Notes under the pieces: model-generated
Seen by the model: only the letters and a program-made list of their open reading frames with translations
Told to the model about the DNA's origin: nothing
The model's database searches: none
Position numbers and translations under genes: made by a program
Shown here: piece by piece, positions 1-64,000 of the stretch
Position numbering within the stretch: position 1 is the stretch's first letter
Layout of the letters: the number at the start of each line of letters is the position of its first letter
DNA from: an uncultured Acidobacteriaceae bacterium
GTDB taxonomy: Bacteria; Acidobacteriota; Terriglobia; Terriglobales; Acidobacteriaceae
Assembly (NCBI GenBank): GCA_963810955.1
Contig: CAWEPW010000043.1
Span: 37,034-101,033 of the forward strand
Length of the DNA: 64,000 nucleotides
Reading direction: 5' to 3'

Positions 1-1537
1 CGAGCACAGGAATCTCTTTTGGCGCAAGCGCTCCCACGCGCAGAGCGCGCTTGGTCAGCACCACCCAAAGCAATCCCAACCCGTAAACCGCGCCTGCAAT
101 CAAAAGTTGCAGAGCCAGTTCCACGTAATGGTGCGGGATAAACCAGCTTTGCATCAGGAGAAGCGCGAACACCATCGGTATGCTGATGAGTATTGGCAGC
201 ACGTAGGCCTCGCGCAAGTAGGTGCTTACGCGAATCCCAAGTTGTTTGCACAAGTGCCCCGGCATAAAAAAGATCATGCTGACCGCCAGCGGAATGGCCG
301 TGCCGTAGGCGTCGCCCTCTATGGCTCGCTCCACCGATGTATGAATGAACAGGCGCACCAGAACGATGCTCAGAACCAGGTTGGCAATGCCTTCGGCGAG
401 CGTGACGAAGGCCCAAGTCTTGTGCTTGCTGATTCCGAAGAGCACTCGTCCAGAAGCCGCCTGCGCCCACATCAGTGTCGCTGGGATGATCAGGATCACG
501 AGCACCGGGTAGCTGGTGGCGATATATTTCTTCCCGACCCACACTTCAATAATCGACTTGCCCAGCACCAGCAAGGTCGCGGTAATGGGGAAACAGGTGA
601 AGGCGCACAAGCGGTTCCCGGCCACGAAAACTTTCCGCAGGCGGTCCATTTTCCCGGTCGCTTCCGACTCGCTGGCCAGGGGCAGAAAATTCTGCGCCAG
701 CGCCATCACCACCTGTTGCGTGTAATTCACGATGCGGGAGCCGATGGTGAAATACGTGATGGCGGCCGCCGAAATCATGCTGCCAATCACGATGTTGTCG
801 GTCTTGAACTTCAGTTGGGTCGCGATCATGATGATCAGCGTGACTCCGCTGTAGTTCGCCATCAGGTGGAAGGTTTCGCGGTCCACATATTTCATCCCAA
901 ACGGAACGGGACGAATGCGGAAAGCGATAACTCCCCGGACCAATGAATTAATAATAGGAAGAGCCACCGTAATGGCCGCCACGGTGAGCAACCCCTTGCC
1001 GTGGGTAAGAGCAGTTACGATCAGAACGACGCGAACGGCATTGCCCGCGACGCTCGTCCAGTTGTTAACGTAAAACATCTGCAGCCCATCCAGAAAACCG
1101 CCCACGACGCCGAGGGGGAAGCCGAGCGCAATTGCAACTCCGACCATCCACAGCAACAAGCGAGCGGTTGAATGGAAGCCCGGCGGAATCTTGAATAGGT
1201 TGTCGACGTAAATTCCGAGCACGGCCGTCACCATCAGACTCAGAACGCCGATGCAGCTATAGCTGAAGAAGCTGGTATTGATCAGCTTGGCCAGGTCTTC
1301 AATGTCGTCAACCGCGGTGAACTTCGAGACATAGCGGACTATCGAGGAACGGATTCCGAGATCGAACAGACCGTAGTATCCCGTGATCGTAAAAATCAAA
1401 ACCCAGATGCCGGATGCGGTATCGCCCAGTTTGTGCAGTATGAAGGGGTAGAGCAGGAAACCGACAACGACGTCGACGCCCAGGGAGAACCAACTGGAGC
1501 CGACGTTCTTCATGATTTGACGTTTGTTGATGCTCAT
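1..1537 (-). CDS. MOP/Wzx-type polysaccharide flippase; ATG at 1537, C-terminus runs past the window start (partial)
   Basis: Reverse-complement translation from the ATG at 1537 gives MSINKRQIMKNVGSSWFSLGVDVVVGFLLYPFILHKLGDTASGIWVLIFTITG..., a hydrophobic multi-TM protein with a Wzx-like N-terminus. The stop-free plus-strand shadow ORFs 107-946 and 516-725 are consistent with a long minus-strand ORF. The ORF track omits edge-truncated ORFs, so it is not listed. Confidence 0.55.
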   Translation of the reverse strand, partial: MSINKRQIMKNVGSSWFSLGVDVVVGFLLYPFILHKLGDTASGIWVLIFTITGYYGLFDLGIRSSIVRYVSKFTAVDDIEDLAKLINTSFFSYSCIGVLSLMVTAVLGIYVDNLFKIPPGFHSTARLLLWMVGVAIALGFPLGVVGGFLDGLQMFYVNNWTSVAGNAVRVVLIVTALTHGKGLLTVAAITVALPIINSLVRGVIAFRIRPVPFGMKYVDRETFHLMANYSGVTLIIMIATQLKFKTDNIVIGSMISAAAITYFTIGSRIVNYTQQVVMALAQNFLPLASESEATGKMDRLRKVFVAGNRLCAFTCFPITATLLVLGKSIIEVWVGKKYIATSYPVLVILIIPATLMWAQAASGRVLFGISKHKTWAFVTLAEGIANLVLSIVLVRLFIHTSVERAIEGDAYGTAIPLAVSMIFFMPGHLCKQLGIRVSTYLREAYVLPILISIPMVFALLLMQSWFIPHHYVELALQLLIAGAVYGLGLLWVVLTKRALRVGALAPKEIPVL

Positions 1538-1540
1538 TGC

Positions 1541-1612
1541 GCGAAACTCATTGGGCGAAACTCATCGGGCGAAACTCATTGCAGAAAACTCTGGGAGCAA
1601 CTCATTGGAAGC
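1541..1612. repeat. About 5 tandem copies of a 14-nt unit (GCGAAACTCATYGG); the minus-strand flippase start codon (..caATGAGCatc) is a degenerate copy
   Basis: Read directly: gcgaaactcattgg gcgaaactcatcgg gcgaaactcattgc agaaaactctggg agcaactcattgg. The tract lies between the sulfotransferase A stop (1689) and the flippase start (1537). Confidence 0.85.
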
Positions 1613-1688
1613 AGCCCACTCTTCCCTGCCGGCGCTCGATGGGATTGCCGTTCGTTCGTTATCATAAAAATGGTCAGGAGAGCAGTCA

Positions 1689-2564
1689 TTAAAGTGGCTG
1701 ACCCGAAAGTGGCTGGGCCGTCCGAACCCACGCCGGCACAGTCTTGTTGTCCAATTCGCGGGTCTGTAGCGGGTAGCCGAGAAAATTCAAAAGTGGAGCC
1801 CAGGCGATTTCGATCTCCTGCACGCAGTGTTGGGGGAGGGTTTCCTTCCATCCCCCAGACTTCGCCGCCCGGACAAAGGGAATTTCTTTGCGCGTATTTT
1901 TGGTTCCGGTCCATTGGTCGGCTTGTTGTTTTTCGAGCTTGCGCATGCGGTCGGCCGAGCTTCGCTGCACCGCTGCTTCGAGACGTTCCGGGCTGGCTTG
2001 AATGCCGAGAAATTCGGCAATCTTGCCGGTTTCGCCAATCGAGTCCGAAAGCAAATCTTCGTAACGAACCAGATGAAACGCAGGATTGCCGTGACGGGCG
2101 GCGATCCAACTGGCGGCGTGCTCCCACCAGGAACCGTAACCTGCTGTCGTCCCCTTGATGAAGCGCTCGACGAACTGTTCGAGTGTGACGTCGGCCTCGA
2201 TGTAACGCTTTTTCAAGTCGAAGTGGTACTCGGAGACGGCAACGTCGCGCGGATCGCGCACCAGGTAGATAACTTTTCGAAAACGAACGTCAAAGGGCTC
2301 GTGGCTTTTCAAGATGCGGGGCCGCGGCAGACTCCTGAGGAACCGTTTCGAGGAAACGCCCGGAGCAGGCAGCAACCGGTTGATATTGGCGAAGCCCACG
2401 GTTTCATTCGGGTAGATCAGATTCGCCAGCAGAAAACGCACCCACGTATTGCCTGACTTCGGATACGACACAAGAAAGGTGTCGTCGGGGAAAACAGTGA
2501 ATTCATTCCCGGCCTGGTCGCGACCCAGGAGAACTTTCACGGCGTATTTGACGTGGCCAAGCAT
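1689..2564 (-). CDS. PAPS-dependent sulfotransferase, paralog A (likely start is the ATG at 2564; the track ORF extends to 2687 through the palindromic element)
   Basis: FPDDTFLVSYPKSGNTW (5'-PSB motif), RDPRDVAVSEY (3'-PB motif) and C-terminal FVRAAKSGGW. Colinear with the two downstream paralogs. Confidence 0.8.
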   Translation of the reverse strand: MLGHVKYAVKVLLGRDQAGNEFTVFPDDTFLVSYPKSGNTWVRFLLANLIYPNETVGFANINRLLPAPGVSSKRFLRSLPRPRILKSHEPFDVRFRKVIYLVRDPRDVAVSEYHFDLKKRYIEADVTLEQFVERFIKGTTAGYGSWWEHAASWIAARHGNPAFHLVRYEDLLSDSIGETGKIAEFLGIQASPERLEAAVQRSSADRMRKLEKQQADQWTGTKNTRKEIPFVRAAKSGGWKETLPQHCVQEIEIAWAPLLNFLGYPLQTRELDNKTVPAWVRTAQPLSGQPL

Positions 2565-2567
2565 TAT

Positions 2568-2656
2568 CAATTTGTAATTTGTGATTGGTAATTGGTAATT
2601 GGAACCCTTCGGTTTTGATCTCAAATTACCAATTACAAATTGCCAATTACAAATTT
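2568..2656. repeat. Palindromic element made of AATTACCAATTACAAATT-type units; two ~32-nt inverted arms around a ~22-nt loop. It fills the gap between sulfotransferases A and B
   Basis: caatttgtaatttgtgattggtaattggtaattgg...tctcaaattaccaattacaaattgccaattacaaattt. The arms are near-perfect reverse complements. Confidence 0.85.
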
Positions 2657-3519
2657 CTCCCGCTGCCGCTGAGAACTCCCAACGCATCGTTATCTCGCAC
2701 TTTCGCGGGAACCGTCGAACTCAACTCATATCCCAGGCGTTGCATCAGCGGTCCCCAAGCCGCTTCAATTCTCGCGGCCATGGGCGCGGGCAAATCGTTG
2801 CGCCATCCGCCCGAACCGGCCGCGCGTACAAACGATAGATCCTTGCGCGAGCCTTTCATCAGTTCATTTTTGTCTGGTTGCTTCTTTTCGAGTTTCCGCA
2901 TGCTATCGGCCGAACTTCGCTCCACAGCTTGAGCAATCAGCTCAGGGCTGGCCACGAGATGCAGAAACTCCACGACCTTGGTAAGTTCGCGGGCGGTATC
3001 AGCGACCAGATCTTCGTAGCGGAGCAGAAGGAACCGCGGACTTCCCTCGCTCGTGTAAAGCCAGGTGGCAACGTTCTGTCCCCATGAACCGTGGGGACAG
3101 GTTTCCCCGGCCATAAAGCGGGTGACAAATTTCTCGATCGGCGAGTCATCGTCGAGTTTTCTAAGCTTGCGATGATAGTGGTATTGCGAGACGACGACAT
3201 CGCGCGGGTCGCGAACGATATAAACTACGAGAGGATAGCGGGGATCGAAGCACTCATGGCTTTTGATGATGCGCGGCCGCGTCATGCGGTCGAAGTCCCT
3301 TTTCGCGGTGCCCTCGGGGTCGGGAATCAGGCGATTGATGTTTTCGAAAGTCGCCGGCTGTTCGGGAAATCTGAGGTTAGCCAGGAGAAACCGCGTCCAG
3401 GTATTGCCCGACTTGGGAAAAGAAACGAGAAAAATGTCATCCGGAAGAATGAGCAGGCTGCGCGAAGGCCGGTGCAGGCCCAATCCGCGTTGTATGCCAG
3501 CCATCAGATGCTTGATCAT
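2647..3519 (-). CDS. PAPS-dependent sulfotransferase, paralog B
   Basis: MIKHLMAGIQ...FPKSGNTWTRFLLANL...IVRDPRDVVVSQYH...FVRAAGSGGW. Sulfotransferase-domain motifs present; 290 aa. Confidence 0.85.
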   Translation of the reverse strand: MIKHLMAGIQRGLGLHRPSRSLLILPDDIFLVSFPKSGNTWTRFLLANLRFPEQPATFENINRLIPDPEGTAKRDFDRMTRPRIIKSHECFDPRYPLVVYIVRDPRDVVVSQYHYHRKLRKLDDDSPIEKFVTRFMAGETCPHGSWGQNVATWLYTSEGSPRFLLLRYEDLVADTARELTKVVEFLHLVASPELIAQAVERSSADSMRKLEKKQPDKNELMKGSRKDLSFVRAAGSGGWRNDLPAPMAARIEAAWGPLMQRLGYELSSTVPAKVRDNDALGVLSGSGRNL

Positions 3520-3540
3520 TCTTCAATCCCCAAAACCTAT

Positions 3541-3646
3541 TTGTAATTGGTAATTTGTAATTGAAAGTCCGCCCGTCCAACCTTCAAAATCGTCCTCCCA
3601 CATCACGATTTTCAAATTACCAATTACAAATTACCAATTACAAATG
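3541..3646. repeat. Second copy of the palindromic TTGTAATTGGTAATT element, between sulfotransferases B and C, with a ~45-nt loop
   Basis: cctatttgtaattggtaatttgtaattgaaag...ttttcaaattaccaattacaaattaccaattacaaatg. On the minus strand the hairpin is followed by tttt and then the gene B start. Confidence 0.85.
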
Positions 3647-3648
3647 TT

Positions 3649-4506
3649 CTACAAATCTTCCAGTCCCGAATGCACCCTCCTGGCCCCTACCAGGTTCGAC
3701 GTGGACAATTCGTAGCCCATCTCGCGCATCAGGCCGCCCCATGCCGATTCAATTTGGGCGAGGCTTGCCTCGGACAACTCCGCCTTCCAACCGCCCGATT
3801 TGGCGGCGCGGACGAACGGTTTATCTTTTCGCGTCTCGCGCGTCGAGGACCACAGGTGCGCCTGCTTTTTCTCCAGCTCGCGCATCCGATCGGCGGAGCT
3901 CTGCTCTATGGCAAAAGCCAGGCGTTCTGGCGTGGCTGAGATTCCCAGGAAGCTTGCGATTCTTTCCATCTCGTCCATGGCCTGCGACTGCAGCGACTCG
4001 TATTTCACCAACAGAAATCGAGGATCGCGGCGGCGGGTATAAAACCACGACGCGGCGTTTTCAAACCACGTTCCCGACTGATGGTTCACTTCGCCGCGAA
4101 CGAAGCGCCCGACAAATTCCGTCACCGGAAAATCGTCCGGAATAGCCCGCCGTTTGATGTCGAAGTGATATTCCGACAGCACAACGTCGCGCGGATCGCG
4201 AACGATGTAGATCACTTTCGGATAGCGAGGATCGAAATATTGGTGGCTCTTGAGCAGGCGCGGGCGCGCTGCGCGCTCCAGATCCTTCTTCGCCATCGCC
4301 TCTGGATCAGGGACTAAATCATTAATATTCGAAAAATCGGGATTCTTTTCGGGATAGACCAGATTGGCAATGAGAAACCGCGTCCAGGTGTTGCCGGACT
4401 TGGGATAAGAAACCAGAAAGACGTCATCGGGAAAAACGTGCAAATTGCGGCCGGGCGGATGCAGACCGAAAAAGTATTTCCCTCCCGCGATCAAACGCTT
4501 AATCAT
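3649..4506 (-). CDS. PAPS-dependent sulfotransferase, paralog C (start taken at MIKRLIAGG by analogy with paralog B; the track ORF starts at 4557)
   Basis: FPDDVFLVSYPKSGNTWTRFLIANL, YIVRDPRDVVLSEYH, FVRAAKSGGW. Third tandem paralog on the same strand. Confidence 0.8.
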   Translation of the reverse strand: MIKRLIAGGKYFFGLHPPGRNLHVFPDDVFLVSYPKSGNTWTRFLIANLVYPEKNPDFSNINDLVPDPEAMAKKDLERAARPRLLKSHQYFDPRYPKVIYIVRDPRDVVLSEYHFDIKRRAIPDDFPVTEFVGRFVRGEVNHQSGTWFENAASWFYTRRRDPRFLLVKYESLQSQAMDEMERIASFLGISATPERLAFAIEQSSADRMRELEKKQAHLWSSTRETRKDKPFVRAAKSGGWKAELSEASLAQIESAWGGLMREMGYELSTSNLVGARRVHSGLEDL

Positions 4507-4602
4507 TGATGGTACCCAACCCTGGATGTAACCCGACCCCGACGCGACTAAACCCAAATTCCAGATGCAGACTCATGCTTATCCGTTTTCGATCCCAGGC
4601 GA

Positions 4603-5589
4603 TCAAGCCGTAGCTCCGTGGCGCATCCAACTCCAGAAAGACATGAGACGGCTAGTCGCTCCGGGCGCGATGCCCAAGCCAACGACCGCAAGGCTCAACA
4701 CCGCGCTATGCAAAAAACCGTTCGCTTCCGCAATCAACTCGCGCGCCTTGTCAAACTGGCGTTCTTCCAGCTTGCATTTGCCCTCTTCCAGCAGATAGCG
4801 GGCCCGAATCTCAGCGGCACGCTTTTCAACCACCGCGCGATCGGCGCCTTCGAGCGGCAAAGTTCGCAGGAACTTATCCAGAATACACCAGTAGGCTTCG
4901 GCCATTCTGGCCCGCGACACGCTGAGCGAACCGGGGCGGCCGATGAAGAGACGAGCCTGAACCGCGCGCCCATAGCTGATTTTCGCCCCGCTGTAGGCAG
5001 CCCGCACCCACATATCGTAATCGTCGCAGCGCGCCAGTTTTTCATCGAACAAGCCCGCGTCCATCAGACTCTTTTTTCGCGCTACCACGGTTGAAATCGG
5101 AATCTGGCAATCTTCCACGATCAAGGCGGCAAACGTAGCCTGACCATGGGACGGGCACTTCTCCATGAACGGCCTCTCGGTCGCCGGGTCGCCGACGAGA
5201 AGCGCGTTGGCATAGACCAGATCGAGCGCTGGATCGTCCGCGATCAGCTTCATCTGCGCCGCGAGGTGGTTCGGATACCAGCTGTCATCGCTGTCGAGAA
5301 AGGCTACGAACTCTCCGCGAGCCTGCCGAATGGCGTTGTTGCGCGCAGCGGCGGCGCGCTTGTTCTCCTGCTTGATGTAAACCAGCCGTTTCTCGCCGCT
5401 GATGTAAGGCTGCAAAACCTTCTCCAGTTCGGGCGTATCCGGCGATCCGTCGTTGACGACGATCGCCTCGAAATCCGCGTAGGTCTGCGCGAAAACGGAG
5501 TCGAGGCAAGCCGCGATCAAATCGGCGGTCTTATAGCTCGGGATGATCACGCTGACCCTGGGCGCCGGATTGGTTTCGGCTGCTGGCAT
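4603..5589 (-). CDS. Family 2 glycosyltransferase (GT-A fold)
   Basis: VSVIIPSYKTADLIAACLDSVFAQTYADFEAIVVNDGSPDT and a DSDD motif. 328 aa, intact. Confidence 0.8.
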   Translation of the reverse strand: MPAAETNPAPRVSVIIPSYKTADLIAACLDSVFAQTYADFEAIVVNDGSPDTPELEKVLQPYISGEKRLVYIKQENKRAAAARNNAIRQARGEFVAFLDSDDSWYPNHLAAQMKLIADDPALDLVYANALLVGDPATERPFMEKCPSHGQATFAALIVEDCQIPISTVVARKKSLMDAGLFDEKLARCDDYDMWVRAAYSGAKISYGRAVQARLFIGRPGSLSVSRARMAEAYWCILDKFLRTLPLEGADRAVVEKRAAEIRARYLLEEGKCKLEERQFDKARELIAEANGFLHSAVLSLAVVGLGIAPGATSRLMSFWSWMRHGATA

Positions 5590-5612
5590 TCTTTTAATCG
5601 CGTTAGAACTTG

Positions 5613-5707
5613 ACCATCAGTCGTTGGTCATCAGTCGTCGGTCGTTAGTCGTCGGCAGACTCAGCTTGCGAACGACTAACGACTAACGACCGACGACCAG
5701 TGACTGA
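5613..5707. repeat. Inverted-repeat element built from heptad GTCGTYR repeats in the left arm and ACGACYR repeats in the right arm; lies between the glf stop and the GT2 start
   Basis: catcagtcgttggtcatcagtcgtcggtcgttagtcgtcggc...cgaacgactaacgactaacgaccgacgaccagtgactga. A second family member lies at 53345-53465. Confidence 0.75.
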
Positions 5708-5712
5708 ATCTC

Positions 5713-7077
5713 CTACGAACTGTGAAACACCAGTTCCTTTTCTCCGGCGATGATGTTATTCGCCGCTTCCACGCCCATCATCACCGAGTGATCCATATTT
5801 CCGATTTCATAGCGCCACGCGCCAAAACGTCCGCGAGAATAAATACCTTTTTCGAGCAACGCCGGTTGCAACACCTCGAGCGCGCGGTCGCGGCCGAGCG
5901 TCGGGATCGGATACGAGTAGCCGACCGTTCGGTGATAACGCGAGACAATGCGCCCACGGTCCGATTCCTCCAGCATATTAGTCCGGATCAGTTCGGTGGT
6001 TACCTGATCAAGAATTTTTTCCGGGTCGGGCGTTTCTCCTACCCGGAATGACATTTCGCACATCAGCGAACTGTAGTGCTCGATATCGCCGTTCGGCACG
6101 TTGTTCGGCGAGTAATGCGAAAAATAGGTGGCGCGATAGCACGGCATCTGCGGGTCGGTGAAGTAAATCCAGCAGCGTCCGGTCTCTATCTTCTTCTTAA
6201 TGCCAAGGCCAACCACCAGAAGATTGTTGTGTTCGAGGCCCTGGGCGGCATCGAGCAGCCGGTTGTCGGCCGGCTTGATCATCTTCGTGAGCAGATCGAG
6301 CGGCGCGGTCGAGATCAGCAGATCGTAATTGTCGCCGGTGCCGTCGGCGAACGAAACCCGGCGTTTCTCCAGATCGACCTCGGCCAGCTTTTTGCCGGTA
6401 ATTATCTTCTTCGGAAAGTAGGCGGCCATGCGCCGGTAGATCTCGCCGGTTCCGCCGTGCAGCGGGAACTTGAACTTGTTGTTCGGACCCCAGGCCACAT
6501 CGTCGCGCTCATAAAGAACGTTTTCGAGCAGCCGTTTGAAATCTATCGCCGCCACGCGCTCGGCGATCCAGGTCTTCGACATCTGTTCGAGCGGAGTGGT
6601 CCACACCTTGGAGTTATAGGGAAACATGAATTCTTCGGCGATGCCCTCGCCCATGGTGGCCAGAATCCAGTCGCGAAAGTTTCCCGCCTCGCGTCCGCCG
6701 CCGTTCGATGCGGCTTTGGCCGCGCCGATGAGGCAACTGACCTGAACCTCTTTAGGCAAGTAGCGCAGATTGCTCTGAAACGGGTATGGAACCCACGATT
6801 CGCCTCTTACGATCCAGCTCTCGCGAATGCGCTCGTGAACTTCTTTGCCAAGAGCCTTGTCGATCAGCCGGTCGAAATAGGGATAGTGCGAAAAGATGAC
6901 GTGGCCGCCCTCATCCCAGACAAATCCATTCTTATCTACATGGGAAGTGGCGTGCCCGCCGACATACTCGGATTTCTCATAAAGAACCCAGTTATCGTAG
7001 CCCAGTTCATGGAGACGGTAGGCCGCGCCCAGTCCGGTCGGTCCTGCTCCGATAATGACAATTTTCTTGCTCGCCAT
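5713..7077 (-). CDS. glf: UDP-galactopyranose mutase, eukaryotic-type (~450-500 aa class)
   Basis: IIGAGPTGLGAA Rossmann motif. GGHVIFSHYPYFD, WVPYPFQSNLRYLPKE, CYRATYFSHYSPNN and SRGRFGAWRYEIGNMDHS closely match the conserved blocks of fungal and kinetoplastid UGMs (recalled sequence, not a database search). Confidence 0.75.
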   Translation of the reverse strand: MASKKIVIIGAGPTGLGAAYRLHELGYDNWVLYEKSEYVGGHATSHVDKNGFVWDEGGHVIFSHYPYFDRLIDKALGKEVHERIRESWIVRGESWVPYPFQSNLRYLPKEVQVSCLIGAAKAASNGGGREAGNFRDWILATMGEGIAEEFMFPYNSKVWTTPLEQMSKTWIAERVAAIDFKRLLENVLYERDDVAWGPNNKFKFPLHGGTGEIYRRMAAYFPKKIITGKKLAEVDLEKRRVSFADGTGDNYDLLISTAPLDLLTKMIKPADNRLLDAAQGLEHNNLLVVGLGIKKKIETGRCWIYFTDPQMPCYRATYFSHYSPNNVPNGDIEHYSSLMCEMSFRVGETPDPEKILDQVTTELIRTNMLEESDRGRIVSRYHRTVGYSYPIPTLGRDRALEVLQPALLEKGIYSRGRFGAWRYEIGNMDHSVMMGVEAANNIIAGEKELVFHSS

Positions 7078-7113
7078 AAGATTGAATCGAGGGATGAGCT
7101 GGTCTTTGTCTTT

Positions 7114-7196
7114 GGATTCGGATTCGCTAACTCCGGATTGGCCGACTCTGGACTCGCCAACTCCGGATTCGCTAACTCCATGGATCGGCTGACTCC
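7114..7196. repeat. About 5 tandem copies of a 15-nt unit (GGAYTSGCYRACTCC) immediately upstream of the glf start (minus-strand gene)
   Basis: ggattcgctaactcc ggattggccgactct ggactcgccaactcc ggattcgctaactcc atggatcggctgactcc. Confidence 0.8.
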
Positions 7197-8114
7197 ATGC
7201 GGACCAGCATCTCCTAATCGGACATCGAATCGAACATCGGCATGACCGCTCTGAGTTTCCGAAGAAATCTTTGCAGGAGAACCAAATTGTAGCATAGGGT
7301 TTTTGCCCTTCCTGTGTGCCGAAAGTAACCGTGGATTAACGAAAATGCGCCGTCTGCCGCTGCATCTCAGCGCTTCCCGTCTTGCTGCGGCTTGGTGCTC
7401 CGCAAAGCACAGCCGCAGGCGGAAATCGTATCCCTTCAGCGGCTAGACAAACAACGAACGGAGGAAAAAGAGGAGGGAAAATAAAATCAGCCTTACTAGC
7501 GAAACCGGCATCTCTTAAGCGAACCGCTTATTTCGTGCGCCAACGGATTTCGGAGCCAACCTTGTCGGCGCAACCTTCGGCTCGCCGGTGCAAATAGTTA
7601 CTTATGATTACTTATTCCGAGGGCAGGTACTGCCGGCTGATCGGCCAACTGCTAGAATCACGTACTTAAGTGTTGCAGAATTTCATTGATTTTGGAGGCT
7701 TTTTCGTTGGGCCGATCAAGTCGAAGCGGTTCCACCATTAATTCCCAATCCGGGATGAATATCGCAACTTTTTTCACTTCGGTCGAGACTGTCCGCGACC
7801 GCAGGAACTAGTGAGTTGATCACACAATGATTTCATTATCTTACGATGAAAGATTCGTCGAATTTCGGAAGTCGAATTGCTCGCTAAATCACACGGAAGA
7901 CTTATTGACGTACGCCTGATTGACACAATGCCTGAAACATCTACTGCCTAGAGCTAGTTTACCCAATCGGACGTGACCAGTGCGTCCAGGGTGAGGAAGG
8001 AATTTTGGGATGAGGCCCAGCGATACCGATAACAAGCAGAAACACAAATTTGAAGTCGACATTGCCCTGAAATCGGAAGGGAATGCTGCCGCAAACACCG
8101 GGAGGAATAAGGAC

Positions 8115-9858
8115 TTGACCGCTTCAGGTAGCCATCTGATCGCCCCGCATGGGGGAGAACTGGTTCAGCTGCAAGTGCCGGCCGCGCGCGCCGCGGAGTT
8201 GAAGGCGCACTCGAAAGATTGGCCTTCGTGGGACCTGACCGCCCGGCAGCTTTGCGATCTGGAATTGTTGACCAGCGGCGGCTTTTCTCCGCTGCGCGGG
8301 TTTATGAATCGCGCCGATTACGAAGGCGTGTGCCACAACATGCGCCTGGCGAACGGCACACTTTGGCCGATGCCGATCACTCTCGACGTCAGTGAAGAAT
8401 TTGCCAAGAAACTGACCCCCGGTTCGAGCAAAATCGCGCTGCGCGATCCCGAAGGCGTGATGCTCGCCGTGCTCAACGTTGAAGACGTCTGGCAACCGGA
8501 CCGCAAGAGTGAAGCTCAATCCGTCTTTGGTTCCACCAGCGCCGCGCACCCGGGTGCGGACTACGCGATCAACAAGTCGCATCCGTGGTACGTGGGCGGA
8601 ACGATCGAAGAGTTGCAGGCTCCGTCGCACTACGATTTCCGCGCCCTGCGCCTGACTCCGGCCGACCTGCGTGCCGAGTTCCGCCGCCTGGGTTGGACCA
8701 CCGTCGTAGCCTTCCAGACGCGTAATCCCATGCATCGCGCCCACGTCGAGCTGACCATGCGCGCCGCCAAGCAAGTCGAGGCGAATCTGCTCATCCATCC
8801 TTCGGTCGGCATGACCAAGCCCGGCGACGTGGACTATTTCGTCCGCACCCGCTGCTACGAGCTGCTGCTGGCCAAGTATCCGCACGGCACAGTAAAGCTC
8901 TCGATGCTGCCGCTTGCCATGCGCATGGGCGGGCCGCGCGAAGCGCTGTGGCATGGCTTGATCCGCAAGAATCATGGCTGCACTCATTTCATCGTCGGCC
9001 GCGATCATGCCGGACCGGGCAAAGACACCGATGGCAGGAACTTCTACGGACCTTACGATGCCCAGGAACTATTCAAGAAACATCAGGAAGAAATGGGCGT
9101 CAAGATGGTTCCTTTCCAGATGATGGTTTATCTGCAGAATGAAGACCGTTATGTGCCTTCAGACGAAGTCCCACAGGGCGCGAAGGTCCTCGACATTTCA
9201 GGAACGGAATTGCGTCAACGCCTCAACGAGGGCCGTGATATTCCCGCTTGGTTTACCTATCCCGAAGTGGTGCAGGAATTGCGCCGCAGCTATCCGCCAC
9301 GCCACAAACAGGGCGTCACGATTTTCTTTACCGGTCTTTCGGGCTCGGGCAAGTCGACGATCGCCAACGCCCTGATCACGAAGTTCCTGGAGATGGGCGG
9401 ACGTCCCAGTCACTCTGCTCGACGGCGACCTGGTGCGCAAGAACCTGTCGTCGGAATTGGGCTTCTCGAAGGAGCATCGCGACATCAACATTCGCCGCAT
9501 CGGCTACGTCGCTTCCGAAATCACCAAGAACGGCGGCATCGCCATCTGCGCCCCCATCGCTCCTTACCAGGCGACGCGCAAGGCGGTGCGGCAGATGATT
9601 GAGCCTTTCGGCGGCTTCATCCTAGTGCACGCGGCTACGTCGATCGAAGTCTGCGAACAGCGCGATCGCAAGGGCCTCTACGCCAAGGCGCGAGCCGGCA
9701 TTGTCAAGGAATTCACCGGCATCTCCGATCCTTATGAGGCACCTGCCGATGCCGAAGTGGTCATCGATACTGCTAAGCTGACTCCCGAAGAAGCCGCCCA
9801 GACCATTATTTTGCACCTGGAGCGCGAGGGCTTTGTCGGGGCCAACGGCAACGGATAG
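8115..9858 (+). CDS. sat/cysC: Bifunctional sulfate adenylyltransferase (Sat-type ATP sulfurylase) with a C-terminal APS kinase domain (PAPS synthase). The reading frame is interrupted by a +1 indel near 9405-9410. The likely start is TTG at 8115, preceded by GGAGGA; the track ORF starts at 8010
   Basis: [24 protein letters not shown] and GRDHAGPG are ATP sulfurylase motifs. The C-terminal [22 protein letters not shown]-loop continues after the shift in frame 9433-9858 ([30 protein letters not shown]...). One extra nucleotide in cgtcccagtcact separates the two frames. Confidence 0.8.
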
Positions 9859-10144
9859 TTATCCATCCCGGTTCCCCAGTCCGCTGTTTCAACGACTTAT
9901 CGTTACTCCGGACTGGGAAGCCGGGGCTCGCTCCGGAAGGCTGCCAGCGAAGTCAATAAAGTCTATCGTTACAGTTGGCTTTATGGGATAATAACCCCGG
10001 AGAGCGGCTTCCCGTGCCGATTTTCAGTTTCTCGGTTCCTTAACATTGTTCTGCTAAACAGGATCTCGCGAAGCAGATTTTGCTAAGCAATGTTTCGCGT
10101 CACCGGGAATTGAGAAGCCGGAACTAAAGCTCTCGAAACACCGC

Positions 10145-10915
10145 ATGGAATTCTTGCTGCTAAAAGTACTGATCGGCTTCTGCGTCGGAACGCTGATCGG
10201 CTTAACGGGTCTGGGCGGCGGCGTATTGCTTTTGCCCATGCTCATCTTTGGCCTGCACATCCCCGCCATCATCGCCGTCGGCAGCGACGCGATGTTCAAC
10301 TTCTTCACCAAGATTCCCGCCAGCATCATGCACATCTGGCGGGGCACGGTGCGGAGAAAAGTCGTGCTCGCCATGGCCATCGGCAGCATGCCCGGCTCCT
10401 ATCTCGGCGTAACTTTTCTCGTGCACCTGCGCCACGTTTACGGCAACCACGTCAACGATTTCATCAAATCCGCGGTAGGGTTATTGCTCGTCTTAATTCC
10501 CACCCTGCTGATGTTTCAGGGCCGGATCGAGGACCATCTAGCCGGCCGCACGCCGACCATGAAGTCATTCGCCTTCATGAGCGTAATCGGACTTACCGGC
10601 GGATTCCTGGTGGGCATCACCTCGGTCGGCTCGGGCAGCATCATCATGATGTTGCTTCTTTTGTTTTATTCCTTCCCTCCCAAGATCATGGTCGGCACCG
10701 ACATTGCCCATGCCGTGCTTCTCACCGGCGTGACCAGTCTGTTGCACTGGCGGGCAGGCAACGTTGACGGGCATCTGGTCGGAGCATTGCTCATCGGGTC
10801 GATTCCCGGCGGAATGCTTGGCTCGTATCTGACTACGCGTGTCCCGGTACTGTGGCTGCGGCGAATCCTGTGCACCGTCTTGCTGATCACCGGAGCGCGC
10901 ATGTTGTGGGTGTAA
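10145..10915 (+). CDS. TauE/SafE (DUF81) family anion permease; a candidate sulfate or sulfite transporter by context
   Basis: 256 aa polytopic membrane protein with two halves each carrying GxGGG-like motifs (LTGLGGGVLLLP and ITSVGSGSIIMM). It sits between sat-cysC and cysQ. Confidence 0.7.
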   Translation: MEFLLLKVLIGFCVGTLIGLTGLGGGVLLLPMLIFGLHIPAIIAVGSDAMFNFFTKIPASIMHIWRGTVRRKVVLAMAIGSMPGSYLGVTFLVHLRHVYGNHVNDFIKSAVGLLLVLIPTLLMFQGRIEDHLAGRTPTMKSFAFMSVIGLTGGFLVGITSVGSGSIIMMLLLLFYSFPPKIMVGTDIAHAVLLTGVTSLLHWRAGNVDGHLVGALLIGSIPGGMLGSYLTTRVPVLWLRRILCTVLLITGARMLWV

Positions 10916-10920
10916 GAAAC

Positions 10921-10996
10921 ATTGAATCATTTTGACATTGAGTCATTAATGAATAATTCAATGCCTCAATGCCTCAATGATTCAATGACTCAATAG
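10921..10996. repeat. AT-rich tract of ~8-nt tandem repeats (CAATGMYT) in the 5' region of cysQ
   Basis: caatgcct caatgcct caatgatt caatgact caatagcc, preceded by ttgaatc attttgac attgagtc. Local GC is far below the genome background. Confidence 0.75.
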
Positions 10997-11016
10997 CCGG
11001 CACTTACTATTTCTTC

Positions 11017-11841
11017 TTGGAGAACATCTTAGTGACTTCATCCGCAGAAACTCTGGAACGTATTCATGCCGCACTGGAAGCGGCTCGGGTTGTGCTGAAG
11101 GGCTTTACCCCCGGAGCCATCGAGGCCAAATTTAAAGTTGGCGACGATCCGGTCACGGCCGCCGACCGCGCCGTCGACGACGTTCTGCGCAAGACGCTGC
11201 TTCGTTCCGGCGAGGGTTGGCTCTCGGAAGAAACCGTCGACGATTTCAGCCGTCTCGACAAACAACGTGTATGGGTCGTCGATCCGCTCGATGGCACGCG
11301 CGAGTTCGTGCAAGGCATTCCCGAATTCTGTGTTTCCATCGCCATGGTGGAGAATGGAATTCCCGTCGCCGGAGGCATCTGCAATCCGGCGACCGACGAA
11401 CTCATACTGGGCTCGCGCGAAACCGGCGTAACCTACAATGGGAAGCCCGCGCAACCGAGCCAGCGCAAGGATCTCCACGGCGCGCTCGTCCTGGCCAGCC
11501 GCAGCGAAGTGAAGCGAGGCGAGTGGAAGCAGTTCGAATCGGCCGAGTTCAACATTCGCCCCATGGGATCGGTCGCCTACAAGCTCGGACTGGTCGCCGC
11601 CGGCCGCGCCGATCTCACCTTCACCCTGGTTCCAAAAAATGAGTGGGACGTTGCCGCCGGCGCCGCGCTGGTCGAAAGCGCCGGAGGGTGGGTGCTGAAA
11701 CTCGACAATTCTCCCTTGCGCTGCAACCAGAAAAATCCGCTGATCTCCGGCCTCCTGGCCGGTAGCCCATTCCTGCGCGCTCCATTGCTCGCCATGCTCG
11801 ACCGCCACTCCCAGACCGTCGGAGCGGACAAGCAAGTCTGA
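11017..11841 (+). CDS. cysQ: 3'(2'),5'-bisphosphate nucleotidase CysQ (inositol monophosphatase family). Start may be the GTG at 11032, which has a GGAGA upstream
   Basis: WVVDPLDGTREF and WDVAAGAALV metal-binding motifs; 274 aa. Confidence 0.8.
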   Translation: MENILVTSSAETLERIHAALEAARVVLKGFTPGAIEAKFKVGDDPVTAADRAVDDVLRKTLLRSGEGWLSEETVDDFSRLDKQRVWVVDPLDGTREFVQGIPEFCVSIAMVENGIPVAGGICNPATDELILGSRETGVTYNGKPAQPSQRKDLHGALVLASRSEVKRGEWKQFESAEFNIRPMGSVAYKLGLVAAGRADLTFTLVPKNEWDVAAGAALVESAGGWVLKLDNSPLRCNQKNPLISGLLAGSPFLRAPLLAMLDRHSQTVGADKQV

Positions 11842-12166
11842 CGCACTTACCAGCGCGTACGCACAATCTTGTCGCCACCGAACCGGACTGACGCCGGCGA
11901 ACAAAAAGCGCAATCGCTCGCTTCGCGTCACATTTTGCAAGCCAACCATTGGCCCCAGGATTCCCGATTTCGTCCCCCTATCGGCCGAAAACCCCCGTCC
12001 CACGGCTGTTTTCAGCTTATCTTTAGAAACCAGCGGACACTAGCCGCCGCGAATCGGTACATTAAGTTCCTGACCTGAGGATATCTAGGAAGCTTCCATT
12101 TACCCGGTTAGATTGAGCCTGAGGACAATCGACTGTCCCCCAATTCAGTAGGGTCGAGGGCTCATA

Positions 12167-14100
12167 ATGTTGCATGCAGAAAATGTACTTATAAGAAGCT
12201 ATTCTCCGTTTTCCGCTGCGCTCTTGCAGCGTCTTAGTCTTCTTACAATCCTGGCACTCACACTCACAACCATTCTCTCCGCCGAGACGCCGCATGGAAC
12301 TGCGATCCGTGGAACGGAGATACATGTAAGGGTAGGCGGAACGTCGGCGCAAGGTCCCGGCACAGACGGTGACAGTGGTTACGATGGCCCGGCGCAGCTG
12401 CCAATGGCCACCGTTGCCAGTTCCATGGCCGACACACCGGCGCCCGGCGCAATCATCAATGTCAATGCGGGCGGCGATCTCCAAACCGCCTTGAACACTG
12501 CCCAATGCGGCGACACGCTCGAACTGGAGGCCGGCGCAACTTTCACGGGATACTTCAGCTTTCCGGCTAAGGCATGCGATAACGAGCACTGGATCATTGT
12601 TCGAACGAGCGCGCTTGACACCGATCTTCCCGCCGAAGGTCAGCGCTTGACGCCTTGCTATGCGGGCGTGGCCTCACTGCCGGGGCGTCCACAATATACC
12701 TGCAACAACCCGCAGAATGTTCTCGCGAAGATCGTGAGTGCGGGGACTAGCGCGAGTCCGGTCACCTTCGCTTCCGGAGCGAATCACTATCGCCTCTTGG
12801 GCCTCGAAATCACGCGGCCGAGCGGAGTCGCGGGGTCGCCAGCGCTGGTCATAGTAATAAGAAAAGGCAACGCCGATCACATAGTTCTGGATCGCAGCTG
12901 GTTGCACGGGACAGCGGACGATGAAACCAGGTCTGGTATCTCTGTCGTCGGTGCGAGTTACGTGGCGGTCGTGGATTCGACCTTCACAAACTTTCAATGC
13001 ACCTCCAAGACCGGCACGTGCACGGATTCCCACGCAGTGGTTGGAGGCAATGGGGATCATCCAGGATGGTCCCTTCTTGATCCAAGACAACTTCCTGGAA
13101 GCTGCAGGAGAAGAAATTCTATTCGGCGGCGGCGCGGCCACCACGACTCCCTCCGACATCACCATCAGCTCCAATCACTTCTTCAAGCCATGGCAGTGGA
13201 TGCCCGGAAGCAAGCCCTTCCAGGGTGGAAAGGGCGGCCATCCATTCATTGTCAAGAACCACCTGGAACTGAAGAATGCTACACGGGTGCTGGCAGAAGC
13301 CAACCTGATGGAAGACGTCTGGGGAGGTTTCAGCCAGCAAGGCTTCGCAATCGTCCTCACTCCGAGCAACCAGCCTAGTCAAACAAAACCCATCGTCGAC
13401 ATGTGCCCGACCTGCGAGGTCACCGACGTGACCATCCGTTATACCCACATCATGCATGCGGGAGGGGGGATCGTTATGGCGACCCCCATTTCCGGACATG
13501 GCAAGAATGAAGGCGGAGCAGCCGCCAAGGAAGGAGCTCGCTGGAGCGTTCACGACGTGGTCTTCGATGACATCAGCCAGGGTTACACCGGCGAGGGTAG
13601 GTTGTTTTACCTGGCGAACGGCTGGCCGACGAACCCGGTGAACACCGTCACGATCAATCACATTACCGGATTCTCCGATGTAAAAGGCGGCTTTATGCTC
13701 ACGGGAAATAACCCGCCCAATCAGGAGATGTACGGCTTAGTCTTCACTAACAATATTGTCACCACCGGAGTTCACCCGATGTGGTCTGCAGAGGGTGGCG
13801 ATACCAGTTGTGCGAAATCAGATGTCCCGGTCACCGTTCTGAGCAACTGCTTCAAGACATTCACCTTCAACTATAACGCCCTCCTGGGGACGACTTCCAG
13901 TTTTGGACCAGGAACCTGGCCGGATCGGCAATATGTTCGGTCCGAGCCCCGGCGTTACCGCGTTTGCCGCATATAAGAACGGCAACGGTGGAAACTATCA
14001 GCTTCCCGCGAACAGCCCCTATAAGAATGCCGGGAGCGACGGCAAGGATCTGGGGGCCGACATCGTCGGACTCACCAAGGCTTTGGCCGGAGTCGAGTAA
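12167..14100 (+). CDS. Secreted right-handed parallel beta-helix protein (putative polysaccharide lyase or depolymerase), paralog 1. Spread over three frames (12167-13378, 12921-13976, 13903-14100), so either two frameshifts or a pseudogene
   Basis: Colinear with the intact paralog 17210-19069 (CGDTLELEAGATF, LPGRPQYT, TGTCTDS..GGNGD, ILFGGGA, FKPWQWMPG, WGGFSQQGF, CEVTDVTIRYT, C-terminal DLGADIVGL..LAGVE). Frame changes fall near 13050 and 13900. Confidence 0.6.
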
Positions 14101-14134
14101 GTTCTAGTTCGAAAGTGTTTATTTTGGAGAATGC

Positions 14135-14162
14135 TAGCGCCAAGGTCTGCGGTTCGCCGCGG
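14135..14162. terminator. GC-rich hairpin (12-bp stem, ttcg loop) between convergent genes; candidate bidirectional terminator with no clear U-tract
   Basis: caaggtctgcgg ttcg ccgcggaccttg. Confidence 0.35.
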
Positions 14163-14173
14163 ACCTTGTTCTG

Positions 14174-15363
14174 CTAGCCAGCCGGAGGACGCGTTCCCAG
14201 CTGATCAAGTTCTATCCGTGACGGAATGGCGCGCCCATGTCGCAGCGCCTGGTAGACCCACGCAAACAATGCTGAATTGATCATGCAAAAATAGTAAGGG
14301 AGCCGCAGAACTTTGGGCTTGAGGCTAGCCATAGCGCCCAGTACAGCGAGCCCATAGAAGAGCACTTGCCCGAGCAACAACCAGTCGTAAGGGAATTGTC
14401 CGCGCAAAGCGATATTCGCTCCAAGCGCGATGAGCATAAAGATGGGCACCAGCAGCCGCCCGGTTTTGTGAGAGAGCAAACAGAAGAGGACAAACGGCCG
14501 CGGCGGCCAGATCAGCCCTTTGATCTCCCGCAATTGTTCGATGTTGCCGGCCGTGATTCGCACGCGGCGGGAGAATCCCTCCATTTCATGAGCCTCTTCA
14601 TAGGCCACGGCTGCCGGTTCGTAGGCCACGCGATGTCCCTGTTCAACAATGCGCATCGGAATCGTGAAGTCGTCGTTGATGGTGTTGAGCGGCGGAAATG
14701 GATAAAGCGCGCGACGAATGGCATAAAGAGATCCGTGCGCGCCAGTAAATGCGCCGAGCTTGGCCTCTTGCACTTTCAGGAAAGTTTCATATTTCCAGTA
14801 GAGATCTTCTTGCGACCCAAGGTGGGCCTGATCTTTCTTCAGGAGCCGGTAAACTCCGCTGGCCGCGCCCACCCGCGCATCGTTGAAACTCTGCACCAGC
14901 ACGCGGAGAGAGTCGGCGGCCAACATGCTGGAAGCGTCGGAGAACGCTACGATGTCTCCGCGCAATTCGGGCACGGCATCGTTAAGAACCGCCATCTTTC
15001 CGCGATTCTTCTCATAATTGAGCAGGCGAATTCGTCCGTCGCTTCCGGTGTCGCTTCGTTTTCGCTTTTATAAAATGACCGCACAATTTCAGCCGTGGCA
15101 TCCTTCGACCCATCCGATGCGACCACGATTTCCAGCTTGTCGGCCGGGTAGTCAAGCGCAAGACTGTTGCGGATTTTGTCCGCGATAACAGCGGCTTCGT
15201 TGTAGGCGGCCACCAGCAGCGAAACGGACGGCTCAATCGGCTCCCGGCGCGGCGCGGCGCGAACCACACCCTGCAGCAGCCACAGCAGAATCGGATAACC
15301 GGCGTAGACGTAGACCGTAACCCCCGCCGAAATCCAGAACAGAAGCCTGGTCGTCATTAGCAA
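14174..15363 (-). CDS. Membrane-embedded family 2 glycosyltransferase (synthase-like, with TM segments at both ends). Split into two frames by an indel near 15040-15075
   Basis: N-terminal part (14947-15363): TM helix then LLVAAYNEAAVIADKI...LEIVVASDGSKDATAEIV. C-terminal part (14174-14995): NYEKNRGKMAVLNDAV..DIVAFSDASS..QEDLYWKYE..TGAHGSLYAIRR followed by several TM helices. Confidence 0.65.
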
Positions 15364-15370
15364 TACTGCC

Positions 15371-16056
15371 TTAGATGGCCGTAGACCGGATGCAATGCAG
15401 TTGCCCGAGAATCTCGTGCGAATCGATGCGGAATCCGGCGCGCTTCAAATAGTCTTCCGCCTGCGCCTGCGTGAAGAAATAGACCGGGCAGCCGTCCGCC
15501 TTGAGGCGCACCTTGCGAATCGATGCGCGCAGAGTCGCGGCGCGCGGCCATGCCGACAAGAAACGTCTTCTTCGTAATTCCGCGGATCACCTGCAATCTC
15601 GGCAACGGGTCGGCCACGTAATCCCAGAATCCGATCGCAATCACCTGATCGAACTTCTGGTCCGTCTTCCAGTCGAGCACATCGCTGAGCACGAACTTGC
15701 AGCGATCCGCGACACCCTTCTTTTTCCACCAGTTGCTGACTCAACCTCAGCATCTCCGGAGCAAAGTCCAGGCCGGTAACCTGCGCGCCGCGTTTGGCCA
15801 GCGTCGCGACAAAGCGTCCCGAACCGCAGCCGACGTCGCAGATCGTCATGCCGTTCAAGTCAGGGGACGGGCCTGATTCGCGCATGACCCACTCGTAGCG
15901 CTGGTAAATGTCTTTTCTCAGCCATTTATCCAGGCCGCGGCCGATCGGGCCCTTGTTGCCTGTATAGATCGCGTCGAAATCGTTGGCGATGTCGTTCCAG
16001 TATTTCGCTATCTGCTCAGATTCGTCAGTTTTTGTTTTCGTGGCTGTTCCATTCAT
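15371..16056 (-). CDS. Class I SAM-dependent methyltransferase, spread across three frames (two frame changes near 15712 and 15545)
   Basis: ICDVGCGSGRFVATLAKRGAQVTGLDFAPEMLRLSQQLVEKEG in frame 1. ..FVLSDVLDWKTDQKFDQVIAIGFWDYVADPLPRLQVIRGITKKTFL in frame 2. CPVYFFTQAQAEDYLKRAGFRIDSHEILGQ in frame 3. Confidence 0.65.
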
Positions 16057-16918
16057 AGAAATCGAAATCCTTGGCCGTATCGGCGAGTCCGCTTTCGCGG
16101 AAGCTGGTGTAATTTCCTGCCTGCAGCACGCTCTGGAAACGATCGAGAGTGCTCGACAGGTTGGTGTAGTGACGTAGACGGGAGCTCAGACGGCCCGGCA
16201 ACCGCGGCTGTTCGGGGTCGATCTCCCAGGGATGAATGTAAATCACGATGGGCAAACCTTCTTTTTGCACGCTTTTCAATCCCAATCGTGTGTAGATTCG
16301 CGGCAGCAGCCGAAGATAGCCGCCTCCGCCGACTGGCATATTGTGTCCAGCCAGGCGAAACGTGGTGATGGGAAACTCCGTCATGGGTCCCGAAGGCGTT
16401 TGAAAACGAAACGGAGCCCTCGGCGCGCCGGGCATCCCATAGCGGTCATGATGGATGGGAAAAATACTCGAGTCGTAGGTGAATCCAAGCTCGGTCAGGA
16501 TATCCAGCGCCCAAACCGAACGGTCGATCACAGAATAGGTAGGTGCACGATAACCGGTGACCGGTTGGCCGCCGATTTGCTCAATAATGTCCTTGGCGCG
16601 CCTAGTATCTTCCTTGAAATCAGCAGGTTCCAGCTTATATATCAACCGGTGCCAATAGGAATGGCAGGCCAACTCATGTCCACCTGCCGCAATCTCACGT
16701 ACCAATGCCGGAAACCGCTCCGCCACCCATCCCAGAACGAAAAACGTTCCCTGAATGTTGAGCCTAGCCATTAACTCCAATAGCCGCCGCGTGTTCGGTT
16801 CCACGCGGCTCGTATAGCTATCCCAGCGAGCGCGATCAACCACATCGGAAAAGGCTTCGGCGTGGAAATAGTCTTCCACATCCACCGACACCACATTTCT
16901 GAGTATTTTCTCTGACAT
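16025..16918 (-). CDS. Polysaccharide deacetylase family protein of the PEP-CTERM/exosortase-locus subtype
   Basis: NVVSVDVEDYFHAEAF N-terminal signature, ...GTFFVLGWVAERFP..ACHSYWH. 297 aa, intact. Confidence 0.7.
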   Translation of the reverse strand: MSEKILRNVVSVDVEDYFHAEAFSDVVDRARWDSYTSRVEPNTRRLLELMARLNIQGTFFVLGWVAERFPALVREIAAGGHELACHSYWHRLIYKLEPADFKEDTRRAKDIIEQIGGQPVTGYRAPTYSVIDRSVWALDILTELGFTYDSSIFPIHHDRYGMPGAPRAPFRFQTPSGPMTEFPITTFRLAGHNMPVGGGGYLRLLPRIYTRLGLKSVQKEGLPIVIYIHPWEIDPEQPRLPGRLSSRLRHYTNLSSTLDRFQSVLQAGNYTSFRESGLADTAKDFDFYEWNSHENKN

Positions 16919-17060
16919 TCCCCGATGGATCGTCCGCGAAAGGATTTCTCTCTTAGTATCGCCCAGCCAGCGGACATTTGGAACGTAATTTTGCCGCTCG
17001 CCGCAAGAGCACAGTTACAAAAGTAAGCCCATCGAAATGTGCTTAAAGCAAGGCTTTTCC

Positions 17061-17089
17061 GCAATTCGCCTTCCTTCGTGGTCCTTAGT
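17061..17089. repeat. Three tandem copies of a 9-10-nt unit (TCCTTMGTGG) in the 5' region of beta-helix paralog 2
   Basis: tccttcgtgg tccttagtgg ccttagtgg. Confidence 0.75.
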
Positions 17090-17209
17090 GGCCTTAGTGG
17101 TGATGCTTTCGCGGACCGCTCCACAACCGCATGTTACTATCTGCTATCGCAGCTGCTGAGAATATCCTTCATTCCACCCACGGGACGTGCCGTTAGGAGA
17201 ACCAACACC

Positions 17210-19069
17210 GTGTCCTTTTTTTGCCGTCTGAGCTTTCCGCCGAAGTTAACTTTTCGTTCGCTCAATAGTTTCGGAGTTGTGTTCGCGATTGCCTTCGCAG
17301 CACTTCTAATTCCACAGCCAGCCGCAGCCGCGAATACGCCTCCCATCGGGGAGAACGCCTATTGCGGCAAGGGAGACATACCGAAGTTCGGCGAAAAGGA
17401 CGGCCCGGCGCAACTTCCGACGTCGTGCTATTACACGGCAATGGATGGCACTCCCTCGCCCGGCAAACAGATCCGCGTCGGTGCCAGCTCCGATTTGAAT
17501 TCCGAGCTCGAGTCGGCAAAGTGCGGAGACACGCTGTTGCTCGCCGCCGGCGCGTCATTCCACATCAAGGAATTGCCGGCGAAGAAATGCGACGACCAGC
17601 ACTACATCACCATACGCACCGATACGCCAGATTCCAAACTGCCGCCGGAAGGAACCCGCATTTCGCCGGCCTGGGCCGGAGTCGCCAGCTTGCCGGGCAG
17701 GCCAACCTATTCGCAGCCAGCAGGTGGCCCGGCCAAGCTCCTGGCGACCCTGCTCGTCAAAGTACCCTCGGGAGCGACCATGGGAGACCACTATCGCTTC
17801 ATCGGCATCGAGTGGTCCGCCGACCCCGGCGCGCGTATTGCCCGCCTGGTGTCGACCGAGGGCGCCGACCACCTGATTTTCGACCGCAACTGGTTCCATC
17901 CTCCGAATGACGAGGAAATGAACAAGGGGGTCGGAATGATCCACGGCACCCGGTTCATCGCCGTGATCAATTCCTATTTTAGTGGCTTCCATTGCATAGC
18001 CCGCACGGGCACGTGCACCGATTCCTCCGCCGTCGGCGGCGGAAATGGGGACGTTCCTGTCAGCACTCTCAAGATTTATAACAACTTCCTCGAGTCGTCA
18101 GGACAGAGCATTTTATTCGGCGGCGCCAGGTCCGAGGTCAATCCCACCGATATCGAAATCCGCCGCAATCATCTGTTCAAGCCCATGATCTGGAAACAAG
18201 GCGAGCCAGGCTTCGCTCCAGACAGCTCTGGTAATCCTCCGATCGTCAAGAATCATTTCGAGTTGAAGAGCGGAATCCGCGTGCTCTTCGAAGCCAACCT
18301 GCTCGAAAATTGCTGGGGCGGTTTCTCGCAAACCGGCTTTTCCATCCTGCTGACTCCCATCAATCAAAGCGGCATGTGCCCGAAGTGCGCGGTTACGGAT
18401 ATCACCATCCGCTACAACCGTATCCGAAACGTTTCGGGTGTGATGGAGGTGGCGAATCCCTTCGCGCAACAACGCGCAGTCGCCACTGACGGAGGCCGCT
18501 ACAGCATTCACGATCTGGTGGTTGACTCGGTCCATGATCAGGACTGGAAAGGCCGCGGCGAGTTTGCGGTCGTCAGTACCAACGCTGAATTGCTGCACGA
18601 CGTTGCTTTCAATCATGTGACCGCATTTGTGGCGGGCACGCTTTTTAATATTGGCAACCACACTGCCGACAAGATTCCCAATTTCAGTGTCACCAATAGC
18701 GTGTTCAGGCTTGGTGGCAGGCAGCCGGATTTAGCCTCAGTCGGCGGTGGCCAGGCTAACTGCGCCGATCAAGCCCAGCGCGCCGGCGTGGAGGCGGTGC
18801 TCAAAGCCTGCTTCACTAACTACAAATTCGAAAACAATTTGTTCATCAATACTCACGGCCCCATTCCCAAAGACAACATCTCAGTCGGATCGGCCGAAGC
18901 CGCCGGCATTCGCGATCTCAAAGATACGGTCAGCAAAGATCCACGACTCTGCCACGCCAAAGAAGCGGGGTGTGCGAAGGCCTCTCCCGGCGCAGGCGCA
19001 GCCTCCGATGGTCGCGACATGGGCGCCGACGTCGACGCCGTAGAAGCAGCCCTCGCCGGCGTCGAGTAA
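17210..19069 (+). CDS. Secreted right-handed parallel beta-helix protein, paralog 2 (intact). Start uncertain: GTG at 17210 gives a signal-peptide-like N-terminus; the track ORF starts at 17039
   Basis: VSFFCRLSFPPKLTFRSLNSFGVVFAIAFAALLIPQPAAAA signal-like region. Repetitive beta-helix-like blocks (NNFLESSGQSILFGGA, IEIRRNHLFKP, WGGFSQTGF, VTDITIRYNRI). Confidence 0.6.
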   Translation: MSFFCRLSFPPKLTFRSLNSFGVVFAIAFAALLIPQPAAAANTPPIGENAYCGKGDIPKFGEKDGPAQLPTSCYYTAMDGTPSPGKQIRVGASSDLNSELESAKCGDTLLLAAGASFHIKELPAKKCDDQHYITIRTDTPDSKLPPEGTRISPAWAGVASLPGRPTYSQPAGGPAKLLATLLVKVPSGATMGDHYRFIGIEWSADPGARIARLVSTEGADHLIFDRNWFHPPNDEEMNKGVGMIHGTRFIAVINSYFSGFHCIARTGTCTDSSAVGGGNGDVPVSTLKIYNNFLESSGQSILFGGARSEVNPTDIEIRRNHLFKPMIWKQGEPGFAPDSSGNPPIVKNHFELKSGIRVLFEANLLENCWGGFSQTGFSILLTPINQSGMCPKCAVTDITIRYNRIRNVSGVMEVANPFAQQRAVATDGGRYSIHDLVVDSVHDQDWKGRGEFAVVSTNAELLHDVAFNHVTAFVAGTLFNIGNHTADKIPNFSVTNSVFRLGGRQPDLASVGGGQANCADQAQRAGVEAVLKACFTNYKFENNLFINTHGPIPKDNISVGSAEAAGIRDLKDTVSKDPRLCHAKEAGCAKASPGAGAASDGRDMGADVDAVEAALAGVE

Positions 19070-19099
19070 TTGCCCGTGGTGGAATAATGCCCGTGTGGG

Positions 19100-19140
19100 G
19101 GCGGGGCTCTGCCCCGCCAAGACGGGGCGAAGCCCCCGTC
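19100..19140. terminator. Two adjacent GC-rich hairpins (ggcgggg..ccccgcc and gacgggg..ccccgtc) just after the paralog 2 stop; candidate terminator
   Basis: Read directly. They overlap the first ~45 nt of track ORF 19095-20288, which argues for a later start of that gene. Confidence 0.35.
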
Positions 19141-19241
19141 ACCACGCAATCCCAGGCCAAGACGATGCAGTAACTTCAGTAACCCTGTATTCACAGGGCT
19201 TTCAAACGGCTCCGATCATCCTGCATGTTAAGATTTTTCAG

Positions 19242-20288
19242 GTGTCCAGCCCCATCTCCAGCGATCGCAAATACTCGCCAGTCTTCGTGATGGGCTGCCA
19301 CCGTTCGGGAACCAACCTGCTCTACGACATGCTGCTCTCCGCTGGCGGTTTTGCCATCTACCGTGGCATTCTGCCGGTCTATGAAACTCTGATTCCTTGC
19401 TTCGGCTCGCTGCAGAGTCGCGCGCATCGCGAAAAGCTCGTCGAGACCTGGTTCCTCAGCAAAGGCTTCCGGCGCACCGGTCTCGCTGCTGAGCACTTGT
19501 CGGCGCGAATCGTCAACGAATGCCGCACCGGCGGCGACTTCATTCGCATTGTCATGGATTCCGTAGCTGAGAGCCAACACGCGCAGCGCTGGGCCGCATA
19601 CGATCCCGACAACGTGATACACGTTGAGCAAATCAAGCGCGAGATACCCAACGCTTTGTTTCTCCACATCATCCGCGACGGACGCGACATAGCTCTCTCG
19701 CTGAAAAAAATGGGCGGCTTCGCTCCCCTGCCCTGGGACCGCACTCAGACCGAGAGCCTGGTGGCGACAGCGCTTTATTGGCAGTGGATGGTGCAGTGCG
19801 GCCGCTCGGGCGGCAGCAAGTTCCCCTCCGACTATATCGAGGTCCGCTACGAAGACCTGGTCTCCAACCCGCGCCAGACGCTCGGCAGGGTGGGCGCTTT
19901 CATCGATCACGATCTGGAATATGACCGCATTCAAAACGCCGGCCTCGGCCGTGTGTCGGACACGAACTCTTCATTTCGAGAAGAAAGCGCCCAGCACGAG
20001 ATCAACCCGCTGGGGCGCTGGCGAGAGCGCCTCTCGCATACTGAGATCGCGGCTATCGAAGCCAATGTCGGGGACTGCCTGCAGGAAAATGGCTATGAGC
20101 TTTCGCTTCCTGCTGAAGAACGCCGCCTCGGCTTGCGCCTGTCGTCGATGCGTGCCATCTATCCTGCCTATCTCAACGGCAAGTCATGGCTCAAGGCACG
20201 CACGCCGCTCGGCCGTTTTGTCAGGACATCGGTTCTCAAACTCGAAGAGGAAGAACCCTTGCAACCAGCCGAGCCGGTTCTAAAGTAA
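19242..20288 (+). CDS. Sulfotransferase of the Stf0 / Sulfotransfer_3-like family, the fourth sulfotransferase in the locus. Start likely the GTG at 19242
   Basis: YSPVFVMGCHRSGTNLLYDML (PAPS 5'-phosphate-binding loop) and LFLHIIRDGRDIALS (3'-PB-like). Confidence 0.65.
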   Translation: MSSPISSDRKYSPVFVMGCHRSGTNLLYDMLLSAGGFAIYRGILPVYETLIPCFGSLQSRAHREKLVETWFLSKGFRRTGLAAEHLSARIVNECRTGGDFIRIVMDSVAESQHAQRWAAYDPDNVIHVEQIKREIPNALFLHIIRDGRDIALSLKKMGGFAPLPWDRTQTESLVATALYWQWMVQCGRSGGSKFPSDYIEVRYEDLVSNPRQTLGRVGAFIDHDLEYDRIQNAGLGRVSDTNSSFREESAQHEINPLGRWRERLSHTEIAAIEANVGDCLQENGYELSLPAEERRLGLRLSSMRAIYPAYLNGKSWLKARTPLGRFVRTSVLKLEEEEPLQPAEPVLK

Positions 20289-20348
20289 GCAATGGAGCGA
20301 CGGGCGTCCTCAACCGTCCGGCAAGGTGACTGCCAGAAGCCGTGACTG

Positions 20349-21083
20349 CTAAAAACTAGCGATCACAACATTGGGAGCAGTGGGCAACATGAATTTCGCA
20401 CCGCGCTCCAGGTTGGCTTGCATCGTGGCCGCCGGATCGAGCGCCGAGAGCGGAATGTGTTTTGTCCAGACGCCATTCTGCCAGTCGCTGCCGCGCACGT
20501 AGATCACACCGTCGGCAATGGCATAGCCATAAATTTCTTCGCGATGGCCGTCGCGATAGACAAGAACCGTAGGCGGAAGTTCTTTTGCAACGGCTGCATC
20601 CGGCTTCGTCGTGGTCGGCAGCGATCGCGCACCGCCCGTCTCGGCATAATCCGGATGCGCCTCAGTTCCGTGTCCATCCTTCACCTGGGCGCCGCCGAAT
20701 CGCACATAACGATCTCCCTGCCACTCAATCAATAAAGGTGCAAGCCGGGCTTGCCGTGGAGCGCTTCCAGTCGAAGCCGGCTGCAAAACCACCACCTGAG
20801 GCGCGCCGTTGTCATAAGAGTTTTCAGAATTCCCAGCCAGGTAGGGACCAGCTAAGTAGGCGTCGGCGGAATCGTAATCCGAATAGAGAAAGGGAGAGCC
20901 CAGAAACCCCGCTCCCGATAGTGGCCACCTTCCGCGATGAAAACTCCTGGCGCCCGGCACTCCGCGAGCAAAGTGGGCATGCCCTCCCGAAGCCGGCCGG
21001 CCCATCCCTCCGCGCCTCTGCGCAACCGAAAACGGCATGGAAACCGCGAGTGCCAGAAGCCCGATACTAACTCGCCGAAACAT
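20349..21083 (-). CDS. Hypothetical secreted protein (N-terminal signal peptide)
   Basis: MFRRVSIGLLALAVSMPFSVAQ then low-complexity Gly/Ala-rich sequence. No family recognised. Confidence 0.4.
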   Translation of the reverse strand: MFRRVSIGLLALAVSMPFSVAQRRGGMGRPASGGHAHFARGVPGARSFHRGRWPLSGAGFLGSPFLYSDYDSADAYLAGPYLAGNSENSYDNGAPQVVVLQPASTGSAPRQARLAPLLIEWQGDRYVRFGGAQVKDGHGTEAHPDYAETGGARSLPTTTKPDAAVAKELPPTVLVYRDGHREEIYGYAIADGVIYVRGSDWQNGVWTKHIPLSALDPAATMQANLERGAKFMLPTAPNVVIASF

Positions 21084-21169
21084 ACGAACTCCGTTGCACA
21101 ATTTTACACCCTGCCAGAAACGACAAGTAGAGAAGACAAGTGAGGGCATGGCGGGCGTCAGCGCACGAA

Positions 21170-21204
21170 AGCCGGAAAGCGAGAGCTGAGAGCCGAGAGC
21201 TGAA
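21170..21204. repeat. Short tandem repeat (gaaagcc ggaaagc; gagagctga gagccga gagctga) at the 3' end of hisS
   Basis: Read directly. Confidence 0.6.
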
Positions 21205-21207
21205 CAC

Positions 21208-22491
21208 CTACTTCCGCAAAATCCTCTGCACCAACTCCCCCCGCGCTACCGTGACTTGCTCTCCCGACGCCAGATGCTTGAGCGCGAATGCGTCCGCCGC
21301 CACTTCATTTTCGCCCACGATGAGAATGTATCGCGATCCGATCTTATCCGCCGCTTCGAACGACTTCTTCAAGCGAAACGACTCGTCGCCCAACTCAACC
21401 ACCAGATCGTGTCTCCGCAGTTCCCGCGCCAGCCGCGCCGCCTCGCGGTTCATCCCAGCGCCCAGCGGAGCAATATAAACGTCCGGCTTGCGCACGACCG
21501 ACTGCGCCGCCGTCGTCTCCATGAGCGACAACACCAGCCGGTCTTCCCCAATAGCAAAACCAATCCCCGGAGCCGCCGGACCACCCAGCGCCTCCGACAA
21601 ACCGTCGTAGCGTCCGCCCCCCAGAATCGCATTCTGCGCTCCCAGCGCGCCATGGGTAAATTCAAACGCAGTTTTTTGATAGTAGTCCAAACCCCGCACC
21701 AGGCGCGGATTTTCGACGTAGGGCACACCGACTGCATCCAGAATCTTCTTTACCTCCTCGTAATGCTTGCGGCAATCCTCGTCGAGAAACTGGCTGATGG
21801 TCGGGAGAGTTTCAATGATCGGCTGGTCTTCAAGAACCTTGCAATCAAAAACACGCAGCGGATTAGTAACCGCGCGCCGCCTGCAATCGACGCACATTTT
21901 GTCGACCACCGGCGCGAGCGCCTGCCGCAGCGCCTCGTTGAACTTCGCGCGGTCGGCCGGGCAACCCACCGAATTCAGCACAAGCGTCCAATTAGTGATG
22001 CCAACGCGATCCAGCAGCGTAGCCAGCAATTCGAGAATCTCCGCGTCTCGTGCCGGAGACTGGCTCCCCGACGAAGGAGGCCCGATGATTTCCGCGTCAA
22101 TCTGGTAGAACTGGCGATAGCGCCCCTTTTGCGGCCGCTCACGCCGAAACATGGGCCCGATCGAAAAGAATTTATTCAGCCCTCGCTCCCACAGTTTGTG
22201 CTCGATGTAGGCGCGAACGATGCCGGCGGTATTTTCCGGCCGCAGCGTCAGCGATTGTCCTTTATCGCTCTCGGCGCGCCCGCGATCTTCCCACGTAAAC
22301 ATCTCTTTCGAGACGATGTCGGTCTCTTCGCCCACGCCGCGAGCGAAAAGTTCCGTCGACTCAAAAATCGGCGTGCGTATTTCATGAAAGTTGTAGGCGC
22401 GGAAAACGTCGCGCGCTGCGGCCTCAACAAAGTTCCAGAGCGCAGTATCGGGCGGAAGAAGGTCGCGGGTTCCTCGGGGAGACTTGATCAT
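21208..22491 (-). CDS. hisS: Histidine--tRNA ligase
   Basis: Class II aaRS motifs: FRRERPQKGRYRQFYQIDAEIIG, GGGRYDGL. 427 aa, intact. Confidence 0.9.
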   Translation of the reverse strand: MIKSPRGTRDLLPPDTALWNFVEAAARDVFRAYNFHEIRTPIFESTELFARGVGEETDIVSKEMFTWEDRGRAESDKGQSLTLRPENTAGIVRAYIEHKLWERGLNKFFSIGPMFRRERPQKGRYRQFYQIDAEIIGPPSSGSQSPARDAEILELLATLLDRVGITNWTLVLNSVGCPADRAKFNEALRQALAPVVDKMCVDCRRRAVTNPLRVFDCKVLEDQPIIETLPTISQFLDEDCRKHYEEVKKILDAVGVPYVENPRLVRGLDYYQKTAFEFTHGALGAQNAILGGGRYDGLSEALGGPAAPGIGFAIGEDRLVLSLMETTAAQSVVRKPDVYIAPLGAGMNREAARLARELRRHDLVVELGDESFRLKKSFEAADKIGSRYILIVGENEVAADAFALKHLASGEQVTVARGELVQRILRK

Positions 22492-22553
22492 CGGGTCGTC
22501 ATCACTAGTCTAACGTCGAATCTAAGAATTTACTCGTTCGCTCTCAAGGTTCT

Positions 22554-22583
22554 CCTTCGTGGACCTTCGTGACCTTTGTGGTT
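22554..22583. repeat. Three tandem ~10-nt units (CCTTCGTGGA / CCTTCGTGAC / CTTTGTGGTT) in the divergent hisS-aspS intergenic region
   Basis: Read directly. Same motif family as 17061-17089. Confidence 0.7.
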
Positions 22584-22713
22584 ATCGCTTGGGCAAATTG
22601 AGCCACTACCGCTGCCGTCCCCCCGGCTGTCCGCGCACCTGTCCCATTTATAATTGCTGCTTCAATTCAGCCCAGAAGTTTCAGTCGCATAATTCAGAAG
22701 ACAAGGCGAAAAC

Positions 22714-24528
22714 GTGCTTGATTTTTTAGGCGATCTTAAACGAACTCATATGTGCGGAGAGCTTCGGCCCTCTGATGCGGGCAAGAGGGCGGTACTCATG
22801 GGATGGGTCAACCGCCGCCGTGATCTTGGTCAGATTATCTTTGTCGACCTGCGCGACCGTACGGGCGTCACGCAAGTCGTCTTCAATCACGAACTGAGCG
22901 CTTCCGTTCATGAAAAAGCTGAAGCGCTGCGCAACGAATTTGTGATTGCCGCCATCGGAACGGTAAAGCGGCGCGATGCCGATACGATCAACCCTAATAT
23001 TCCCACCGGAGAAGTTGAACTGGTGGTGGAGGAGTTGCGCATTCTGAACGTATCGAAGTGCTTACCGTTCCTTCCCTCGGATACAGTTCTGGCGAACGAA
23101 GAGATCCGTCTGAAGTATCGGTATATCGATCTGCGGCGCGATGCGATGCAATTTAACATCGAGCTGCGACACAAGGTGGCTCTGGCGATCCGCGACAATC
23201 TGGCGTCCCAGGGCTTCTTTGAAATCGAAACGCCATTCATGACGCGTTCGACGCCTGAAGGCGCACGGGATTACCTTGTCCCCAGCCGCGTGCAGCCAGG
23301 ATCGTTCTACGCGCTGCCGCAATCGCCACAACTGTTCAAGCAGATCCTGATGATCTCGGGCTTCGACAAGTATTTCCAGATTGTGCGTTGCTTTCGCGAT
23401 GAAGACCTGCGGGCCGACCGTCAGCCGGAATTCACGCAGATTGACCTCGAAATGTCATATCCGCAACCAGAGCGGGTGTGGGAGGTAGTCGAAGGCTTTC
23501 TGGCGGCCGCGTTCAAGACGGCGGGGCATGAGATCAAGACGCCTTTCCCGCGCATGAACTATGACGATGCAATGCGGCAGTATGGTATAGACAAGCCTGA
23601 TCTGCGCCTGCCGGCCTTAACTGAGGTTGGTGACTGTTTTACCGCTCCCGACCTGGAGGCACTGGCGATTCACAAAGAGCTGCCGGTGATTGCGATTCGC
23701 ATTCCGCATGTCGGCGAACTGTCACGCAAAGAACGAGATGACATCAAGACACTGTTCGTCGCCAAGGGCGGTGCACGCGTATTTGAAGACTTCAAACGCA
23801 TCGAAAACAAGTTTCCTGAGGCGGCGGCAAAGGTACGGGCGAAAGCGGCCGCGGTAGAAGACGATCTGCTCGTACTGGTGGTGGGCTCGGCGCAATCGAC
23901 TGCATCGGATGCGCATCCCGCAGGAAAACGAAAAGTAACGGCGGCGGAAATGGCCGTCTACGCGTCCGCGGGGCTGCTGCGTGTGGCGCTCGGGCAGAAA
24001 TATTCGGAACGCCACAAACTTTTTCAGAAAGGCGACTTTCGCTTCCTGTGGGTCACGAACTTTCCCATGTTCGAGTACGACGAGGGTGATAAGCGCTGGA
24101 TGGCGGCGCATCATCCGTTCACTTCACCGCATGAAGAAGACATGGACAAACTGGAAAGCGATCCTGCCATGGTGCGCGCACTTGCCTATGACATCGTGCT
24201 GAACGGAACGGAGTTGGGATCGGGCTCGATCCGTATCCACCGACAGGACGTGCAGAGCAGAATTTTTCACGCGCTTGGAATGACGGACGAAGAAGCGCAC
24301 TCTCGCTTCGGCTTCTTTCTTGAAGCTCTGGAATATGGAACACCTCCGCACGGAGGTATCGCACTCGGCCTCGATCGCATCGTGATGATTCTAGCCGGGG
24401 CGGAGAGCCTGCGTGAAGTCATTCCCTTCCCCAAGACCGCAGCTGCCAAAGACCTCATGATGGAAGCGCCGACACCCGTGGCTGAGAGCCAGTTGAGGGA
24501 ACTGGGTATTGGCGTGGTGAAGAGGTAA
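22714..24528 (+). CDS. aspS: Aspartate--tRNA ligase
   Basis: RTHMCGELR, WVNRRRDLGQIIFVDLRDR, FQIVRCFRDEDLRADRQPEFTQID, GSGSIRIH, LDRIVM. 604 aa, intact. Confidence 0.9.
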   Translation: MLDFLGDLKRTHMCGELRPSDAGKRAVLMGWVNRRRDLGQIIFVDLRDRTGVTQVVFNHELSASVHEKAEALRNEFVIAAIGTVKRRDADTINPNIPTGEVELVVEELRILNVSKCLPFLPSDTVLANEEIRLKYRYIDLRRDAMQFNIELRHKVALAIRDNLASQGFFEIETPFMTRSTPEGARDYLVPSRVQPGSFYALPQSPQLFKQILMISGFDKYFQIVRCFRDEDLRADRQPEFTQIDLEMSYPQPERVWEVVEGFLAAAFKTAGHEIKTPFPRMNYDDAMRQYGIDKPDLRLPALTEVGDCFTAPDLEALAIHKELPVIAIRIPHVGELSRKERDDIKTLFVAKGGARVFEDFKRIENKFPEAAAKVRAKAAAVEDDLLVLVVGSAQSTASDAHPAGKRKVTAAEMAVYASAGLLRVALGQKYSERHKLFQKGDFRFLWVTNFPMFEYDEGDKRWMAAHHPFTSPHEEDMDKLESDPAMVRALAYDIVLNGTELGSGSIRIHRQDVQSRIFHALGMTDEEAHSRFGFFLEALEYGTPPHGGIALGLDRIVMILAGAESLREVIPFPKTAAAKDLMMEAPTPVAESQLRELGIGVVKR

Positions 24529-24595
24529 ATGTGCGATGTCGCGTCCGGGTAAGCTCGGAACCGCCGCTTTGCTGTCGGAAAGGACTCTACACCGA

Positions 24596-25570
24596 ATGGT
24601 TTTCAAGGGATCGCTCGCGATTTGGCTCGTGGCTGTATTGCTGATCACTTCGGCTGTAGTTGCACAGACAGCCTCTCCTCTTCTACTGGTGCTTGAAAAA
24701 GAGGATCGATCCTTGGCCATCGTTGATCCGAGCAGCTTGAAGGTCGTGGCGCGCGTGCCCGCCGGCGATGATCCGCACGAGGTGGTCGCTTCCGAGGATG
24801 GCAGATTCGCGTACATTTCCAACTACGGCGCATTCGCGACGCCCCTGCATACGCTTTCGGTCGTGGACATTCGCGAGCGCAAACCGCTTCCCGCGATCGA
24901 CCTCGGAGCTCTGCTAGCGCCGCACGGGCTGGCGCTGGTGGAAGGTAAGATTTACTTCACGGCGGAGGGCAGCAAGGCGATTGGCCGCTACGATCCCGTC
25001 AGCCAGCGGATTGATTGGATTCTCGGCATCGGCCAGAACCGCACGCACATGTTGGAAGTTGCAAAAGACGGCAGCCGGATCTTCACCTCGAATGTGAATT
25101 CCAACAGCATCGGCATCATTGAGCGCGACAGGAATGCCGACGTTTCAGGATGGAGTGAGACATACGTTCCCGTTGGCAAGGGGCCAGAAGGATTCGATGT
25201 TTCGCCCGACGGCAAGGAGCTGTGGACGGCAAATTCCCATGACGGCAGCGTCTCGATTATCGATATTGCGAGCAAAAAGGTGACGCAGACGCTCGAACTG
25301 CACACACAAGCAATAAACCGCTTGAAGTTCACGCCCGATGGAAGACTGGTGCTTATGTCGGACCTCGGAACCGGTGACTTGGTTGTGCTTGATGCTGTGG
25401 GCCGCAAAGAGATCAAACGCATTCGGTTAGGGCACGGCGCGGCCGGCATTCTGGTCTCGCCCGACGGTTCGCTGGCTTATGTCGCCGTGAGCAGGGATAA
25501 CTACGTCGCAGTTGTCAATTTGAAGAGCTTGTCGGTGCGCGGTCGCATCGCCACGTGGCAAAGGCCCTGA
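24596..25570 (+). CDS. YVTN-family beta-propeller repeat protein with an N-terminal signal or TM segment
   Basis: Repeated ~40-aa units (..VVDPSSLKVVARVPAGDDPHEV.., ..SIIDIASKKVTQTLELH.., ..VVNLKSLSV..). Confidence 0.55.
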   Translation: MVFKGSLAIWLVAVLLITSAVVAQTASPLLLVLEKEDRSLAIVDPSSLKVVARVPAGDDPHEVVASEDGRFAYISNYGAFATPLHTLSVVDIRERKPLPAIDLGALLAPHGLALVEGKIYFTAEGSKAIGRYDPVSQRIDWILGIGQNRTHMLEVAKDGSRIFTSNVNSNSIGIIERDRNADVSGWSETYVPVGKGPEGFDVSPDGKELWTANSHDGSVSIIDIASKKVTQTLELHTQAINRLKFTPDGRLVLMSDLGTGDLVVLDAVGRKEIKRIRLGHGAAGILVSPDGSLAYVAVSRDNYVAVVNLKSLSVRGRIATWQRP

Positions 25571-25648
25571 TGGAATGGCCTGGGCTGCAGAGAACTAATC
25601 CGGGAATACCAACGCTGCGCGCGGGGCGAAGCGATCAACTCCCGCCTC

Positions 25649-26338
25649 TCAACGGCTGGCCATCAGCCGTTGCTCAACCAAGTCCTCGATCCGATTGAGG
25701 ACTTCGTCTTCGGTCATATTCGTGGAGTCGAGAACTACAGCATCTTCGGCTGCTACAAGTGGGGAGGCTGCGCGCGTGCGGTCGCGCCGGTCACGTTCGC
25801 GAAGTTCGGCTGCCATCGCTTGCGCGGACGGGCCTTTCACTCTCTGCTGGTCAAGACGCCGCTGCTCGCGGATGACGGGATCGGCATCGAGAAAAATTTT
25901 TAGGTCTGCGTGGGGAAAAACCTTTGTTCCTATGTCGCGGCCTTCCATCACTATGCCGCCACCGACGCCCATCTCGCGCTGACGCGCCACCATCCAAGCA
26001 CGGACCCTGGGATGTACCGAGACGCGAGACGCGGCTTCGGTGACATCGCGCTCGCGAATGCGGGCAGAAACGTCTCTTCCGTTGACCAGTACGCGATTGC
26101 CGCCGATGGTGCGTTCGAGAACAATGTTCGAATCCTGTGCCATTTTGAGCAGCGCGGCTTCGTCGTCGAATGAGACATCCCATTCAATGGCCCGAAGCGC
26201 AAGAGCACGGTACATCGCTCCGCTCTCGAGGTTTACATAACCGAGTTTGCGCGCGAGGCGGGAGGCGATCGTGCTTTTGCCGGCTCCGGCGGGGCCGTCT
26301 ATGGCGATGATTAATTTGCGATGAGCGGGATCGGCCAT
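25649..26338 (-). CDS. cmk: Cytidylate kinase
   Basis: IIAIDGPAGAGKSTIASRLA P-loop; 229 aa. Confidence 0.9.
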   Translation of the reverse strand: MADPAHRKLIIAIDGPAGAGKSTIASRLARKLGYVNLESGAMYRALALRAIEWDVSFDDEAALLKMAQDSNIVLERTIGGNRVLVNGRDVSARIRERDVTEAASRVSVHPRVRAWMVARQREMGVGGGIVMEGRDIGTKVFPHADLKIFLDADPVIREQRRLDQQRVKGPSAQAMAAELRERDRRDRTRAASPLVAAEDAVVLDSTNMTEDEVLNRIEDLVEQRLMASR

Positions 26339-26458
26339 TGGGCGAAGTGAGAATTGTACACGGACGGCGCGCTCGACCGATCACCGCAGCGGGCACAGAG
26401 AAACCCGGGGACGAGTTCGCCTCCTTGGGAGGGGCGACATATTACTATTTATGCGATT

Positions 26459-27338
26459 TCAGCCGATGCGTGCCGGGCGCGGCTTGGGAACGTAGGCTTG
26501 TTTTGGCGGAGTCACCTGCAGCAGCGACCTGCTCCCGACGTGCATGAAGCTCAACTCGCGCGCCGAAAGCAAGGCATGGATGGACTCTTTAACGCGGGTG
26601 CGAGGAACGAAGTTTGCGAGAAATGTTTCGGCCTCTGCTTCATCGACAGCCACCATGCAGCCGAGATATTTCGAGGCCAGCGCCGAGAGTGCTTGCGGTA
26701 CAGAAAGGCCAACGCCTTCGCGAACGACCTCCGGCGCCCAGCGCGACAACTCGTCCCACACCGAACCTTCTTCAACTGTGTAATCGACGCGTGTGATGCG
26801 GAGCTTGCTCCACAATTCACTGAGAGCGCGATCGAGGCCAGCGTCAGAAAGGGAGCCACCGAGCAATTCTCCCAACTTCGATTTAGAAATCGGGCCGCGG
26901 CGGCGGATGATCTCGAAGGCGTCGCAGGCTAGCTGTGAATAAGGAGAGCGTGGTCCCGCTCGCGGGCGGTTGCTTCGGGTTACGCTCGCCAACTAGAGAA
27001 TAAAAATAAGGGAATACGGAAGGCGCGAGCAGGAAGGCGTTGTTCTCTTCGAAAAGCGGGGCCTCGTAAGCCGCCCGATCGCGGAGGGCGCGCACCATCA
27101 ATTCAGTCGCTTCTTTGGCTCGCGGATCGTTATAGGCGTGCTGGCGGGTGGGCAGGTTGTCGTCAGCTCCGACCCAAGCGCCGATGAAAGTCGGCACCAG
27201 CACCGCTGGACGCATCGGATACATCAGGCAGAATCCGACTTCCTCCAGAAACGCACGTGCGTCGTCGAGAGTTCGCATGGGCTGGCCGTCGACGCGCCAC
27301 TTTTGGGCTCGGGCCTGTTGGAGTTCTAGGTCAGTCAT
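26459..27338 (-). CDS. Hypothetical protein in two overlapping frames (26883-27338 and 26459-26992); possibly a winged-helix domain protein interrupted by an indel
   Basis: Two adjacent same-strand ORFs overlap by ~110 nt with no recognisable gene boundary. Function not established. Confidence 0.3.
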
Positions 27339-27480
27339 TGACTTCAGATTAGAACACAGGCCAGCTCGCAGCTCTCAACCTAAGATCTCAGAGGGATATC
27401 CCGCGCCGACGGTCAGTCGCTTTTCCGCGTTCCTAAGACACGCAGCTTGCCGATCCCATTCTAGCGCCTAGGGTGACAGA

Positions 27481-29585
27481 CTAGATTCTTTTGAATGCCT
27501 TCTGAATATCCTGCATGGAGTAGCGCAGCACGACTGGCCTGCCATGTGGGCAGGTCATGGGATGGTCGGTCTTGGACAGTTCGGAGAGCAGCCATTCCAT
27601 TTTGTTTTGTTCCAGTGGCATGTTGACCTTGATAGCGGCGTGGCAGGCTATGGAGGCGGCAATTCGAGTGCGCACGGCTTCGAGATTGATGGCTTGCTCT
27701 TCGCGAGTCAACTGTTCGAGGATTTCGTTGAGCAGGTGCTCGATTTGCGCGGCGTCTACGCCGGCAGGGGCGAGTTTGACCGCAACGCTGCGGGCTCCGA
27801 AGGGTTCGGCCTCAAAACCGTTGTGGGACAGTTCTTCGGCAATTTGCTGAAGAATAGCTTGCTGCGCAGGCGTCAGTTCGATGATGAGCGGCATCAGCAG
27901 GCGTTGGCTTTCCACCTGCTGGCCTGCGCGCTGGCGCACGATGCGTTCGAAGAGCACGCGCTCGTGAGCGACGTGCTGATCGATGATCCAGAGGCCATCT
28001 TCGTTGACGGCCAAAATAAACGAGTTTCGAATCTGGCCTAACGGTCGCAGCGTGCGACAGCGATTCGAGGGTCGGCGAGTTTGCGGTTCCTGCGCGATGG
28101 GCGGAGCACAGCCATGATCGGGAACCGGTTCTGGATTCATCGTCAGTGGCGCAACTGCGCTTCTGGCACTCCCGCAAGCGACAGGGCGGCGTTTCCTCGA
28201 CTGCGATTCCGGCGGCAAACTCAAAACGCGCCGTGACTGCGGGAATAGCCGGCGCTTGCAGTCGCGAATCCCCGGCCGCCGCCGGTTCATACAAGTCGCG
28301 CCATGGGCTGCGACGGTGCAGTGCATCGGTCTGCTGCCGCCATCGGCGAAGCGGGAGTTACCTGTGCCGGGGCTGCTAAGCCCGGGAGTCGCCGAAGGCT
28401 GCGCTTTGATTTCCTTCAGGAATTGCGGCACCGGCCGCGCTTTCATCAACGCCGCCCGCACCGACTCGCGCACGAAATCATGAATCACCGTCTGCTGGCG
28501 GAACCGCACTTCAGTCTTTGAAGGATGCACATTCACATCCACCTCGGCGGTGGGCATTTCGATAAAAAGCAGAACGACTGGAAAGACCGTCGGCGGCAGA
28601 ATATTGCGATAGGCCTCGACGATGGCATGTTGCATAAGCCGATCGCGAATCAGCCGTCCATTGACGAAAATGAAAATCGAATTGCGATTGAGCTTCTGAA
28701 TTTCCGGCTTGGAAACAAAACCGTGCAGCCGCAATTCACCGAAATCTGGGGCGCCGACACTGTCCGCGAGTCCGCTGCTGTCTCATCTGGAGGTGCTGCT
28801 TCCCCTGCCTTAGAGGGGGCTTCGCGGACAAGAGTGTTCGCGCCACCCGTTTCGCTGCGCCGCCACGGCGGGGGCTGCGGAAGCCCAACCCGCTCCAGCG
28901 GCTGCACCGCCGCCAGCGGAATCAACTGGTCGAGCGTCTCGCCTCCGAATACCTGGTAGACACGTTCGCGATGGCCGGCCACGGGCGGCGCCACCAGCAA
29001 TGCATTCGTGGCCGAGTGCAACTCAAAATGCTTTTCAGGATGCGCCAGCGCGTAGTGCGTTACAAGCGATGCGATATGCGATAGTTCAGTCGACTCCGAA
29101 CGCAGAAATTTTTTGCGCGCCGGCGTATTAAAGAAGAGATCGCGAATCGTGATCGCAGTTCCCAGTGGCAGGCCTGCCTCTTCGACGCGGATGATTTTGC
29201 CGCCGTTGATCTCGAGAACCGTTCCCGCCGCTTCTTCGTCGGCACGCGTTTCCAGATGCAGGCGCGCAACCGAAGCAATGGACGGCAGCGCCTCGCCGCG
29301 AAAACCCAGGGTCGCAATGCTCAGCAGGTCGTCGGTATCTTTGATCTTGGAAGTCGCGTGGCGCTCAAATGCGAGCATGGCATCGTCGCGCACCATGCCG
29401 CAGCCGTTGTCGGTGATCTGGATCAGCTTCTTCCCTCCCGCCTCAACCTGTATGCGAATGCGCGTGGAACCAGCGTCCAGCGCGTTCTCGAGCAACTCCT
29501 TCACCACCGACGCGGGACGTTCGACCACTTCGCCGGCGGCGATCTGGTTGGCGACTCTTTCGGGAAGAACGTGAATTTTGCCCAT
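27481..29585 (-). CDS. mutL: DNA mismatch repair protein MutL, split into an N-terminal ATPase ORF (28650-29585) and a middle-plus-C-terminal ORF (27481-28734) that overlap in different frames
   Basis: N-terminus: HVLPERVANQIAAGEVVERPASVVKELLENALDAGSTRIRI..ITDNGCGM (GHKL ATPase). C-terminal ORF: LHGFVSKPEIQKLNRNSIFIFVNGRLIRDR...TDHPMTCPHGRPV. The junction region (28740-28900) is unusually long and frame-shifted. Confidence 0.8.
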
Positions 29586-29718
29586 GGGGGATCAGCGGCT
29601 AATGACTAGTGGCCAGTGTGACAGATTCGGAGGCCGAGCGTAAAGGCGCGTCGAAGCAGGATGCTGCCGCATCCAAAACCTTGTCGTATTAGTTCACCCT
29701 GGTTCACGGGAGCGCTGC

Positions 29719-30594
29719 ATGAAACACGCAATTCTGGGTGCGGGAGCGATCGGCGGCTTACTAGGCACAGCTTTTGCCTCGGTTGGCGAAGACGTGACGA
29801 TGATAGTGCGAGCGGAGAGGTTGCAGAGCTATCCTCCGATGCTGACCCTCGAACGTCCTTCCGGCACTCTCACCGCGCCGGCAAAAGCTGTCGCTGCGCT
29901 GACTGCGCCGGTTGACGTGCTGTGGATCGCAACCAAGACTTATCAACTGAAGACTGCGCTCAAAGCTGTGCGATCGTTGCCGCGCTGCGTCGTTCCGTTG
30001 CTCAACGGTGTGGATCACATCGCGGTGCTACGCTCGCAGTTTGGACACGATCGTGTGGTTCCGGCAACCATCGCGATAGAAGCGGAGAAGCTTGCGCCGG
30101 GACGATTCATCCAGCGCTCCCCGGTCGTTCGCTTAAACCTCGCCGCCAGCGGAGAGCCCCTCTTGGGCACGAGCATAGGAAAGTTAACCCCTCTCGGATT
30201 CGCCTCCAAGTTCATTGCGAACGAGCAGACTCTGTTGTGGAGCAAGCTCTGCTTCCTCGGGCCGTTTGCGCTGGTAACGTCGGCCTCGGGCATGAATGCC
30301 GGAGAGATTCTCGCTGACGCGGCGTGGAGTCGAAAACTGAGCAGTGCCGTCGCCGAGGCTTGCGCGGTAGCAAACGCGAGCGGCGCAGAGATCGACGCGG
30401 CGCAGATTCAAGCGATTATTGCCGGTTCTCCGCCGGGCATGCGCAGCTCTATGCAGAAAGACGTGGCCGCTGGGCGTCAGCCTGAGTTGGATGCCATTGG
30501 CGGGCCGATCTTGCGCGGCGGAGAAAAATATGGGATCGATGTATCGACCACGGCGGGGCTCATGACGGCGATCCGTAAAAGGGCGGCGGCCTAA
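29719..30594 (+). CDS. panE: 2-dehydropantoate 2-reductase (ketopantoate reductase, ApbA/PanE family)
   Basis: MKHAILGAGAIGGLLG N-terminal Rossmann motif; 291 aa. Confidence 0.7.
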   Translation: MKHAILGAGAIGGLLGTAFASVGEDVTMIVRAERLQSYPPMLTLERPSGTLTAPAKAVAALTAPVDVLWIATKTYQLKTALKAVRSLPRCVVPLLNGVDHIAVLRSQFGHDRVVPATIAIEAEKLAPGRFIQRSPVVRLNLAASGEPLLGTSIGKLTPLGFASKFIANEQTLLWSKLCFLGPFALVTSASGMNAGEILADAAWSRKLSSAVAEACAVANASGAEIDAAQIQAIIAGSPPGMRSSMQKDVAAGRQPELDAIGGPILRGGEKYGIDVSTTAGLMTAIRKRAAA

Positions 30595-30781
30595 GTCGCG
30601 GAAGTTATCAATCGTGCCGCGAGGGACTGCCTACCATCATCGCTTCTCGGCTGGAGGTGATGATAAGCTTTCTGTTCGGACTTTCACGTGCGAGGCGAGC
30701 TTAGCATTTTCGAAGAGCGAAATTCCGCGCTTGCCGCCAGGACGACAGATGGAGCCCGACCACGATCCCGATCCCAGTACA

Positions 30782-31878
30782 ATGACCACGCCCGAGCCGG
30801 CATATGGAGTGCCCGCCCTTGCCCAGGCGGTAGCTTCGCCGCTTACACGCGCCGCTATCTTTCTGGTCGCCACGCTCAAACCGGGCTCTGACAATCGCGC
30901 AACCTTGCGCTCGTTCTGCGGCGACCTCGCCGCGCTGTTGCGCGCGGTGGAATTTCGCGACCTGGAGGGACAACTTTCCTGCGTCATGGGATTTGGGTCC
31001 GACGCATGGGACCGCCTCTTCGGGACGCCGCGGCCGGCAGAACTGCACCCGTTCCGGGAGATTCGCGCCGGAGCGCGCCATGCGGTCTCCACCCCGGGCG
31101 ACTTGCTGTTTCACATCCGCGCCAAGCGCATGGATCTTTGCTTCGAGCTGGCCACGTCAGTTTATGGCTCGCATCGGAAATGCTGTTTCGCCGGTGGACG
31201 AAGTGCAGGGCTTCCGTTACTTTGACGATCGCGATCTCATGGGTTTCGTCGACGGTACGGAGAATCCCGAGAGGAGCAGCTGTAAACGACGCCGTCCTCA
31301 TCGGCGCCGAGGATGCTGGCTTTGCCGGCGGCAGCTACGTGCATCGTGCAGAAATATCTTCACAACCTTGACGCATGGAATGCGCTCTCCACCGAAGCGC
31401 AGGAACGCGTCATTGGCCGCACCAAGCTTTCCGACATCGAATTGGACGACTCCGTCAAGCCAACGTCGGCGCACAGCGCGCTCACTACCATCGTCGAGAA
31501 CGGGAAAGAGATCAAGATTCTGCGCGACAATATGCCTTTCGGCCGGCCCTCGCAGGGTGAATTTGGCACCTATTTTATCGGCTACAGCCGTTCGCCCCGC
31601 ACCATCGAGCAGATGCTCGAGAACATGTTCGTCGGCCGGCCGCCCGGCAACTACGACCGGATACTCGATTTCAGCCGCGCTGTCACCGGAAGTCTGTTCT
31701 TCGTGCCATCCGCGACATTTCTGGAAAACGTGACTGAAGATCCGGCTGTGGTTGTGGATTCCTCCGCTGCACCAGTGGCGGCCGAACCGCAGTTCATCTG
31801 CACCGTCTTCATCCACATCGGCGTGCCGAGGGTTCGCTCGGCATCGGTTCCCTCAAAGGAGACATACGACATGAATAA
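30782..31878 (+). CDS. Dyp-type peroxidase (encapsulin cargo) with a C-terminal targeting peptide. The reading frame changes about four times (near 31162, 31245, 31345 and 31835)
   Basis: AIFLVATLKPG, GDLLFHIRAKRMDLCFELA (frame 2). ARIGNAVSPVDEVQGFRYFDDRDLMGFVDGTENP (frame 0). RGAAVNDAVLIGAEDAGFAGGSYV (frame 1). IVQKYLHNLDAWN...GRPSQGEFGTYFIGYSRSP...TGSLFFVPS (frame 2). EGSLGIGSLKGDIRHE-stop (frame 1), where the stop overlaps the encapsulin start. Confidence 0.7.
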
Positions 31879-32689
31879 TCTGCATCGCGAGCTTGCTCCC
31901 ATTTCCGATTCGGCGTGGGCTCAGATCGAAGAGGAGACAACGCGCACGCTCAAGCGCTACCTCGCCGGTCGGCGCGTTGTCGACGTGAAGGGGCCGGCGG
32001 GCACGGGCCTTTCTGCCGTCGGCACCGGCCACCTGCGGACGATCACCGCCCCGGCGAAGGGCATCGTCGCGAGGCAGCGCGAGGTGAAGGCGCTGGTCGA
32101 GCTGCGTGTTCCATTCGAACTGGATCGCCAGGCGATCGACGACGTCGATCGTGGCGCGAACGACTCAGACTGGCAACCGGCGAAGGACGCCGCGCGACAG
32201 ATCGCCTTTGCCGAGGATGCCGCGATATTCGAGGGTTATGCCGCCGCCGGCATTGAGGGCATCCGTCAGGGGACCAGCAATCCGATCATGACGCTGCCGG
32301 CCGACGTGCGCGAATACCCGGAAGCCATTGCGCAAGGCTTGAGCCAGTTGCGTCTCGTCGGCGTCAACGGCCCCTATTCCGTGCTGCTTGGCGCCGACGC
32401 CTACACCGCACTCGCCGAGACCAGCGACCACGGATACCCGGTGCTGGAGCACGTCAAGCGGCTGGTCAAAGATGAAATCATCTGGGCGCCCGCCATTGCC
32501 GGCGCTTTCGTGCTGACCACTCGTGGCGGCGATTTCGACCTGCACATCGGCCAGGACGTCTCCATCGGCTATCTCAGCCACACCGATACCGCCGTCCGCT
32601 TGTATCTGCAGGAGACGTTTACCTTCCTCCTGCTCACCAGCGAGGCTGCCGTCGCGCTGGCTTCTCCCGCAAAGGCAAGAAAAACCTGA
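31871..32689 (+). CDS. Family 1 encapsulin shell protein (linocin M18 / CFP29-like)
   Basis: MNNLHRELAPISDSAWAQIEEE..GRRVVDV..LVELRVPF..IDDVDRGANDSDW..FEGY..GIEGI..GPYSVLLGADAYT..SDHGYPV..IIWAPAI.GAFVLTTRGGDFDL..VRLYLQETFTF, colinear with M. tuberculosis Enc Rv0798c. 272 aa, intact. Confidence 0.85.
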   Translation: MNNLHRELAPISDSAWAQIEEETTRTLKRYLAGRRVVDVKGPAGTGLSAVGTGHLRTITAPAKGIVARQREVKALVELRVPFELDRQAIDDVDRGANDSDWQPAKDAARQIAFAEDAAIFEGYAAAGIEGIRQGTSNPIMTLPADVREYPEAIAQGLSQLRLVGVNGPYSVLLGADAYTALAETSDHGYPVLEHVKRLVKDEIIWAPAIAGAFVLTTRGGDFDLHIGQDVSIGYLSHTDTAVRLYLQETFTFLLLTSEAAVALASPAKARKT

Positions 32690-32714
32690 AGCTAGACAGG
32701 GACTCAAATCGAGC

Positions 32715-33494
32715 ATGCTCATAGAAATCGGACATGTGGAGGCGATCTTCCGCTATCCCGTCAAGTCTATGGCCGGCGAACGACTCGATGCCGCCGATCT
32801 GGGCTGGCACGGCCTCGATGGCGACAGACGCCTGGCATTCCGGAGGGTGAACACTGACGACCGCAGCGGGTTCCCGTGGCTAACCGCAAGCAAGCTGCCC
32901 GATCTGCTCCTGTTTGCTCCGCAGCGTCGCGAAGCCGAGGTTCGTGAGGACGGTGCTCAGCGAGACCTTCACCTTCCCACGCATGTTCGCACGCCGGATG
33001 GCGAGGACTTGCCTGTCTTCGGCGGAGACCTGGCCGCGGAGGTGGGACGGCGATATGGGGCTCCCGTGGAGATGATGCAGATGAAGCATGGCATCTTCGA
33101 TGACGCGAGCGTCTCCGTGATCGCCTCCGAGACAGTGCGCGAGATCGGACGACTTGCGGGACAAAACCCCGACGTGCGACGATTTCGCCCGAATGTCGTG
33201 GTTCGTTCACTGCGACCGGTTCCGTTTCAGGAGGATGAGTGGGTGGGCGGAGTGCTGTCATTCGGCGAAGGGGACGACGCGCCCTCCATTGCGGTCACGA
33301 TGCACGACGTCCGCTGCTCGATGGTGAACCTTGATCCTGACTCGGCAAGCCCAGCGCCGGAAGTGCTGAAGGCGGTCGTTCGCGCGAACCAGAACAACGC
33401 GGGAATCTACGGCACAGTCACTCGCACCGGTCGACTGGCGGTCGGACAGACCATACTGCTCCGAGGGGCGACGGAGAAAAAGGAACATGCGTGA
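32715..33494 (+). CDS. MOSC domain protein (MOSC N-terminal beta-barrel plus MOSC domain)
   Basis: MLIEIGHVEAIFRYPVKSMAGERLDAADLGWHGLDGDRRLAF...RPNVVV. The ATG at 32715 lies inside the longer track ORF 32523-33494. Confidence 0.65.
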   Translation: MLIEIGHVEAIFRYPVKSMAGERLDAADLGWHGLDGDRRLAFRRVNTDDRSGFPWLTASKLPDLLLFAPQRREAEVREDGAQRDLHLPTHVRTPDGEDLPVFGGDLAAEVGRRYGAPVEMMQMKHGIFDDASVSVIASETVREIGRLAGQNPDVRRFRPNVVVRSLRPVPFQEDEWVGGVLSFGEGDDAPSIAVTMHDVRCSMVNLDPDSASPAPEVLKAVVRANQNNAGIYGTVTRTGRLAVGQTILLRGATEKKEHA

Positions 33495-33582
33495 TCGAAA
33501 GTCGTATACGACAAATCTGCGGAGAAATCATTTGCGACAGGACGCGGCACTCGCCTGAGACGAACCCGTCAGATGCCGGCGT

Positions 33583-34341
33583 TCAGATGCCGGCGTACCA
33601 GGCGTAGCCCCCTTCTGGAGCCGCCGAGCCGAGGCCTTTGCCGAAACCTTTCAGACTGTCGGTGACCGTCAGGTGAGTGATGAATTTCACGCTCTTGTAG
33701 CCGAGTTGGCGGGCGACCCGCAGGCGAAGCGGTCCGCCGTTGCCCACGGGCAGTTCACCGCCATTCATCCCATAGGTCAGAAAAGTCTGGGGGTGCAACG
33801 CGTCGGCCATATCGATGCTTTCCCACCAGTCGGGCTCGATTGAGAAGTAGACAACGTATCTGGCTTGCGGGTGGACTTCCACCGTTTGCAGAATTTGAGA
33901 GAGAGGCACGCCGATCCATTCGGCAATATAGGACCATCCCTCTTCACACTGCACCATCGTGATCTGGCTGTGAGACGGATAGCTTTTCAACTGGTCAAGA
34001 GAAAAAGACGTCGGCCGGGCGACCATACCGCTGACGGAAAGCCGCCAATCAGCGAATCCCCCGGCCTGGAGACTCTTGAACGCCTCATTCGGTGGGGCTA
34101 ATTCATTCGCGAAAGGGGGGTTCGAGATCTGGCTCCTCGAGAATTCACGCGCTAAAGAGTGCTTGGTCAGCAGACGCTGCGAGGCATAGGTCAGGGTTTC
34201 GCCGAGACCCCAGATTCCACCATGATCGGGCGGGATGAGCCCGTACTTTTGCGCAAGGAGCGCGGCCGCTCCGAGGCCCGCTGCTCCGGCCGTAGCCGCG
34301 AGTCCGGTGGTGATCAGTTTGCGGCGTGAAATATCGCTCAT
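33583..34341 (-). CDS. Molybdopterin-dependent oxidoreductase of the sulfite-oxidase / MsrP (YedY)-like family with a Tat signal
   Basis: MSDISRRKLITTGLAATAGAAG twin-arginine motif; Oxidored_molyb-like body. The start overlaps the upstream gene's stop (ATGA). Confidence 0.65.
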   Translation of the reverse strand: MSDISRRKLITTGLAATAGAAGLGAAALLAQKYGLIPPDHGGIWGLGETLTYASQRLLTKHSLAREFSRSQISNPPFANELAPPNEAFKSLQAGGFADWRLSVSGMVARPTSFSLDQLKSYPSHSQITMVQCEEGWSYIAEWIGVPLSQILQTVEVHPQARYVVYFSIEPDWWESIDMADALHPQTFLTYGMNGGELPVGNGGPLRLRVARQLGYKSVKFITHLTVTDSLKGFGKGLGSAAPEGGYAWYAGI

Positions 34342-35195
34342 GTGCGTTCCATATATGTATCGGCGTGAGGTGTAGCGGCGCGTCCCGTGATCATCGCTCG
34401 CATGCGGCTGATGAATCCGGCACGCCAAACCATTACAACGTGGACCAGGAAGAAAACCAGGATCGCCAGGGAGACGAAGAAGTGAAGCGTGCGCGCCGAT
34501 TGTTGGCCGCCTAAGATGTTGACCGTCGCCGGAAACGCGGAAACGAACGTGGGAGACATGGCCAGGCCCGTCCAGATTACCAGGGGGAACAGAACAAAGA
34601 TCACGAACAAATAGGAGAGCCGCTGGAGCAAGTTATACGACCACGCTTCTGCCTCATTCGGTCGCCTGAACCGGACATGGCCGGCGACTGACTTCGAGAA
34701 CGTTCTCCACGACAGATCGGTTCTATCGGGGAGCAGGCTCTTGCGGAAATGGCCGGTGAAGAAGCCGAAAATTACATACAGCACGCCGGTGAATATGATC
34801 ACCCATGCGGATTGAAAATGAAGGTATCGGCTCCAGCCATTCTCGTCCGGCAACACGTATCCATAACCGGTCGGCACCAAACGCCTTGATGCGGGAATGT
34901 GCAGTTTGAACAAGGTTGGAGTCAAATCGTTGCCGGTCTCGCCCCAATAGAAGCGCGGGTGAGAGAAAACGATTGCAGATCCGCTGACCAACAGGGCCAG
35001 AAAACACAGAGTAGTAATCCAGTGCGTGACGCGAACCAGGGCAGAATGCCGCGCAGGAACCGTCTTCGTCAGGACGGTGTTTGAGACGGCCAATAGGGCA
35101 CTTGGGACGCAGGCGGAGTCGCCCATGCTGGAAATGGTACCATGCGGCGCCAGCGTTGCGCGTGCTAGACGGACCACGGAATCGCCATCTTCCAA
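34338..35195 (-). CDS. b-type cytochrome membrane subunit (cytochrome b561 / MsrQ-like), partner of the upstream molybdoenzyme. The true start is probably downstream of 35195
   Basis: RHSALVRVTHWITTLCFLALLVSGSAIVF and multiple TM helices with conserved His. Confidence 0.55.
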   Translation of the reverse strand: MEDGDSVVRLARATLAPHGTISSMGDSACVPSALLAVSNTVLTKTVPARHSALVRVTHWITTLCFLALLVSGSAIVFSHPRFYWGETGNDLTPTLFKLHIPASRRLVPTGYGYVLPDENGWSRYLHFQSAWVIIFTGVLYVIFGFFTGHFRKSLLPDRTDLSWRTFSKSVAGHVRFRRPNEAEAWSYNLLQRLSYLFVIFVLFPLVIWTGLAMSPTFVSAFPATVNILGGQQSARTLHFFVSLAILVFFLVHVVMVWRAGFISRMRAMITGRAATPHADTYMERT

Positions 35196-35250
35196 TTGAA
35201 GGGCTTAGCGAAATCTATAGCGATGGGTCCGGTTAGCCGCGCTCAGATTG

Positions 35251-38200
35251 CTATTCCGCAGGGTCGTAGTTCAGGTTTTGCCCGAGCCATCGCTCGATCT
35301 CGGCCACGCTCATCCCCTTGCGTTTGCTATAGTCGGCGACTTGATCGCGGTCGATCTTGCCGAGACTGAAATATCGCGACTCCGGATGCGCGAAGTAAAG
35401 CCCGCTCACGCTCGAACCAGGCCACATCGCAAACGATTCCGTGATCAGCATCCCTGTATTGGCCCGCACATCGAGCAATCGCCAAAGGGTGCCCTTCTCC
35501 GTGTGATCCGGGCAAGCCGGATAGCCCGCAGCCGGCCGTATGCCCCTATATTTCTCGTGGATGAGATCCGCGTTGCTCAGACCTTCGCCACAACCGTAAC
35601 CCCATTGTTCCCGCACCCGCTTGTGCAGGCACTCGGCGAAAGCTTCAGCCAGGCGATCGGCAATCGCCTCGGCCATGATCGCGTTATAGTCGTCGTTCTT
35701 CGCGCGGAACCCGTCGCACAGTTCCTTCAATCCGATTCCGCTCGTTACGGCGAATGCACCGACGTGATCGGACAACCCCGTTTCCTTGGGCGCGATGAAG
35801 TCAGCAAGCGATCGGCACGGCTCGCTGCCCTCTTTATTGGATTGCTGACGAAGGAAGTGGAAACGCTCGAGCGTCTTTTCGTGTTTGTTATCCGTGTAGA
35901 GTTCGACATCGTCGCCCACGGCATTGGCTGGAAACAAGCCGTAAACGCCCCGCGCCGTGATCAGGTTTTTCCCCACGATCTGATCCAGCAGCGCATTGGC
36001 TTCGGCAAAGATCTGCCGGGCCTGTGCGCCTTGTCCTTCGTGCTCAAGAATGCGGGGATAAACTCCCTTCAGCCCCCAGGTGTGAAAAAACGGCGTCCAG
36101 TCAATGAAGTCGCGGAGCGTCGCCAGCGGAAAGTTGTCGAGCACCCGCACACCGGTAAATGACGGTGTAGGCAGGTCTTCGGCACGCCACTCAATGGGAG
36201 TTCGTCTCTTTCGCGCGGCCTCAAGCGAGATGACGCTTATCTTCTGCGCGGAATGGGACTTGCGAAGCGCATCGTAATCCGCGCGATGTTGCGCCACGAA
36301 TGCCGGCTTGCCCTCGTCGCTCAGAAGGCTGGTCGTCACCGGCACCGCCCGGCTGGCATCCAGGATGTGCACCACCGGCTCGCTATAGTGAGGCGCGATC
36401 TTGACGGCGGTGTGCGCCCGGCTCGTGGTTGCCCCGCCGATAAGCAGCGGCAATTTGAAGCCCTGCCGCTCCATCTCGCGGGCAACGTGCACCATCTCGT
36501 CGAGAGAGGGCGTGATCAGGCCGCTGAGTCCGATGAGATCCGCCTTTTCCGCCTTGGCGCGTTCCAGGATTTTTTCGCACGGGACCATCACTCCCATATC
36601 GATCACTTCATAGTTATTGCAAGCAAGGACCACGCCGACTATATTCTTGCCGATGTCGTGAACGTCGCCCTTGACGGTAGCGAGAAGGATTTTTCCCTGC
36701 GCCTTGACCACCTGGCCAGAGGCAGCCATCGCGACTTTCTCGGCCTCCATGAACGGCGTCAGGTGCGCCACCGCCTTCTTCATCACGCGGGCCGACTTGA
36801 CCACTTGAGGCAAGAACATCTTTCCCGCGCCGAACAGATCGCCGACCACACCCATGCCGGCCATCAAGCGGGCCCTCGATCACCAACAGAGGGCGGCCGA
36901 GCTTCAAGCGGGCTTCTTCGGTATCGAGTTCAATATAGGCGTCGATTCCCTTCACCAGCGCGTGGGAAAGACGCTCCTCGACCGTGCCGTTGCGCCATTC
37001 TTCGGCCTTTTTCTCACTTACTGCCTTGCCGACGCCTTTTAGCTTTTCGCCATAGTCCACCAGCCGCTCGGTCGCATCTGGACGGCGATTCAGCAGCACA
37101 TCCTCGACCAGAACCTTCAGCTCAGGCTCAATTTCTTCATAGACCTCGAGCATTCCGGCATTGACGATACCCATGTCCATGCCCGCGGTGATGGCGTGAT
37201 AAAGAAACGCGGAGTGCATGGCCTCACGCACCTTGTTATTGCCCCGGAAGCTGAAGGAGATATTCGAGACGCCGCCGCTGACTTTTGCGTGCGGCAGATT
37301 GGCCTTGATCCAACGCGTGGCGTTGATGAAATCAACCGCGTAGTTGTTGTGCTCCTCCATGCCGGTGGCAACGGTGAGGATGTTCGGATCGAAGATGATG
37401 TCTTCGGGGGGAAAGTCAACTTCGTCAACCAATATCCTGTAGGCGCGCTCGCAGACGCGGATCTTGTCGTCGAAAGTCGCGGCCTGGCCCTGCTCGTCGA
37501 AGGCCATCACCACCACAGCCGCGCCATACTTCATGACCGTGGCGGCGTTGTGGCGAAACTTCTCTTCGCCTTCTTTCAGCGAGATTGAATTGACAATACC
37601 CTTGCCCTGTAGACACTTCAGCCCCGCCTCGATAACCTCCCATTTCGAGGAGTCGATCATGAAAGGCACCTTGGCGACTTCGGGTTCGCTGGCCAGCAGT
37701 TGCAGGAAGCGCGTCATGGCGATGACGCCATCGATCATGCCCTCGTCCATACAAATATCGAGGACATTCGCTCCATTCTCAACCTGCTGACGGGCAACGC
37801 TTACCGCTTCTTCGTATTTACCCGCCTTGATGAGTTGCGCGAATTTGGGCGAACCTGCCACATTGGTTCGTTCGCCGATCACGATATAAACCCCAGGTTG
37901 TTGCGTGAACGGCTGCGATCCTGAGAGACGAAGCGGCTTGATCTCCCCCGCCTCGGGCACACTTATGATATCGGCCACACTCACTCTCTGCTCTCGCTTT
38001 GAATTGCGTAGGACCCCTCAACGAGCGTCGTGCCCCATCTTCGCGGGGGCTGGCCTTCGAGCGCCTTGGCGATAGCCGCGATGTGCTCGGGCGTATTGCC
38101 GCAGCAACCGCCAGCGATGTTGATCAGCCCTCCTCGCGCGAAGTCGCCGAGATAACGAGCCATATCCTGCGGCCTGAGATCGAAGCCGGTTTCCGACAGC

Positions 38201-39111
38201 GGATTCGGCAACCCTGCATTCGGGTAACACGAGATCGCCACGTCCGCCTTTTCCGAGAGATCTTCGAGAAATGGATACATCAGATCGGGACCGAGAGAGC
38301 AGTTGAGTCCGACTGATAACGGTTTCACGTGCCGCACCGCGTTCCAGAACGCCTCGGTCGTCTGCGCCGAGATCATCGTCTCGCCGCCACGTCCCACCGC
38401 CGCCGAGATCATCACTGGCAGTTCTTTGACATCATGGTCGAACACCTCACGGATTGCGACAAGTGCGGCTTTGGCGTTCAGCGAGTCGAAGATCGTCTCG
38501 ACTAAAAGCAAATCCACGCCGCCAGCGATAAGACCTCTTACCTGCTGCGCGTAGGCTGTCTTCACCTGATCGAAAGTGACCACTCGAAAGCCTGGATCGT
38601 CGGCATCGGGCGAGTTCGACAGAGAAACGGTCAGCGGCCCAATCGCTCCCGCCACGAATCGCTCACGCGAGGTTGCGGTTCCGATGCGGTCGGCCCATTC
38701 ACGGCACTGCCGCGCCGATTGCTCATTGATATCCCAAGTCAGGCCGTTAAGAAACGGATCGTCGACGACCTTTTGGTAGAACGCGGGGTCTTTGCGGCCG
38801 CCGCGTTCCCGCGGATCTTCGACAAAGAATTCGCTCTGGGTGATACTGGTTGCTCCGAACGTATTGGTCTCGATAATGTCCGCTCCCGCCTCCAGAAACC
38901 GGCGATGGATGTCACCGATCATTTCCGGCTTAGTAAGCGAGAAAAGATCACCGTTGTTCAGAAGGCTCTTCGTCGCGTCCTTGAATCGTTCTCCCCGGAT
39001 GTCCGCTTCTGTCATGCCGTAGCTGCGGATGGTCGTGCCCATCGCTCCATCGATGATGACAATGCGATCTTCGAGGATCTTCTCAAGAGTATGTTGGCGG
39101 GCTTTTATCAT
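35251..39111 (-). CDS. metH: Cobalamin-dependent methionine synthase MetH, present as three consecutive ORFs in different frames: Hcy-binding 37981-39111, pterin-binding 36614-37984, B12-binding plus AdoMet-activation 35251-36867
   Basis: All four MetH modules are present and colinear. At the junction near 36865, EGPL / [32 protein letters not shown] is separated by one extra g (cttgatg). The junction near 37985 changes frame by 2. Confidence 0.85.
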
Positions 39112-39466
39112 ATCTTTTCGATGATGTTAGGCAGCCTTAGATTCGGCCTTAACTGGGCGACATTTCCGCGAAGTACGCCTTATTTATTATAGCGATTGGC
39201 AGGATGCCCAAGCCCTGAGGCGTGTGGTCACTGAAGTAATGGTGGCACAGCGACGGATTACTATGCGCGACGATTTCAGGATTATTTTCATCAGCTTATG
39301 GCCTAAGCTCTAGTTCCCCTGCGGAGCATATAGCCGCCAACCCAGCGAGCTATGTGGATGCTCTATGACTGGTTCATCCCAGTCGCTGGTCACAATCGAA
39401 CCATCGGATGGCAGATTGCGTCCGCTATACTGCTTTCTCCCCATCTCTCTCTTCTGGAGTAGCTGA

Positions 39467-40711
39467 GTGAAGCAAATTACCCTCGCCGTCATTTTGCTTG
39501 TCTGCGTGCTGCTGGCCACACAGGCCGCTCCCATTGCAACCCCTTCTTCGAATCCGAAGGTCAGGACAATTACTGCATTCGTCCGGCTGGATAGAGACAA
39601 ATACCAACAGCAAATCGCGGAGGCTCTCGTCGTTTTGCGAAAGGTCAAGGCCGATTTCGAATCCGCTGGCTACGAAGTGCAAACAATACGCGTGACCACG
39701 CAACCCCTGGCAGAGCTCGTCGCCGATCTACCAGAAGATCAGGCGCTGGCATTTCTCACAAAGTTTGACGAGCTCTCCGCGAAAGAACATTTCATTCCGA
39801 ACGTTGGACCGGGCATGATGCATGAGAGCGACGATCCTGCGACGATGCACCTGCTGGAGAGGGCTCTGTCGAATCTGCCGAACATCCAGGCCAGCGCCAT
39901 CATCGCGGATGATGCCGGGATTCACTGGAAGACAATTCGTCGCACAGCTGAGCTTGTGAAATATGTCAGCGAACACAGTCCCCATAGCCAGGGAACCTTC
40001 AACTTCACGGCCACCGCGATGCTGAAGCCGCTGTCACCCTTCTTCCCTGGCTCGTACCACACCGGCGCTGGCAGACAATTCGCCATTGGTTTCGAAGGCG
40101 CCAATGTTGTTGGCGACGTCTTCTTAAAGGACAAAGGGAACGCTGACGCTGCCATCGCCGACCTCACCGCTGCGCTGACCAAACATGCATCAGTCGCAGA
40201 CAGGGTCGGCCGCAAGGTGGCTGCGGAGACGGGTTGGATCTACGTGGGAGTCGACCCTACCCCGGCGCCTCTTGGGGACGTTTCCATCGGGGCCGCCATC
40301 GAAGCCTTTACAGGCGCGAAATTCGGCTCCAGCGGAACCCTGACTGCAGCTCGCATCATCACCACGGCAGTCAAGGCTGTGCCAGTGAAACAAGTTGGCT
40401 ACTCAGGATTGATGGTGCCGGTTATGGAGGACAGACTCTTGGCCCAACGCTGGGCGGAGTCCACCTACAACATCGACTCCTTGCTCGCTTACTCGGCCGT
40501 TTGCGGTACCGGCCTGGATACGATCCCACTTCCCGGCGAGATCGGCCTCGATCAATTGGAACGTATCTACGGTGACGTTGCTTCGCTCGCGACGAAGTGG
40601 AACAAACCGCTCTCGGCACGTTTGCAGCCGGTTCCGAACAAGGAGCCAGGCGACCAGACGGACTTTCAGGGCCCCTACTTGTTCAACACCACAGTGCACC
40701 CGCTGCCCTAG
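39467..40711 (+). CDS. DUF711 (UPF0210) family protein with a hydrophobic N-terminus
   Basis: VRTITAFVRL.. and overall similarity to UPF0210 proteins; 414 aa. Confidence 0.5.
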   Translation: MKQITLAVILLVCVLLATQAAPIATPSSNPKVRTITAFVRLDRDKYQQQIAEALVVLRKVKADFESAGYEVQTIRVTTQPLAELVADLPEDQALAFLTKFDELSAKEHFIPNVGPGMMHESDDPATMHLLERALSNLPNIQASAIIADDAGIHWKTIRRTAELVKYVSEHSPHSQGTFNFTATAMLKPLSPFFPGSYHTGAGRQFAIGFEGANVVGDVFLKDKGNADAAIADLTAALTKHASVADRVGRKVAAETGWIYVGVDPTPAPLGDVSIGAAIEAFTGAKFGSSGTLTAARIITTAVKAVPVKQVGYSGLMVPVMEDRLLAQRWAESTYNIDSLLAYSAVCGTGLDTIPLPGEIGLDQLERIYGDVASLATKWNKPLSARLQPVPNKEPGDQTDFQGPYLFNTTVHPLP

Positions 40712-40730
40712 TTTGGTCCGCTCGCCGCCG

Positions 40731-40751
40731 TGCTGCCAACCCTTGGCAGCA
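40731..40751. terminator. Perfect 9-bp hairpin (tgctgccaa ccc ttggcagca) 20 nt after the preceding stop; candidate terminator without a U-tract
   Basis: Read directly. Confidence 0.3.
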
Positions 40752-41050
40752 TCAATACCCATGCCGTTGGCCCGGTTGACGGGCAAGTAATCCCGATCTC
40801 AAAGGAAGGATTGCCGACAACCTGGTAGGAACCACCTCCGCGGATTTCCAGTACACAAGTGTTGGTAGACCATAATGCATGCTATAGGCAAGGTTTTCAG
40901 GACTCCTAACTTCCATGGCGAACAAGGTTAGCTCCTGCGGAATCTGCCGCTGACGCGGATCATCGAATAACCATGCTTCTTCAGCCTGCCCGGCGAGATG
41001 GCCGTCGCTATGTTAATCCCGTGCCGACGAAGATCGGTGGACTTTCAATT

Positions 41051-41992
41051 ATGTTCAAGGTCGGACCGCGGTTCTTTCTGGACGCTAAGGCACGCGCGCC
41101 ACAGAGGCCGCTTGGTCCGTTTTATACGGACACGAGAATTTACAGCAGGAGCCCGCGCTCGGGACTGCGCATCACGTGGATGGGACATGCCTCGTCGATG
41201 ATCGAGATCGATGGTGTACGCATCCTGACCGACCCGCTTTGGGATGAGCGCGCGGCGCCGATGAGCTGGATTGGACCCAAGCGGTTTTTCCCTCCGCCCC
41301 TGGAACTACACGATCTTCCGCGCATCGACGCAGTGATTATTTCGCACGATCACTACGATCACCTGGGCGCGGGTTCTGTACGGGCATTGGCGCAGTTGGC
41401 CGCACTCGACAGGGCGGAATGGATCGTGCCCCTCGGAGTTGGGGCGTTGCTGAAACGGTTCGGTGTGCCGACAGTGCGTTGCCTGGAGTTGAACTGGATG
41501 GACAGCACGCGAGTGGGCCCAGTAAAGGCAACGGCGCTTCCAGCACGGCATTTTTCGGGCCGCAGCCTGTTCAATCGCTGCGAAACGCTGTGGGCATCGT
41601 TTACATTGGCCGGTCCGCAGCACTCTGTTTACTATGGAGCCGATTCTGGTGAGTGGGAGGGCTTCCGCGAAATCGGTGAGCAGTTTGGGCCCTTCGACGT
41701 GGCCATGCTCGAGATTGGCGCCTCGGATCCTTTGTGGGCGGATATTCATATGGGGCCGGAAGGTGCCGTGCGCAGCTTTCGTGCTCTGGGTGGCCATGGC
41801 CTGCTCATGCCGATTCATTGGGGACTATTCGATCTAGCTCGGCATCACTGGAGCCAGCCCATCGAGACAATCTCTCGGGTTGAAGGATTGCAGCTTTGGT
41901 CGCCGACGCCGGGCGTCCCTTCGGAGGTAGTCGCTGGCGAGGAACTGCGGTCGGAGTGGTGGCGTCAAGGCCTCAGCCCGGCGCCGAGTTAG
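41051..41992 (+). CDS. MBL-fold metallo-hydrolase
   Basis: AVIISHDHYDHLG metal-binding motif; 313 aa from the ATG at 41051. Confidence 0.6.
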   Translation: MFKVGPRFFLDAKARAPQRPLGPFYTDTRIYSRSPRSGLRITWMGHASSMIEIDGVRILTDPLWDERAAPMSWIGPKRFFPPPLELHDLPRIDAVIISHDHYDHLGAGSVRALAQLAALDRAEWIVPLGVGALLKRFGVPTVRCLELNWMDSTRVGPVKATALPARHFSGRSLFNRCETLWASFTLAGPQHSVYYGADSGEWEGFREIGEQFGPFDVAMLEIGASDPLWADIHMGPEGAVRSFRALGGHGLLMPIHWGLFDLARHHWSQPIETISRVEGLQLWSPTPGVPSEVVAGEELRSEWWRQGLSPAPS

Positions 41993-42336
41993 TAGTGAAA
42001 CAACACGCTTGCAGTTACCCCGCCCGAAAATGGTGAAGCCAGATATGAGGGAACATCCTGTCGAAGAACAGCGGCATCATCGGCGATATCAGACTATTAT
42101 TCCGGTGGCATGCACCACAAGGTTTCAGATTGCATCTGACCTACGAACGTGCGTTTTGATGGGGCCAGAAGACTACTGATGACAGCGGCAGGTACACACG
42201 GAAGCAGTTGGGAACTGGGGACTCGCTTCGGCCGCCGCTGGATCGGCTCAGGTCTGGCGGTATTCGCAGCTGCATTTTGGCTGGCTTCGGGGCGTTGGTG
42301 AGGACCTCGTCCGGCCCGTTCGCGAACATTCTGTTT

Positions 42337-43116
42337 ATGATCGGAACGCTTCTACTGTGGACTCATTTCACAGCGGCTCAGAACGACGTGGCCGGCATCA
42401 TTCGTCGTTCCGTTGAGGCGAACAACCGCGACTGGGCCGCAGCTCCGGACTTCGATAATTCTGAACGCGACCGAACGAAAGACGGAGATAAGACATACGC
42501 GGTCACGATGTTGGACGGTTCTCCATATAGACGCCTTATTGCAATGAATGGACATCATCTCAGTGCCCAAAAACAACAGGAAGAACAGAAGAAATACCAG
42601 GATGCAGTAGCGGCACGGCAACATGAATCGCCGGACAAACGATCGGAGAGAATCGCGAAGTACGAGGCCGAAAGAAAACGCGACCATACGATGCTTGAAC
42701 AAATGACGTCCGGGTTCGACTTTCATCTGGTTGGCAAACGCAGGCTCAGCGGCCACAAGGTGTATGTACTTAAGGCGACACCGCGCAAAGGCTATAAGCC
42801 TCCCGATCACGACAGCCAGATGCTCACTGGAATGGAAGGAACGCTATGGATCGATCAGAAGGCATTCCAATGGGTGAAGGTTGAGGCACACGTCGTTCAT
42901 CCGGTCAGGATCGAAGGCTTCATCGCAGAAGTAGAACCGGGTACGCGCTTCGAAGTTGAAAAACGGCCGGTCACCAGCAATGTCTGGCTGACATCGCATT
43001 ATTCGATGAAGTCGAATGCCAAAGTTATGCTTCTGATACCACACAAAGACGAGGAAGACGATACATTTTTCAACTATCACAAAGCAGCGGAATCGAAATC
43101 TGTTGCGCACCCATAG
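42337..43116 (+). CDS. Hypothetical secreted protein
   Basis: [15 protein letters not shown] signal-like N-terminus; no family recognised. Confidence 0.35.
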
Positions 43117-43277
43117 TTTGCGAATGATCTCAGCAGCTTCCACCAGGCGCTCGGAACGCTCGGCCACTTGGGCCAGGAGCCAACTGCCGCCTCTTCATTC
43201 AATGCTTCGCCTGAGCCAATACCGAGGAAAATACGGCCGGGATGCAGAAGGCTCAGCGACGCGAAGCCCTCGGCCAC
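43077..43277 (-). pseudogene. Remnant (~66 aa) of a luciferase-like (LLM-class) flavin-dependent oxidoreductase
   Basis: [25 protein letters not shown] matches the conserved PGRxxLGxGxGxxxxE..G block of LLM oxidoreductases. There is no room for the rest of the protein before the neighbouring genes. Confidence 0.4.
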
Positions 43278-43375
43278 GACGCCGGGGTTTAAGCATACGG
43301 GTACTTGACCTCGGTCCCTGTATGAGAGCGAGACTCAGATCATTGTGAAAATCAACCGCCCCTAGCCTCGGATGT

Positions 43376-44074
43376 CTAACGCGTGAATTCCAGTTTTCGA
43401 ATCGCAGGGTGAGCGCTTAACTCCTGAACGGCACTGGGAAGGTTAGTGTCTTCGTGTTTGCCTTTCCATTCGAGCTTCCATGCGTAGACCTTGTCTGTAC
43501 TCGGTGAACTCTCAACGGAGAGAGCGGGTTCACTGACCGAAAGACCATCACGGGTAAGAAGCGCGGCGATTTCACCTTGTGTTGGCCCGTTCGGCGAAAC
43601 ATTTACGCGAAGTATTCCACTGTGCTGGCGCGGGATTCGAATTTCAATTTTCTTCAATCCTCTGAGCACCAGAAAGCCCGCGGCAAAACCCTCCAAGCCA
43701 AGTCCAAGCTGTCCGCCTCCGAAACAGAGGCCCATGACCGTGACGAACCAGATGGTGGCGGCGGTTGTGACTCCCACCGTCAATTCACCTCGCTTCACGA
43801 TTGCGCCACCCCCGATAAAGCCAATTCCTGTAAGAATCCCAAGAGGAAGTCGCATGATATCCATCACTACAAACGAATCCGCGGGCTTGCCGTTTGAATT
43901 GATCAGCCAGTTCGCCTGGATCATGGCAAGACAAGCGGCAAGTCCGACGAGCAGATTGGTGCGGAGTCCCGCCGCCCGGCCTCGTTCGTCACGATCAAAG
44001 CCAAGTATTCCGGCACACAGGAGGGTCAGCGCCAAACGCACGGTGATCGATTGCCACGTCAGAATGTTTGGCAT
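43376..44074 (-). CDS. mgtC: MgtC/SapB family membrane protein
   Basis: RLALTLLCAGILGFDRDERGRAAGLRTNLLVGLAACL; 232 aa. Confidence 0.8.
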   Translation of the reverse strand: MPNILTWQSITVRLALTLLCAGILGFDRDERGRAAGLRTNLLVGLAACLAMIQANWLINSNGKPADSFVVMDIMRLPLGILTGIGFIGGGAIVKRGELTVGVTTAATIWFVTVMGLCFGGGQLGLGLEGFAAGFLVLRGLKKIEIRIPRQHSGILRVNVSPNGPTQGEIAALLTRDGLSVSEPALSVESSPSTDKVYAWKLEWKGKHEDTNLPSAVQELSAHPAIRKLEFTR

Positions 44075-44512
44075 AGTGTGTCTCCGTTTGTACGACGACT
44101 GTGCGGGCGATTCTAAGATTGTTGACCTGCCAATGCCAATCGTTTCCAGGTCAAGGATACTCCTGCGCAGACTATGTCATTACGCCAAGTGCCAACACCG
44201 ACAATTGTGAACCGAACACTCGTGTTAACACGCTTACGAACAGAGTACGGCCTGGGCGTGTAATGATGCGATTCGAGAGAGCGTCATTGAATGGCACTAG
44301 CTGCCATCGACAAATGGTGAATCTTGAGGCTACTTCTATTTTGCTTTTCCCTTCTCGATCGGCAACTTTTATGCCGTTTATTTCATCTGCCAACGTAATC
44401 CCTTTCAAGCGCATCCCATAGCGACACCGGTCTGATATAAGCTCGCCAGGTGGATTCGCTCGGCAGCCGGAAACGCGCGGGCGCGGGTGCAATCAAAGTC
44501 GAGCGGCTGCCT

Positions 44513-47449
44513 ATGCGTTTTTCGGTATTGTCTTTATTGCTCTTCGGCGCGCTTAGTGGGGCCGCCCAAGTTTTCTCTACGGCTGCGCAAGCGCTCTATG
44601 ACGGGCAACAGGTAACCGCTGTCGACCTTATTGCCAATCCCCATCGCAACGTGGAACCTCTACGAGATTACATTACGCAACATGCCGGAGAACCATATTC
44701 CGAAGCGAAGGTGGAGGCCAGCATCAACGCGCTGCAAAAAAACGGAGGTTTCCAAAAAGTCACGGCCGATGTTGTTCCGGACATCTCCGGCGTGCGGCTG
44801 AATTTTATTCTTGAGCCTGCCTATTACCTGGGAGTGATCGAATTTCAGGGAGTCGCAAAGTCGTTTTCTTATTCACGCCTGCTTCTAACGGTAAATTTGC
44901 AAGACGAAGATCCTTATGACCAAGCGCGCATCCCGATGGCGAAGGCAGCGTTATTGCACTTTCTCCAACACGATGGATATTTTCTGGCAACGGTGGCGGT
45001 TGAGCCGCATATCGACGATACCAATCAAATAGTAAATATTACCTTCACGGTGGCCATGGGAAAGCAGGCCCGCATTGGGCGCGTCGCGGTTGAAGGTCCG
45101 GCGGAGCCGGCACAGGCCTCGTTGGTTCATAGCACGCGTTCGCTGCGCGCGAGGTTCACAGGCGCACTGCTCAAGCCGGGAAAGCCTTACACCCCGGCAC
45201 GGATAAAAGCTGCAATCAAGGCGATGAAGAGGTCACTCAGGCAACAGCATCGACTGGCCAGCACGGTCACCGAACTACCTCCCCAATATCATACGGAGAC
45301 GAATCGGGTGGACGTCTCGTTCAAGATTGAAACGGGGCCCGTGGTGATCATTCGCACTACAGGCGCGCGTCTTTCTTCGATCCCTTTCATGTCAAGCCGG
45401 GAAATGAAGAGACTCATCCCCATTTACTCCGAGGGCGCGATCGATTCCGACCTGGTCCAGGAGGGACAGAACAATCTCGTGGACTACTTTCAGAAGAAGG
45501 GCTTCTTCGACGTCAAGGTAACCACAGATTTCGAGAAGCAAGCTGATCAACTTTCGCTCGTATATAAAATCGATCGCGGCAAAAAGCACAAGGTGGGACG
45601 GATTGCCTTCCGCGGCAATAATCAGATAGCCGCAAAGGCCTTGTTACCCCAGGTCGCAATCCACAAATCTCACATCTGGTCACATGGCAACATTAGTCAG
45701 AAGCTGATTAAACAGAGTGTCGATAACCTCGAAGGCTTCTATCGCGATAAGGGTTTTGAGGATGTGAAGGTTACCCCACTGGTCGCGGAACATGATCCGC
45801 AAATCGACGTCACGTTTGAAATCACTGAGGGACAGCAGACACTCATCGACAGCATACGTGTAACCGGAAACCGCAGCGTGCCGCAAAATCAACTGGCCGC
45901 TCCAAAAGGCTTTAAATTAAAGGTTGGCGCGCCATTTTCCGCGCGGCGAGTGACCGACGATCGTAATCGTATCTCGGCAACCTATTTGGAGCGCGGATAT
46001 CTCAATGCCGAAGTTAAAGCGAGCGTGAGCCGCCATTCCGGCGACCAACACCGCGTGGACGTGACTTACACCATCGAAGAGCATCAATTGGTAAGTATGA
46101 AAAACGTTATCTACCTGGGCCAAGAACACACGCGGCTGTTGTTGATCAAGAAAACCGCGAACCTGCGGCCCGAGGCTCCGATGGAAAGAGGCCAGATGCT
46201 CGCGGCGGAGAGCCGACTTTATGACTTGAATGTGTTCGATTGGTCGAGCGTTGGACCGCGGAAGCCAATCACCGATCAGATGGACGAAGACGCCATCGTC
46301 AAAGTGCACGAAGCTCAGCGCAACGAGATTACATACGGGTTCGGATTTGAGGTGTCGCATCGTGGAGGCAACATACCCAGCGGAACCGTCGCCGTGCCGG
46401 GTCTGCCGGTCGTTGGCTTGGGGAGCAATCAGATTGCACCGAGCCAGGCTCTCTATGCCAGCCCTCTGGGGTCGATCGATTTCACGCGGCGAAATATGAG
46501 GGGGCTGGCGGAGACCGCGAGCGCTTCGATTCTGTTGTCGCGGCTCGACCAGCGCGTGCTCGCCACTTATTTGCAGCCGCACTTTCTTGGGTCGGGATGG
46601 AGTTCGCTGACCAGCTTCTCTGTTGAGCGCACTACCGAGAATCCGCTGTTTGCGGCAGGCCTGGGCGATGTGTCATTCCAACTCGAGAAACTCATCAGCC
46701 GGAAGGATCATACGAGGCTGCAGCTCCGCTACGATTTCAATAAGACCGACTTGTCGCACCTGCTGGTGCCTGAACTGGTGCTGCCGCAGGATCGCAACAT
46801 TCACCTCTCCACGTTTTCGGGGACACTCATTCGCGACAGCAGGGACAAACCCTTGGACGCGCATCGCGGTGTTTTCGCGACTCTCGACTTGAGGATTACG
46901 CCGATTAGTCTTGGCTCCAGCGCAAATTTTGCCAAGGTCTTCGGACAATATTCTTTCTATAAGCCGATTCATTCGCTGGTTTTCGCCAACAGCGTACGGC
47001 TGGGATTGGCGAAGGCATTCAATGGAAGTTTTGTGCCCACCAGCCAACTTTACTTCTCCGGGGGTGGAACGACTCTGCGCGGCTTTCCAATTAATGAAGC
47101 CGGGCCGCAACGTCTGGTGCCGTTCTGCAACGTCCTCAAGGGTCAGACGGGATGCGTCAACGTCACCCTGCCGGTCGGCGGGAGGCAGTTGTTCATCTTG
47201 AACTCGGAGATGCGTTTTCCGCTTCGGGTCATGAAGGATCTGGGAGGAGTCGTATTTTACGACGGGGGAAACGTTGACAGCGCCATCAGCTTCCACGACT
47301 TTACGAACAACTATACGAACACCGTCGGGATTGGCTTGCGGTATGCAACGCCGATCGGGCCCATTCGCATCGATTTGGGGCGCAACTTAAACCCTGTGCC
47401 CGGGATCAATCCGACACAGTACTTCATCACGTTAGGTCAGGCGTTTTGA
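44513..47449 (+). CDS. Omp85 (BamA/TamA) family outer-membrane protein with POTRA repeats and a C-terminal beta-barrel
   Basis: Signal peptide MRFSVLSLLLFGALSGAAQ. Repeated POTRA-like units, then a C-terminal barrel ending ..YFITLGQAF. Intact, ~980 aa. Confidence 0.75.
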   Translation: MRFSVLSLLLFGALSGAAQVFSTAAQALYDGQQVTAVDLIANPHRNVEPLRDYITQHAGEPYSEAKVEASINALQKNGGFQKVTADVVPDISGVRLNFILEPAYYLGVIEFQGVAKSFSYSRLLLTVNLQDEDPYDQARIPMAKAALLHFLQHDGYFLATVAVEPHIDDTNQIVNITFTVAMGKQARIGRVAVEGPAEPAQASLVHSTRSLRARFTGALLKPGKPYTPARIKAAIKAMKRSLRQQHRLASTVTELPPQYHTETNRVDVSFKIETGPVVIIRTTGARLSSIPFMSSREMKRLIPIYSEGAIDSDLVQEGQNNLVDYFQKKGFFDVKVTTDFEKQADQLSLVYKIDRGKKHKVGRIAFRGNNQIAAKALLPQVAIHKSHIWSHGNISQKLIKQSVDNLEGFYRDKGFEDVKVTPLVAEHDPQIDVTFEITEGQQTLIDSIRVTGNRSVPQNQLAAPKGFKLKVGAPFSARRVTDDRNRISATYLERGYLNAEVKASVSRHSGDQHRVDVTYTIEEHQLVSMKNVIYLGQEHTRLLLIKKTANLRPEAPMERGQMLAAESRLYDLNVFDWSSVGPRKPITDQMDEDAIVKVHEAQRNEITYGFGFEVSHRGGNIPSGTVAVPGLPVVGLGSNQIAPSQALYASPLGSIDFTRRNMRGLAETASASILLSRLDQRVLATYLQPHFLGSGWSSLTSFSVERTTENPLFAAGLGDVSFQLEKLISRKDHTRLQLRYDFNKTDLSHLLVPELVLPQDRNIHLSTFSGTLIRDSRDKPLDAHRGVFATLDLRITPISLGSSANFAKVFGQYSFYKPIHSLVFANSVRLGLAKAFNGSFVPTSQLYFSGGGTTLRGFPINEAGPQRLVPFCNVLKGQTGCVNVTLPVGGRQLFILNSEMRFPLRVMKDLGGVVFYDGGNVDSAISFHDFTNNYTNTVGIGLRYATPIGPIRIDLGRNLNPVPGINPTQYFITLGQAF

Positions 47450-50400
47450 TGATGTCATGGCGTAGATTCGCGGGCTGGACGTTGACGGCGCTCGGCGTGT
47501 TGCTGCTGGTTGGGGCGCTGGGCGGATACCTGTTTCTCGAGAGCAACAGTTTCCGGAGAACGGCAATACGCACAATCGTCAAGGACGCGAATGAGGCCAC
47601 TGGCGGCAGAACTGAGATTGGCGGTCTTGACATTCAGCTATCGACGCTGACTGCGCGCCTTTACAACATCACGCTGCATGGCACGGAGTCGCCTGCGCAA
47701 CCGCCCTTGCTGAGGATCGACAAACTTACCGTTGGCATAAGAATTGAGTCACTGCTGCGCCGGAAGGTCAGTTTCGGTGAGCTTGAAATCGAACACCCGG
47801 TTGCCCATGTGTTCGTCGACCTGCAGGGACACAGCAACATTCCATCACCACCACCAACGGCGAGCAATTCGACTGGCAGGCAAACGAATGTTTTCGATCT
47901 GGCCGCCCGGCATGTGCTGCTGACTGGCGGAGAAATCACCTACAACGACACGACGACTCCTTTGGAGGCCGAGCTTTACGGTCTGCGAACCGAGATAGGC
48001 TTCGATCCGCTCGCCACGCGTTACCACGGATCCATTTCATACAGCAGCGGACTGCTGCGCTATGCGAATGACGCTCCTTTCCAACACAGTCTGGACGCCA
48101 ATTTTGATGCGACTCCCTCGCGCTTTACGCTTGATTCGGCAAAGTTGAACGTCGGGTCATCCGCGATATCCCTGCACGCCGAACTCGCCGACTACAGCAA
48201 TCCTACGATTGAAGGCGAATACGATATTCGCATTCACACGCAGGACTTCGCGGCGATGGCGCAACCCATCATCCCTGCGGGCGATCTCTCGCTGGCCGGC
48301 ACTCTTCATTATCACAGGGTAAGCGATCAGCCGCTGTTGCAGAACATTGCGTCTAATGGACAAGTCGAGAGCGCCAGGCTCGTCATCCGGTCAAGCGACG
48401 GGCAGGTCGACGTGCGTAAGCTGCAGGGCAAATATCAGCTTTTGAACGGGGTGTTACAGCTGCACGACATGGCCTTTAATGCGCTCGACGGACGCGTAGT
48501 CTCCGACGTCGGGATTCAGAATCTTGATAAACTTCCCATCGCACATTTGCGAACCACAATGACCGGAATTTCTTTGCGGAGTGTGCAGCACGCTGTGCGC
48601 AAATTGGGCGTCCCCCCCTTGGAGTTACTCGGCAAAGTCGATGGGACTGTCGAAGCTTCATGGACAGATAACATCAGCAATATCCGAGCACATACCGATC
48701 TGCGTGTCCTGGCTCCCGCGAGCAGCGAGCTCTCCTCAAAGGCAATTCCGCTGAGTGGAGCCATTCACGCGTCTTACGACGGATCTCGGAATATCATCGG
48801 CCTTTCTCAAACTACGCTCCATATTCCTTCGCTAACTATCGATGCTCAGGGGCAGCTCGGTAGCCGTTCGAATTCGAATCTGCAGATTCGCGGAAACGCC
48901 AGCGATCTGCATCAACTGTCGGAATTGCTGGGAGCGCTTCGCGGAGGGCACGCTCCGACCGAGATTACCGGTGCGGCTTCCTTTCAAGCCGTGGTACGAG
49001 GCTCGATGCAAAAGCCCACTCTGACGGGGCAGGTGGAAGCCCATAACCTCCAGGTCGAAGGCAGCGAGTGGAGCAGCGCCAGTTTCAAGGTCCAGGCAAG
49101 TTCTTCGGAAATCGTGTTGCAAGAGGCTGGTCTGGTCAGCGCTCATCAGGGCAACGCGTCGCTAAGCGCTCATGTTGGATTGACTAACTGGTCTTATCTG
49201 CCTTCGAGTCCAATCTCGGGAAGCCTGGCCGTGCAACGCCTGTCTATCGCCGACTTACAACATCTGGCTAACTTGCACTATCCCGTTTCCGGCGACTTAT
49301 CGGCTAAGATTTTCTTCCACGGTTCTCAACTCCAACCGGCCGGGAATGGAACGGCGACAATCGACAATGCTCGCGCATATGGCGAAGCGGTTCACCATTT
49401 CGCAGCGACTTTCCGAACGAATCAGGATTCATTGGTCTCGACGTTGGAGGTCATCATGCCCGCAGGCTCGGCCAGGGGCACAATCTCCTATACTCCAAAG
49501 ACAAAGGCGTACAGAGTGCGGCTTGATGCTCCGTCAGTTGCTTTGCAGAAATTGCAAATAGTTGAGGAGAAGAATCTTGGAATCGCAGGGACGCTGCAGG
49601 CAGCCGCCAGCGGTGAGGGAACGTTAGACAATCCGCAGTTAACGGCGACCGTTGCAATACCTCGATTGCAGCTGCGCGATAAATCGATCTCGCAATTAAA
49701 GGGAGAACTGCACATCACGAATGAGCGCGCGGAGTGGACGCTTGATTCAAATGTAGCTCAAGCTTCGGTTCGTTCCCGCGGCACGGTCAATCTAGCTGGA
49801 GATTATTACGCCGAAGCGACGATCGATACTGGCGATGTGTCCCTCAATCCCCTGCTGGCGATGTATGTACCCAATTTGCCGCCGGGCTTTCAGGGCGAAA
49901 CGGAACTGCATGCCACTCTAAAAGGCCCGTTGAAGGATAAATTGAGAATCGAGGCCCACGTCACGATTCCTATGCTGAAGGCGAGTTACCAATCCCTGGA
50001 AATCGGCGCCACCAGCCCGATTCGAGTGGACTACGATCATTCCGTCATCATGCTGCAGCCGGCCGAAATTCACGGCACCGCGACGTCTCTTCGATTGCAA
50101 GGGAATATTCCGCTCAATGGAAGTTCGGTCACCCACGCTCAGCGCTCAGGGCTCGGTGGATTTACGAATCATTCGCATACTGGAGCCTGATGTGCAGAGC
50201 TCGGGCACTCTTTTGCTTGACCTTCATGCCTCGGGGAGCGCCACGAACCCTGCAGTTCAAGGGCAAGTTCATCTTCGAGACGTTGCTTTGTCCACTCCTT
50301 CCGCTCCACTCGGGGTGCAGAACCTTAGCGGCGATCTAGACATCAGCAACAGCACCATACAGGTATCCAAACTCGCGGGAGAAGTCGGAGGCGGCCAGAT

Positions 50401-51374
50401 GTCTTTGGGCGGTTCAATTTCTTACCGGCCTAAACTCCAGTTCAACCTAACCATGCAGAGCGAATCGGTTCGATTGCTCTATCCCAATGGAATCAGGACG
50501 GTGCTGGATGGGAACCTGGCTCTGAACGGGACGAAGGACGCATCGACACTAAATGGCCGCGTGCTCATCGACAGTCTTTCGTTTACACCCGATTTTGATC
50601 TGGCAAAGTTCAGCTCTCAATTCGGTGAAAGCAGCCTGCCCGCCCAGCCGCGGCTTGCCGATAACATTAGACTTGCTATCAGTTTGCAGTCCAAGGGAGA
50701 TCTTAGCGCGAACAGTTCCCAAGTCAGCTTGGCAGGGCAAGTGAACCTGCAGGTGACCGGCACGGCGGCAAACCCCGTAATTATTGGTCGAACCGATCTG
50801 ACATCCGGAGAGGTTTTTTACCGTAATGTCAGGTACCAGTTGGAGCGCGGAATCATTACCTTCGACAATCCCAACGAGACAGAGCCGGTGTTGAACATCG
50901 CCGCCACCACGACCATTGAACAATACAATTTGACCATTGCGGTGCGAGGAACGTTCGACAAGTTATTGACCACTTACACCTCTGATCCGCCGCTGGCTAC
51001 CGCAGACGTCATCAACCTTATTGCCCAGGGACATACCACCCAGGACCAGAATGCCGGCCAGTCAAAGTACGGATTCGATAATTGCTTCTCAGGTTACAAG
51101 CCAGGTTACCAGCAGCATTCAGCAACTGGCGGGTATTTCCAGTTTGCAAATTGACCCGCTGTTGGGCGGAAACAATCAGAATCCCTCCGCGCGGGTTGCG
51201 CTTCAGCAGCGCGTGTCCAAGAATTTCTTGTTTACGTTTTCGACTGATCTCTCGCAACCCGGCACCGAAGTCGTGGAAGGCGACTACCAACTGAACAAAC
51301 ACTGGTCGGTCAGCGTTACGCGAAATGAAGTAGGAGGAATCTCGGTCGACGGAAGGTATCGCAAGAAGTTTTGA
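47449..51374 (+). CDS. tamB: TamB-like translocation and assembly module protein (DUF490 C-terminus), present as three ORFs in different frames (47446-50190, 50117-51154, 51021-51374)
   Basis: N-terminal membrane anchor MMSWRRFAGWTLTALGVLLLVGALGGYLF. Long repetitive beta-rich body. C-terminus ..LFTFSTDLSQPGTEVVEGDYQLNKHWSVSV. The start overlaps the Omp85 stop. Confidence 0.7.
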
Positions 51375-51387
51375 TACAGAGCTCGAT

Positions 51388-52266
51388 CTACGGGGAGGGT
51401 TTAGCCGGGTGCAGCTCGGCATGATTCGCCTTGGCCAACTCCGCATTCAGTTCGCCGCCGGCTAGAAAAATAAAGTGTGCCCAATAAAGCCAGGTCATCA
51501 AAGCCATTACCCCACCTAGAGCTCCATAGATTCGGTTGTAGTTCTCGAAATATCGAAAGTAGATGCCAAGCAGAAACGACAGCCCCATCCAGCCGGCAAG
51601 GCAGAGGATGGCGCCCGGCAACGTAGATAGGAATCTTTGTTTAACGTTGGGAGCCAGCAGATAAATCATCTGCATAGCCACCACCGCGGATACAACCGCG
51701 ATAGCCCCGTGGATGAGCGGCCAGAATAAGAGGAAGACTCCGGACATGCGGAAGTAGCCGGCTAGCCGCGCACCCAGCTGTGGACCCAGCACCAGTGCAG
51801 CAATGGCGATCATGAGCAAAAAGCCGGTGACAACTGCCAACCAAACAGCCAGAAGGCGAGTCTTCCACATGGGGCGGTGGTCGATCACGTCGTAGGCAGT
51901 GTCCAGAGCGTCGATCATCTCATCGAAAGCTGAAGATACCACCCAAAGAGTGCCTATGGTTCCCAGCGAAAGCCACGCGCGCAGATTCGCACCGAGCACG
52001 CCTATCAGAACCGAATAGACGATTGGCATAGTACCTCCCGGCAATACTCGCGCCATCGCGGCCAGGGCATCCTGGAAAAAGTTGGGAAGTGGAATGTAGG
52101 CCATGACCGCGGAGAGCAAAATCAGCGCCGGAAAAATAGACAGGATCGAGTAGTAGGAGAGCGCAGCGGCGGCCTGAAAAGTCTGGTTCTTGATTACGTC
52201 ATTAGAGGCGCGGGCGATCGCATGTCTATAGTTCGCAAATGTCACAGGTTTGAGATGCATTTTCAA
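51388..52266 (-). CDS. YihY/BrkB family membrane protein
   Basis: AAALSYYSILSIFPALILLSAVMAY and 6 TM helices. Confidence 0.7.
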   Translation of the reverse strand: MKMHLKPVTFANYRHAIARASNDVIKNQTFQAAAALSYYSILSIFPALILLSAVMAYIPLPNFFQDALAAMARVLPGGTMPIVYSVLIGVLGANLRAWLSLGTIGTLWVVSSAFDEMIDALDTAYDVIDHRPMWKTRLLAVWLAVVTGFLLMIAIAALVLGPQLGARLAGYFRMSGVFLLFWPLIHGAIAVVSAVVAMQMIYLLAPNVKQRFLSTLPGAILCLAGWMGLSFLLGIYFRYFENYNRIYGALGGVMALMTWLYWAHFIFLAGGELNAELAKANHAELHPAKPSP

Positions 52267-52431
52267 CCATACAATGCGCGTTGCTCTGCAGAATGCATAA
52301 TCGCCTCCATCCCAGCACGCAACCGACGCGGGGGTTGGTTTTCGATCTAAGGCCGCCGGGCAACCTCCTCCGACGACAATTAATCCTAGAGCGGCAGCCT
52401 TGAGAGATGCATACCCCTGAAGGCCAAGGCA

Positions 52432-52541
52432 AATGGTGCCATCGTAATTGGCGCGGAAATTTCTGGACCTGCGGCCGCTTGCAAGCTGGCCAGTTCGGGC
52501 CTTCCGGTGACGGTGTTCGAGCCGCGGAATCGGATTCTCTG
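52432..52541 (+). pseudogene. Isolated fragment resembling the N-terminal Rossmann fold of an FAD-dependent oxidoreductase, with a degenerate GxGxxG (GAEISG) and no start codon
   Basis: AIVIGAEISGPAAACKLASSGLPVTVFEPRNRIL then a stop. An in-frame stop lies just upstream, with no ATG, GTG or TTG start. Confidence 0.3.
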
Positions 52542-52591
52542 AGAAGAGCCACAGATCTCAATTTGTGAAATGGGGAACTGCACGATTCCCT

Positions 52592-53341
52592 TCAGATCGA
52601 CTTCACCGGGATAGCCACCACATCCTCTACCAGCGCGACTTCCTTCTGCACGAACGGCTCGGCATATGTGACCCCGCCGAGCAAGCCGTAATAGCGGGCC
52701 ATGGATTCTATGCGCGCGCGAATTTCCTTTTGCGCGGGGAAGATTCCGCTGCCTGCTTCCTGGTCGGTGAATTGCGATTTGTAGGCCATGAGTGAGGCGA
52801 GGCGCGTCTCAAACTGGTCGGTAATGTCTACGACAAACGTAGGCCGCACGTCGCGGTAAAGGCTGGCATAAATAATTTTGAAGGGACGATGAGGCGCAGC
52901 CGAAGCCACTGTGGGATCGCTGAGGGCTGATGGCTGTTGGCTGACGGCTAACTTGGCAAGTCCCGACAAAAACGCCGCTTCATATCCGAGGATCGAGGCG
53001 GTGTAGTGATCGGGATGACGGCCCTCCCAGTAAGGGAGAATCAGCACCCGCGGCCGCTGTTCGCGCAGCACGCGAACGACTCTCAAGCGATTTTCCCAGG
53101 TATTTTCGACGCGCCCGTCGGGAATATCGAGCGCCTGGCGCCACGAAACTTTCAGGATGCGAGCCGCCTCAGCGGCTTCGCTGGCACGGTCTTCGGCGGT
53201 GCCGCGTGTTCCCATCTCGCCTTGCGTGAGGTCGAGGATGCCGGTGCGGTATCCGCGCTCGGCCATTTTAAGCAGGGTGCCGGCGCAGGTTTGTTCCACG
53301 TCGTCGCGGTGCGCGGCTAGGGCGAGAATGTCTATGGGCAT
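52592..53341 (-). CDS. PIG-L/LmbE family N-acetylglucosaminyl deacetylase (BshB1-like)
   Basis: ILALAAHRDDVEQTCAGTL..RVLILPYWEGRHPDH. Confidence 0.7.
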   Translation of the reverse strand: MPIDILALAAHRDDVEQTCAGTLLKMAERGYRTGILDLTQGEMGTRGTAEDRASEAAEAARILKVSWRQALDIPDGRVENTWENRLRVVRVLREQRPRVLILPYWEGRHPDHYTASILGYEAAFLSGLAKLAVSQQPSALSDPTVASAAPHRPFKIIYASLYRDVRPTFVVDITDQFETRLASLMAYKSQFTDQEAGSGIFPAQKEIRARIESMARYYGLLGGVTYAEPFVQKEVALVEDVVAIPVKSI

Positions 53342-53344
53342 AAA

Positions 53345-53465
53345 AGCGTCGTTCGTCGTCAGTCTTTTGTCGTTCGCGCAGGTCTACCCATTGCAGGTCT
53401 GCTGTAGGTCTCAGAATTTTAGAATGCCAACGACTGACGACTAACGACCATCGACCAACGACCGC
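53345..53465. repeat. Inverted-repeat element with heptad GTCGTYR and ACGACYR arms around a core holding three AGGTCT repeats; second member of the family seen at 5613-5707
   Basis: gcgtcgttcgtcgtcagtcttttgtcgttcgcg caggtctaccc attg caggtctgctg taggtctca...ccaacgactgacgactaacgaccatcgaccaacgaccgc. Confidence 0.75.
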
Positions 53466-53467
53466 TC

Positions 53468-54316
53468 CTACGCTGCCGGTTTCGTTGTGCGGCGATTCGC
53501 CAGCACAAAGGCCAGCCCGAACATGAAGAGCGAAAAGAGCACCAGGGTCAAAATCGATGCGGTCAGCGAAAAGTCGAACGAGAATGAACTGGGCGCTCCG
53601 GGATACATTAGTATGCGCAGAGCTTCGACGCCATAGGTCAAAGGATTGGCATACATGAGCCAGCGAATCCATCCCGAGGCTTTGGAAATAGGAAAGAGCG
53701 CTCCGGAAAGCAGCCAGAGCGGAATTAGAAATAAGTTGATGATGGCGTGAAAGGCTGCAGTGGAATCCATGGGCCAGGCGATAGCAAAACCGAGCGCGGT
53801 TAACGCAAACGACACCAGGAATACGGTGAGTGCGATCAAGCCGAACGAGCCAAGCGTCATGTGTATGCCGACGAAGGGTGAGAAGATGAGGAAAATCAAT
53901 CCCTGGGCGGCTGCGAGCGTCGTGCCGCCTAACACCTTTCCCAGAACAATGGCGGCGCGCGGAACGGGCGCGACCATCACGGAAAGCAGGAACCCCTCGT
54001 TGCGGTCTTCGATCACCGACATCATGGTGAAGATCGAGGTGAAAAGCACGATCATGACCAGCGTTCCCGGATAGAAATAATCCAGATAGTTCTGCTGGCC
54101 GGCGGCCTGCCCGGAACGGAATGATGTTCCGAAGCCGGAGCCGAGGACGAGCCAGAACAAAAGCGGAGAAAGGATTACGCCCACCACGCGCGCTTTTTGC
54201 CGATAGAAGCGTATGACTTCACGCCACCAGAGCGTGAAAGCGGGGAGCAGAACTCCGGCAGACACGGGAGCAGTTGTGGTGGCGGTCGCGGGAAAGTTTG
54301 CCGTCTGGGTAGACAT
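53468..54316 (-). CDS. ABC-2 type transporter permease (no adjacent ATPase gene in the window)
   Basis: Six predicted TM helices; ABC-2 permease-like. ATG at 54316 inside track ORF 53468-54364. Confidence 0.6.
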   Translation of the reverse strand: MSTQTANFPATATTTAPVSAGVLLPAFTLWWREVIRFYRQKARVVGVILSPLLFWLVLGSGFGTSFRSGQAAGQQNYLDYFYPGTLVMIVLFTSIFTMMSVIEDRNEGFLLSVMVAPVPRAAIVLGKVLGGTTLAAAQGLIFLIFSPFVGIHMTLGSFGLIALTVFLVSFALTALGFAIAWPMDSTAAFHAIINLFLIPLWLLSGALFPISKASGWIRWLMYANPLTYGVEALRILMYPGAPSSFSFDFSLTASILTLVLFSLFMFGLAFVLANRRTTKPAA

Positions 54317-54450
54317 CGCTTCTAGTCTAGCAGCGTTAAGGCGCCGGTCGCAGCTTTCCCTCAATCTCCCAGCCTTAGGAAGCGCGTGCTTTGTAGTCAG
54401 GTACTCTCAGTTCAGCAATGGCCGGCGAGACGCTGGCGCTACTGGACTCT

Positions 54451-55693
54451 CTAACGTCCCAGCGCCTCGATCATCTTTTGCGCCTGCGCATGTCCGGGAT
54501 GCTGTTTGAGCAGATCGAGCAGCACGGCTCGGGCTTTCTCGGGCGCGCCCTCCAGGGCATAAACTCGCGCCAGATTCAGGTAGGACTGATCGAAGGCAGG
54601 CGCCACGCGGATGCTCTCTTCAAAACTTGCCACGGCGTCATTGCGCCGCTGTGTGCGCAGGTAAAGAATCCCGAGATTGTTGAGCGCCTCGGGATAGACG
54701 GGACGGAGTTTCAGCGCCTTCTGCAGAAAATCAAACGCCTGCGCCGTGTCGTCACTCTGCGCAAAGACCATGCCCAATCCATAATTTGCCTCAGCATCGC
54801 TCGAGTCAACTTCCAGCGCGCGCTCGTAAGTTTTGCGAGCATCGTCCCAGAGCTTCTGCTGGCGATAAGCGCTGCCGAGGTTATTAAGCGCAATCAGGTG
54901 ATCGGGACTCAGCTTGAGCGCCCGGCGAAAGTCATCGATCGCCTCGTCAGTGCGCCCGTCGCGCGCGGAAAGCAAGCCCAGGTTGTTCCAAGAATTTGCC
55001 ATGGTCTCGGGATAGCTCGCGCGAAGTTTAAGCGCTGCTTCAAAACTCCGCCGGGCCTCGGCCGTTTTCTGCTGATTCAGATACACGCTGCCGATGCCAT
55101 AGAGAGCCTCGGCGCTCGAAGGGTCGTCACGCAATGCAATCTGAAACGACGCTGCCGCCTGATCCATGTAGCCGCGCTGAAACAACACGGAGCCATAAGA
55201 GCGATAATTGCGCCCAAACTCGACCGTGTCGGTCACTCCGGGAAAGGGCAATCCTCTGGCTAAGCGCTCCGCGCCGGTTTGGGGGATGTTTCGAAAATCG
55301 TAGTCAACGTGGTCGGCATCGACTGGACCTTGATAGACCTTGACGATCTCGCCTTTGGCGTTAACCAGAAACGATGTAGGCAGTGCGAGATCGCGATGGC
55401 GATCAAAAAGGTAACGATAGAGAATGTTGTAGACGGCAGCCACGTCGGGCGACCCGAGCAGGATCGGAAACGCACAGCCCTTGCTGCCGCGCCAATGCCG
55501 TGATGCGCGCCGTATCGGATGGCTCGTCCAGATTCACCGAGAGTAGCTGCAGACCATGCGCCGACCAACTGGCGTGGCGCTGATTGAAGACGAGCCAGTC
55601 TTTCTTGCACTGCTCCGCTTCGGAAGCCCAGAGGTTAAGCAGCACCGGCTTTCCCCGCAGGGAAGATAGAGTGACCATCTTTCCCTCTAACAT
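54451..55693 (-). CDS. TlpA-like thioredoxin-fold domain fused to TPR repeats, split across two frames near 55440-55500
   Basis: KPVLLNLWAS (redoxin) in ORF 55403-55693. PTSFLVNAKGEIVKVYQG followed by about seven TPR units in ORF 54451-55443. Confidence 0.5.
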
Positions 55694-55717
55694 CGGAAAG
55701 AGAAAAATCTGGCGCCT

Positions 55718-58418
55718 CTATTGGCGCCAGCAGCCAGGTTTCGGCGATTGCAGGCAGCATTTCGATGGCTGACCGGCTGCCTGTGTTGTCTTGGCGTCAG
55801 TGGACCGGGTGCGGTCGGAATCACTTGTGAAGGCCTCGAAGCGAAGTACCTCGGAGCCTTCTTCCACTAATACGCGGTGGTTGACCGGCAGATCGCGGAG
55901 TTCCTGCACCGCTCCGCTCGGCCAGCGGATCGAGGCGTGCACCGGGCCAACCGCTGCACCCAAGCCAAAGTAGAGGTCTTTGCTGTGCTGCGAAAGGAAT
56001 CCCGATCCGGCTTGCAGCGATCTGACCTGTAACGATTGAGTTTGGCGCCCCACCTGAGTTTCCAGTATGACCACCGCGCCGATCGCGTCGCGATTGCTTT
56101 TTGTGCCGCGCAGGCGGAAGGCGATGGATGGAGGCAGATTCTCCATCGCATTTTTTAAGAGCCTCAGCTGCGGCGCATTGCGGTTCTTGAGAAATATTTC
56201 TTGACGGCCGTCGTGATCGAAATCCGCGAGCGCAAAGGCGCGACCATCTTCTGGGAAGTCGAGGCCTATGACGCCCGAGACATCGGAAAACGTTCCATCT
56301 CCGTTGTTCGCGTAGAAAACATTTCGCTCGTAGCCACTCCACGTGCCATCGGCGCGGATCAATTCGTTGATCGCACTCCAGCCTTGTTCGTATTGCTGCG
56401 ACGGCTTCGCGTCATTGGGAGAATTGGCGACGACCTGCCGCCAGAAAAAACTGTTCAGGTCTTCAGCAGAGCGCGAGGGCCCGCTGACAAAGCCGTTGGT
56501 GATGTAGAGATCGGGAAATCCGTCATGGTCGAAATCCCAGGCATCGCTCGACCAGGCCCAGCGGCCGACGCCGACTCCGGCGGATTGCGTCGTGTCTTCA
56601 AAAGAACGCGCTTCCCTCTCGGAGCCCCTTGCGGGAAATATTTTTGAACAGCGAATTGCCCATGGCGTGTTTGTGATAGAGTGCGCGCGTTTCCGGAGGC
56701 GCATTTTTCTGGAAGATATCTTGCGTCGAAATCCGCTCGCCAGCCGCTGTCCACATGTTGGCGACGTAGAGGTCTTCCGAGCCGTCGTTGTTATTGTCAT
56801 AGTCGAAGCAGCAGACGCTCATGCCCGCGCCGATGTCTTCAACCCCCGCTTGCCGGGCGATATCGGTGAAGGTTCCGTCGCCATTGTTGCGGTAGAGATT
56901 TTTCCGTCCGAAATCGTTGACCACGTAGAGATCGGGCCAGCCGTCGCCGTTGAAATCGTTCCAGGCGCAGCAAAAGCTATAGCGCGTGTTGTTTTGGTTG
57001 AGGCCGGTCTCGGCGGTTACGTCGCGAAACGTGCCATCGCGCTGGTTCCGCATCATGAAATTCGGCGGACCATTTTCGGCCGCATAATAAGGAGACGGAT
57101 ACTTGTACTGATCCGCGCCCTGGTAATAGACGTAGAGGCAGAAATAAATATCTAGCCATCCGTCGCGGTCATAATCGGCAACCGCAGCGCCTGTGAAAGT
57201 CCCTTGCGGCGGAGTGGCAAACTGAAACGCATTAGCTTTCTGCCGGAACTTGCCGCCCCCTTCGTTCAGGAATAGCATCGGACCGCTGGCGCGCACGACG
57301 ATCAAATCCTGCCGTCCATCGTTATCGATGTCCACAAAAAGAGCGCATGCTGTATTTTCGATAACGCCAACGCCCGACGCTTCCGTAATGTCCTCGAAAG
57401 TGCCGTCGCCGCGATTGCGATAAAGGCGGTTGGGAAGTCCACCCGGCTGGCAGACGTATAGATCGTCAAATCCATCGCCATCGATGTCGCCAACTGAAAC
57501 GCCATTATGCCCATAGATATCGATGCCGCAAGCGCCATCGAGCACGGTGCGCCAGTAGTCGGTGCCGTGCATAAGCTGCGCGGCATAAGACGCATTGCCG
57601 CCGAGCGCCGCGGCCGTGATGTCGATATAGGCGGGCGCGGAACCCATGTAGCGGCTCTGAGTTTCGTCCAGTGTCTCCCAGCGGCGAACGCGAACCTCAC
57701 CCGATGCCGACCGTTGCCACGCGATCTGCCAATGCCCGAGGCTCTGCTGGCGATAGAAACCATTGCCGGTGGCAACCCACTCATAGCGTATGCGCGTCTG
57801 CAACTCGGCGGGAGATGCCTCCTCCGCTGATATCGAATGAGCGCCGGTCGAGCCAGCACCGGTCTCGGCGTCAATGCTCGTCACCTGAAATTCAGCGGTA
57901 AGAATTTTCGAAAAGCTGCTCAGTGCCCGACGCAGCTCCTCTAAAAACTTGTCGCGCCCGAGTTCAGTCGCATCCTGGAACGATTGGCGGCGAACCTCGA
58001 TGGCCGCGCTTTGGCGTATCAACCTCGAATCGATCACACGCAGAGAAGCTCCCGAGAAATTCGGCAGAAGAACATTCTCAATGGCACTTATATCTTGCGG
58101 AGAATGCAGCAGTCCTGAACTCCATTGCGCAAGAATCGCTGCAATCTCGTCGGCGTATTTTTCCGTAACAAAATCGTCGAGGCCCGCTTGCGTCTTGAGC
58201 AGCAGGGCATCGAGAGGCCCGGGCATCTTATAGTGAGGATGCAGATGGAATTCCGTTGCCGACGCAGATGCTTCGGCGGGGTCAACAGCATTGAGAAAAG
58301 GCCAGCCGCGACCACCGACGCCTGCAGGTATCAGCATCACTGAGGCGCTTTGGCAGAACTGAATCAGGAAGTCGCGTCGACTATATTCCACGGAGCCGGG
58401 AGCGGCCAGTGATCGCAT
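55718..58418 (-). CDS. CRTAC1-family protein (FG-GAP/VCBS repeats plus ASPIC/UnbV C-terminal domain), split across two frames near 56600-56800
   Basis: Repeated DxDGDGxxDLYV motifs (DIDGDGFDDLYV, DFNGDGWPDLYVVN, DFDHDGFPDLYITN). C-terminal UnbV-like block GSGFLSQHSKDLYFGLG. Confidence 0.6.
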
Positions 58419-58723
58419 CTTAGCTGCTCTATTCAGAACGATGTCTCCCGGATGCCCACTGGTGGCCTGAAATTAACACCCTCACAAAAGCGCGTCAAGA
58501 TTTGGAGTCGCGCAATTTGCGAAGTGCTTAACCACCAAGACCACGAGGTTGCACGAAAAAAACAAACACACCCCCATTGACCGCCTGCAAACATAACTCT
58601 GAACCTTTCAATAATTGCGCTGCCGACGCTGGCCAGGCGTTACAATGGCCCACTCTTGTTCTGGAGCAAAACGGTTTGGTTAAGCCAGGAAAAGTCCGGC
58701 CAGCGAAAAAAATCTCGCCCGCC

Positions 58724-59107
58724 ATGCGCGAGCGCCTTTTGCGTGCCGCGCGCAATGTCATACAAAACGCCTACGCTCCCTTCTCCAACTTCAGAGTCGG
58801 AGCGGCCATTTTAACTTCGAACGGCGAGGTCTTTGTGGGATGCAACGTCGAAAATGCATCTTACGGAATGACCAACTGCGCCGAGCGTACAGCGATCTTT
58901 TCGGCAGTTGCGAAACTCGGTCCGGAACTTGAAGTCACAGCCGTCGCCGTCGCCAACGATCACGGTGTTCCCTGCTCCCCTTGTGGAGCTTGCCGCCAGG
59001 TCATCTATGAATTTGGGCCGCGCGCTGTCATCTTTTACCAGGGCAAAAAGGGCCCAAAGCAAAGCCAGATCACCGATCTTTTGCCGGAGGGTTTTCGCCT
59101 GAAGTGA
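58724..59107 (+). CDS. cdd: Cytidine deaminase
   Basis: CNVENASYGMTNCAERTAIF ... PCGACRQV zinc-binding motifs. Confidence 0.8.
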   Translation: MRERLLRAARNVIQNAYAPFSNFRVGAAILTSNGEVFVGCNVENASYGMTNCAERTAIFSAVAKLGPELEVTAVAVANDHGVPCSPCGACRQVIYEFGPRAVIFYQGKKGPKQSQITDLLPEGFRLK

Positions 59108-60449
59108 ACTCGCCGAGCGTATCCCAGTTTCGCGTCATCGATCTCATCCGCAAAAAGCGTGACGGCGGAGCGTTGTCTGCCGCTGAAATTGAATATCTGG
59201 TCGCAGGCTGTACCGACGGCACGATTCCCGATTACCAGATGGCGGCGTGGCTTATGGCTGTCGTGCTGCGCGGGATGACGCGCGAGGAGACCGCCGCGCT
59301 CACCCACGCCATGCTGCACTCCGGCGAAGTTCTCGATCTGAGTTTTCTCGCCGCAAAGAAAGTCGACAAGCATTCTACCGGCGGCGTCGGCGACAAGACT
59401 TCGCTCGTGCTTGCTCCTCTGGTCGCTGCCGGCGGGCTTTTCGTCCCCATGATCAGCGGCCGCGGACTGGGCCACACCGGAGGCACGCTCGATAAACTCG
59501 AATCTATCCCCGGCTTTCGCGTAGGCCTATCCGTGCCCGAATTTCATCGCGTGCTCAAGGCCTGCGGATGTTCGATGATCGGCCAGACCGAGAAGGTCGC
59601 TCCGGCGGATCGCAAACTTTATGCGCTGCGTGACGTTACCGGCACGGTCGAGAGCCCTTATCTCATTTGCGCGTCGATCATGAGCAAGAAGCTGGCCGAA
59701 GGCACCGACGCGCTTGTGCTTGATGTGAAGACCGGTTCGGGCGCGTTTATGAAAAAGGAGGAAGACGCCGTTTTCCTAGCCGAACTCATGGTCGAAACTG
59801 GCGAGCGGATGGGTAAACAGATGGTTGCGCTCATTACCGACATGAATCAGCCGCTCGGCCGCATGGTAGGCAACGCGCTCGAAGTGCAGGAGTGCATCGA
59901 AATCTTGCATGGCCGCGGCCCTGACGATCTGCGCGAGCTTTGCTTCGACCTGGCGGCTTGGATGTTTTATCTTGGCGGCGCGTCGAAGACGGTGGCGGAG
60001 GGAAAGCGGCTGGCGCAGGAACTCATAGCGTCGGGCAGAGCGCTTCGATAGATTTCGCCAAATGGTCGAGTTGCAGGGAGGGGACATCAGCGTAATCGAC
60101 GATCCCGCGCGGCTTCCGAGCGCCGATCATCGCGTAGAGGTGACCCAGCGCCAAGCACGGATATGTAACAGCAATTGCGTGCGAACAAGTTGGTACTGCC
60201 TGTGTCATCCTCGGCGGAGGCCGCGAACGTAAGGAAGATTCGGTCGATCCTTCTGTGGGCATCGAGGTTCATAAAAAGATCGGCGATAGAGTTTCCGAGG
60301 GCGAGTCGTTGTGCACCATTCATTGCCATTCCGACGCTCAGGCCGCGCGCGCAAAAACATTGCTGGAAGAGAGCTACCAGATTGAAGCTGCGCCGCCCGC
60401 GACGAAACAATCCATGATTCATCGCGTGATCTACAAAGGCGAGCATTAG
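59104..60449 (+). CDS. pdp: Thymidine/pyrimidine-nucleoside phosphorylase, interrupted. The N-terminal 315 aa are in one frame (59104-60051) and the C-terminal 64 aa in another (60255-60449)
   Basis: DLIRKKRDGGALS, KHSTGGVGDKTSL, ISGRGLGHTGGTLDKLESIPG. C-terminal GIEVHKKIGDRVSEGESLCTIH. The GTG start overlaps the cdd stop (GTGA). Confidence 0.75.
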
Positions 60450-60480
60450 TTTATAAACGCCGATTCGTAAAGGGGGAAAG

Positions 60481-61710
60481 ATGGGACGTTTCACCGGCAT
60501 TCTCGGATTGATCACCATGTTGGGCCTGGCCTATGCTTTCTCCACGAACCGGCGCGCCATTCGCCTGAAGACGGTGGCTTGGGGGCTGGGGCTGCAGATT
60601 GCCTTCGCCATTTTTGTTCTAAAGATTGAGCTCGGCCGCACGCTTTTTCAAAAAGCGGGAGATGCCGTGAACCGGCTCCTCAGCTACGCTTTCGCCGGCT
60701 CGCAATTTGTTTTTGGAGATCTCGGCAAACAGGGCTCGCACCTCGGTTTTTATTTTGCATTTCAGGTTCTGCCGACGGTGATCTTCATCTGCGCGCTCTT
60801 CGCGGTGCTTTATTACTTCGGCGTTATGCAGGTGGTCATCAAGGCCGCCGCGTGGCTGATGATCCGGCTGATGGGAGTGAGCGGCGCGGAGTCATTGAAC
60901 GTGGCCGCCAGCATTTTCATGGGCCAGACCGAGGCGCCGCAGACGATTCGGCCTTTTCTGCCCGACCTGACATATTCGGAGTTGATGACGGTGATGACGA
61001 GCGGCATGGCGCACGTGTCGGGCAGCATCATGGCGGCTTACATCGCCTTCGGTATCGAGCCAAAGCACCTGCTGAGCGCCGTCATCATGACCGCTCCCGG
61101 CACGCTCCTGATGGCCAAGATGCTGGTGCCCGAGACTGAAGTGCCCAAAACCGCGGGCCGCGTTGTTATGAGCGAGGACGAAGTCGAGCGCGAGAAGAAC
61201 GAAAATCTGCTGGGCGCCATCGCCCGCGGCACCACCGACGGTTTGCACATGGCACTGAACATCGCCGCCATGCTGATTTCATTCCTCGCGTTGATCGCTT
61301 TGTTGGATGGCGTCATGGGCGGAATTCACGCGCACCTTGCATGGTTCCCTTCGAGCCTCGAAGGCATACTCGGCTGGCTGTTTGCGCCCATCGCATGGGT
61401 GATCGGAGTTCCCTGGCATGACTGCCGTCTGATTGGCGATCTGCTTGGAGTTCGCATGGTGCTGAATGAACTGGTGGCGTTCTCGATGCTTGGCCCGCAG
61501 AAGGCTGCCCTCGATCCGCGCTCGTTCACCATCGCGACCTTCGCGCTTTGCGGCTTTGCCAACTTCAGCTCCATCGGAATTCAAATGGGCGGAATCGGCG
61601 CGCTGGCTCCCAACAAAAAAGCGGACCTGGCGAAGCTTGGCATTCGCGCCATGCTGGCCGGAACCATGGCCAACCTGATGTCGGCCTCGATTGCGGGCAT
61701 GCTCTTGTGA
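60481..61710 (+). CDS. nupC: NupC-family concentrative nucleoside transporter
   Basis: 409 aa polytopic protein; GILGLITMLGLAYAFSTNRRAI..; CNT-family topology. Confidence 0.8.
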   Translation: MGRFTGILGLITMLGLAYAFSTNRRAIRLKTVAWGLGLQIAFAIFVLKIELGRTLFQKAGDAVNRLLSYAFAGSQFVFGDLGKQGSHLGFYFAFQVLPTVIFICALFAVLYYFGVMQVVIKAAAWLMIRLMGVSGAESLNVAASIFMGQTEAPQTIRPFLPDLTYSELMTVMTSGMAHVSGSIMAAYIAFGIEPKHLLSAVIMTAPGTLLMAKMLVPETEVPKTAGRVVMSEDEVEREKNENLLGAIARGTTDGLHMALNIAAMLISFLALIALLDGVMGGIHAHLAWFPSSLEGILGWLFAPIAWVIGVPWHDCRLIGDLLGVRMVLNELVAFSMLGPQKAALDPRSFTIATFALCGFANFSSIGIQMGGIGALAPNKKADLAKLGIRAMLAGTMANLMSASIAGMLL

Positions 61711-62449
61711 AATCTTGTGGACCGACTGACGTCTCGCCGTCTGCCGAGCTCTGCGCATCACGGTTGCCGGGCGGGGATGGCCGGCGCTCCATTGTGGGAT
61801 GATGCGGTGACGACTTCAGGCGTTCGAGATTAGACGTGTCGATCTTATGCCGTTTGACGATTTCTTCGGTCGTGACGAGCCTCGCTCCCAGACGCTGCAA
61901 CTCAACGAGTGTGTTATCGCCCGCTTCGGACGCTAAAGTTTCGATCGCATCTCGAACCACTGCTACTCTTCTTTTTCGCTTCAGCAAGCCCTCAACCGCG
62001 TAACTGACGCAGTATTCCGTTACCACGCCAAACACCACGAATTCGGCGGCGCTGCCCAGGCGTTCCACCAGGGCGTCGGCGTTGCGAGTTTCAAAGATAT
62101 CCAGCGTTTGTTTCTCGAGAATGATTTGCTGATACTGGAAAAGATCTTCCGGCAACTTGGCATCGACGGTGTTTTCTACGCGGATGAAATTATCAGTCAA
62201 CGCTTCCGGCACAAACTCCGCGCCGGGAGAGCCTTTCACGCAATGTGGCGGAAACTGCTTGAACTCCGGATCGTCCGGCGCATGAAAGCAGCCATGCGAC
62301 ACCAGAAACACTTCGCCACGCCGCGCCGCATCTGTTAGTTTGCGGATGTTAGGGAGAATCTTCTCGGCGCCGGGCACGTAGAGCTTGCCTCCAGGCAGCA
62401 TGAAGTCCGCCTGCACATCGACTTCCCACAAAATCACGTTAGCTTTCAT
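61565..62449 (-). CDS. Isochorismatase-family cysteine hydrolase. The last ~90 aa look like a spurious read-through that overlaps nupC by ~145 nt
   Basis: VILWEVDVQADFMLPGGKLYVPGAEKI..VSHGCFH..HCVKGSPGAEF..VVFGVVTEYCVSYA. Homology stops near ..TTEEIVKRH. Confidence 0.55.
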   Translation of the reverse strand: MKANVILWEVDVQADFMLPGGKLYVPGAEKILPNIRKLTDAARRGEVFLVSHGCFHAPDDPEFKQFPPHCVKGSPGAEFVPEALTDNFIRVENTVDAKLPEDLFQYQQIILEKQTLDIFETRNADALVERLGSAAEFVVFGVVTEYCVSYAVEGLLKRKRRVAVVRDAIETLASEAGDNTLVELQRLGARLVTTEEIVKRHKIDTSNLERLKSSPHHPTMERRPSPPGNRDAQSSADGETSVGPQDFTRACPQSRPTSGWPWFRPAWRECQASPGPLFCWEPARRFRPFEFRWS

Positions 62450-62640
62450 CGGATCGAGTTAGCGTATCAGATGCAGCCGAATGCGGGTGCGGTCTGTCTG
62501 ACGATCAAAGGCCCCGCCCAACCGAAGATTGGACGGGCCACCCTTCAGGGTTTTGAAAGGTATAGGGCGTGCCGCGCGCCCGAGGAGTAGACCCAAACGG
62601 CCGTAATCGGTCAAACCATTCCCAAACAAAGGAGATGAGA

Positions 62641-62940
62641 ATGAAATACGTGATCAGTTGGGATGAACGCCCGCAATCGCCGGCGGAGTACGAGAATGCG
62701 CAGAAGCGAATCCTGGACGTATTTGGTCAGTGGAAGGCGCCAGCGAATTTCAAGGTCGAGTTCTTCGTGGTGCGTGTGGGCGATAGGGGCGGGCTCCTTT
62801 GGCAGGCCGATCTAATTCTCGCGTTCAGCAACGACAGTGAACTTTACGCCGAGAGCGTGCAGAACGGAATTGATGGTTTCGAAACGTGGATGTGCGCCTG
62901 CACTCAGGGTTTTGTAGAGGCTCTCCCGGCCGAGGCCTGC
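62641..62940 (+). CDS. DUF3303-like small protein. The 3' end is uncertain because the track ORF runs to 63366 without a stop
   Basis: MKYVISWDERPQSPAEYENAQKRILDVFGQWKAPANFKVEFFVVRVGDRGG resembles DUF3303. Confidence 0.3.
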
Positions 62941-63117
62941 GTCTTTCGCAATCTGGGCCATGCCTCGCGCTTTAGCCACGTCGCCGAGCGCAGCGACGAA
63001 GACATCGGGATTGGGGTCTTCGGCAGCCGCCGAGAGATATTCCGCAATGACCACATCGTTATCGAGATACGCCGCGGCGTCGAATGGTCTGTAGGTTGTT
63101 TTCTTTTTCTTCATCTT
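62812..63117 (-). CDS. higA: HigA-like addiction-module antidote protein (XRE-type HTH)
   Basis: YRPFDAAAYLDNDVVIAEYLSAAAEDPNPDVFVAALGDVAKARGMAQIAKDAGLGRESLYKTLSAGAHPRFETINSVLHALGVKF. Confidence 0.6.
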   Translation of the reverse strand, partial: KMKKKKTTYRPFDAAAYLDNDVVIAEYLSAAAEDPNPDVFVAALGDVAKARGMAQIAKDAGLGRESLYKTLSAGAHPRFETINSVLHALGVKFTVVAEREN

Positions 63118-63159
63118 CATTCGTTTTCTCAATGTATCCGAGTGGATACTATTCCGCAA

Positions 63160-63326
63160 GGATTATCGCCCACCGATTTTTTCATCACATCCAGCCTGTG
63201 CGCGCCATCACAGACACACCACCCGCCATCCCTGAAAATGGGAACAAAAATGATCGGCCAAGCCAGCAGCGCGTCCCTCGCAGGACTTCTCGATGCCATC
63301 CAGAACCCCTTTGTCAGACCCAGCAT
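63160..63326 (-). pseudogene. Degraded remnant of a HigB/RelE-type killer gene upstream of higA, spread over two frames and internally truncated
   Basis: One frame gives ..GVLDGIEKSCEGRAAGLADHF; a second gives ..RVVCLCDG..LDVMKKSVGDNP. Neither is a full-length toxin. Confidence 0.3.
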
Positions 63327-63596
63327 TTCGCCGCTAAGTCCTTATTCCCGAATACTTTGTGTATAAAGCCTTATTTATGAATACTTTAACCCAAATTGGG
63401 GGAGGGGGGAGGGGTACGAATTAACCCAAAAATGATACCCAAACCCAACTAAACAAAGAACAAAACGTGAAATCGGAAAAGCGGTTTTCGTCCCTGTGCG
63501 AAGTCCGCGCCGTATAATAATCGGTTCCTCATATCCGTCGACGCGCTTCGCGGCTCCCTCTCGAGTCTTGCGGCCCGACGCACAGGAGATCCCATC

Positions 63597-64000
63597 ATGT
63601 CTGCTCTTACCGAATCTGCCGCGCCGAAACGAATGCCGGCTCAAATACAATTCCGCACCGAATCCGACAGCATGGGCAAGATCGAAGTTCCCTCCAATGT
63701 TTATTGGGGAGCGCAGACGCAGCGCTCGCTGCTGCATTTTGATATTGGGCGCGACACCATGCCTCCCGAGCTGATTCACGCCTTTGGGACGCTGAAGAAG
63801 GCTTGCGCGCTGGTCAATCAGGATTTCGGCAAACTCCAGCCGGAGTTGGCGAAGCTCATCGTCCAGGCCGCCGATGAGGTTATCGCCGGCAAATTGGATG
63901 ACCAGTTTCCGCTGCGCATCTGGCAGACGGGTTCGGGCACGCAGACCAACATGAATGTGAATGAGGTCATCTCGAATCGCGCGATTGAGATTGCGGGCGG
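63597..64000 (+). CDS. fumC: Class II fumarate hydratase, N-terminal part (continues past the window end)
   Basis: [25 protein letters not shown]...[23 protein letters not shown]. Confidence 0.85.

Follow-up and report, generated by a model that had tools for sequence, protein, structure and literature searches.

What does a soil acidobacterium make with four sulfotransferases, a PAPS supply, a UDP-galactopyranose mutase (UGM) and a flippase encoded side by side? The genes occupy positions 1-20288 of the stretch of DNA analysed here (64 kb; hereafter the window), and the original prediction was that they direct the synthesis of a sulfated exopolysaccharide, probably containing galactofuranose (Galf). 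Using Pfam, NCBIfam and PDB sequence searches, in which matches were judged by E value or by bit score against curated cut-offs, we confirmed each gene listed in that prediction, and the sulfotransferase, PAPS synthase and UGM assignments were upheld (Table 1). Curated cut-offs were exceeded by ST1-ST3 (PF00685), ST4 (PF13469), the flippase (PF01943), Sat-CysC (NF004040) and the deacetylase (TIGR03006). The same gene set is carried by at least 11 related loci, labelled L001-L005 and L007-L012 in our comparisons, all of them from uncultured Terriglobales. Since the set recurs in these 11 loci and the linkage of its PAPS module is kept through three arrangements, the clustering is more than chance. 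In the window, the genes form the tightly spaced co-directional operons UGM-GT2a-ST3-ST2-ST1-wzx, Sat-TauE-CysQ-BH1, deacetylase-methyltransferase-GT2b, in which starts and stops overlap (by 32 nt between the deacetylase and the methyltransferase start), and BH2-ST4.

Table 1. Features of the locus and its right border, with positions in the window.
Feature	Position	Strand	Evidence	Frameshift
wzx, Wzx-type (MOP/PST) flippase	2..1537	-	PF01943 41.4 bits, cut-off 28.2; also PF13440	
ST1, cytosolic-SULT-like sulfotransferase	1689..2564	-	PF00685, E 6e-44	
Intercistronic hairpin ST2/ST1, heptad repeats	2569..2655	-	RNA fold -20.8 kcal/mol, z -3.7	
ST2, sulfotransferase	2647..3519	-	PF00685, E 4e-38	
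Intercistronic hairpin ST3/ST2, 25-nt perfect arms	3539..3645	-	RNA fold -41 kcal/mol, z -7.1	
ST3, sulfotransferase	3649..4506	-	PF00685, E 6e-40	
GT2a, glycosyltransferase, one C-terminal hydrophobic segment	4603..5589	-	PF00535, E 6e-30	
Intercistronic hairpin UGM/GT2a	5617..5707	-	RNA fold -62.3 kcal/mol, z -7.8	
UGM, eukaryote-type UDP-galactopyranose mutase	5713..7077	-	PDB matches to T. cruzi and A. fumigatus UGM	
Divergent intergenic region, 930-bp, UGM operon/PAPS operon	7078..8009			
Sat-CysC, bifunctional ATP sulfurylase/APS kinase (PAPS synthase)	8010..9858	+	PUA_2, ATP-sulfurylase and APS_kinase domains	extra base 9404, located against intact L005
TauE/SafE (TSUP) permease, candidate sulfate importer	10145..10915	+	PF01925, E 1e-44	
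Intercistronic hairpin TauE/CysQ	10920..10987	+	RNA fold -27.2 kcal/mol, z -4.9	
CysQ-like inositol-monophosphatase-family protein, candidate PAP phosphatase	11017..11841	+	PF00459, E 2e-49	
BH1, secreted beta-helix protein	12167..14100	+	N-terminal hydrophobic segment	extra bases 13060 and 13924
GT2b, membrane GT2 glycosyltransferase	14174..15357	-	PF13641 and PF00535	net frameshift within about 15038-15062
SAM-dependent methyltransferase	15371..16056	-	Methyltransf_31, _25, _11	extra bases 15563 and 15714
Polysaccharide deacetylase, XrtA/PEP-CTERM-locus type, cytoplasmic	16025..16918	-	PF01522 and DUF3473	
BH2, secreted right-handed beta-helix protein	about 17207..19069 (ORF opening at 17039)	+		
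ST4, sulfotransferase	about 19227..20288 (ORF opening at 19095)	+	PF13469, E 1.4e-25	
Conserved secreted-looking protein, right border	20349..21083	-	orthologues 68-71% identical, same position in L007-L010	

Three tandem PAPS-type sulfotransferase paralogues had been predicted, and ST1, ST2 and ST3 all match PF00685. ST1 aligns with human SULT1A3/1A1 (E 1e-27), including the PKSGxTW, KSH, RDPRDVxVS and RxxxxGxWK motifs, and the PAPS-binding and catalytic motifs are intact in all four sulfotransferases. ST2 is approximately 50% identical to ST1 and ST3. Each paralogue has its own orthologue in the relatives at 72-92% identity (73-91% for ST2 in each relative, 72-89% for ST3), as against approximately 50% among paralogues. 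ST1 has orthologues at 77% identity or more in at least 120 clusters, and none of these is named for a cultured organism; the few named ones are Terriglobales-type MAGs, one of them Ca. Sulfotelmatobacter, and the carriers found are all uncultured. The nearest relatives of ST1-3 are small-molecule cytosolic SULTs and the glycopeptide sulfotransferases Teg12/14 and StaL rather than known carbohydrate sulfotransferases. ST4 had been described as Stf0-like, which is wrong because a search at E<=0.01 gave no Stf0-family match and the protein belongs instead with PF13469. No solved relative of ST4 was found by sequence search, and its orthologues (72-77% identity) come after BH2 in L007-L010.

Beside these genes lies the PAPS module. 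Sat-CysC scores 937 bits against NF004040 (cut-off 669) and, frame-corrected, is 92-98% identical to its orthologues. Of the PAPS and PAP cycle originally proposed, the synthesis arm and the co-location of the module stand, but the CysQ-like protein is less secure, its best NCBIfam match (TIGR01331, 131.9 bits) lying under the equivalog cut-off of 228.8. TauE is always situated between Sat-CysC and CysQ in L003, L005, L010 and L012; its family is known chiefly for exporters of sulfite or sulfonates. The module is divergent from the sulfotransferase core in the window, L005 and L002, is placed after wzx in L003, and is co-directional with the core as a nine-gene string in L012. Because it stays beside the core in all three arrangements, its linkage argues for a functional coupling of the two. 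The view that sulfation is what the locus is for is thus supported by four sulfotransferases with intact motifs and by a co-located PAPS supply and PAP removal whose linkage survives rearrangement.

The mutase aligns with T. cruzi UGM (4dsg) over residues 3-444 (E 1.1e-111), with identity at roughly half of the aligned positions by eye, and with A. fumigatus UGM (E 6e-106). It keeps the active-site motifs GGHVIFSHY and RGRFGAWRYExGNxDHS (flavin and substrate), and bacterial Glf is absent among its PDB matches. This near full-length alignment bears out a eukaryotic-type UGM for UDP-Galf supply, although the protein is encoded by a bacterium and is slightly shorter than eukaryotic UGMs (454 aa vs 484-510). 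Only two glycosyltransferases are present in the locus. Among solved structures, GT2a comes closest to the second GT2 domain in K4 chondroitin polymerase of E. coli (2z86, E 1.4e-26), and GT2b to an archaeal membrane GT2 (6yv7, E 1.6e-21), which we take to be PcManGT, a non-processive N-glycan mannosyltransferase. The description of GT2b as membrane-embedded and synthase-like is correct as to membrane and fold, but 6yv7 is its nearest solved relative, it is devoid of the Q(Q/R)xRW motif, and it scores 76.9 against the PgaC_IcaA model (cut-off 422); it is 86-87.5% identical to intact orthologues. In solved-structure searches, neither GT2a nor GT2b resembles a known galactofuranosyltransferase.

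The flippase has approximately 11 hydrophobic segments, matches NF041503 (WZX_like) weakly, and is truncated at its C-terminus by the left end of the window; orthologues at 66-91% identity are present in L001-L005, L011 and L012. Genes for Wzy, Wzc or an exosortase had been expected further to the left. This expectation fails in the relatives, where a PF04185 phosphoesterase and then unrelated genes lie beyond wzx. Neither the 64 kb window nor the first 10 kb past wzx in the relatives L001-L005, L011 and L012 contains a gene for a priming phosphoglycosyl transferase, Wzy, Wzc/Wza (PCP/OPX), WaaL or an exosortase. The proposal of a sulfated Galf exopolysaccharide therefore holds for sulfation and UDP-Galf supply, but with two glycosyltransferases and no such priming, polymerisation or export genes an exopolysaccharide is a plausible product and not a proven one.

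The deacetylase scores 353.7 bits against TIGR03006 (cut-off 276.2), as expected for the PEP-CTERM-locus type. It has no signal peptide or hydrophobic segment; across the deacetylase, the methyltransferase and ST1-ST4, six proteins in all, signal peptides and membrane segments are absent. The frame-corrected methyltransferase is 94-96% identical to its orthologues. BH1 is 38.6% identical to BH2 and, frame-corrected and full-length, 71-75% identical to intact orthologues. The anticipated polysaccharide-enzyme fold is supported for both, with lyase, hydrolase or epimerase as candidate activities, and no Pfam or NCBIfam model matches the family. In other matrix systems, AlgL/AlgG and RbmB process the polymer; BH1 and BH2 have no detectable sequence similarity to these enzymes of the alginate and Vibrio VPS loci. 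In L011, the Ca. Sulfotelmatobacter version of the locus, the genes directly after wzx encode a homologue of the BH proteins, a deacetylase of PF01522, a protein resembling GT2a and a further sulfotransferase.

Judging from gene content, we put at slightly under 0.6 the probability that the locus builds and exports a multiply sulfated, Galf-containing glycan unit on a lipid carrier in this uncultured Terriglobales acidobacterium. On the basis of homology and conserved linkage, sulfate would enter through TauE, presumably acting as an importer, Sat-CysC would convert it to PAPS, and the inhibitory by-product PAP would be cleared by the CysQ-like phosphatase. With UDP-Galf supplied by the mutase, GT2a and membrane-bound GT2b would extend a lipid-linked acceptor, for whose priming an enzyme is probably encoded elsewhere. 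Before flipping, the deacetylase and methyltransferase would modify the unit in the cytoplasm together with the four soluble sulfotransferases, the three ancient paralogues and ST4 probably each sulfating a different position. The finished unit would then cross the inner membrane via the Wzx-type flippase, polymerisation and outer-membrane export would depend on genes elsewhere in the genome, and outside the cell BH1 and BH2, judged by fold and linkage, may act on the polymer as trimming, cleaving or epimerising enzymes. A capsular or released polysaccharide would be the most likely end product.

The two glycosyltransferases, and the absence of Wzy and PCP/OPX from the window and flanks, would also suit a sulfated decoration or short chain on LPS O-antigen or core, on a capsule made elsewhere or on a glycoprotein. 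In that case the periplasmic transfer of the Wzx-flipped unit would fall to a ligase or GT-C enzyme whose gene lies elsewhere, and both the PMT/PMT_2 GT-C enzyme, GT4 and NDP-sugar genes that adjoin the same core in L011 and the kinship of GT2b with 6yv7 are consistent with this. We consider it possible but unlikely, given two conserved secreted beta-helix proteins of a kind typical of matrix or capsule loci, a deacetylase family defined by exopolysaccharide loci, and no sign of WaaL or an oligosaccharyltransferase. A resemblance to the rhizobial Nod-factor modification genes (NodC, NodB, NodS, NodH and NodPQ) suggests instead a small sulfated, methylated, partly de-N-acetylated lipo-oligosaccharide or glycolipid, made by the logic of Nod factors or mycobacterial sulfolipids. 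Shared with them are a membrane GT2, a PF01522 deacetylase, a SAM methyltransferase with weak NodS matches, PAPS-dependent sulfotransferases (ST1-3 being nearest to small-molecule enzymes) and a dedicated PAPS synthase, and glycosyltransferases are few. Such a product is improbable: no protein reaches a Nod equivalog cut-off (GT2b vs NodC, 43 against 550; deacetylase vs NodB, 50.6 against 240), a NodA-type acyltransferase and NodIJ are absent, a UGM is present, and a Wzx flippase with secreted beta-helix glycanase-like proteins suits a polymer better.

Whether sulfation is specially provisioned at all could be doubted, as CysQ and TauE are generic families and, with Sat-CysC, might be ordinary assimilatory sulfur genes that merely adjoin a glycan locus. 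This is very improbable, for the module travels with the sulfotransferase core through three arrangements, including the nine-gene string, Pfam searches of the window found no cysH or sulfite reductase near it, and the same design occurs within a proven sulfated capsule cluster of Cobetia (PMC11766843). Harder still to credit is a decaying locus whose product the strain no longer makes, as might be read from six single-base frameshifts, unmentioned in the original prediction, within 8 kb (9404-15714). MutL is disrupted too, which, if real, could raise the indel rate, but so are MetH (twice), Dyp, TamB and an FG-GAP protein elsewhere in the window. After frame correction, identity to intact orthologues is 71-98%, with conservation equal on both sides of each shift, and in the related near-identical assemblies L007, L009 and L012, presumably from long reads, the same genes carry other frameshifts. 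Because housekeeping MutL, MetH and TamB are broken likewise, conservation continues past each shift and the sister assemblies differ, the six frameshifts are almost certainly assembly errors and not gene decay.

The co-location of sulfotransferase, PAPS, CysQ and permease genes has a precedent in the capsule cluster of Cobetia marina KMM 1449, where sulfotransferase genes lie beside a cysNC-cysD-cysQ-permease operon and sulfation is chemically proven (PMC11766843). Both loci thus join sulfotransferases to dedicated ATP sulfurylase, APS kinase, CysQ and permease genes. However, the marine gammaproteobacterium uses an ABC-transporter (kps) pathway, cysD with a cysN/C fusion and a conventional sulfate permease, whereas in the soil acidobacterium the flippase is of the Wzx type, Sat and CysC are fused, the permease belongs to the TauE family, the sulfotransferases number four and the UGM is eukaryote-type, with no export genes in the locus beyond the flippase. 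The synechan xss cluster of Synechocystis PCC 6803 likewise encodes a pathway of the Wzx type in which cytoplasmic sulfotransferases modify the repeat unit while it is lipid-linked, and the OPX part of its export machinery is encoded elsewhere in the genome (PMC8205485). It has eight glycosyltransferases including the priming enzyme, Wzy, PCP, two sulfotransferases and no PAPS genes (PMC8205485), in contrast to the two glycosyltransferases, four sulfotransferases and full PAPS cycle seen here without Wzy or PCP. The locus is thus a further example of a kind that is rarely studied but already known.

At the right border, the secreted-looking protein has no family match in Pfam or NCBIfam and its membership of the system is uncertain; the genes for HisRS and AspRS come after it. 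The divergent intergenic region contains no credible ORF and no Rfam match, and TRF reveals a 15-nt tandem repeat within it at 7119-7179.

We established the gene layout from an ORF listing and a six-frame reading, combined with Pfam, NCBIfam and PDB searches, and found that the locus consists of four operon-like blocks, A to D, whose genes are listed in the table. All of the genes named in the original prediction are present, and the assigned families hold with the exception of that of ST4, the fourth sulfotransferase. The methyltransferase gene overlaps the deacetylase gene by 32 nt. The 930-bp divergent intergenic region contains no detected ORF, scanning the window for Rfam families and tRNAs gave no match, and a scan for promoter and terminator consensus sequences performed no better than on shuffled sequence.

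Features of the locus, of the rest of the window and of related loci in uncultured Terriglobales (L numbers)
Sequence	Feature	Position	Strand	Remark
Window	UGM (UDP-galactopyranose mutase)	7077-5713	minus	Block A
Window	GT2a (GT2 glycosyltransferase)	5589-4603	minus	Block A
Window	ST3 (sulfotransferase)	4506-3649	minus	Block A
Window	ST2 (sulfotransferase)	3519-2647	minus	Block A
Window	ST1 (sulfotransferase)	2564-1689	minus	Block A
Window	wzx	1537 to below 2	minus	Block A
Window	Sat-CysC	8010-9858	plus	Block B
Window	TauE	10145-10915	plus	Block B
Window	CysQ-like	11017-11841	plus	Block B
Window	BH1 (beta-helix protein)	12167-14100	plus	Block B
Window	Deacetylase	16918-16025	minus	Block C
Window	Methyltransferase	16056-15371	minus	Block C
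Window	GT2b (membrane GT2)	15357-14174	minus	Block C
Window	BH2 (beta-helix protein)	about 17207-19069	plus	Block D
Window	ST4 (sulfotransferase)	about 19227-20288	plus	Block D
Window	Conserved secreted-looking protein, no assigned function	21083-20349	minus	Past ST4; then HisRS, AspRS
Window	MutL	27484-29591		Split by frameshift
Window	Dyp peroxidase	30566-32686		Split by frameshift
Window	Dyp C-terminal half and encapsulin, joint frame	31286-32686		Stop-free
Window	MetH	35254-39126		Three pieces, frameshifts
Window	BamA-like protein, then TamB/AsmA-family protein	44441-51151		
Window	TamB	47278-51151		Split by frameshift
Window	FG-GAP/ASPIC protein	55721-58472		Split by frameshift
L001	PF04185 phosphoesterase	6507-8729		
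L002	PF04185 phosphoesterase	11584-13626		
L004	PF04185 phosphoesterase	11810-13945		
L005	PF04185 phosphoesterase	11696-13552		
L011	PF04185 phosphoesterase	19308-20861		
L012	PF04185 phosphoesterase	12499-14298		
L001	AMP-binding/MBOAT set	11479-16107		Dlt/AlgI-like acylation
L004	AMP-binding/MBOAT set	16541-21038		Dlt/AlgI-like acylation
L008	Region with the 509-510-aa secreted protein	5304-9916		Between deacetylase and BH2
L010	Region with the 509-510-aa secreted protein	8218-9750		Between deacetylase and BH2
L001	UGM remnant	2277-2449		C-terminal, about 60 aa

The three tandem sulfotransferases ST1-ST3 match PF00685 with 131.7-150.8 bits against a gathering cut-off of 22 (E 4e-38 to 6e-44). 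Four motifs, namely PKSGxTW (5'-phosphosulfate loop), KSH (catalytic His), RxPxDxxVS (3'-phosphate) and the C-terminal RxxxxGxWK, can be read directly in each of the three proteins and align to human SULT1A3. Each paralogue has its own orthologue in relatives at 72-92% identity, while identity between paralogues is about 50%, indicating that the triplication is old and has been maintained. ST1 orthologues of at least 77% identity fall into at least 120 sequence clusters, none of which carries the name of a cultured organism; the few named clusters are Terriglobales-type MAGs, including one Ca. Sulfotelmatobacter. ST4 had been described as Stf0-like. We instead observed a PF13469 match of 91.3 bits and a weak PF00685 match, with no Stf0-family match in the Pfam search at E<=0.01 and no solved relative detected by sequence in the PDB search.

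The proposed PAPS synthase, Sat-CysC, is well supported, scoring 937.1 bits against the NF004040 equivalog (cut-off 669) once the extra base at 9404 is removed, and its kinase domain has a P-loop. The CysQ-like protein is assigned at family level, its best match being TIGR01331 at 131.9 bits versus a cut-off of 228.8, with HisN at 118.6; operon context favors a role as the PAP phosphatase. The TSUP family includes the CysZ sulfate transporter of C. glutamicum (PMC5840216), making TauE a plausible sulfate importer by analogy.

The mutase aligns over its full length with the T. cruzi (E 1.1e-111) and A. fumigatus (6e-106) UGMs, retains the conserved flavin/substrate motifs GGHVIFSHY and RGRFGAWRYExGNxDHS, and has no bacterial Glf-type structure among its PDB matches. 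By these sequence comparisons it is a eukaryote-type UGM, as had been proposed. Likewise, the deacetylase proved to be of the PEP-CTERM-locus type, matching the XrtA-system model TIGR03006 with 353.7 bits against 276.2. The description of GT2b as synthase-like holds for the fold but not in comparison with synthase models, as its scores are far below the equivalog cut-offs (76.9 versus 422 for PgaC_IcaA; 43.4 versus 550 for NodC) and no Q(Q/R)xRW string precedes "tagnieq", the presumed motif region as placed by our reading of the 6yv7 alignment, where F-S-R-R-V-R-I is found. We therefore reject, at the level of family membership, a processive synthase of the NodC or PgaC kind. The closest solved relative of GT2b is that same archaeal membrane GT2 (entry 6yv7, E 1.6e-21), which we take to be PcManGT, a non-processive mannosyltransferase. 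GT2a comes closest to a domain of K4 chondroitin polymerase, which leaves its assignment as a known galactofuranosyltransferase unsupported.

BH1 and BH2 are paralogues (38.6% identity) with hydrophobic signal-like segments at their N-termini. Neither matches a Pfam or NCBIfam model, and the 2861 homologues of BH2 are all labelled hypothetical and lack a Pfam family. An AlphaFold2 model of BH2 is a right-handed beta-helix (pLDDT 69.6, pTM 0.75), with which Foldseek agrees. Both proteins are assignable to the right-handed parallel beta-helices of pectin-lyase-like enzymes, at an identity of only 8-16% to every match. The secreted beta-helix proteins of the original prediction are thus borne out, and the predicted fold supports a putative polymer-processing role outside the cell as lyase, hydrolase or epimerase.

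A wzx protein-guided scan of species-representative genomes recovered five loci with synteny, all in Acidobacteriaceae/Terriglobales MAGs and 70-91% identical; searching via homologues of BH2 and ST1 added L007-L012. Look-ups for proteins identical to ST2 and UGM gave no match, which places the source genome outside the collection searched. L005 and L008 adjoin each other on a single 788-kb contig and jointly form a complete locus that is intact. Three arrangements tie the PAPS module to the sulfotransferase core. The module diverges from the core in the window and in L005, has the same orientation in L002 (which runs off in Sat-CysC), and lies downstream of wzx in L003. In L012, a co-directional nine-gene string reads Sat-TauE-CysQ-UGM-GT2a-ST3-ST2-ST1-wzx. 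In the Ca. Sulfotelmatobacter MAG (L011), UGM-ST2-ST1-wzx is followed by a BH homologue (49% to BH1), a deacetylase of PF01522, a gene resembling GT2a and a further sulfotransferase; ahead of it lie NDP-sugar genes and those for a methyltransferase, a GT4 and a PMT_2 GT-C enzyme. That the modules repeatedly re-associate among relatives is the chief argument for a single functional system, and the linkage of sulfotransferases to a PAPS/PAP cycle noticed in the window is kept in all three arrangements. In L001, a MAG labelled Bryobacteraceae, the sulfotransferases, GT2a and wzx are retained and only a C-terminal remnant of the mutase is present, suggesting either that some lineages can do without Galf or an assembly problem.

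Within the locus, the reading frame changes once each in Sat-CysC and GT2b and twice each in BH1 and the methyltransferase. Alignment to intact orthologues located single extra bases at 9404, 13060, 13924, 15563 and 15714, and in GT2b a net shift of one base inside 15038-15062. Removal of the extra bases yields full-length proteins that are 71-98% identical to orthologues on either side of each shift. Frameshifts occur in the window about once per 5 kb on average, a rate that points to an unpolished long-read assembly, and the breaks in near-identical sister assemblies and in L012 are different ones, affecting BH1, HisRS, AspRS, Sat, TauE, CysQ and UGM. We consider it very probable that the frameshifts in the locus are assembly errors and not gene decay. 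A pseudogenised locus is rejected because MutL, MetH, TamB and Dyp are broken too and the corrected proteins are still highly conserved. Caution is warranted with many apparent pseudogenes in this window, which are assembly artefacts. The C-terminal half of the Dyp-type peroxidase also shares one stop-free frame with a Linocin_M18 encapsulin shell, either a frameshift artefact or a cargo-shell fusion.

The Wzx-type flippase is a multi-span membrane protein matching PF01943 with 41.4 bits against 28.2. No priming phosphoglycosyl transferase, Wzy, PCP (Wzc), OPX (Wza) or WaaL was found among the ORFs of the 64 kb window, where a scan of the remainder (21-64 kb) for polysaccharide export genes was likewise negative and only housekeeping and envelope genes lie beyond the locus. 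Priming transferase, Wzy, Wzc/Wza and WaaL are also absent from the 10 kb flanks of relatives, and neither window ORFs nor relatives' flanks gave an exosortase-family match. The locus had been expected to continue leftward with Wzy/Wzc/exosortase-type genes. A leftward search covering five relatives, L011 and L012 found a PF04185 phosphoesterase beyond wzx and then unrelated genes, the full yield being the phosphoesterase, Ig-domain proteins, an oxidoreductase, HlyD with C39-ABC transporters and an AMP-binding/MBOAT pair. Given these unrelated genes and the lack of the export and exosortase genes sought, the continuation is unsupported; the priming, Wzy, PCP and OPX genes may lie elsewhere in the genome.

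In six relatives the phosphoesterase, secreted and often bearing an N-terminal DUF11/CLIPPER domain, is the conserved neighbor directly past wzx. It is probably also the next gene to the left of the window, as flanking marker or system member. In two relatives, an AMP-binding enzyme, an unknown 409-437-aa protein and an MBOAT acyltransferase occur 5-10 kb past wzx. Between deacetylase and BH2, relatives encode a 509-510-aa secreted protein and some a 918-aa Big_1/Invasin_D3 protein; window positions 16919-17206 hold neither. The 509-aa gene was rejected as a Wzy candidate, its product looking secreted, possibly a beta-propeller by eye, with no family match. The BamA-like Omp85/POTRA and TamB/AsmA-family genes of the window belong to outer-membrane biogenesis and are unrelated to the locus.

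Homology and linkage thus predict a complete PAPS cycle, four PAPS-type sulfotransferases, a UDP-Galf supply, two GT2s, a flippase, and a cytoplasmic deacetylase and methyltransferase. PAPS is cytoplasmic and no tailoring enzyme has a signal peptide or membrane segment, so the cytoplasmic face would be where a lipid-linked unit receives all of its tailoring. Wzx would then flip the finished unit, genes elsewhere would provide polymerisation or ligation and outer-membrane export, and BH1 and BH2 would process the product outside the cell. We assign this overall scheme, with an exopolysaccharide or capsule as product, a probability of about 0.58. The sulfotransferases, PAPS cycle and UGM uphold the sulfated, Galf-containing part of the original prediction; an exopolysaccharide as the product is plausible, with the missing polymerisation and export genes counting against it.

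Decoration of LPS, capsule or protein is a rather unlikely alternative, and smaller weights go to a small glycolipid product, to an incidental PAPS operon, set against the linkage kept in relatives, and to a dead locus, set against the conservation of the corrected proteins. The locus does not qualify as a Nod-factor biosynthesis system, since NodC, NodB, NodS and NodH scores are far below cut-offs and the locus has no NodA-like gene. More speculative, and in our estimate improbable, is that abundant uncultured Terriglobales of soil and peat are coated with a polysulfated glycan containing Galf, possibly with amino sugars that are N-sulfated in the cytoplasm by a deacetylase followed by a sulfotransferase, paralleling the animal heparan sulfate NDST. 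Sulfate esters keep their charge at the low pH that these bacteria prefer, and such a polymer could therefore be a hitherto unassigned microbial source of the large pool of ester sulfate within soil organic sulfur. If real, it would be a possible source of "sulfated glycosaminoglycan-like" material from environmental biofilms.

No paper that connects Acidobacteria or Sulfotelmatobacter with sulfotransferases or a sulfated EPS or surface glycan turned up in full-text searches. To our knowledge, the genes responsible are known for very few sulfated glycans of bacteria (synechan, the capsule of Cobetia, and LPS or Nod factors of rhizobia), and the origin of the soil ester-sulfate pool is poorly assigned. 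Sulfate esters are prominent in soils according to one report (PMC5303821). Sulfotransferases in an EPS cluster were called unprecedented in the 2021 synechan paper (PMC8205485). In 2025, a cluster encoding a sulfotransferase and a sulfate permease together with cysN/C, cysD and cysQ was linked to the capsule of Cobetia marina, whose sulfation is chemically proven (PMC11766843), and Pontiella makes largely N-sulfated exopolymers by unidentified enzymes. Given these precedents, the design principle of the locus is already known. Its novelty lies in its occurrence in this phylum and in a Wzx context, in how many sulfotransferases it encodes, in a PAPS module with Sat-CysC and TauE as its variants, and in the eukaryote-type UGM and the uncharacterised beta-helix family. 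The locus is widespread among uncultured Terriglobales of soil and peat. Should it produce a sulfated surface polymer, a dominant soil phylum would join the sulfated-glycan producers, a concrete gene set would become available for asking who makes soil ester sulfate, and new sulfotransferases and a bacterial eukaryote-type UGM would be offered to glyco-engineering.

Long hairpins occupy four intercistronic spacers (2569-2655, 3539-3645, 5617-5707 and 10920-10987), two between sulfotransferase genes, one between UGM and GT2a and one between TauE and CysQ. They are built of 7-8-nt, mostly heptad, tandem repeats, with folding energies of -21 to -62 kcal/mol and z of -3.7 to -7.8; further tandem arrays lie at 1533-1607, 7119-7179 and 17072-17101. 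Only one comparable inverted repeat (53348-53448) occurs in the other 43 kb of the window. Hairpins are absent in L003 and weak in L012; the equivalent spacers of L005 and L002 also fold into hairpins, those of L002 from an unrelated heptad unit. Possible roles are mRNA processing or stability, or differential expression.

What the first reader, a model, noticed from the sequence alone, without database searches (positions are those of the whole stretch)
1537..1612. 14-nt tandem repeat that includes the flippase start codon
Five copies of GCGAAACTCATYGG abut the minus-strand flippase start. On the coding strand the repeat reads CCAATGAGTTTCGC. The genuine start (CAATGAGCATC) is therefore the last, slightly diverged copy, and each upstream copy carries an out-of-frame ATG. 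Because 14 is not a multiple of 3, copy-number change by slippage would move upstream ATGs and uORFs relative to the coding frame. The tract is thus a plausible slipped-strand on/off or translational modulation switch for EPS export. It also doubles as the 3' flank of sulfotransferase A.
Basis: partly seen in the sequence, partly recalled or inferred. Interest (0 to 1): 0.55.

Follow-up and report, generated by a model that had tools for sequence, protein, structure and literature searches.

The report
Repeated start codons relay ribosomes
In front of a soil acidobacterium's polysaccharide-export (flippase) gene, a 14-base repeat that copies the gene's own start codon builds a chain of tiny reading frames, each stopping on the next start, which would pass ribosomes from the preceding gene to the flippase, and relatives differ in copy number without breaking the chain.

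Summary
The repeat is real but smaller than described. There are three near-perfect 14-nt copies (1538-1579), two decayed 13-nt units (1580-1605) and a partial copy holding the flippase start (ATG 1537-1535, minus strand). That start is confirmed by the conserved N-terminus of 120 homologues.

The on/off frameshift idea is not supported. Every unit begins ATGA and the spacings (26, 14, 14, 14) all equal 2 mod 3. Each mini-ORF therefore stops on a TGA that overlaps the next ATG, and adding or removing a unit cannot break this.

A continuous chain of 1-nt or 4-nt stop/start overlaps runs from the sulfotransferase stop (TAATG) to the flippase ATG. The same topology holds in 9 of 11 related lineages, although their arrays differ in unit number and sequence.

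- In those lineages, 41 of 45 intergenic ATGs funnel onto the flippase start.
- Upstream of 35 other genes, 1 of 34 ATGs does so.
- About 20% do so in shuffled sequences.

The closest relative has two copies instead of three, a clean 14-nt indel. Near-identical contigs from different samples show no variation.

Best reading: tandem duplication of the translation-initiation module produced a termination-reinitiation relay that tunes flippase translation rather than toggling it. Translation itself is untested.

The parts
1687..1691 (-). TAATG junction: the stop codon TAA of sulfotransferase A (1691-1689) overlaps by 1 nt the ATG (1689-1687) of the first bridging ORF.
   Evidence: TAATG is kept in 9 of 11 expanded lineages, including L027 and L039. 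L008 has TAGTG instead. In L039 the overlapping ATG opens only a 2-codon ORF that links to nothing.
1576..1689 (-). Bridging ORF of 37 codons plus stop (MTALLTIFMITNERQSHRAPAGKSGLLPMSCSQSFLQ*). It has in-frame ATGs at 1665 and 1605. Its TGA (1578-1576) overlaps the ATG at 1579.
   Evidence: The peptide is not conserved among relatives, but the open frame and its end junction are.
1619..1626 (-). Purine-rich motif GGGAAGAG, 13 nt upstream of the ATG at 1605. It is a candidate ribosome-binding element of the ancestral start.
   Evidence: GGAAGAG-N13-ATG aligns in all 17 sequences of alignment A1. This includes the short-spacer relatives, in which that ATG is the flippase start itself.
1580..1605 (-). 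Two decayed 13-nt units, ATGAGTTGCTCCC and AGAGTTTTCTGCA. The first carries the ATG (1605) at the position of the ancestral flippase start. The second has lost its ATG. Together they span 26 nt (2 mod 3).
   Evidence: The 13+13 arrangement is shared with L033, L005, L007, L027, L032 and L037.
1566..1579 (-). 14-nt unit 1, ATGAGTTTCGCCCG. It starts mini-ORF MSFAR* (1579-1562). This unit, or one of its neighbours, is absent in L037.
1552..1565 (-). 14-nt unit 2, ATGAGTTTCGCCCA. It starts mini-ORF MSFAQ* (1565-1548).
1538..1551 (-). 14-nt unit 3, ATGAGTTTCGCGCA. It starts mini-ORF MSFAQ* (1551-1534), whose TGA overlaps the flippase ATG. It also supplies GAG 9 nt upstream of that ATG.
   Evidence: GAG-N9-ATG stands before the flippase start in all 11 expanded lineages (sequences).
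1..1537 (-). Wzx-type polysaccharide flippase. The start ATG is at 1537-1535, in the context ATGA. The gene runs off the left edge of the window (528 aa in the identical database protein P0001).
   Evidence: Pfam Polysacc_synt and Polysacc_synt_3. P0001 is 100% identical, and the N-termini are conserved.
1689..2564 (-). Sulfotransferase A, the upstream gene whose stop opens the relay.
   Evidence: Pfam Sulfotransfer_1, E = 5.9e-44. Synteny with the flippase is conserved in all relatives.

Best explanation
The tract is a tandem duplication of the flippase's own translation-initiation module (GAG, about 9 nt, then ATGA).

**Anatomy.** Each unit begins ATGA and the unit length is 3n-1. The units therefore encode a chain of mini-ORFs whose TGA stops each overlap the next ATG. 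Upstream, a 37-codon ORF starts on the sulfotransferase A stop (TAATG) and ends on the first of these ATGA junctions. The whole 151-nt spacer is thus bridged by 1-nt or 4-nt stop/start overlaps, the geometry known to support termination-reinitiation.

**Proposed working.**
- Ribosomes leaving sulfotransferase A are handed step by step to the flippase ATG.
- So are ribosomes that load on any AUG of this unstructured leader, which lacks a Shine-Dalgarno sequence.
- None can run over the flippase ATG in a wrong frame.
- Gaining or losing a unit by slippage keeps the relay intact but changes the number of reinitiation steps. The array would therefore act as a throttle on flippase translation, not an on/off switch.

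**Shown:** the anatomy, its conservation through repeat turnover, the copy-number difference, and the lack of RNA structure.

**Inferred:** co-transcription of the two genes, translation of the mini-ORFs, reinitiation, and any effect on flippase yield.
For: **The chain in the window.** It is continuous and uses only strict overlaps: TAATG, then ATGA four times.

**Conservation of the topology.**
- Nine of eleven expanded-spacer lineages keep a complete strict relay, with 1 to 4 bridging ORFs. Their spacers are only 50-77% identical and differ by 5-67 gap columns.
- L039 lacks only the first junction.
- In L027, a single ATG-to-ACG change in one unit breaks the chain.

**Fate of intergenic ATGs.**
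- 41 of 45 ATGs in these spacers end, directly or through overlapping junctions, on the flippase ATG. The mean in dinucleotide shuffles is about 0.2.
- In the 120 nt upstream of 35 other genes from the same genomes, 1 of 34 ATGs does so.
- A complete relay arises in 0.03-3.3% of shuffles.
- In 602 kb scanned, chains of three or more short ORFs (up to 40 codons) that then overlap the start of a long ORF were found only at the flippase junctions of L005, L007 and L033. The window's own chain of four short ORFs is the longest found.

**Frame of the nearest upstream ATG.** It lies 14, 26, 38, 50 or 56 nt from the flippase ATG, all 2 mod 3, in 10 of 11 lineages. Counting about 7 independent configurations, my rough binomial estimate is p of about 0.007.

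**Robustness.** Single-base indels break the relay at only 13-26% of positions in array-rich variants. The figure is 90% in L029, where one long ORF bridges the spacer.

**Copy number.** L037 has 2 units and the window has 3. The remaining 54 array bases are identical and the upstream patch matches at 40 of 41 positions, while fourfold-degenerate sites differ by 22.6%.

**RNA structure.** The array RNA folds worse than shuffles (z = +1.9 and +1.8), and 9 of 11 lineages have z above 0.

**Initiation context in this organism.** Many genes in the window lack a Shine-Dalgarno sequence. Real gene pairs in the window overlap by 4 or 1 nt, at 37981-37984 and 47446-47449.

**Literature.**
- Overlaps of -4 and -1 nt couple translation (PMC6728339).
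- A gap of about 20 nt abolishes coupling, and the last 15 nt of an upstream ORF suffice for it (PMC10666635).
Against: - There are no expression data of any kind: no transcription start, no ribosome profiling, no reporter assays.
- The mini-ORF starts have at best a 3-base GAG as a Shine-Dalgarno-like element.
- A perfect 14-nt repeat containing ATGA produces a chain automatically. An unrelated 8-nt repeat at 10958-10994 also yields three chained mini-ORFs that lead nowhere.
- The lineages share ancestry, so the counts are not independent.
- L027 shows that a broken relay can exist in nature.
- Arrays differ strongly even between fairly close pairs, such as L008 and L039 with 16% fourfold divergence. 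Unit sequence is therefore not strongly constrained.
- The near-identity of the window and L037 extends about 165 nt into the flippase gene, with only 3 mismatches. It could be a recombination tract rather than selection.
- If each reinitiation step is inefficient, four or five steps would deliver few ribosomes. De novo initiation at the last ATG could then dominate.
Confidence: 0.55

Rival explanations
1. Tolerated by-product. Slippage repeatedly duplicates the start region. The upstream AUGs are used by ribosomes, but the array regulates nothing. Selection only removes arrangements whose uORFs would run over the flippase start, so only 3n-1 or ATGA arrangements survive.
For: - It fits the same frame statistics.
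- It fits the fast turnover of units between lineages.
- It fits the non-conserved peptides.
- It fits the fact that ATGA repeats of period 3n-1 form chains automatically.
Against: - It does not explain why ATG-bearing units accumulate here at all. There are about 4 ATGs per spacer, against about 1 per leader elsewhere.
- It does not explain why the chain is anchored on the sulfotransferase stop codon in 9 of 11 lineages.
- It does not explain why the array is identical over 54 nt between the window and L037.
Confidence: 0.25
2. Repeated binding sites. The conserved GAGU(U) core of each unit is bound on the mRNA by a protein or small RNA that controls flippase translation or mRNA stability. 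The mini-ORFs are incidental.
For: - The GAG(T/C) core is the best-conserved part of most units, including units that have lost their ATG (sequences).
- GAG lies 9 nt before the flippase ATG in all 11 lineages.
Against: - No candidate binder was identified.
- It does not predict the frame rule (10 of 11 nearest ATGs at 2 mod 3) or the funnelling of 41 of 45 ATGs.
- The first unit in several lineages reads ATGAAT or ATGAAG and has no GAG.
Confidence: 0.1
3. Slipped-strand on/off phase variation. Changes in copy number move upstream ATGs in or out of frame and so switch flippase and EPS export on and off at high frequency.
For: - The unit is not a multiple of 3.
- Copy number differs between relatives.
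- The target is a surface-polysaccharide gene, a typical target of contingency loci such as licA with its CAAT repeats (PMC2212159).
Against: - The repeat lies upstream of the conserved N-terminus, not between a start codon and the gene body.
- Every unit carries a stop that closes its own mini-ORF, so no copy number gives an in-frame or out-of-frame alternative.
- Lineages with 0, 1, 2 or 3 units all keep the same end junction.
- Arrays are identical among 2 to 5 contigs of 97.8-100% identity in four lineages.
- Only three good copies are present.
Confidence: 0.05
4. Neutral, untranslated repeat. The chain of overlaps is coincidence.
For: No direct evidence of translation. Perfect repeats produce the pattern by construction.
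Against: - Shuffle and real-leader controls.
- Retention of the relay despite more than 23% substitution and many indels. Simulated random substitution at 15-20% keeps it in only 10-48% of trials.
Confidence: 0.05

Closest known systems
Translational coupling by termination-reinitiation at overlapping stop/start codons (ATGA, TGATG) of adjacent genes (Huber et al. 2019, PMC6728339; Huber et al. 2023, PMC10666635; review PMC12548453)
   Same: Every junction here has the -4 (ATGA) or -1 (TAATG) geometry. The 5-codon mini-ORFs match the finding that the last 15 nt of an upstream ORF are sufficient for coupling. The same genome uses such overlaps between real genes.
   Different: Known cases are single junctions between two protein-coding genes. 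Here four or five junctions are chained through non-conserved mini-ORFs to cross a 90-150 nt spacer, a distance that direct coupling cannot bridge. The chain is built from a tandem repeat whose copy number varies.
uORFs coupled to the main ORF in bacterial leaders (e.g. Sinorhizobium meliloti uORFs, PMC13285730; M. tuberculosis B12-riboswitch-controlled uORF, PMC11260477, known to me only from the title in the search list)
   Same: A short upstream ORF whose stop overlaps the main start and through which ribosomes reach a poorly initiating gene.
   Different: Those cases have one uORF with its own ribosome-binding site. Here there is a series of uORFs generated by duplication of the start region, and the series is anchored on the upstream gene's stop codon.
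Haemophilus influenzae hmw1A (ATCTTTC)n repeat in the 5' UTR (PMC12721329)
   Same: A tandem repeat upstream of the start codon of a surface-structure gene, in which repeat number grades expression rather than toggling it.
   Different: In hmw the repeat acts through a long 5'-UTR hairpin cleaved by RNase III and needs at least 11 copies. Here the array is less structured than shuffled sequence, has 1 to 3 good copies, and carries start and stop codons.
Haemophilus influenzae licA CAAT repeats with alternative initiation codons (PMC2212159)
   Same: A repeat that is not a multiple of 3, near the 5' end of a surface-glycan gene, with several candidate ATGs and slippage changing copy number.
   Different: In licA the repeat lies inside the ORF, between the ATGs and the gene body, so copy number sets the frame (on or off). 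Here the repeat lies upstream of the conserved N-terminus and each unit closes its own frame.
TAACTGA direct heptamer repeats immediately upstream of start codons in Beggiatoaceae, cyanobacteria and Bacteroidetes (PMC4679880)
   Same: Short direct repeats abutting start codons in genomes poor in Shine-Dalgarno sequences. They contain stop codons in all frames, are predicted to be unstructured, and are suspected to act in translation.
   Different: Those are a genome-wide family with a fixed heptamer and no ATG. The repeat here is locus-specific, is derived from the gene's own start, and contains ATG.

Membership tests
Termination-reinitiation coupling at overlapping stop/start codons | Co-directional ORFs whose stop and start codons overlap by 4 nt (ATGA) or 1 nt (TAATG/TGATG) | tested here: met
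   The junctions are TAATG at 1691-1687 and ATGA at 1579, 1565, 1551 and 1537.
Termination-reinitiation coupling at overlapping stop/start codons | The overlap is conserved among relatives | tested here: met
   The final junction on the flippase ATG is kept in 10 of 11 lineages and the complete chain in 9 of 11.
Termination-reinitiation coupling at overlapping stop/start codons | Translation of the downstream ORF depends on translation of the upstream ORF | not testable with these tools
   This needs reporter constructs with premature stops, or ribosome profiling.
Termination-reinitiation coupling at overlapping stop/start codons | Both ORFs lie on one transcript | tested here: inconclusive
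   The genes share a strand, and no terminator-like site was found in 1538-1688. One weak promoter-like match (1689-1661, 9 of 12) is not conserved in L037. No transcript data are available.
Simple-sequence-repeat phase variation, translational switch (licA type) | The repeat lies between initiation codon(s) and the body of the ORF, so that copy number sets the reading frame | tested here: not met
   The repeat lies upstream of the conserved N-terminus. Each unit contains a stop for its own ATG, and no in-frame path leads into the flippase.
Simple-sequence-repeat phase variation, translational switch (licA type) | High-frequency copy-number heterogeneity within populations or among near-identical strains | tested here: inconclusive
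   Arrays are identical among contigs of 97.8-100% identity in four lineages. A 2-versus-3-copy difference is seen only at about 91% nucleotide identity. No read-level data are available.
5'-UTR repeat rheostat acting through an RNA hairpin (hmw1A type) | The repeats form one arm of a stable 5'-UTR hairpin | tested here: not met
   The window's array folds worse than dinucleotide shuffles (z = +1.92 and +1.77). No inverted partner exists, and z is above 0 in 9 of 11 lineages.
5'-UTR repeat rheostat acting through an RNA hairpin (hmw1A type) | Expression is graded with repeat number | not testable with these tools
   Needs reporter constructs with defined copy numbers.
Leader-peptide transcription attenuation | A leader ORF with regulatory codons plus alternative terminator and antiterminator hairpins | tested here: not met
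   No terminator-like site was found. The region has no significant structure, no conserved structure and no Rfam match, even at E up to 1.
TAACTGA-type intergenic direct repeats | The heptamer TAACTGA, repeated directly and dispersed at many loci | tested here: not met
   The unit is ATGAGTTTCGCCCA (14 nt). It occurs at no other place in the window at 0 or 1 mismatch.

The most novel reading that the evidence does not exclude
Arrays of ATGA-headed units of length 3n-1 are an evolvable 'ribosome relay'. This would be a frame-independent funnel: TGA appears in all three frames within 42 nt, and each TGA sits on an AUG. It would let termination-reinitiation coupling cross spacers far longer than the roughly 20-nt limit measured for single junctions. 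Its throughput would be tuned by slippage of whole units. This would be a previously undescribed way to couple and throttle a toxic membrane protein (Wzx) to the enzymes upstream of it, in bacteria that make little use of Shine-Dalgarno sequences. A more speculative extension concerns the Cys and Ser codons of many of the mini-ORFs (MSCSQSFLQ, MSCHPSCHQ, MKCFLSCVPMSCFQ). They might make relay throughput sensitive to sulfur supply, in an operon that builds a sulfated polysaccharide.
Probability: 0.3. Interest if true: 0.75.

Novelty: new variant of a known kind. Interest (0 to 1): 0.6.

Why it matters
Translational coupling is thought to need overlapping or almost touching genes. A gap of about 20 nt abolishes it in both E. 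coli and Haloferax. A conserved chain of overlapping mini-ORFs across a 90-150 nt spacer would show how cells can extend coupling over distance. It would also show how a simple mutational process, slippage of a start-codon module, can create and retune such a device without ever switching the gene off.

It also corrects a tempting misreading. A repeat that is not a multiple of 3 next to a start codon is not automatically a phase-variation switch.

Practically, it gives a compact and easily synthesised test system (0 to 5 units of 14 nt) for measuring reinitiation efficiency per step. It also flags a sulfated-polysaccharide operon in soil Acidobacteriota whose intergenic regions are unusually rich in dynamic short repeats.

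Tried and rejected
1. **Alternative start at 1513 (MKNVGSS).** Rejected. That Met is Ile in most homologues, and MS(K)INKRQI upstream of it is conserved.
2. **A known RNA family or riboswitch in the spacer.** None found at gathering score in the window, nor at E up to 1 in 1400-1800.
3. **Stable RNA structure, or a hairpin sequestering the purine-rich motif.** The array is less structured than shuffles. RNAalifold finds no consensus pair in 17 aligned sequences.
4. **An internal promoter or terminator.** There is only one weak promoter-like match (1689-1661), no better than chance and not conserved in L037. No terminator-like site lies in the spacer.
5. **The same relay in the other four spacers of the operon.** Absent. 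Those spacers carry heptamer-repeat hairpins instead.
6. **The 8-nt repeat at 10958-10994 as a second relay.** It forms three chained 3-codon ORFs, but it is one arm of an inverted repeat and links to no gene start.
7. **Exact-protein look-ups of window proteins and of P0001** to recover the source contig or sister strains. Nothing is on record.
8. **Purifying selection on the array inferred from the window-L037 comparison** (1 mismatch in 95 nt against 22.6% at fourfold sites). Kept only as suggestive. The low-divergence tract runs about 165 nt into the flippase gene, and other close pairs (L008/L039, L025/L027) show diverged arrays.
9. **A Y1 transposase as the driver of the repeats.** One is present next to the flippase in L033 only, with no homologue in the window.
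Full report
**Setting**

The window comes from a member of the Acidobacteriota. The flippase encoded at its left edge is 100% identical to a database protein from a 138-kb contig. Its nearest named relatives are MAGs labelled Terriglobales, Bryobacteraceae and Acidobacteriaceae.

On the minus strand lies a co-directional row of genes:
- an FAD amine-oxidase-like gene (7077-5713);
- a GT2 glycosyltransferase (5589-4603);
- three paralogous sulfotransferases, C (4506-3649), B (3519-2647) and A (2564-1689);
- a Wzx-type flippase (1537 to beyond position 1).

An ATP-sulfurylase gene with a fragment of an APS-kinase domain (Pfam match to profile positions 1-30 of 152 only) is transcribed divergently at 8010-9602. 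In relatives the flippase is followed by a convergent phosphoesterase gene, so it is the last gene of the row.

**The observation**

The repeat exists where stated, but it is three near-perfect 14-nt copies, not five. The pattern GCGAAACTCATYGG matches at 1541, 1555 and 1569 with 0, 0 and 1 mismatches. A fourth match at 1595 has 2 mismatches and is shifted by one base. The unit between them is badly decayed.

TRF gives 3.6 copies of period 14 with a score of 79. No other match with 0 or 1 mismatch occurs in the 64 kb.

The start codon at 1537-1535 sits in a partial sixth copy. It is the true start: MS(K)INKRQI is conserved in 120 homologues, and the Met at codon 9 is Ile in most of them.

**What the repeat encodes**

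Read on the coding strand and phased on ATGA, the tract is:

ATGAGTTGCTCCC | AGAGTTTTCTGCA | ATGAGTTTCGCCCG | ATGAGTTTCGCCCA | ATGAGTTTCGCGCA | ATGAGCATC...

The ATG-to-ATG spacings are 26, 14, 14 and 14, all equal to 2 mod 3. Each ATG therefore opens an ORF whose TGA is the TGA of the next ATGA: MSCSQSFLQ*, MSFAR*, MSFAQ*, MSFAQ*. The last TGA overlaps the flippase ATG.

Upstream, the frame of the first of these ORFs is open back to an ATG at 1689. That ATG overlaps the TAA stop of sulfotransferase A (TAATG). The entire 151-nt spacer is thus bridged by four ORFs joined by 1-nt or 4-nt stop/start overlaps. All six ATG triplets in the spacer belong to this chain.

This is the longest chain of short overlapping ORFs on either strand of the window. 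The other four spacers of the operon have none.

**Relatives**

Forty loci were fetched in all. Thirty-one of them carry the upstream part of the flippase junction, and these reduce to 11 distinct expanded-spacer and 11 distinct short-spacer variants.

*Short-spacer relatives.* Where the flippase is 77-84% identical, the spacers are mostly 41-51 nt. One exception of 82 nt (L014) carries a hairpin insertion. These spacers read AGGAAGAG-N13-ATGAGT and have no repeat. A few more distant loci at about 70% identity (L004, L018/L019, L024) have spacers of 21-49 nt and also lack the repeat.

*Expanded-spacer relatives.* In the clade with 86-93% identity, the spacer is 90-151 nt. It contains units of the form (AT)GAGTYGC...CC that differ in number and sequence from lineage to lineage.

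Alignment shows that the first upstream ATG of the expanded clade occupies the position of the ancestral flippase start, with the same GGAAGAG-N13 motif before it. The array therefore arose by tandem duplication of the start region, and the working start moved downstream.

**Conservation of the chain through turnover**

The spacers are only 50-77% identical pairwise, with 5-67 gap columns. Even so:
- Nine of the eleven distinct lineages have a complete strict relay from the sulfotransferase stop to the flippase ATG, built from 1 to 4 ORFs.
- L039 lacks only the first junction, because of an 18-nt insertion.
- L027 is broken by one ATG-to-ACG change. Its last uORF overruns the flippase ATG by 13 nt.

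Controls:
- Across the eleven lineages, 41 of 45 spacer ATGs end on the flippase ATG, directly or through overlapping junctions. The mean fraction in dinucleotide shuffles is about 0.2.
- Upstream of 35 other genes from the same genomes, 34 ATGs were found. One funnels, 22 terminate without a link, and 11 overrun the start.
- A complete relay appears in 0.03-3.3% of shuffles.
- Random substitution at 15-20% keeps the relay in 10-48% of trials.
- In 602 kb scanned, chains of three or more short ORFs (up to 40 codons) that then overlap the start of a long ORF were found only at the flippase junctions of L005, L007 and L033. The window's own four-ORF chain is the longest found, but its link could not be scored because the flippase ORF runs off the window.
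- The nearest upstream ATG lies 14, 26, 38, 50 or 56 nt from the flippase ATG in 10 of 11 lineages. If these are treated as about 7 independent configurations, chance is about 0.007 (my estimate).

The lineages share ancestry, so none of these numbers is an exact probability.

**Copy number**

The closest relative found is L037. Its sulfotransferase A is 96% identical in protein and the region is about 91% identical in DNA. It carries the same array with two 14-nt units instead of three. The difference is a clean 14-nt indel, and the other 54 array bases are identical.

Other lineages have 0, 1 or 2 such units, or their own lineage-specific duplications.

It does not toggle anything, however. 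The relay is intact at every copy number seen.

On short timescales the array looks stable. Two to five contigs per lineage, from different samples and 97.8-100% identical, carry identical arrays in four lineages. Assemblies cannot reveal minority variants.

**Is the sequence itself constrained?**

Between the window and L037 there is 1 mismatch in 95 aligned bases of the patch plus array. Fourfold-degenerate sites in the flanking genes differ by 22.6%.

I do not lean on this result, for two reasons. The low-divergence tract continues about 165 nt into the flippase gene, which could mean recombination. Other close pairs also have quite different arrays.

In all ten pairs tested, alignable spacer columns diverge less than fourfold sites (7-24% against 16-46%). 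Gap placement flatters that comparison.

**Mechanism**

Overlaps of 4 and 1 nt are the geometry at which termination-reinitiation couples adjacent genes in bacteria and archaea (PMC6728339). Coupling collapses when the gap reaches about 20 nt, and the last 15 nt of an upstream ORF suffice for it (PMC10666635).

A 90-150 nt spacer therefore cannot be crossed in one step. It could be crossed by stepping stones, and the 5-codon mini-ORFs are exactly 15 nt long.

Several further observations fit this reading:
- The organism appears to rely little on Shine-Dalgarno sequences. Many likely starts in the window, including those of this operon, lack one.
- It has real gene pairs that overlap by 4 or 1 nt.
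- The array RNA is less structured than shuffled sequence. In such organisms this makes any AUG a potential start.
- A GAG lies 9 nt before the flippase ATG in all eleven lineages.

With period 14, the TGA rotates through all three frames every 42 nt. A ribosome entering in any frame therefore stops on an ATGA. Consistent with this, single-base indels break the relay at only 13-26% of positions in array-rich variants, against 90% where one long ORF bridges the spacer.

I therefore read the tract as a relay that collects ribosomes from sulfotransferase A and from any spacer AUG. It delivers them to the flippase ATG and prevents wrong-frame read-over. Unit number would set how many inefficient reinitiation steps lie in the path.

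Co-transcription, translation of the mini-ORFs and the effect on yield are all inferences. A purely passive version, in which the array is a tolerated by-product filtered by selection against overrunning uORFs, fits most of the data and is the main rival.

**Comparison with known systems**

- *Coupled gene pairs and uORF-coupled leaders* (PMC13285730). The tract would work like these, but with a multi-step chain generated by a variable repeat. I found no precedent for that in the literature searched.
- *licA-type switch.* It fails the defining test, because the repeat is not between a start codon and the gene body (PMC2212159).
- *hmw1A-type rheostat.* It fails the defining test, because there is no hairpin (PMC12721329).
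- *TAACTGA repeats of Beggiatoaceae.* It resembles them in position and in the Shine-Dalgarno-poor context, but not in sequence or distribution (PMC4679880).

**Verdict**

I rate it a new variant of known kinds, of moderate to high interest, resting on comparative sequence evidence only.

Noticed in passing
window 2565-2646, 3520-3648, 5590-5712, 53342-53467: Four spacers between co-directional genes are filled by long hairpins whose arms are themselves tandem heptamer repeats. There are two families: AATTGGT/AATTTGT and CGACTAA/CGACCAA/CGACTGA. Arms are 25-41 nt and 80-100% complementary. The same kind of hairpin sits at orthologous junctions in relatives (L032, L034, L029, L039), but its length changes. 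L037 has only a 25-nt spacer (GACCTGA twice) between sulfotransferases B and A, and a much expanded 171-nt array before the GT2 gene. No Rfam match. Function unknown; an intercistronic RNA stabiliser or processing site, or a REP-like element, are possibilities.
   Followed up: partly
window 7119-7179 (minus strand, 42-102 nt upstream of the ATG at 7077): Four copies of a 15-nt unit (GGAGTTAGCGAATCC on the coding strand) lie upstream of the amine-oxidase-like first gene of the row. Each unit contains GGAG. An ATG at 7181 opens an out-of-frame ORF (MELANPELASPESANPELANP...) that runs over the gene's start.
   Followed up: no
window 10921-10995: An 8-nt repeat, TCAATGMY, in 4.6 copies. It faces CATTGA units upstream as an inverted repeat, between the genes ending at 10915 and starting near 11017/11033. 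Because 8 = 9-1 and the units contain ATGA, it also forms three chained 3-codon mini-ORFs. These link to no gene, which is a reminder that such chains arise automatically in ATGA repeats.
   Followed up: partly
L037 4878-4925: The 5' part of the same spacer in the closest relative carries its own 12-nt repeat, ATGACCGCNNNN, in about 4 copies. This gives four in-frame ATGs in the bridging ORF (MTTSMTARMTALMTTTS...). With a period that is a multiple of 3, all four stay in the relay frame.
   Followed up: partly
window 1-9602: The gene content indicates a sulfated-polysaccharide cluster in an acidobacterium: three paralogous PAPS-type sulfotransferases, a GT2 glycosyltransferase, a Wzx flippase and a divergent ATP-sulfurylase gene carrying a fragment of an APS-kinase domain. 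One paper in the library describes sulfated exopolysaccharides as a speciality of cyanobacteria among bacteria (PMC8205485, abstract seen).
   Followed up: no
window 37981-37984 and 47446-47449: Two pairs of long ORFs overlap by 4 nt (GTGA) and by 1-4 nt (TTGATG). This organism therefore uses the stop/start overlaps typical of translationally coupled genes.
   Followed up: no
L033 3388-3921: A 177-aa Y1 (IS200/IS605-type or REP-associated) transposase gene lies directly downstream of the flippase in one relative only. tblastn finds no homologue in the window or in the other loci.
   Followed up: yes
L014 (flippase spacer, 82 nt): In one short-spacer relative the sulfotransferase-flippase spacer has acquired a near-perfect hairpin of about 40 nt (cccaccctaacgtcgcaaaaaccgcgacgttaggatgggg) instead of an ATGA array. 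The same spacer has thus been expanded in a different way in another lineage.
   Followed up: no
window 1689-2687 (minus strand): The sulfotransferase A frame stays open for 41 codons upstream of its likely start (2564), right through the heptamer hairpin. It reaches an ATG at 2687 that lies inside the end of sulfotransferase B. This is probably coincidence, but a gene caller could pick the long form. The exact 291-aa product is not on record.
   Followed up: no

Follow-up and report, generated by a model that had tools for sequence, protein, structure and literature searches.

PAPS-dependent sulfation of bacterial glycoconjugates is carried out by the rhizobial and mycobacterial carbohydrate sulfotransferases NodH, NoeE, LpsS and Stf0, which belong to other sulfotransferase subfamilies than the one treated here and are sometimes accompanied by PAPS-synthesis genes, e.g. 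nodPQ. Cytosolic sulfotransferases (SULTs) are dimers. Bacterial enzymes of SULT type (PF00685) whose structures have been solved include StaL and Teg12/Teg14, which are encoded inside biosynthetic clusters, namely the NRPS clusters of actinomycetes, and act on a glycopeptide aglycone. The Teg paralogs differ in regiospecificity. Synechocystis carries the xss cluster for synechan, in which sulfotransferase genes lie beside genes for glycosyltransferases and Wzx; the sulfate is proposed to be added in the cytoplasm, while the repeat unit is still linked to its lipid (PMC8205485). Bacterial sulfated polysaccharides are stated to be known essentially only from cyanobacteria (PMC8205485, PMC13390465), and no paper tying Acidobacteria to sulfotransferases or sulfated polymers was found in the literature searched.

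The locus investigated here lies in a stretch of 64,000 nucleotides (the window) from an uncultured Acidobacteriaceae bacterium and carries three SULT-type genes, A, B and C. It resembles the xss cluster of Synechocystis PCC 6803 in combining several sulfotransferases with a glycosyltransferase and Wzx. In contrast to xss, neither XssQ/R/S-type regulators nor Wzy or PCP were seen at the locus, which adds a module of PAPS synthase, TauE and CysQ as well as a eukaryote-type UDP-galactopyranose mutase (UGM) and belongs to a host of the phylum Acidobacteriota. XssA and XssE have PF13469 as their best Pfam family and are ~21-22% identical to B over partial stretches. Sequence matches to StaL and Teg12/Teg14 had E-values of 1e-12 to 1e-15, and the Teg case likewise comprises several paralogs, but the context of A, B and C consists of UGM, a GT2 glycosyltransferase and Wzx, without NRPS genes. 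A tblastn search of plasmids, pSYSM included, gave no pSYSM match at E <= 1e-5; weak matches of ~29% identity were to unnamed sulfotransferases on plasmids of Sinorhizobium and Bradyrhizobium.

Results

Three intact Sulfotransfer_1 (PF00685) genes were found head-to-tail on the minus strand, separated by two spacers:

1689..2564, minus strand: sulfotransferase A, 291 aa, SULT-like PF00685, Pfam E 9.5e-44
2565..2646, minus strand: B-A spacer, palindrome of heptamer arrays (AATTGGT / CAAATTA), RNA fold -27.2 kcal/mol, z -4.5
2647..3519, minus strand: sulfotransferase B, 290 aa, SULT-like PF00685, Pfam E 4e-38
3520..3648, minus strand: C-B spacer, 25-nt perfect inverted repeat of heptamer arrays, RNA fold -43.7 kcal/mol, z -8.0
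3649..4506, minus strand: sulfotransferase C, 285 aa, SULT-like PF00685, Pfam E 7.7e-40

The preliminary description had placed three tandem sulfotransferases at 1689-4506, and this span proved to be exact. The PF00685 E-values of 1e-38 to 1e-44 in all three, judged by profile comparison, far exceed what chance would produce; the matches covered profile positions 1-243/254 of 255, and their scores lay between 132 and 150 bits, the cut-off being 22. A scan of NCBIfam assigned no named family to A, B or C. The starts were chosen from homologs and public gene calls, the raw minus-strand ORFs before this correction being 1689-2687, 2647-3519 and 3649-4557, and NCBI/ENA records carry proteins that match A, B and C exactly. 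The palindrome of the B-A spacer is lacking from the equivalent spacer of the close relative L081. The inverted repeat of the C-B spacer (I5) is 100% complementary and occurs with another copy number in L081 and L001. No Rfam family reached the gathering score anywhere in the window, and a promoter/terminator consensus scan of positions 1-8200 gave counts not above those of shuffled sequence and was thus uninformative on internal promoters or terminators.

Both motifs claimed for the three proteins, 5'-PSB (PKSGNTW) and 3'-PB (RDPRDVxxS), could be read directly in their alignment. The former is YPKSGNTW in A and C and FPKSGNTW in B, and the latter RDPRDVAVS in A, RDPRDVVVS in B and RDPRDVVLS in C. 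A catalytic KSH is common to all three and aligns with the KSH/KTH of SULTs. The equivalents of SULT1A3 K48, W53, K106, H108, R130, S138, Y193 and R257 were 100% conserved in the ortholog alignments (43 sequences for A, 62 for B and 18 for C), and the PSB Lys, the KSH motif and the equivalents of the 3'-PB residues Arg130 and Ser138 were invariant in 123/123 orthologs. Neither unrelated proteins nor a loss of the catalytic Lys/Ser was thus found: the three proteins, like every ortholog examined, retain the catalytic Lys, His and Ser. In the C-terminal segment corresponding to RKGxxGDWK, which in SULTs binds the 3'-phosphate, the Arg and GGW(K/R) are retained, and K258 and G259 are changed to A/S and A, respectively, in all three groups.

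The best PDB sequence matches of B were SULT1A3 and mouse estrogen sulfotransferase (EST), with E about 1e-22. An AF2 model of B reached a pLDDT of 74, its least confident part being the cap loop (216-236), which was of low confidence. With this model, the top 50 Foldseek matches were all SULT-family structures (probability 1.0, TM 0.5-0.6; the best, SULT1E1/1A1, at ~0.6), mostly cytosolic SULTs but also including Teg12, retinol dehydratase and LGS1. A, B and C share with eukaryotic cytosolic SULTs (SULT1A1/1A3, SULT1E1) the fold, the PSB-loop Lys, the KxH His, the 3'-PB Arg and Ser and the C-terminal R..GGW(K/R) segment. They differ in an identity of 23-30%, a shorter N-terminus before the PSB loop and the change of RKG to R(A/S)A; they are also bacterial and operonic with glycan-assembly genes, and they are presumed to act on a glycan and not on a phenol or steroid. 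We take A, B and C to be probably functional PAPS-dependent enzymes of cytosolic-SULT type, located in the cytoplasm.

Pairwise identity was 50.2% for A-B, 51.6% for A-C and 53.0% for B-C, and it was unevenly distributed: 84% in the 5'-PSB segment and 71-77% between KSH and 3'-PB, but 37-50% in the loop regions 51-80 and 112-145 and 16-48% in the N-terminal residues 1-25. The divergence of the acceptor-binding middle region described earlier was therefore borne out. That of the N-terminus was as well, but extends over about 25 residues instead of ~40, the remainder being an upstream ORF extension that runs through an intergenic hairpin. The acceptor pocket was compared by aligning A, B and C to segments of SULT1A3 and mouse EST. 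Between the three groups, 38-39 alignment columns were fixed differently, and 10/29 columns of the cap loop were group-specific. Among the group-specific residues are those at B positions 56, 67, 112-121 and 216-235. Group-specific residues appeared enriched in the acceptor loops, above all in the cap loop; for the loop boundaries we take those of the SULT literature (Fisher p = 0.04 with strict loops, 0.006 with broad loops). This apparent enrichment is modest.

To place the paralogs among their homologs, which number roughly 8000, the best 120 database matches were sorted, and each was A-like, B-like or C-like. Orthologs of all three were found in other Terriglobales MAGs (Terriglobales / Acidobacteriaceae); all acidobacterial loci found come from MAGs and none from a cultured carrier. 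Identity was 79-100% inside an orthogroup and about 50% between groups, and the clades of A (8 loci), B and C had bootstraps of 100, 98 and 100. The duplication is old, having preceded the split of several Terriglobales lineages. Pairwise alignment and phylogeny had been proposed as a check for duplication in place; they gave old, separate clades, with low bootstraps of 14-24 for the deep order of these clades in the NJ tree. Compared with L081, at dS 0.30-0.40, dN/dS was 0.058 for A, 0.164 for B and 0.042 for C, i.e. each gene is under purifying selection. A pseudogene reading is ruled out by these low values together with the intact motifs. A recent tandem duplication in situ, i.e. a dosage array, was rejected since each paralog is closer to its orthologs elsewhere (79-100% identity) than to its neighbours (50-53%) and the three fall into separate clades. 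Gene conversion or recent duplication was likewise rejected, as even the longest repeats shared at the DNA level have an identity of only 64-75%. The earlier view that these are not simple dosage copies thus agrees with the ~50% identity, the three well-supported orthogroups and the dN/dS of 0.04-0.16. We infer that each paralog is maintained for its own job, with a different specificity or regiospecificity.

A, B and C belong to an operon of the order UGM, GT2 glycosyltransferase, C, B, A and Wzx flippase. Beside it, and transcribed the other way, lies a module for PAPS supply, made up of ATP sulfurylase/APS kinase, TauE and CysQ. Features of the surrounding region are as follows:

1..1537, minus strand: Wzx-type oligosaccharide flippase, 5' part, running off the window start; frame open from the ATG at 1537
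4603..5589, minus strand: GT2 glycosyltransferase directly upstream of C, PF00535 E 6e-30, syntenic in relatives
5713..7077, minus strand: eukaryote-type UGM, first operon gene, with PDB matches and dN/dS 0.027
8010..9858, plus strand: ATP sulfurylase / APS kinase fusion (PAPS synthase), PF14306, PF01747, PF01583
10145..10915, plus strand: TauE/SafE family permease, PF01925 E 1e-44, always between CysC and CysQ in synteny
11017..11841, plus strand: CysQ-like 3'(2'),5'-bisphosphate nucleotidase (PAP removal), PF00459 E 2e-49, with synteny
14174..16918, minus strand: GT2-like glycosyltransferase fragment, SAM methyltransferase and DUF3473 polysaccharide deacetylase (Pfam)
17039..19069, plus strand: secreted right-handed beta-helix protein with a glycan-active fold (AF2 pLDDT 71, Foldseek)
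19095..20288, plus strand: fourth sulfotransferase, of a different family (PF13469 Sulfotransfer_3), Pfam E 1.4e-25

UGM gave full-length matches to the UGM structures 4dsg (E 1.1e-111) and 3uka (E 6e-106), and the best PDB match of the GT2 glycosyltransferase was the GT2 domain of K4 chondroitin synthase (E 1e-26). Orthologs of the flippase in L015 and L001 are 523-525 aa long (PF01943/PF13440). A 1-nt insertion near 9404, located by comparison with L081, breaks the frame of the PAPS synthase in this assembly; in L081 the fusion is intact and 615 aa long. The break is probably an assembly error, since housekeeping genes such as metH and mutL are split as well. The fourth sulfotransferase lies ~15 kb away, and its translation shows GCHRSGTN and IIRDGRDIALS. 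The beta-helix protein matched GH136 LnbX in Foldseek (E 2.5e-8) and, at 1e-4, chondroitinase B and alginate lyases of PL6; its 2861 homologs are all annotated as hypothetical, and no Pfam or NCBIfam family was found for it. PDB sequence searches with this protein and the fourth sulfotransferase gave nothing useful. The GT2-like fragment and the SAM methyltransferase at 14174..16918 appear frameshifted. Wzy, PCP, OPX or a priming transferase were not among the ORFs scanned at 1-24.5 kb, and the flanks past Wzx in L001 and L015 hold unrelated genes; the missing genes may sit elsewhere in the genome.

An arrangement of [UGM]-[GT2]-ST(1-3 copies)-Wzx was seen in about 30 Terriglobia loci, indicating that the sulfotransferases (ST) behave as a modular cassette, and in about 20 related loci the series of sulfotransferases is followed by Wzx. 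The order C-B-A was fixed in 8/8 loci with all three genes (the window, L081, L001, L003, L004, L006, L015 and L025). The same slot holds A alone in L007, B alone in L023, L062 and L024, and B-A in L002 and L005, which indicates that each can work alone. UGM is absent from some ST-Wzx loci (L010, L013, L016, L017 and L022), and the acceptor may therefore be something other than galactofuranose. In other phyla, more distant homologs often adjoin GT2 genes.

Discussion

The reading that we favour, with moderate confidence, is that three old, separately kept paralogs sulfate a lipid-linked oligosaccharide regiospecifically in the cytoplasm, ahead of its flipping. A glycan acceptor is likely because of the operon context (UGM, GT2, Wzx and the PAPS module), which the preliminary description had not used. 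For sulfation before flipping, the proposal made for synechan is a precedent. A, B and C would be co-transcribed with UGM and GT2 upstream and Wzx downstream, with a dedicated module for PAPS supply and PAP removal alongside. A repeat-unit oligosaccharide would be assembled on undecaprenyl pyrophosphate at the inner membrane face, probably with galactofuranose, and A, B and C would each move sulfate from PAPS onto a different hydroxyl or sugar of the lipid-linked unit. PAPS would be bound by Lys of the PSB loop together with Ser and Arg of 3'-PB, the conserved His would serve as the base, and the inhibitory product PAP would be cleared by CysQ. The sulfated unit would then be flipped outward by Wzx and polymerised into a surface or extracellular polysaccharide, whose sulfation pattern would depend on how many sulfotransferases the cassette holds (1-3 in relatives).

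It is unlikely that A, B and C sulfate a small molecule or lipid instead (a glycolipid, a hopanoid/steroid-like lipid or a secondary metabolite), with the PAPS module serving that pathway, as in the bacterial SULT-type enzymes for glycopeptides. In sequence and fold they are matched best by SULTs for small molecules and by Teg12, Teg14 and StaL, which sulfate glycopeptides; the cap-loop region typical of small-molecule SULTs is present in all three at similar length; and they are distant from XssA/XssE, the sole genetically studied bacterial EPS sulfotransferases (~21-22%, partial alignments). However, the three genes are enclosed by UGM/GT2 and Wzx in one operon, the adjacency of sulfotransferase and Wzx recurs in ~20 loci, PKS, NRPS, terpene or lipid-biosynthesis genes were not seen in the cluster, and the distant homologs of other phyla are frequently found beside GT2 genes.

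An obligate hetero-oligomer, or a strictly ordered relay in which the product of one enzyme is the substrate of the next, might account for the unchanged C-B-A order in all eight complete loci, and would fit the dimeric state of cytosolic SULTs; yet the loci with A alone, B alone or B-A indicate that no paralog strictly needs the others, which makes such a dependence improbable. We regard it as equally hard to credit that the three are redundant, i.e. act on the same acceptor and position and are kept for dosage or robustness. They are colinear with identical catalytic motifs, and deletion of xssE, one of the two synechan sulfotransferases, gave little phenotype (PMC8205485). Against redundancy stand the identity of just 50-53%, the separate orthologs retained across lineages, the strong purifying selection on all three, the group-specific fixed residues in acceptor loops and the lack of any sign of gene conversion between copies.

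Several observations also count against sulfation of a lipid-linked glycan. The closest solved relatives act on phenols, steroids and glycopeptides and not on polysaccharides, and the small-molecule-SULT cap loop is retained. Priming transferase, Wzy, PCP and OPX were missing from the scanned ORFs, the PAPS synthase is frameshifted, and loci without UGM occur. At present, the result is a well-supported annotation and a prediction and not a new mechanism.

More tentatively, and with somewhat less than even confidence, uncultured Terriglobales of peat and soil may produce a cell-surface or extracellular polysaccharide whose repeat units bear as many as four sulfate esters each, installed by SULT-type enzymes on the lipid-linked unit in the cytoplasm before export by Wzx, the cassette of 1-3 genes serving as a 'sulfation code' that can be swapped between lineages. 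The locus is conserved in abundant peat/soil Terriglobales and brings together genes for making PAPS and removing PAP, three to four sulfotransferases, galactofuranose supply and a flippase. If the proposed function is true, sulfated polysaccharides would be spread more widely among bacteria, with a pathway in a major soil phylum outside the cyanobacteria, and on the more tentative reading this phylum would directly supply microbial ester-sulfate to soils. The three related but diverged glycan sulfotransferases would form a natural panel for engineering sulfated polysaccharides, and the locus would make it possible to approach genetically whether some of the organic ester-sulfate of soils comes from microbes.

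Sulfotransferase genes and their operon

The open reading frames at 1689-2687, 2647-3519 and 3649-4557 lie head to tail on the minus strand, and the encoded proteins A, B and C matched Pfam PF00685 (Sulfotransfer_1) over nearly the whole profile (E 1e-38 to 1e-44). All three showed the motifs (Y/F)PKSGNTW and RDPRDVxxS and a KSH catalytic triplet, confirming the tandem sulfotransferases with 5'-PSB and 3'-PB motifs of the preliminary description. The starts listed below were backed by homologs and public gene calls; the upstream extensions of A and C, which cross intergenic hairpins, were rejected as coding. The exact proteins are on record in NCBI/ENA, all on one 138,581-nt contig.

Features of the cluster (homologous loci in other genomes are denoted by L and a number)
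ATG at 1537, open frame running off the window start, minus: partial Wzx-type flippase (orthologs in L015 and L001)
1689-2564, minus: sulfotransferase A, 291 aa
2647-3519, minus: sulfotransferase B, 290 aa
3649-4506, minus: sulfotransferase C, 285 aa
4603-5589, minus: GT2 glycosyltransferase, between UGM and C
5713-7077, minus: UDP-galactopyranose mutase (UGM), eukaryote-type, upstream of GT2; E 1e-111 to PDB 4dsg, full length
8010-9858, plus: ATP sulfurylase/APS kinase fusion
10145-10915, plus: TauE-family permease
11017-11841, plus: CysQ-type PAP phosphatase
12167-13976, plus: beta-helix paralog, frameshifted, past CysQ
between 12167-13976 and 17039-19069: GT2-like fragment, methyltransferase and DUF3473 polysaccharide deacetylase
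17039-19069, plus: secreted beta-helix protein, family-less
19095-20288, plus: fourth sulfotransferase, PF13469

The operon order is UGM, GT2, C, B, A and the Wzx-type frame, whose orthologs in L015 and L001 comprise 523-525 aa (PF01943/PF13440); the fusion, permease and phosphatase genes run in the opposite direction. Four sulfotransferases are thus encoded in the cluster. The fourth (PF13469, E 1e-25) has recognisable PSB and 3'-PB motifs and no relative in PDB by sequence. The ORFs scanned at 1-24.5 kb included no Wzy, PCP or OPX gene and no priming transferase, and from 21.2 kb on the scanned genes (through ~51 kb) were housekeeping.

The second solved match of the UGM was 3uka (E 6e-106). 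Both matched enzymes are eukaryotic (from a trypanosomatid and Aspergillus), and the protein is of the long eukaryotic type, differing from the short classical bacterial Glf type. In relatives, the TauE/SafE-family permease always sits between PAPS synthase and CysQ, and this constant place suggests transport of sulfate or a sulfur compound for the sulfation module.

Age and retention of the paralogs

In pairs, A, B and C were 50-53% identical. Conservation was high in the PSB segment (84%) and over the stretch between KSH and the 3'-PB motif (71-77%), but fell to 16-48% in the first 25 residues and to 37-50% in loop regions 51-80 and 112-145, as the described divergence of N-terminus and middle region had indicated. 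A profile search yielded more than 7900 homologs, those with a named source coming from Terriglobales MAGs. Each of the best 120 fell into an A-like, B-like or C-like group, with 83-96% identity to A, 79-100% to B and 81-97% to C, respectively, compared with ~50% across groups. In a neighbour-joining tree of 83 sequences from genome loci (200 bootstraps), clades A (8 loci) and C (6 loci) were supported at 100 and a wider B clade (15 loci) at 98. Alignment and phylogeny therefore bore out three separate, well-backed clades, but not an order of duplication, for which bootstraps were just 14-24%.

The close relative L081, which comes from a JGI metagenome, shares 89-94% nucleotide identity in these genes; measured against it, A, B and C had dN/dS values of 0.058, 0.164 and 0.042, respectively (dS 0.30-0.40), similar to the adjoining GT2 (0.079) and UGM (0.027). 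Because of the separate groups and clades and the low dN/dS, the paralogs are neither recent copies nor decaying, and they appear not to be dosage-redundant, in agreement with their earlier reading as more than simple dosage copies.

Active site and group-specific residues

The closest solved structures by sequence were eukaryotic cytosolic sulfotransferases (SULTs), namely SULT1A3 and the mouse and human estrogen sulfotransferases (EST; E ~1e-22); next in rank came Teg14, Teg12 and StaL, which are glycopeptide sulfotransferases of bacteria. The AlphaFold2 model of B had a mean pLDDT of 74, weak at cap loop 216-236 and the C-terminal tail; its top 50 Foldseek matches were all of the SULT family, mostly cytosolic SULTs (probability 1.0, TM 0.5-0.6). 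An alignment of 123 sequences (43 of the A group, 62 of the B group and 18 of the C group) to SULT1A3 and mouse EST showed residues K48, W53, K106, H108, R130, S138, Y193 and R257 to have invariant counterparts in all 123, the catalytic Lys and Ser of the PSB and 3'-PB motifs included, while the RKG triplet was R(A/S)A in all three groups. Nothing in these sequences suggests a loss of activity.

At 38-39 columns, residues were at least 90% conserved inside each group yet different between groups. Ten of these fell within the 29 columns matching SULT loop 3, which caps the acceptor site, and further ones aligned with SULT1A3 residues 139, 142, 144 and 148. The three acceptor loops were enriched in such columns (Fisher p = 0.04 with strict and 0.006 with broad limits); the limits follow the general SULT literature, and the result is taken only as suggestive of divergence in acceptor or position specificity.

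Conservation of the locus

The [UGM]-[GT2]-sulfotransferase(s)-Wzx arrangement was found on genome contigs of ~30 Terriglobia loci, every one belonging to a bog, palsa, peat or soil MAG, usually with Sat/CysC-TauE-CysQ close by. Some sulfotransferase-Wzx loci were without UGM, and C was always accompanied by GT2 in the genome loci examined.

Sulfotransferase cassettes
C-B-A: window, L081, L001, L003, L004, L006, L015, L025
B-A only: L002, L005
A only: L007
B only: L023, L062, L024
two or three more divergent copies: L009, L014, L018, L036 and others

Since cassette content varies in this way, the sulfotransferases behave as a modular cassette within a conserved glycan-export operon, and none of A, B and C appears strictly to need the others.

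The beta-helix protein (~620 aa) also adjoins sulfotransferase loci in many relatives. It matched no Pfam or NCBIfam family, and its 2861 homologs, from Terriglobales where a source was named, were all annotated hypothetical. Its AF2 model was a right-handed beta-helix (pLDDT 71), with GH136 lacto-N-biosidase and PL6 alginate lyase/chondroitinase B as best fold matches at low TM (0.3-0.5). It may represent an undescribed glycan-cleaving or -modifying family acting on the locus product.

Spacer repeats and frameshifts

In the operon spacers, heptamer tandem arrays (AATTGGT/CAAATTA and TCAGTCG/AACGACT) were paired in inverted orientation, and other short arrays of 14-, 15- and 8-nt units lie close by. 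Repeats of these kinds were noted at 2569-2655, 3539-3645, 5615-5697 and 53347-53463, and also at 1533-1582, 7119-7179 and 10958-10994. The heptamer pairs fold as long hairpins (-27 to -56 kcal/mol, z -3.3 to -8.0). Copy number and presence differed between close relatives: the B-A spacer palindrome was missing in L081, similar ones occurred in L001 and L003, and none was found in L015, L004, L006 or L025. The arrays resemble mobile or expandable elements of the REP or MITE type.

Many single-base frameshifts occurred in the assembly, while A, B and C were intact. The PAPS synthase fusion was split by one extra base at ~9404 relative to its intact 615-aa ortholog in L081. Also split were the beta-helix paralog (12167/12921), the methyltransferase (15445), the GT2 fragment (14174), mutL (27481/28650), metH (35251/36614/37981) and DyP (30614/31313). 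As so many other genes are affected, these are probably sequencing errors in an error-prone assembly, not pseudogenes. The DyP-type peroxidase adjoins a Linocin_M18 encapsulin shell gene (30614-32689, plus), apparently fused to it via the frameshift; the two form a peroxidase-encapsulin nanocompartment locus that has no bearing on the sulfotransferases.

Proposed acceptor

PAPS is confined to the cytoplasm, and A, B and C carry neither a signal peptide nor a membrane span. Together with the operon logic, this points to an undecaprenyl-PP-linked oligosaccharide as acceptor, sulfated at the inner membrane face. A small molecule or lipid is the main rival, and both the affinity of the enzymes to SULT, Teg and StaL and their retained cap loop would suit it; it is, however, rated lower because the link of the sulfotransferases to Wzx and GT2 is conserved. 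With a lipid-linked oligosaccharide as substrate, A, B and C would act on the cytoplasmic side of the membrane, each perhaps with its own target hydroxyl or sugar; the PAP released would be cleared by CysQ, and the sulfated unit would be passed outward by Wzx. An equivalent lipid-linked, pre-export sulfation scheme was proposed for synechan of Synechocystis (PMC8205485). Although the schemes are alike, XssA/XssE share only ~21-22% identity with A, B and C over partial alignments, and their best Pfam family is PF13469 rather than PF00685.

Sulfated polysaccharides in bacteria have been described as a cyanobacterial speciality (PMC8205485; PMC13390465), and nothing on acidobacterial sulfotransferases was found in the literature searched. 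Neither the enzymes nor the cluster logic is of a new kind; less expected are the host phylum, Acidobacteriota, and the completeness of the sulfation module.

Follow-up and report, generated by a model that had tools for sequence, protein, structure and literature searches.

Heptanucleotides are, in many bacterial genomes, the long simple repeat that is most over-represented, and the question of where they come from and what they do has stood since 1990 (PMC4679880, PMC4692102). Heptamer SSRs are over-represented in the intergenic DNA of many bacteria, with slippage proposed as the cause (PMC4679880, PMC4692102), and for heptamers that abut start codons a translational role has been proposed (PMC4679880; bioRxiv 10.1101/2022.06.06.494920). 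In Beggiatoa, 169 direct sets of heptamers stand against a single indirect one (PMC4679880). The 23S intervening sequence (IVS) of Coxiella is a stem-loop with a PF05635-type ORF and is excised by RNase III (PMC4990558). Among the described systems, the closest kind to the elements presented here is the heptanucleotide long SSR, as exemplified by the STRR of Calothrix and Nostoc, GGGAATC of Xanthomonas and TAACTGA of Beggiatoaceae; for Acidobacteriota, no description of such elements was found in the literature searched.

The elements are located near the left end of a 64-kb stretch of DNA from an uncultured Acidobacteriaceae bacterium, which was analysed as a whole and is called the window below. 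Every gene at this end is on the minus strand, and together they form one operon-like series at an envelope or EPS (sulfated-EPS) locus. In transcript order, an amine oxidase (5713-7077) is followed by a GT2 glycosyltransferase (4603-5589), by the three sulfotransferases C (3649-4506, TAG stop at 3649-3651), B (2647-3519, ATG at 3517-3519, TAA stop at 2647-2649) and A (1689-2564, ATG at 2562-2564), and finally by a Polysacc_synt flippase (1-1536). All three genes that flank the elements carry the Pfam domain Sulfotransfer_1, in agreement with the tandem sulfotransferases named in the preliminary description. The same description spoke of GC-rich DNA; this has to be corrected to about 56% GC, with 41-45% GC in the surroundings of the elements. 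Three genes of the source MAG, for APS kinase, GT2 and MutL, are split, which may be due to assembly errors. According to a crude estimate, an SD-like motif is present in approximately 14 of 40 window genes (about 35%), and therefore leader accessibility probably matters in the source organism.

Inverted repeats fill both the C>B and the B>A gap, as had been claimed, but element 1 (B>A) also covers the 3' end of gene B, including the TAA at 2647-2649. The arms of element 1 (2569-2603 and 2621-2655) are 35 nt long, 86% complementary and separated by a 17-nt loop; if they are paired in another register, the arms measure 27 nt and the loop 26 nt. On the sense (minus) strand, its mRNA 5' arm is the K-array AATTTGTAATTGGCAATTTGTAATTGGTAATTTGA (2621-2655), which holds the last three codons of gene B together with the TAA, and its 3' arm is the M-array (2569-2603), which runs out in CCAATTACCAATTACCAATCACAAATTACAAATT and ends 4 nt upstream of the gene A ATG, with no SD between the arm and that ATG. 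The loop between them (2604-2620) shares homology with the loops of orthologous elements (TTTGARATCAAAACCGAAGGGTTC). Element 2 (C>B) has 25-nt arms (3539-3563 and 3621-3645) that are 100% complementary and enclose a 57-nt loop; one extra unit of the right array, starting from 3613, reduces this loop to 49 nt in the other register. Its mRNA 5' arm, a K-array of 4.7 units (3613-3645, minus strand), begins 3 nt past the gene C TAG, the loop (3564-3612) is unique sequence with small helices of its own, and the 3' arm, an M-array of 3.6 units (3539-3563), ends 19 nt upstream of the gene B ATG. A GGGGA SD-like motif is positioned between this 3' arm and the ATG, outside the stem. The measured loops, 17/26 and 49/57 nt, replace the 22 and 45 nt reported earlier, and no ORF is found inside them (17-57 nt).

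All four arms are period-7 arrays of 3.6-4.9 copies (Tandem Repeats Finder), with (KGTAATT)n in one arm and (AATTACM)n in the other. The arms are thus tandem and AT-rich, as previously noted, but the true unit is 7 nt; the apparent 14-nt unit reflects the alternation of G and T (or C and A) at one position of the heptamer. When up to two mismatches are allowed, the 15-mer TTGTAATTGGTAATT has 10 matches in the window where 0.01 are expected, and all of them fall within the two elements, which upholds the claim that the motif is absent elsewhere in the 64 kb. Folding of the sense-strand RNA, proposed earlier as a check, gives -31.8 kcal/mol for element 1 (z -4.56 against shuffles) and -48.3 kcal/mol for element 2 (z -9.19), so that both are far more stable than shuffled sequences. 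The two elements are a real and statistically solid feature. The UUUU reported ahead of gene B is present 5 nt beyond element 2 (AAAUAGGUUUUGGGGAUUGAAGAAUG). At gathering thresholds Rfam has zero matches across the window, and a consensus scan for terminators and promoters called nothing meaningful at the positions of the elements. In the 98%-identical strain L212, represented by one short-read contig, element 1 is reproduced except for 1 nt, and no copy-number polymorphism of the heptamers is seen in this single near-identical strain compared. The L212 contig stops within element 2.

Further hairpins are found in the window. A Fam3 hairpin (GTCGTYR / YRACGAC) occupies 5617-5707 (minus strand) in the same operon, flanked by the stop of the amine oxidase (5713) and the start of GT2 (5589); a second Fam3 heptamer hairpin, at 53348-53460 (minus strand), lies between an ABC-2 permease stop (53468) and a PIG-L start (53341); and a hairpin with 8-nt tandem units (CATTGANT) is situated between convergent genes at 10920-10987. 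In 571 kb of Terriglobales DNA, a sample that consists of the window and related loci and is biased toward sulfotransferase gaps, there are 35 long hairpins, 26 of them with strongly periodic arms, and in every one of these 26 the periodicity peaks at 7. An element of the class starts on its 5' side with a G/T-rich array of 7-nt units (KGTAATT in the present case), continues with a unique spacer and closes on its 3' side with the complementary A/C-rich array (AATTACM); the loops are unrelated between copies at different loci. The G/T-rich array forms the 5' arm in 25 of 30 period-7/8 hairpins, a property that is the same on either strand, and it does so in all Fam1, Fam2 and Fam3 elements of Terriglobales; the exceptions are L076 660-802, L040 4218-4295 and three loci in other phyla whose spacers are long. 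The upstream stop codon is within the 5' array or at most 6 nt away from it, and the end of the 3' array is 0-20 nt from the next ATG. The K-array offers TAA in all three frames within 21 nt, and for 8 of 10 C>B elements the stop codon comes from the first unit itself (TAATTGG or TGATTGG). The M-array is devoid of G.

A search for the motif AATTACMAATTACMAATTAC, with one genome per species, returned at least 120 loci. Among the matches listed, most belong to filamentous cyanobacteria, whose arrays are one-directional, and 108 of 120 loci have no inverted partner; hairpin versions occur, among the same matches, in Terriglobales, Acidobacteriaceae, Anaerolineae, Caldilineales and others. Small ORFs beside heptamer arrays in other phyla include those of ribosomal proteins L16, L22, L6 and S19. 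In the NADH dehydrogenase operon of one Acidobacteriaceae MAG (L048), the intervals nuoE>nuoF and nuoF>nuoG are filled by Fam1 hairpins, and hairpins in nuo gaps are also present in other Terriglobales (L213-L221), including a contig that carries one of the sulfotransferase loci (L127). Additional Fam1 copies are located between convergent genes. That these hairpins also occur in the nuo operon and at further unrelated loci indicates that the motif is unlinked to sulfotransferases. A dispersed repeat without such a link, which the preliminary description had named as its refutation, is thus what related genomes show. The class is dispersed in Terriglobales operons, among them the sulfated-EPS locus and the nuo operon.

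One of these nuo junctions has a particular architecture. Between nuoD and nuoE of Terriglobales relatives there is a PF05635 gene (23S rRNA intervening-sequence protein, a four-helix bundle), flanked by a K-array past the nuoD stop and an M-array ahead of the nuoE ATG, and this arrangement is conserved across 73-100% protein identity. Pairing of both arrays across the ORF of about 360 nt is possible, with -17 to -33 kcal/mol compared with -7 to -17 kcal/mol for shuffles, and L221 shows a compensated unit variant. No PF05635 homologs were found in the window, and tblastn detected none further in 1.4 Mb of collected loci; every close homolog is an ortholog located at the nuoD-nuoE junction, with no scattered copies. 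In other taxa, PF05635 accounts for 1 of 35 small ORFs adjoining AATTACM arrays, which is a small test. Taken together, these three observations leave a general link between PF05635 and the arrays unsupported.

The sources of sulfotransferase B homologs are Terriglobales MAGs as well as metagenomes of peat and forest soil, and 91 related loci were collected for the comparison of orthologues. The order GT2-C-B-A is conserved in dozens of Terriglobales loci, and the mutual identity of the paralogs A, B and C is only 49-54%; the triplication is therefore ancient. The C>B and B>A gaps differ widely in size: some genes overlap by 4 nt, other gaps measure 6-30 nt, and the longest, of 65-160 nt, hold strong hairpins. 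Since the triple is conserved at loci with gaps of -4 to 26 nt (gaps of 12, 26 or -4 nt among them), the repeats were not the driver of triplication, contrary to what had been suggested. The comparison with orthologous loci thus reveals the complete triple also where the elements are missing.

At the B>A gap, Fam1 (KGTAATT) is present in the window and in L132, L121, L138, L139, L126-128, L152, L156 and L172/173. Fam2 (AGGTCTC/AGGTGTC) takes its place in L146, L151, L176/178, L148, L133, L155 and L183, and in the last three of these ORF B extends into the hairpin, where a TGA of the 3' arm ends it. Fam3 (GTCGTYR) is found in L144, L149 and L150, decayed remnants of Fam1 in L137, L169 and L177, and a short spacer at the remaining loci. 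At least three unit families therefore substitute for one another at one orthologous intercistronic site. The elements have been lost without replacement in L122-125 and L145; the spacer of L122, TAAACAAATCGCCGATTAACAATTCGACAATG, is the remnant of an internal deletion that retained a mini-palindrome and a degenerate 3' array. In element-free orthologs the distance from stop to start at B>A is 6-27 nt. The distribution of these states on a neighbour-joining tree of B is patchy, which argues for repeated loss and replacement, and loss in some lineages together with decay in others means that any function is dispensable. The class is repeatedly lost or decaying, and it had no part in how the sulfotransferase triplication arose.

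Conservation between the window and its Fam1 orthologs differs from one part of the locus to another. Identity is 40-61% at the fourfold-degenerate sites of gene B and 28-54% in the GT2>C spacer, while it amounts to 69-89% in the B>A element and 51-71% in the C>B element; the high identity of the arms could stem from the low complexity of the repeats instead of constraint. The B>A loops are recognisably homologous among Fam1 orthologs, and the B>A element is therefore old and vertically inherited. A comparison of filled with short-spacer orthologs, a set that offers no clean recent empty site, shows no target-site duplication.

Is the symmetry of the arms maintained at the level of RNA or of DNA? 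The stems on the sense strand contain 756 Watson-Crick pairs, 19 G:U, 27 A:C and 34 other mismatches. Among the stem mismatches, G:U is not more frequent than A:C (19 vs 27, p=0.30), and thus selection on mRNA structure finds no support in them. RNAalifold on the B>A alignment gave no consensus stem because the heptamer arms can pair in several registers, and register-free tests, namely the types of mismatch and the pairing of own versus foreign arms, were used in its place. In most orthologs, pairing with foreign arms is as good as pairing with the own arm, the own arms being superior in 4 of 12 and 8 of 16 cases; the diverged variants L133, L139 and L174 pair far better with their own arm, which reflects compensated changes. 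The evidence fits the idea that arm symmetry may be a matter of DNA-level maintenance, of which the template-switch correction of quasipalindromes, an established mechanism, would be an example. Weak structural selection on the elements is possible.

With somewhat better than even confidence, we favour the explanation that the elements represent a lineage-wide class of intergenic heptamer-repeat palindromes, which are co-transcribed, REP-like intercistronic stem-loops that originate from slippage and keep stop and start codons together. We infer that they probably couple or modulate translation or mRNA processing. The arrays would arise, and would stay symmetrical at the DNA level, through replication slippage of 7-nt units combined with palindrome (template-switch) correction, and the elements would persist at sites where they cause little harm. 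Being co-transcribed with the operon, they would fold into AU-rich stems of 25-35 bp, and the base of the stem would juxtapose the upstream stop codon and the downstream start codon. In the case of element 1, a ribosome that terminates on gene B would have to melt the outer stem, which is predicted to sequester the SD-less, A/C-rich leader of gene A. The reach of the ribosomal mRNA channel is known, and from it one can estimate that with TAA in the A site approximately the outer 18 nt of the 35-nt arm would be unwound, freeing gene A positions -4 to about -22. Because termination on gene B would melt the stem that covers the leader, translation of A is proposed to stay coupled to that of B, and element-free orthologs, with stop and start 6-27 nt apart, would achieve the same coupling between B and A. 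The stem of element 2 does not enclose the SD-like motif, and coupling is for this reason proposed to be weaker there. Effects known from REP elements could be added, such as slowed termination, a block to 3' exonucleases or cleavage by RNase III, and any of these may lead to unequal expression of the paralogs.

Several observations could equally be read in terms of selfish or neutral mobile palindromes (MITE-, REPIN- or IVS-like), inserted beside stop codons by an unknown enzyme, having no host function and surviving only where the hairpin is harmless; we hold this for a real but clearly less probable alternative. One family at unrelated loci in several phyla, three families at the same B>A site in different lineages, the patchy distribution with frequent loss and decay, and the lack of a G:U bias in the stem mismatches would all be expected of such elements. 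Moreover, the nuo PF05635 gene between its K- and M-array mirrors the Coxiella IVS, a selfish stem-loop with such an ORF (PMC4990558). However, PF05635 adjoins only one of the 35 arrays sampled in other taxa, and the loops, which are unrelated between loci, do not provide the conserved interior of a MITE. Neither a target-site duplication nor, among the approximately 35 window ORFs analysed with Pfam, a RAYT or any other transposase near the elements was detected, and the B>A element, loop included, shows vertical inheritance and is conserved above neutral sites.

It is unlikely, although in keeping with the shape of the stems, that the elements are primarily RNase III sites, where long AU-rich duplexes would be cut and the cistrons separated into mRNAs of different stabilities. 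The stems of 25-35 bp are near-perfect, and a duplex of this length is sufficient for RNase III. The K- and M-arrays at nuoD-nuoE also enclose an S23p-type ORF in the manner of the 23S IVS that RNase III excises (PMC4990558). What weakens this proposal is that the stems have no strand-specific (G:U) signature and that sister lineages dispense with the elements.

A more far-reaching version, for which our confidence is low, is that period-7 palindromes constitute a distinct, undescribed bacterial element with a dedicated generating mechanism, processed by RNase III like the 23S IVS and with PF05635 as a possible trans-acting partner. The near-uniform polarity and the fixed 7-nt length across unrelated units would favour a dedicated mechanism over ordinary slippage; one candidate is that repeats are added, in a templated and telomere-like manner, to both 3' ends of a break. 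The PF05635 protein (S23p/Avd-like four-helix bundle), whose gene some of these palindromes carry in the loop, might then act in trans on the elements. If such a mechanism is real, it would explain the heptamer excess that has long been noted in cyanobacteria, Bacteroidota, Beggiatoaceae and Acidobacteriota.

The suggestion of the preliminary description that the elements act between the paralogs as intrinsic terminators or as attenuators would be consistent with the strong hairpins and with the UUUU located 5 nt after element 2, but the stems of 25-35 bp are AU-rich and not G+C-rich, neither element 1 nor its orthologous counterparts are followed by a U-tract, and a terminator is not called here by the consensus scan. 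Since the hairpins are also situated inside a conserved operon, with gaps of -4 to 30 nt in relatives, and recur inside the nuo operon, termination is very improbable. We likewise see little prospect for phase-variable contingency repeats, in which the heptamer copy number would switch the expression of surface-polysaccharide genes. The setting in an envelope/EPS locus, the proneness of such SSRs to slippage (PMC4679880) and the variation of unit number between orthologs and between the two arms speak in favour of it; against it, the number of units is identical in the 98%-identical strain, the arrays are short (3-5 units) and interrupted, and the same elements are found in housekeeping operons. 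Operators for a regulator dedicated to the sulfotransferases, or recombinogenic repeats behind the triplication, deserve virtually no credence, because the confinement of the motif to two gaps within the 64-kb window is outweighed by motif hairpins in nuo and other operons near unrelated genes, by unrelated heptamer families that replace it at the same B>A gap, and by a triple of paralogs 49-54% identical that is present without the elements. Three of the four roles initially offered are consequently contradicted, and an RNA-level role, for example processing or coupling, is possible; the structural description was right, whereas its interpretation was too narrow.

The Terriglobales loci make the heptamer-repeat question tractable, as the hairpins are positioned at defined intercistronic sites and natural knock-outs, decayed copies and swaps between three families are available at one orthologous position. 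Such a series permits direct tests that set translation coupling, RNA processing and a tolerated by-product of replication against each other. There are also consequences for annotation: 5' arrays supply stop codons and can lengthen or truncate ORFs, and the repeats break short-read assemblies, L212 with its contig end inside element 2 being an example.

Comparison with known systems places the elements between several of them. REP elements affect mRNA stability and translation termination, and like REP, BIME and REPIN sequences the elements are imperfect palindromes in transcribed intergenic regions of operons, near stop codons and, across related genomes, in many copies; on the other hand, the arms of REPs are not tandem repeats, and REPs need a RAYT transposase and a conserved sequence. 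Correia elements and other MITEs are likewise short, have terminal inverted repeats and are co-transcribed with flanking genes, and the stems of Correia elements are cut by RNase III; however, MITE copies share their interior and have target-site duplications, whereas here the loops are locus-specific and no duplication is seen. The likeness to the 23S IVS, a long stem with an optional PF05635 ORF in its loop, is confined to nuoD-nuoE of relatives, while the elements in the window are outside rRNA and have no ORF, and a heptamer stem is not a described feature of IVSs. With regard to mechanism, the proposed coupling resembles that of MS2 coat and replicase and of ribosomal-protein operons, where the downstream initiation region is paired with sequence that the upstream ribosome unwinds; that coupling is experimentally established, whereas for the window elements it is proposed from their geometry. 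The ACAAUUAC repeats of the TMV omega leader are an SD-independent enhancer, and this leader may be considered an analogue of the M-array. With the heptanucleotide STRR the elements share tandem 7-nt units, an intergenic location, dispersal as seen in related genomes and, often, direct contact with start codons, and the identical AATTACM unit is, among the matches listed, abundant in filamentous cyanobacteria. The known arrays are almost always direct, whereas those of Terriglobales, here in an acidobacterium with 56% GC, are inverted pairs that form hairpins, mostly of one polarity. What is new here is a palindromic variant of a known but poorly understood class of heptamer repeats.

The window contains further repeat hairpins of related design. 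Two of them, both intercistronic, have arms built of GTCGTYR heptamers: one is located between the amine oxidase and GT2 genes (5617-5707) and the other between the ABC-2 permease and PIG-L genes (53348-53460). The hairpin between amine oxidase and GT2 is also present in one related locus (L156, 392-463) and absent from another (L121). A third hairpin (10920-10987), composed of 8-nt tandem units (CATTGANT), lies between convergent genes and begins 5 nt past the stop of the TauE gene. In addition, a lone unpaired heptamer array, (AGCCNTC)5, occupies 52915-52949 on the minus strand, within a predicted ORF (52592-53341) whose gene end is uncertain, directly after the PIG-L domain.

Upstream of the flippase start there is a 14-nt tandem repeat (1533-1607, minus strand), the sense strand of which reads as a relay of mini-ORFs of five codons each (ATG AGT TTC GCC CNA TGA), where every TGA overlaps the following ATG and the flippase itself starts at the final ATG; the orthologous locus L121 does not have this repeat. 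The spacer between GT2 and sulfotransferase C (4507-4602, minus strand) is rich in G-runs on its sense strand (GGG..GGGG..GGG..GGG..GGG) and may be capable of folding into a G-quadruplex ahead of gene C. GGGGTTN-like units are found in the orthologous spacers of L121 (2685-2761), L133 and L161.

Heptamer-repeat hairpins such as element 2, located between sulfotransferase genes C and B, appear to break short-read assemblies; the short-read contig of a 98%-identical strain (L212) terminates inside this element (L212 1-30). Three genes of the window are split by frameshifts (8010-9858, 14174-15363 and 27481-29585), namely those for a bifunctional ATP sulfurylase/APS kinase, a GT2 glycosyltransferase and MutL, and these splits are probably assembly indels and not pseudogenes. 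If MutL were truly broken, more repeat slippage would be expected. Positions 8010-20288 constitute a sulfated-polysaccharide locus, the gene content of which covers PAPS synthesis, a TauE exporter, glycosyltransferases, a methyltransferase and a polysaccharide deacetylase; it also includes a fourth sulfotransferase gene (19095-20288), which belongs to the Sulfotransfer_3 type.

In Terriglobales, the nuoD-nuoE junction holds a conserved gene for a PF05635 protein (23S rRNA IVS protein; L048 4783-5330, minus strand; L213-L224). This gene is flanked by a K-array (tandem KGTAATT units) and an M-array (tandem AATTACM units), which are able to pair across it, and L048 carries a second, partial copy consisting of the K-array and the first 40 nt of the PF05635 gene.
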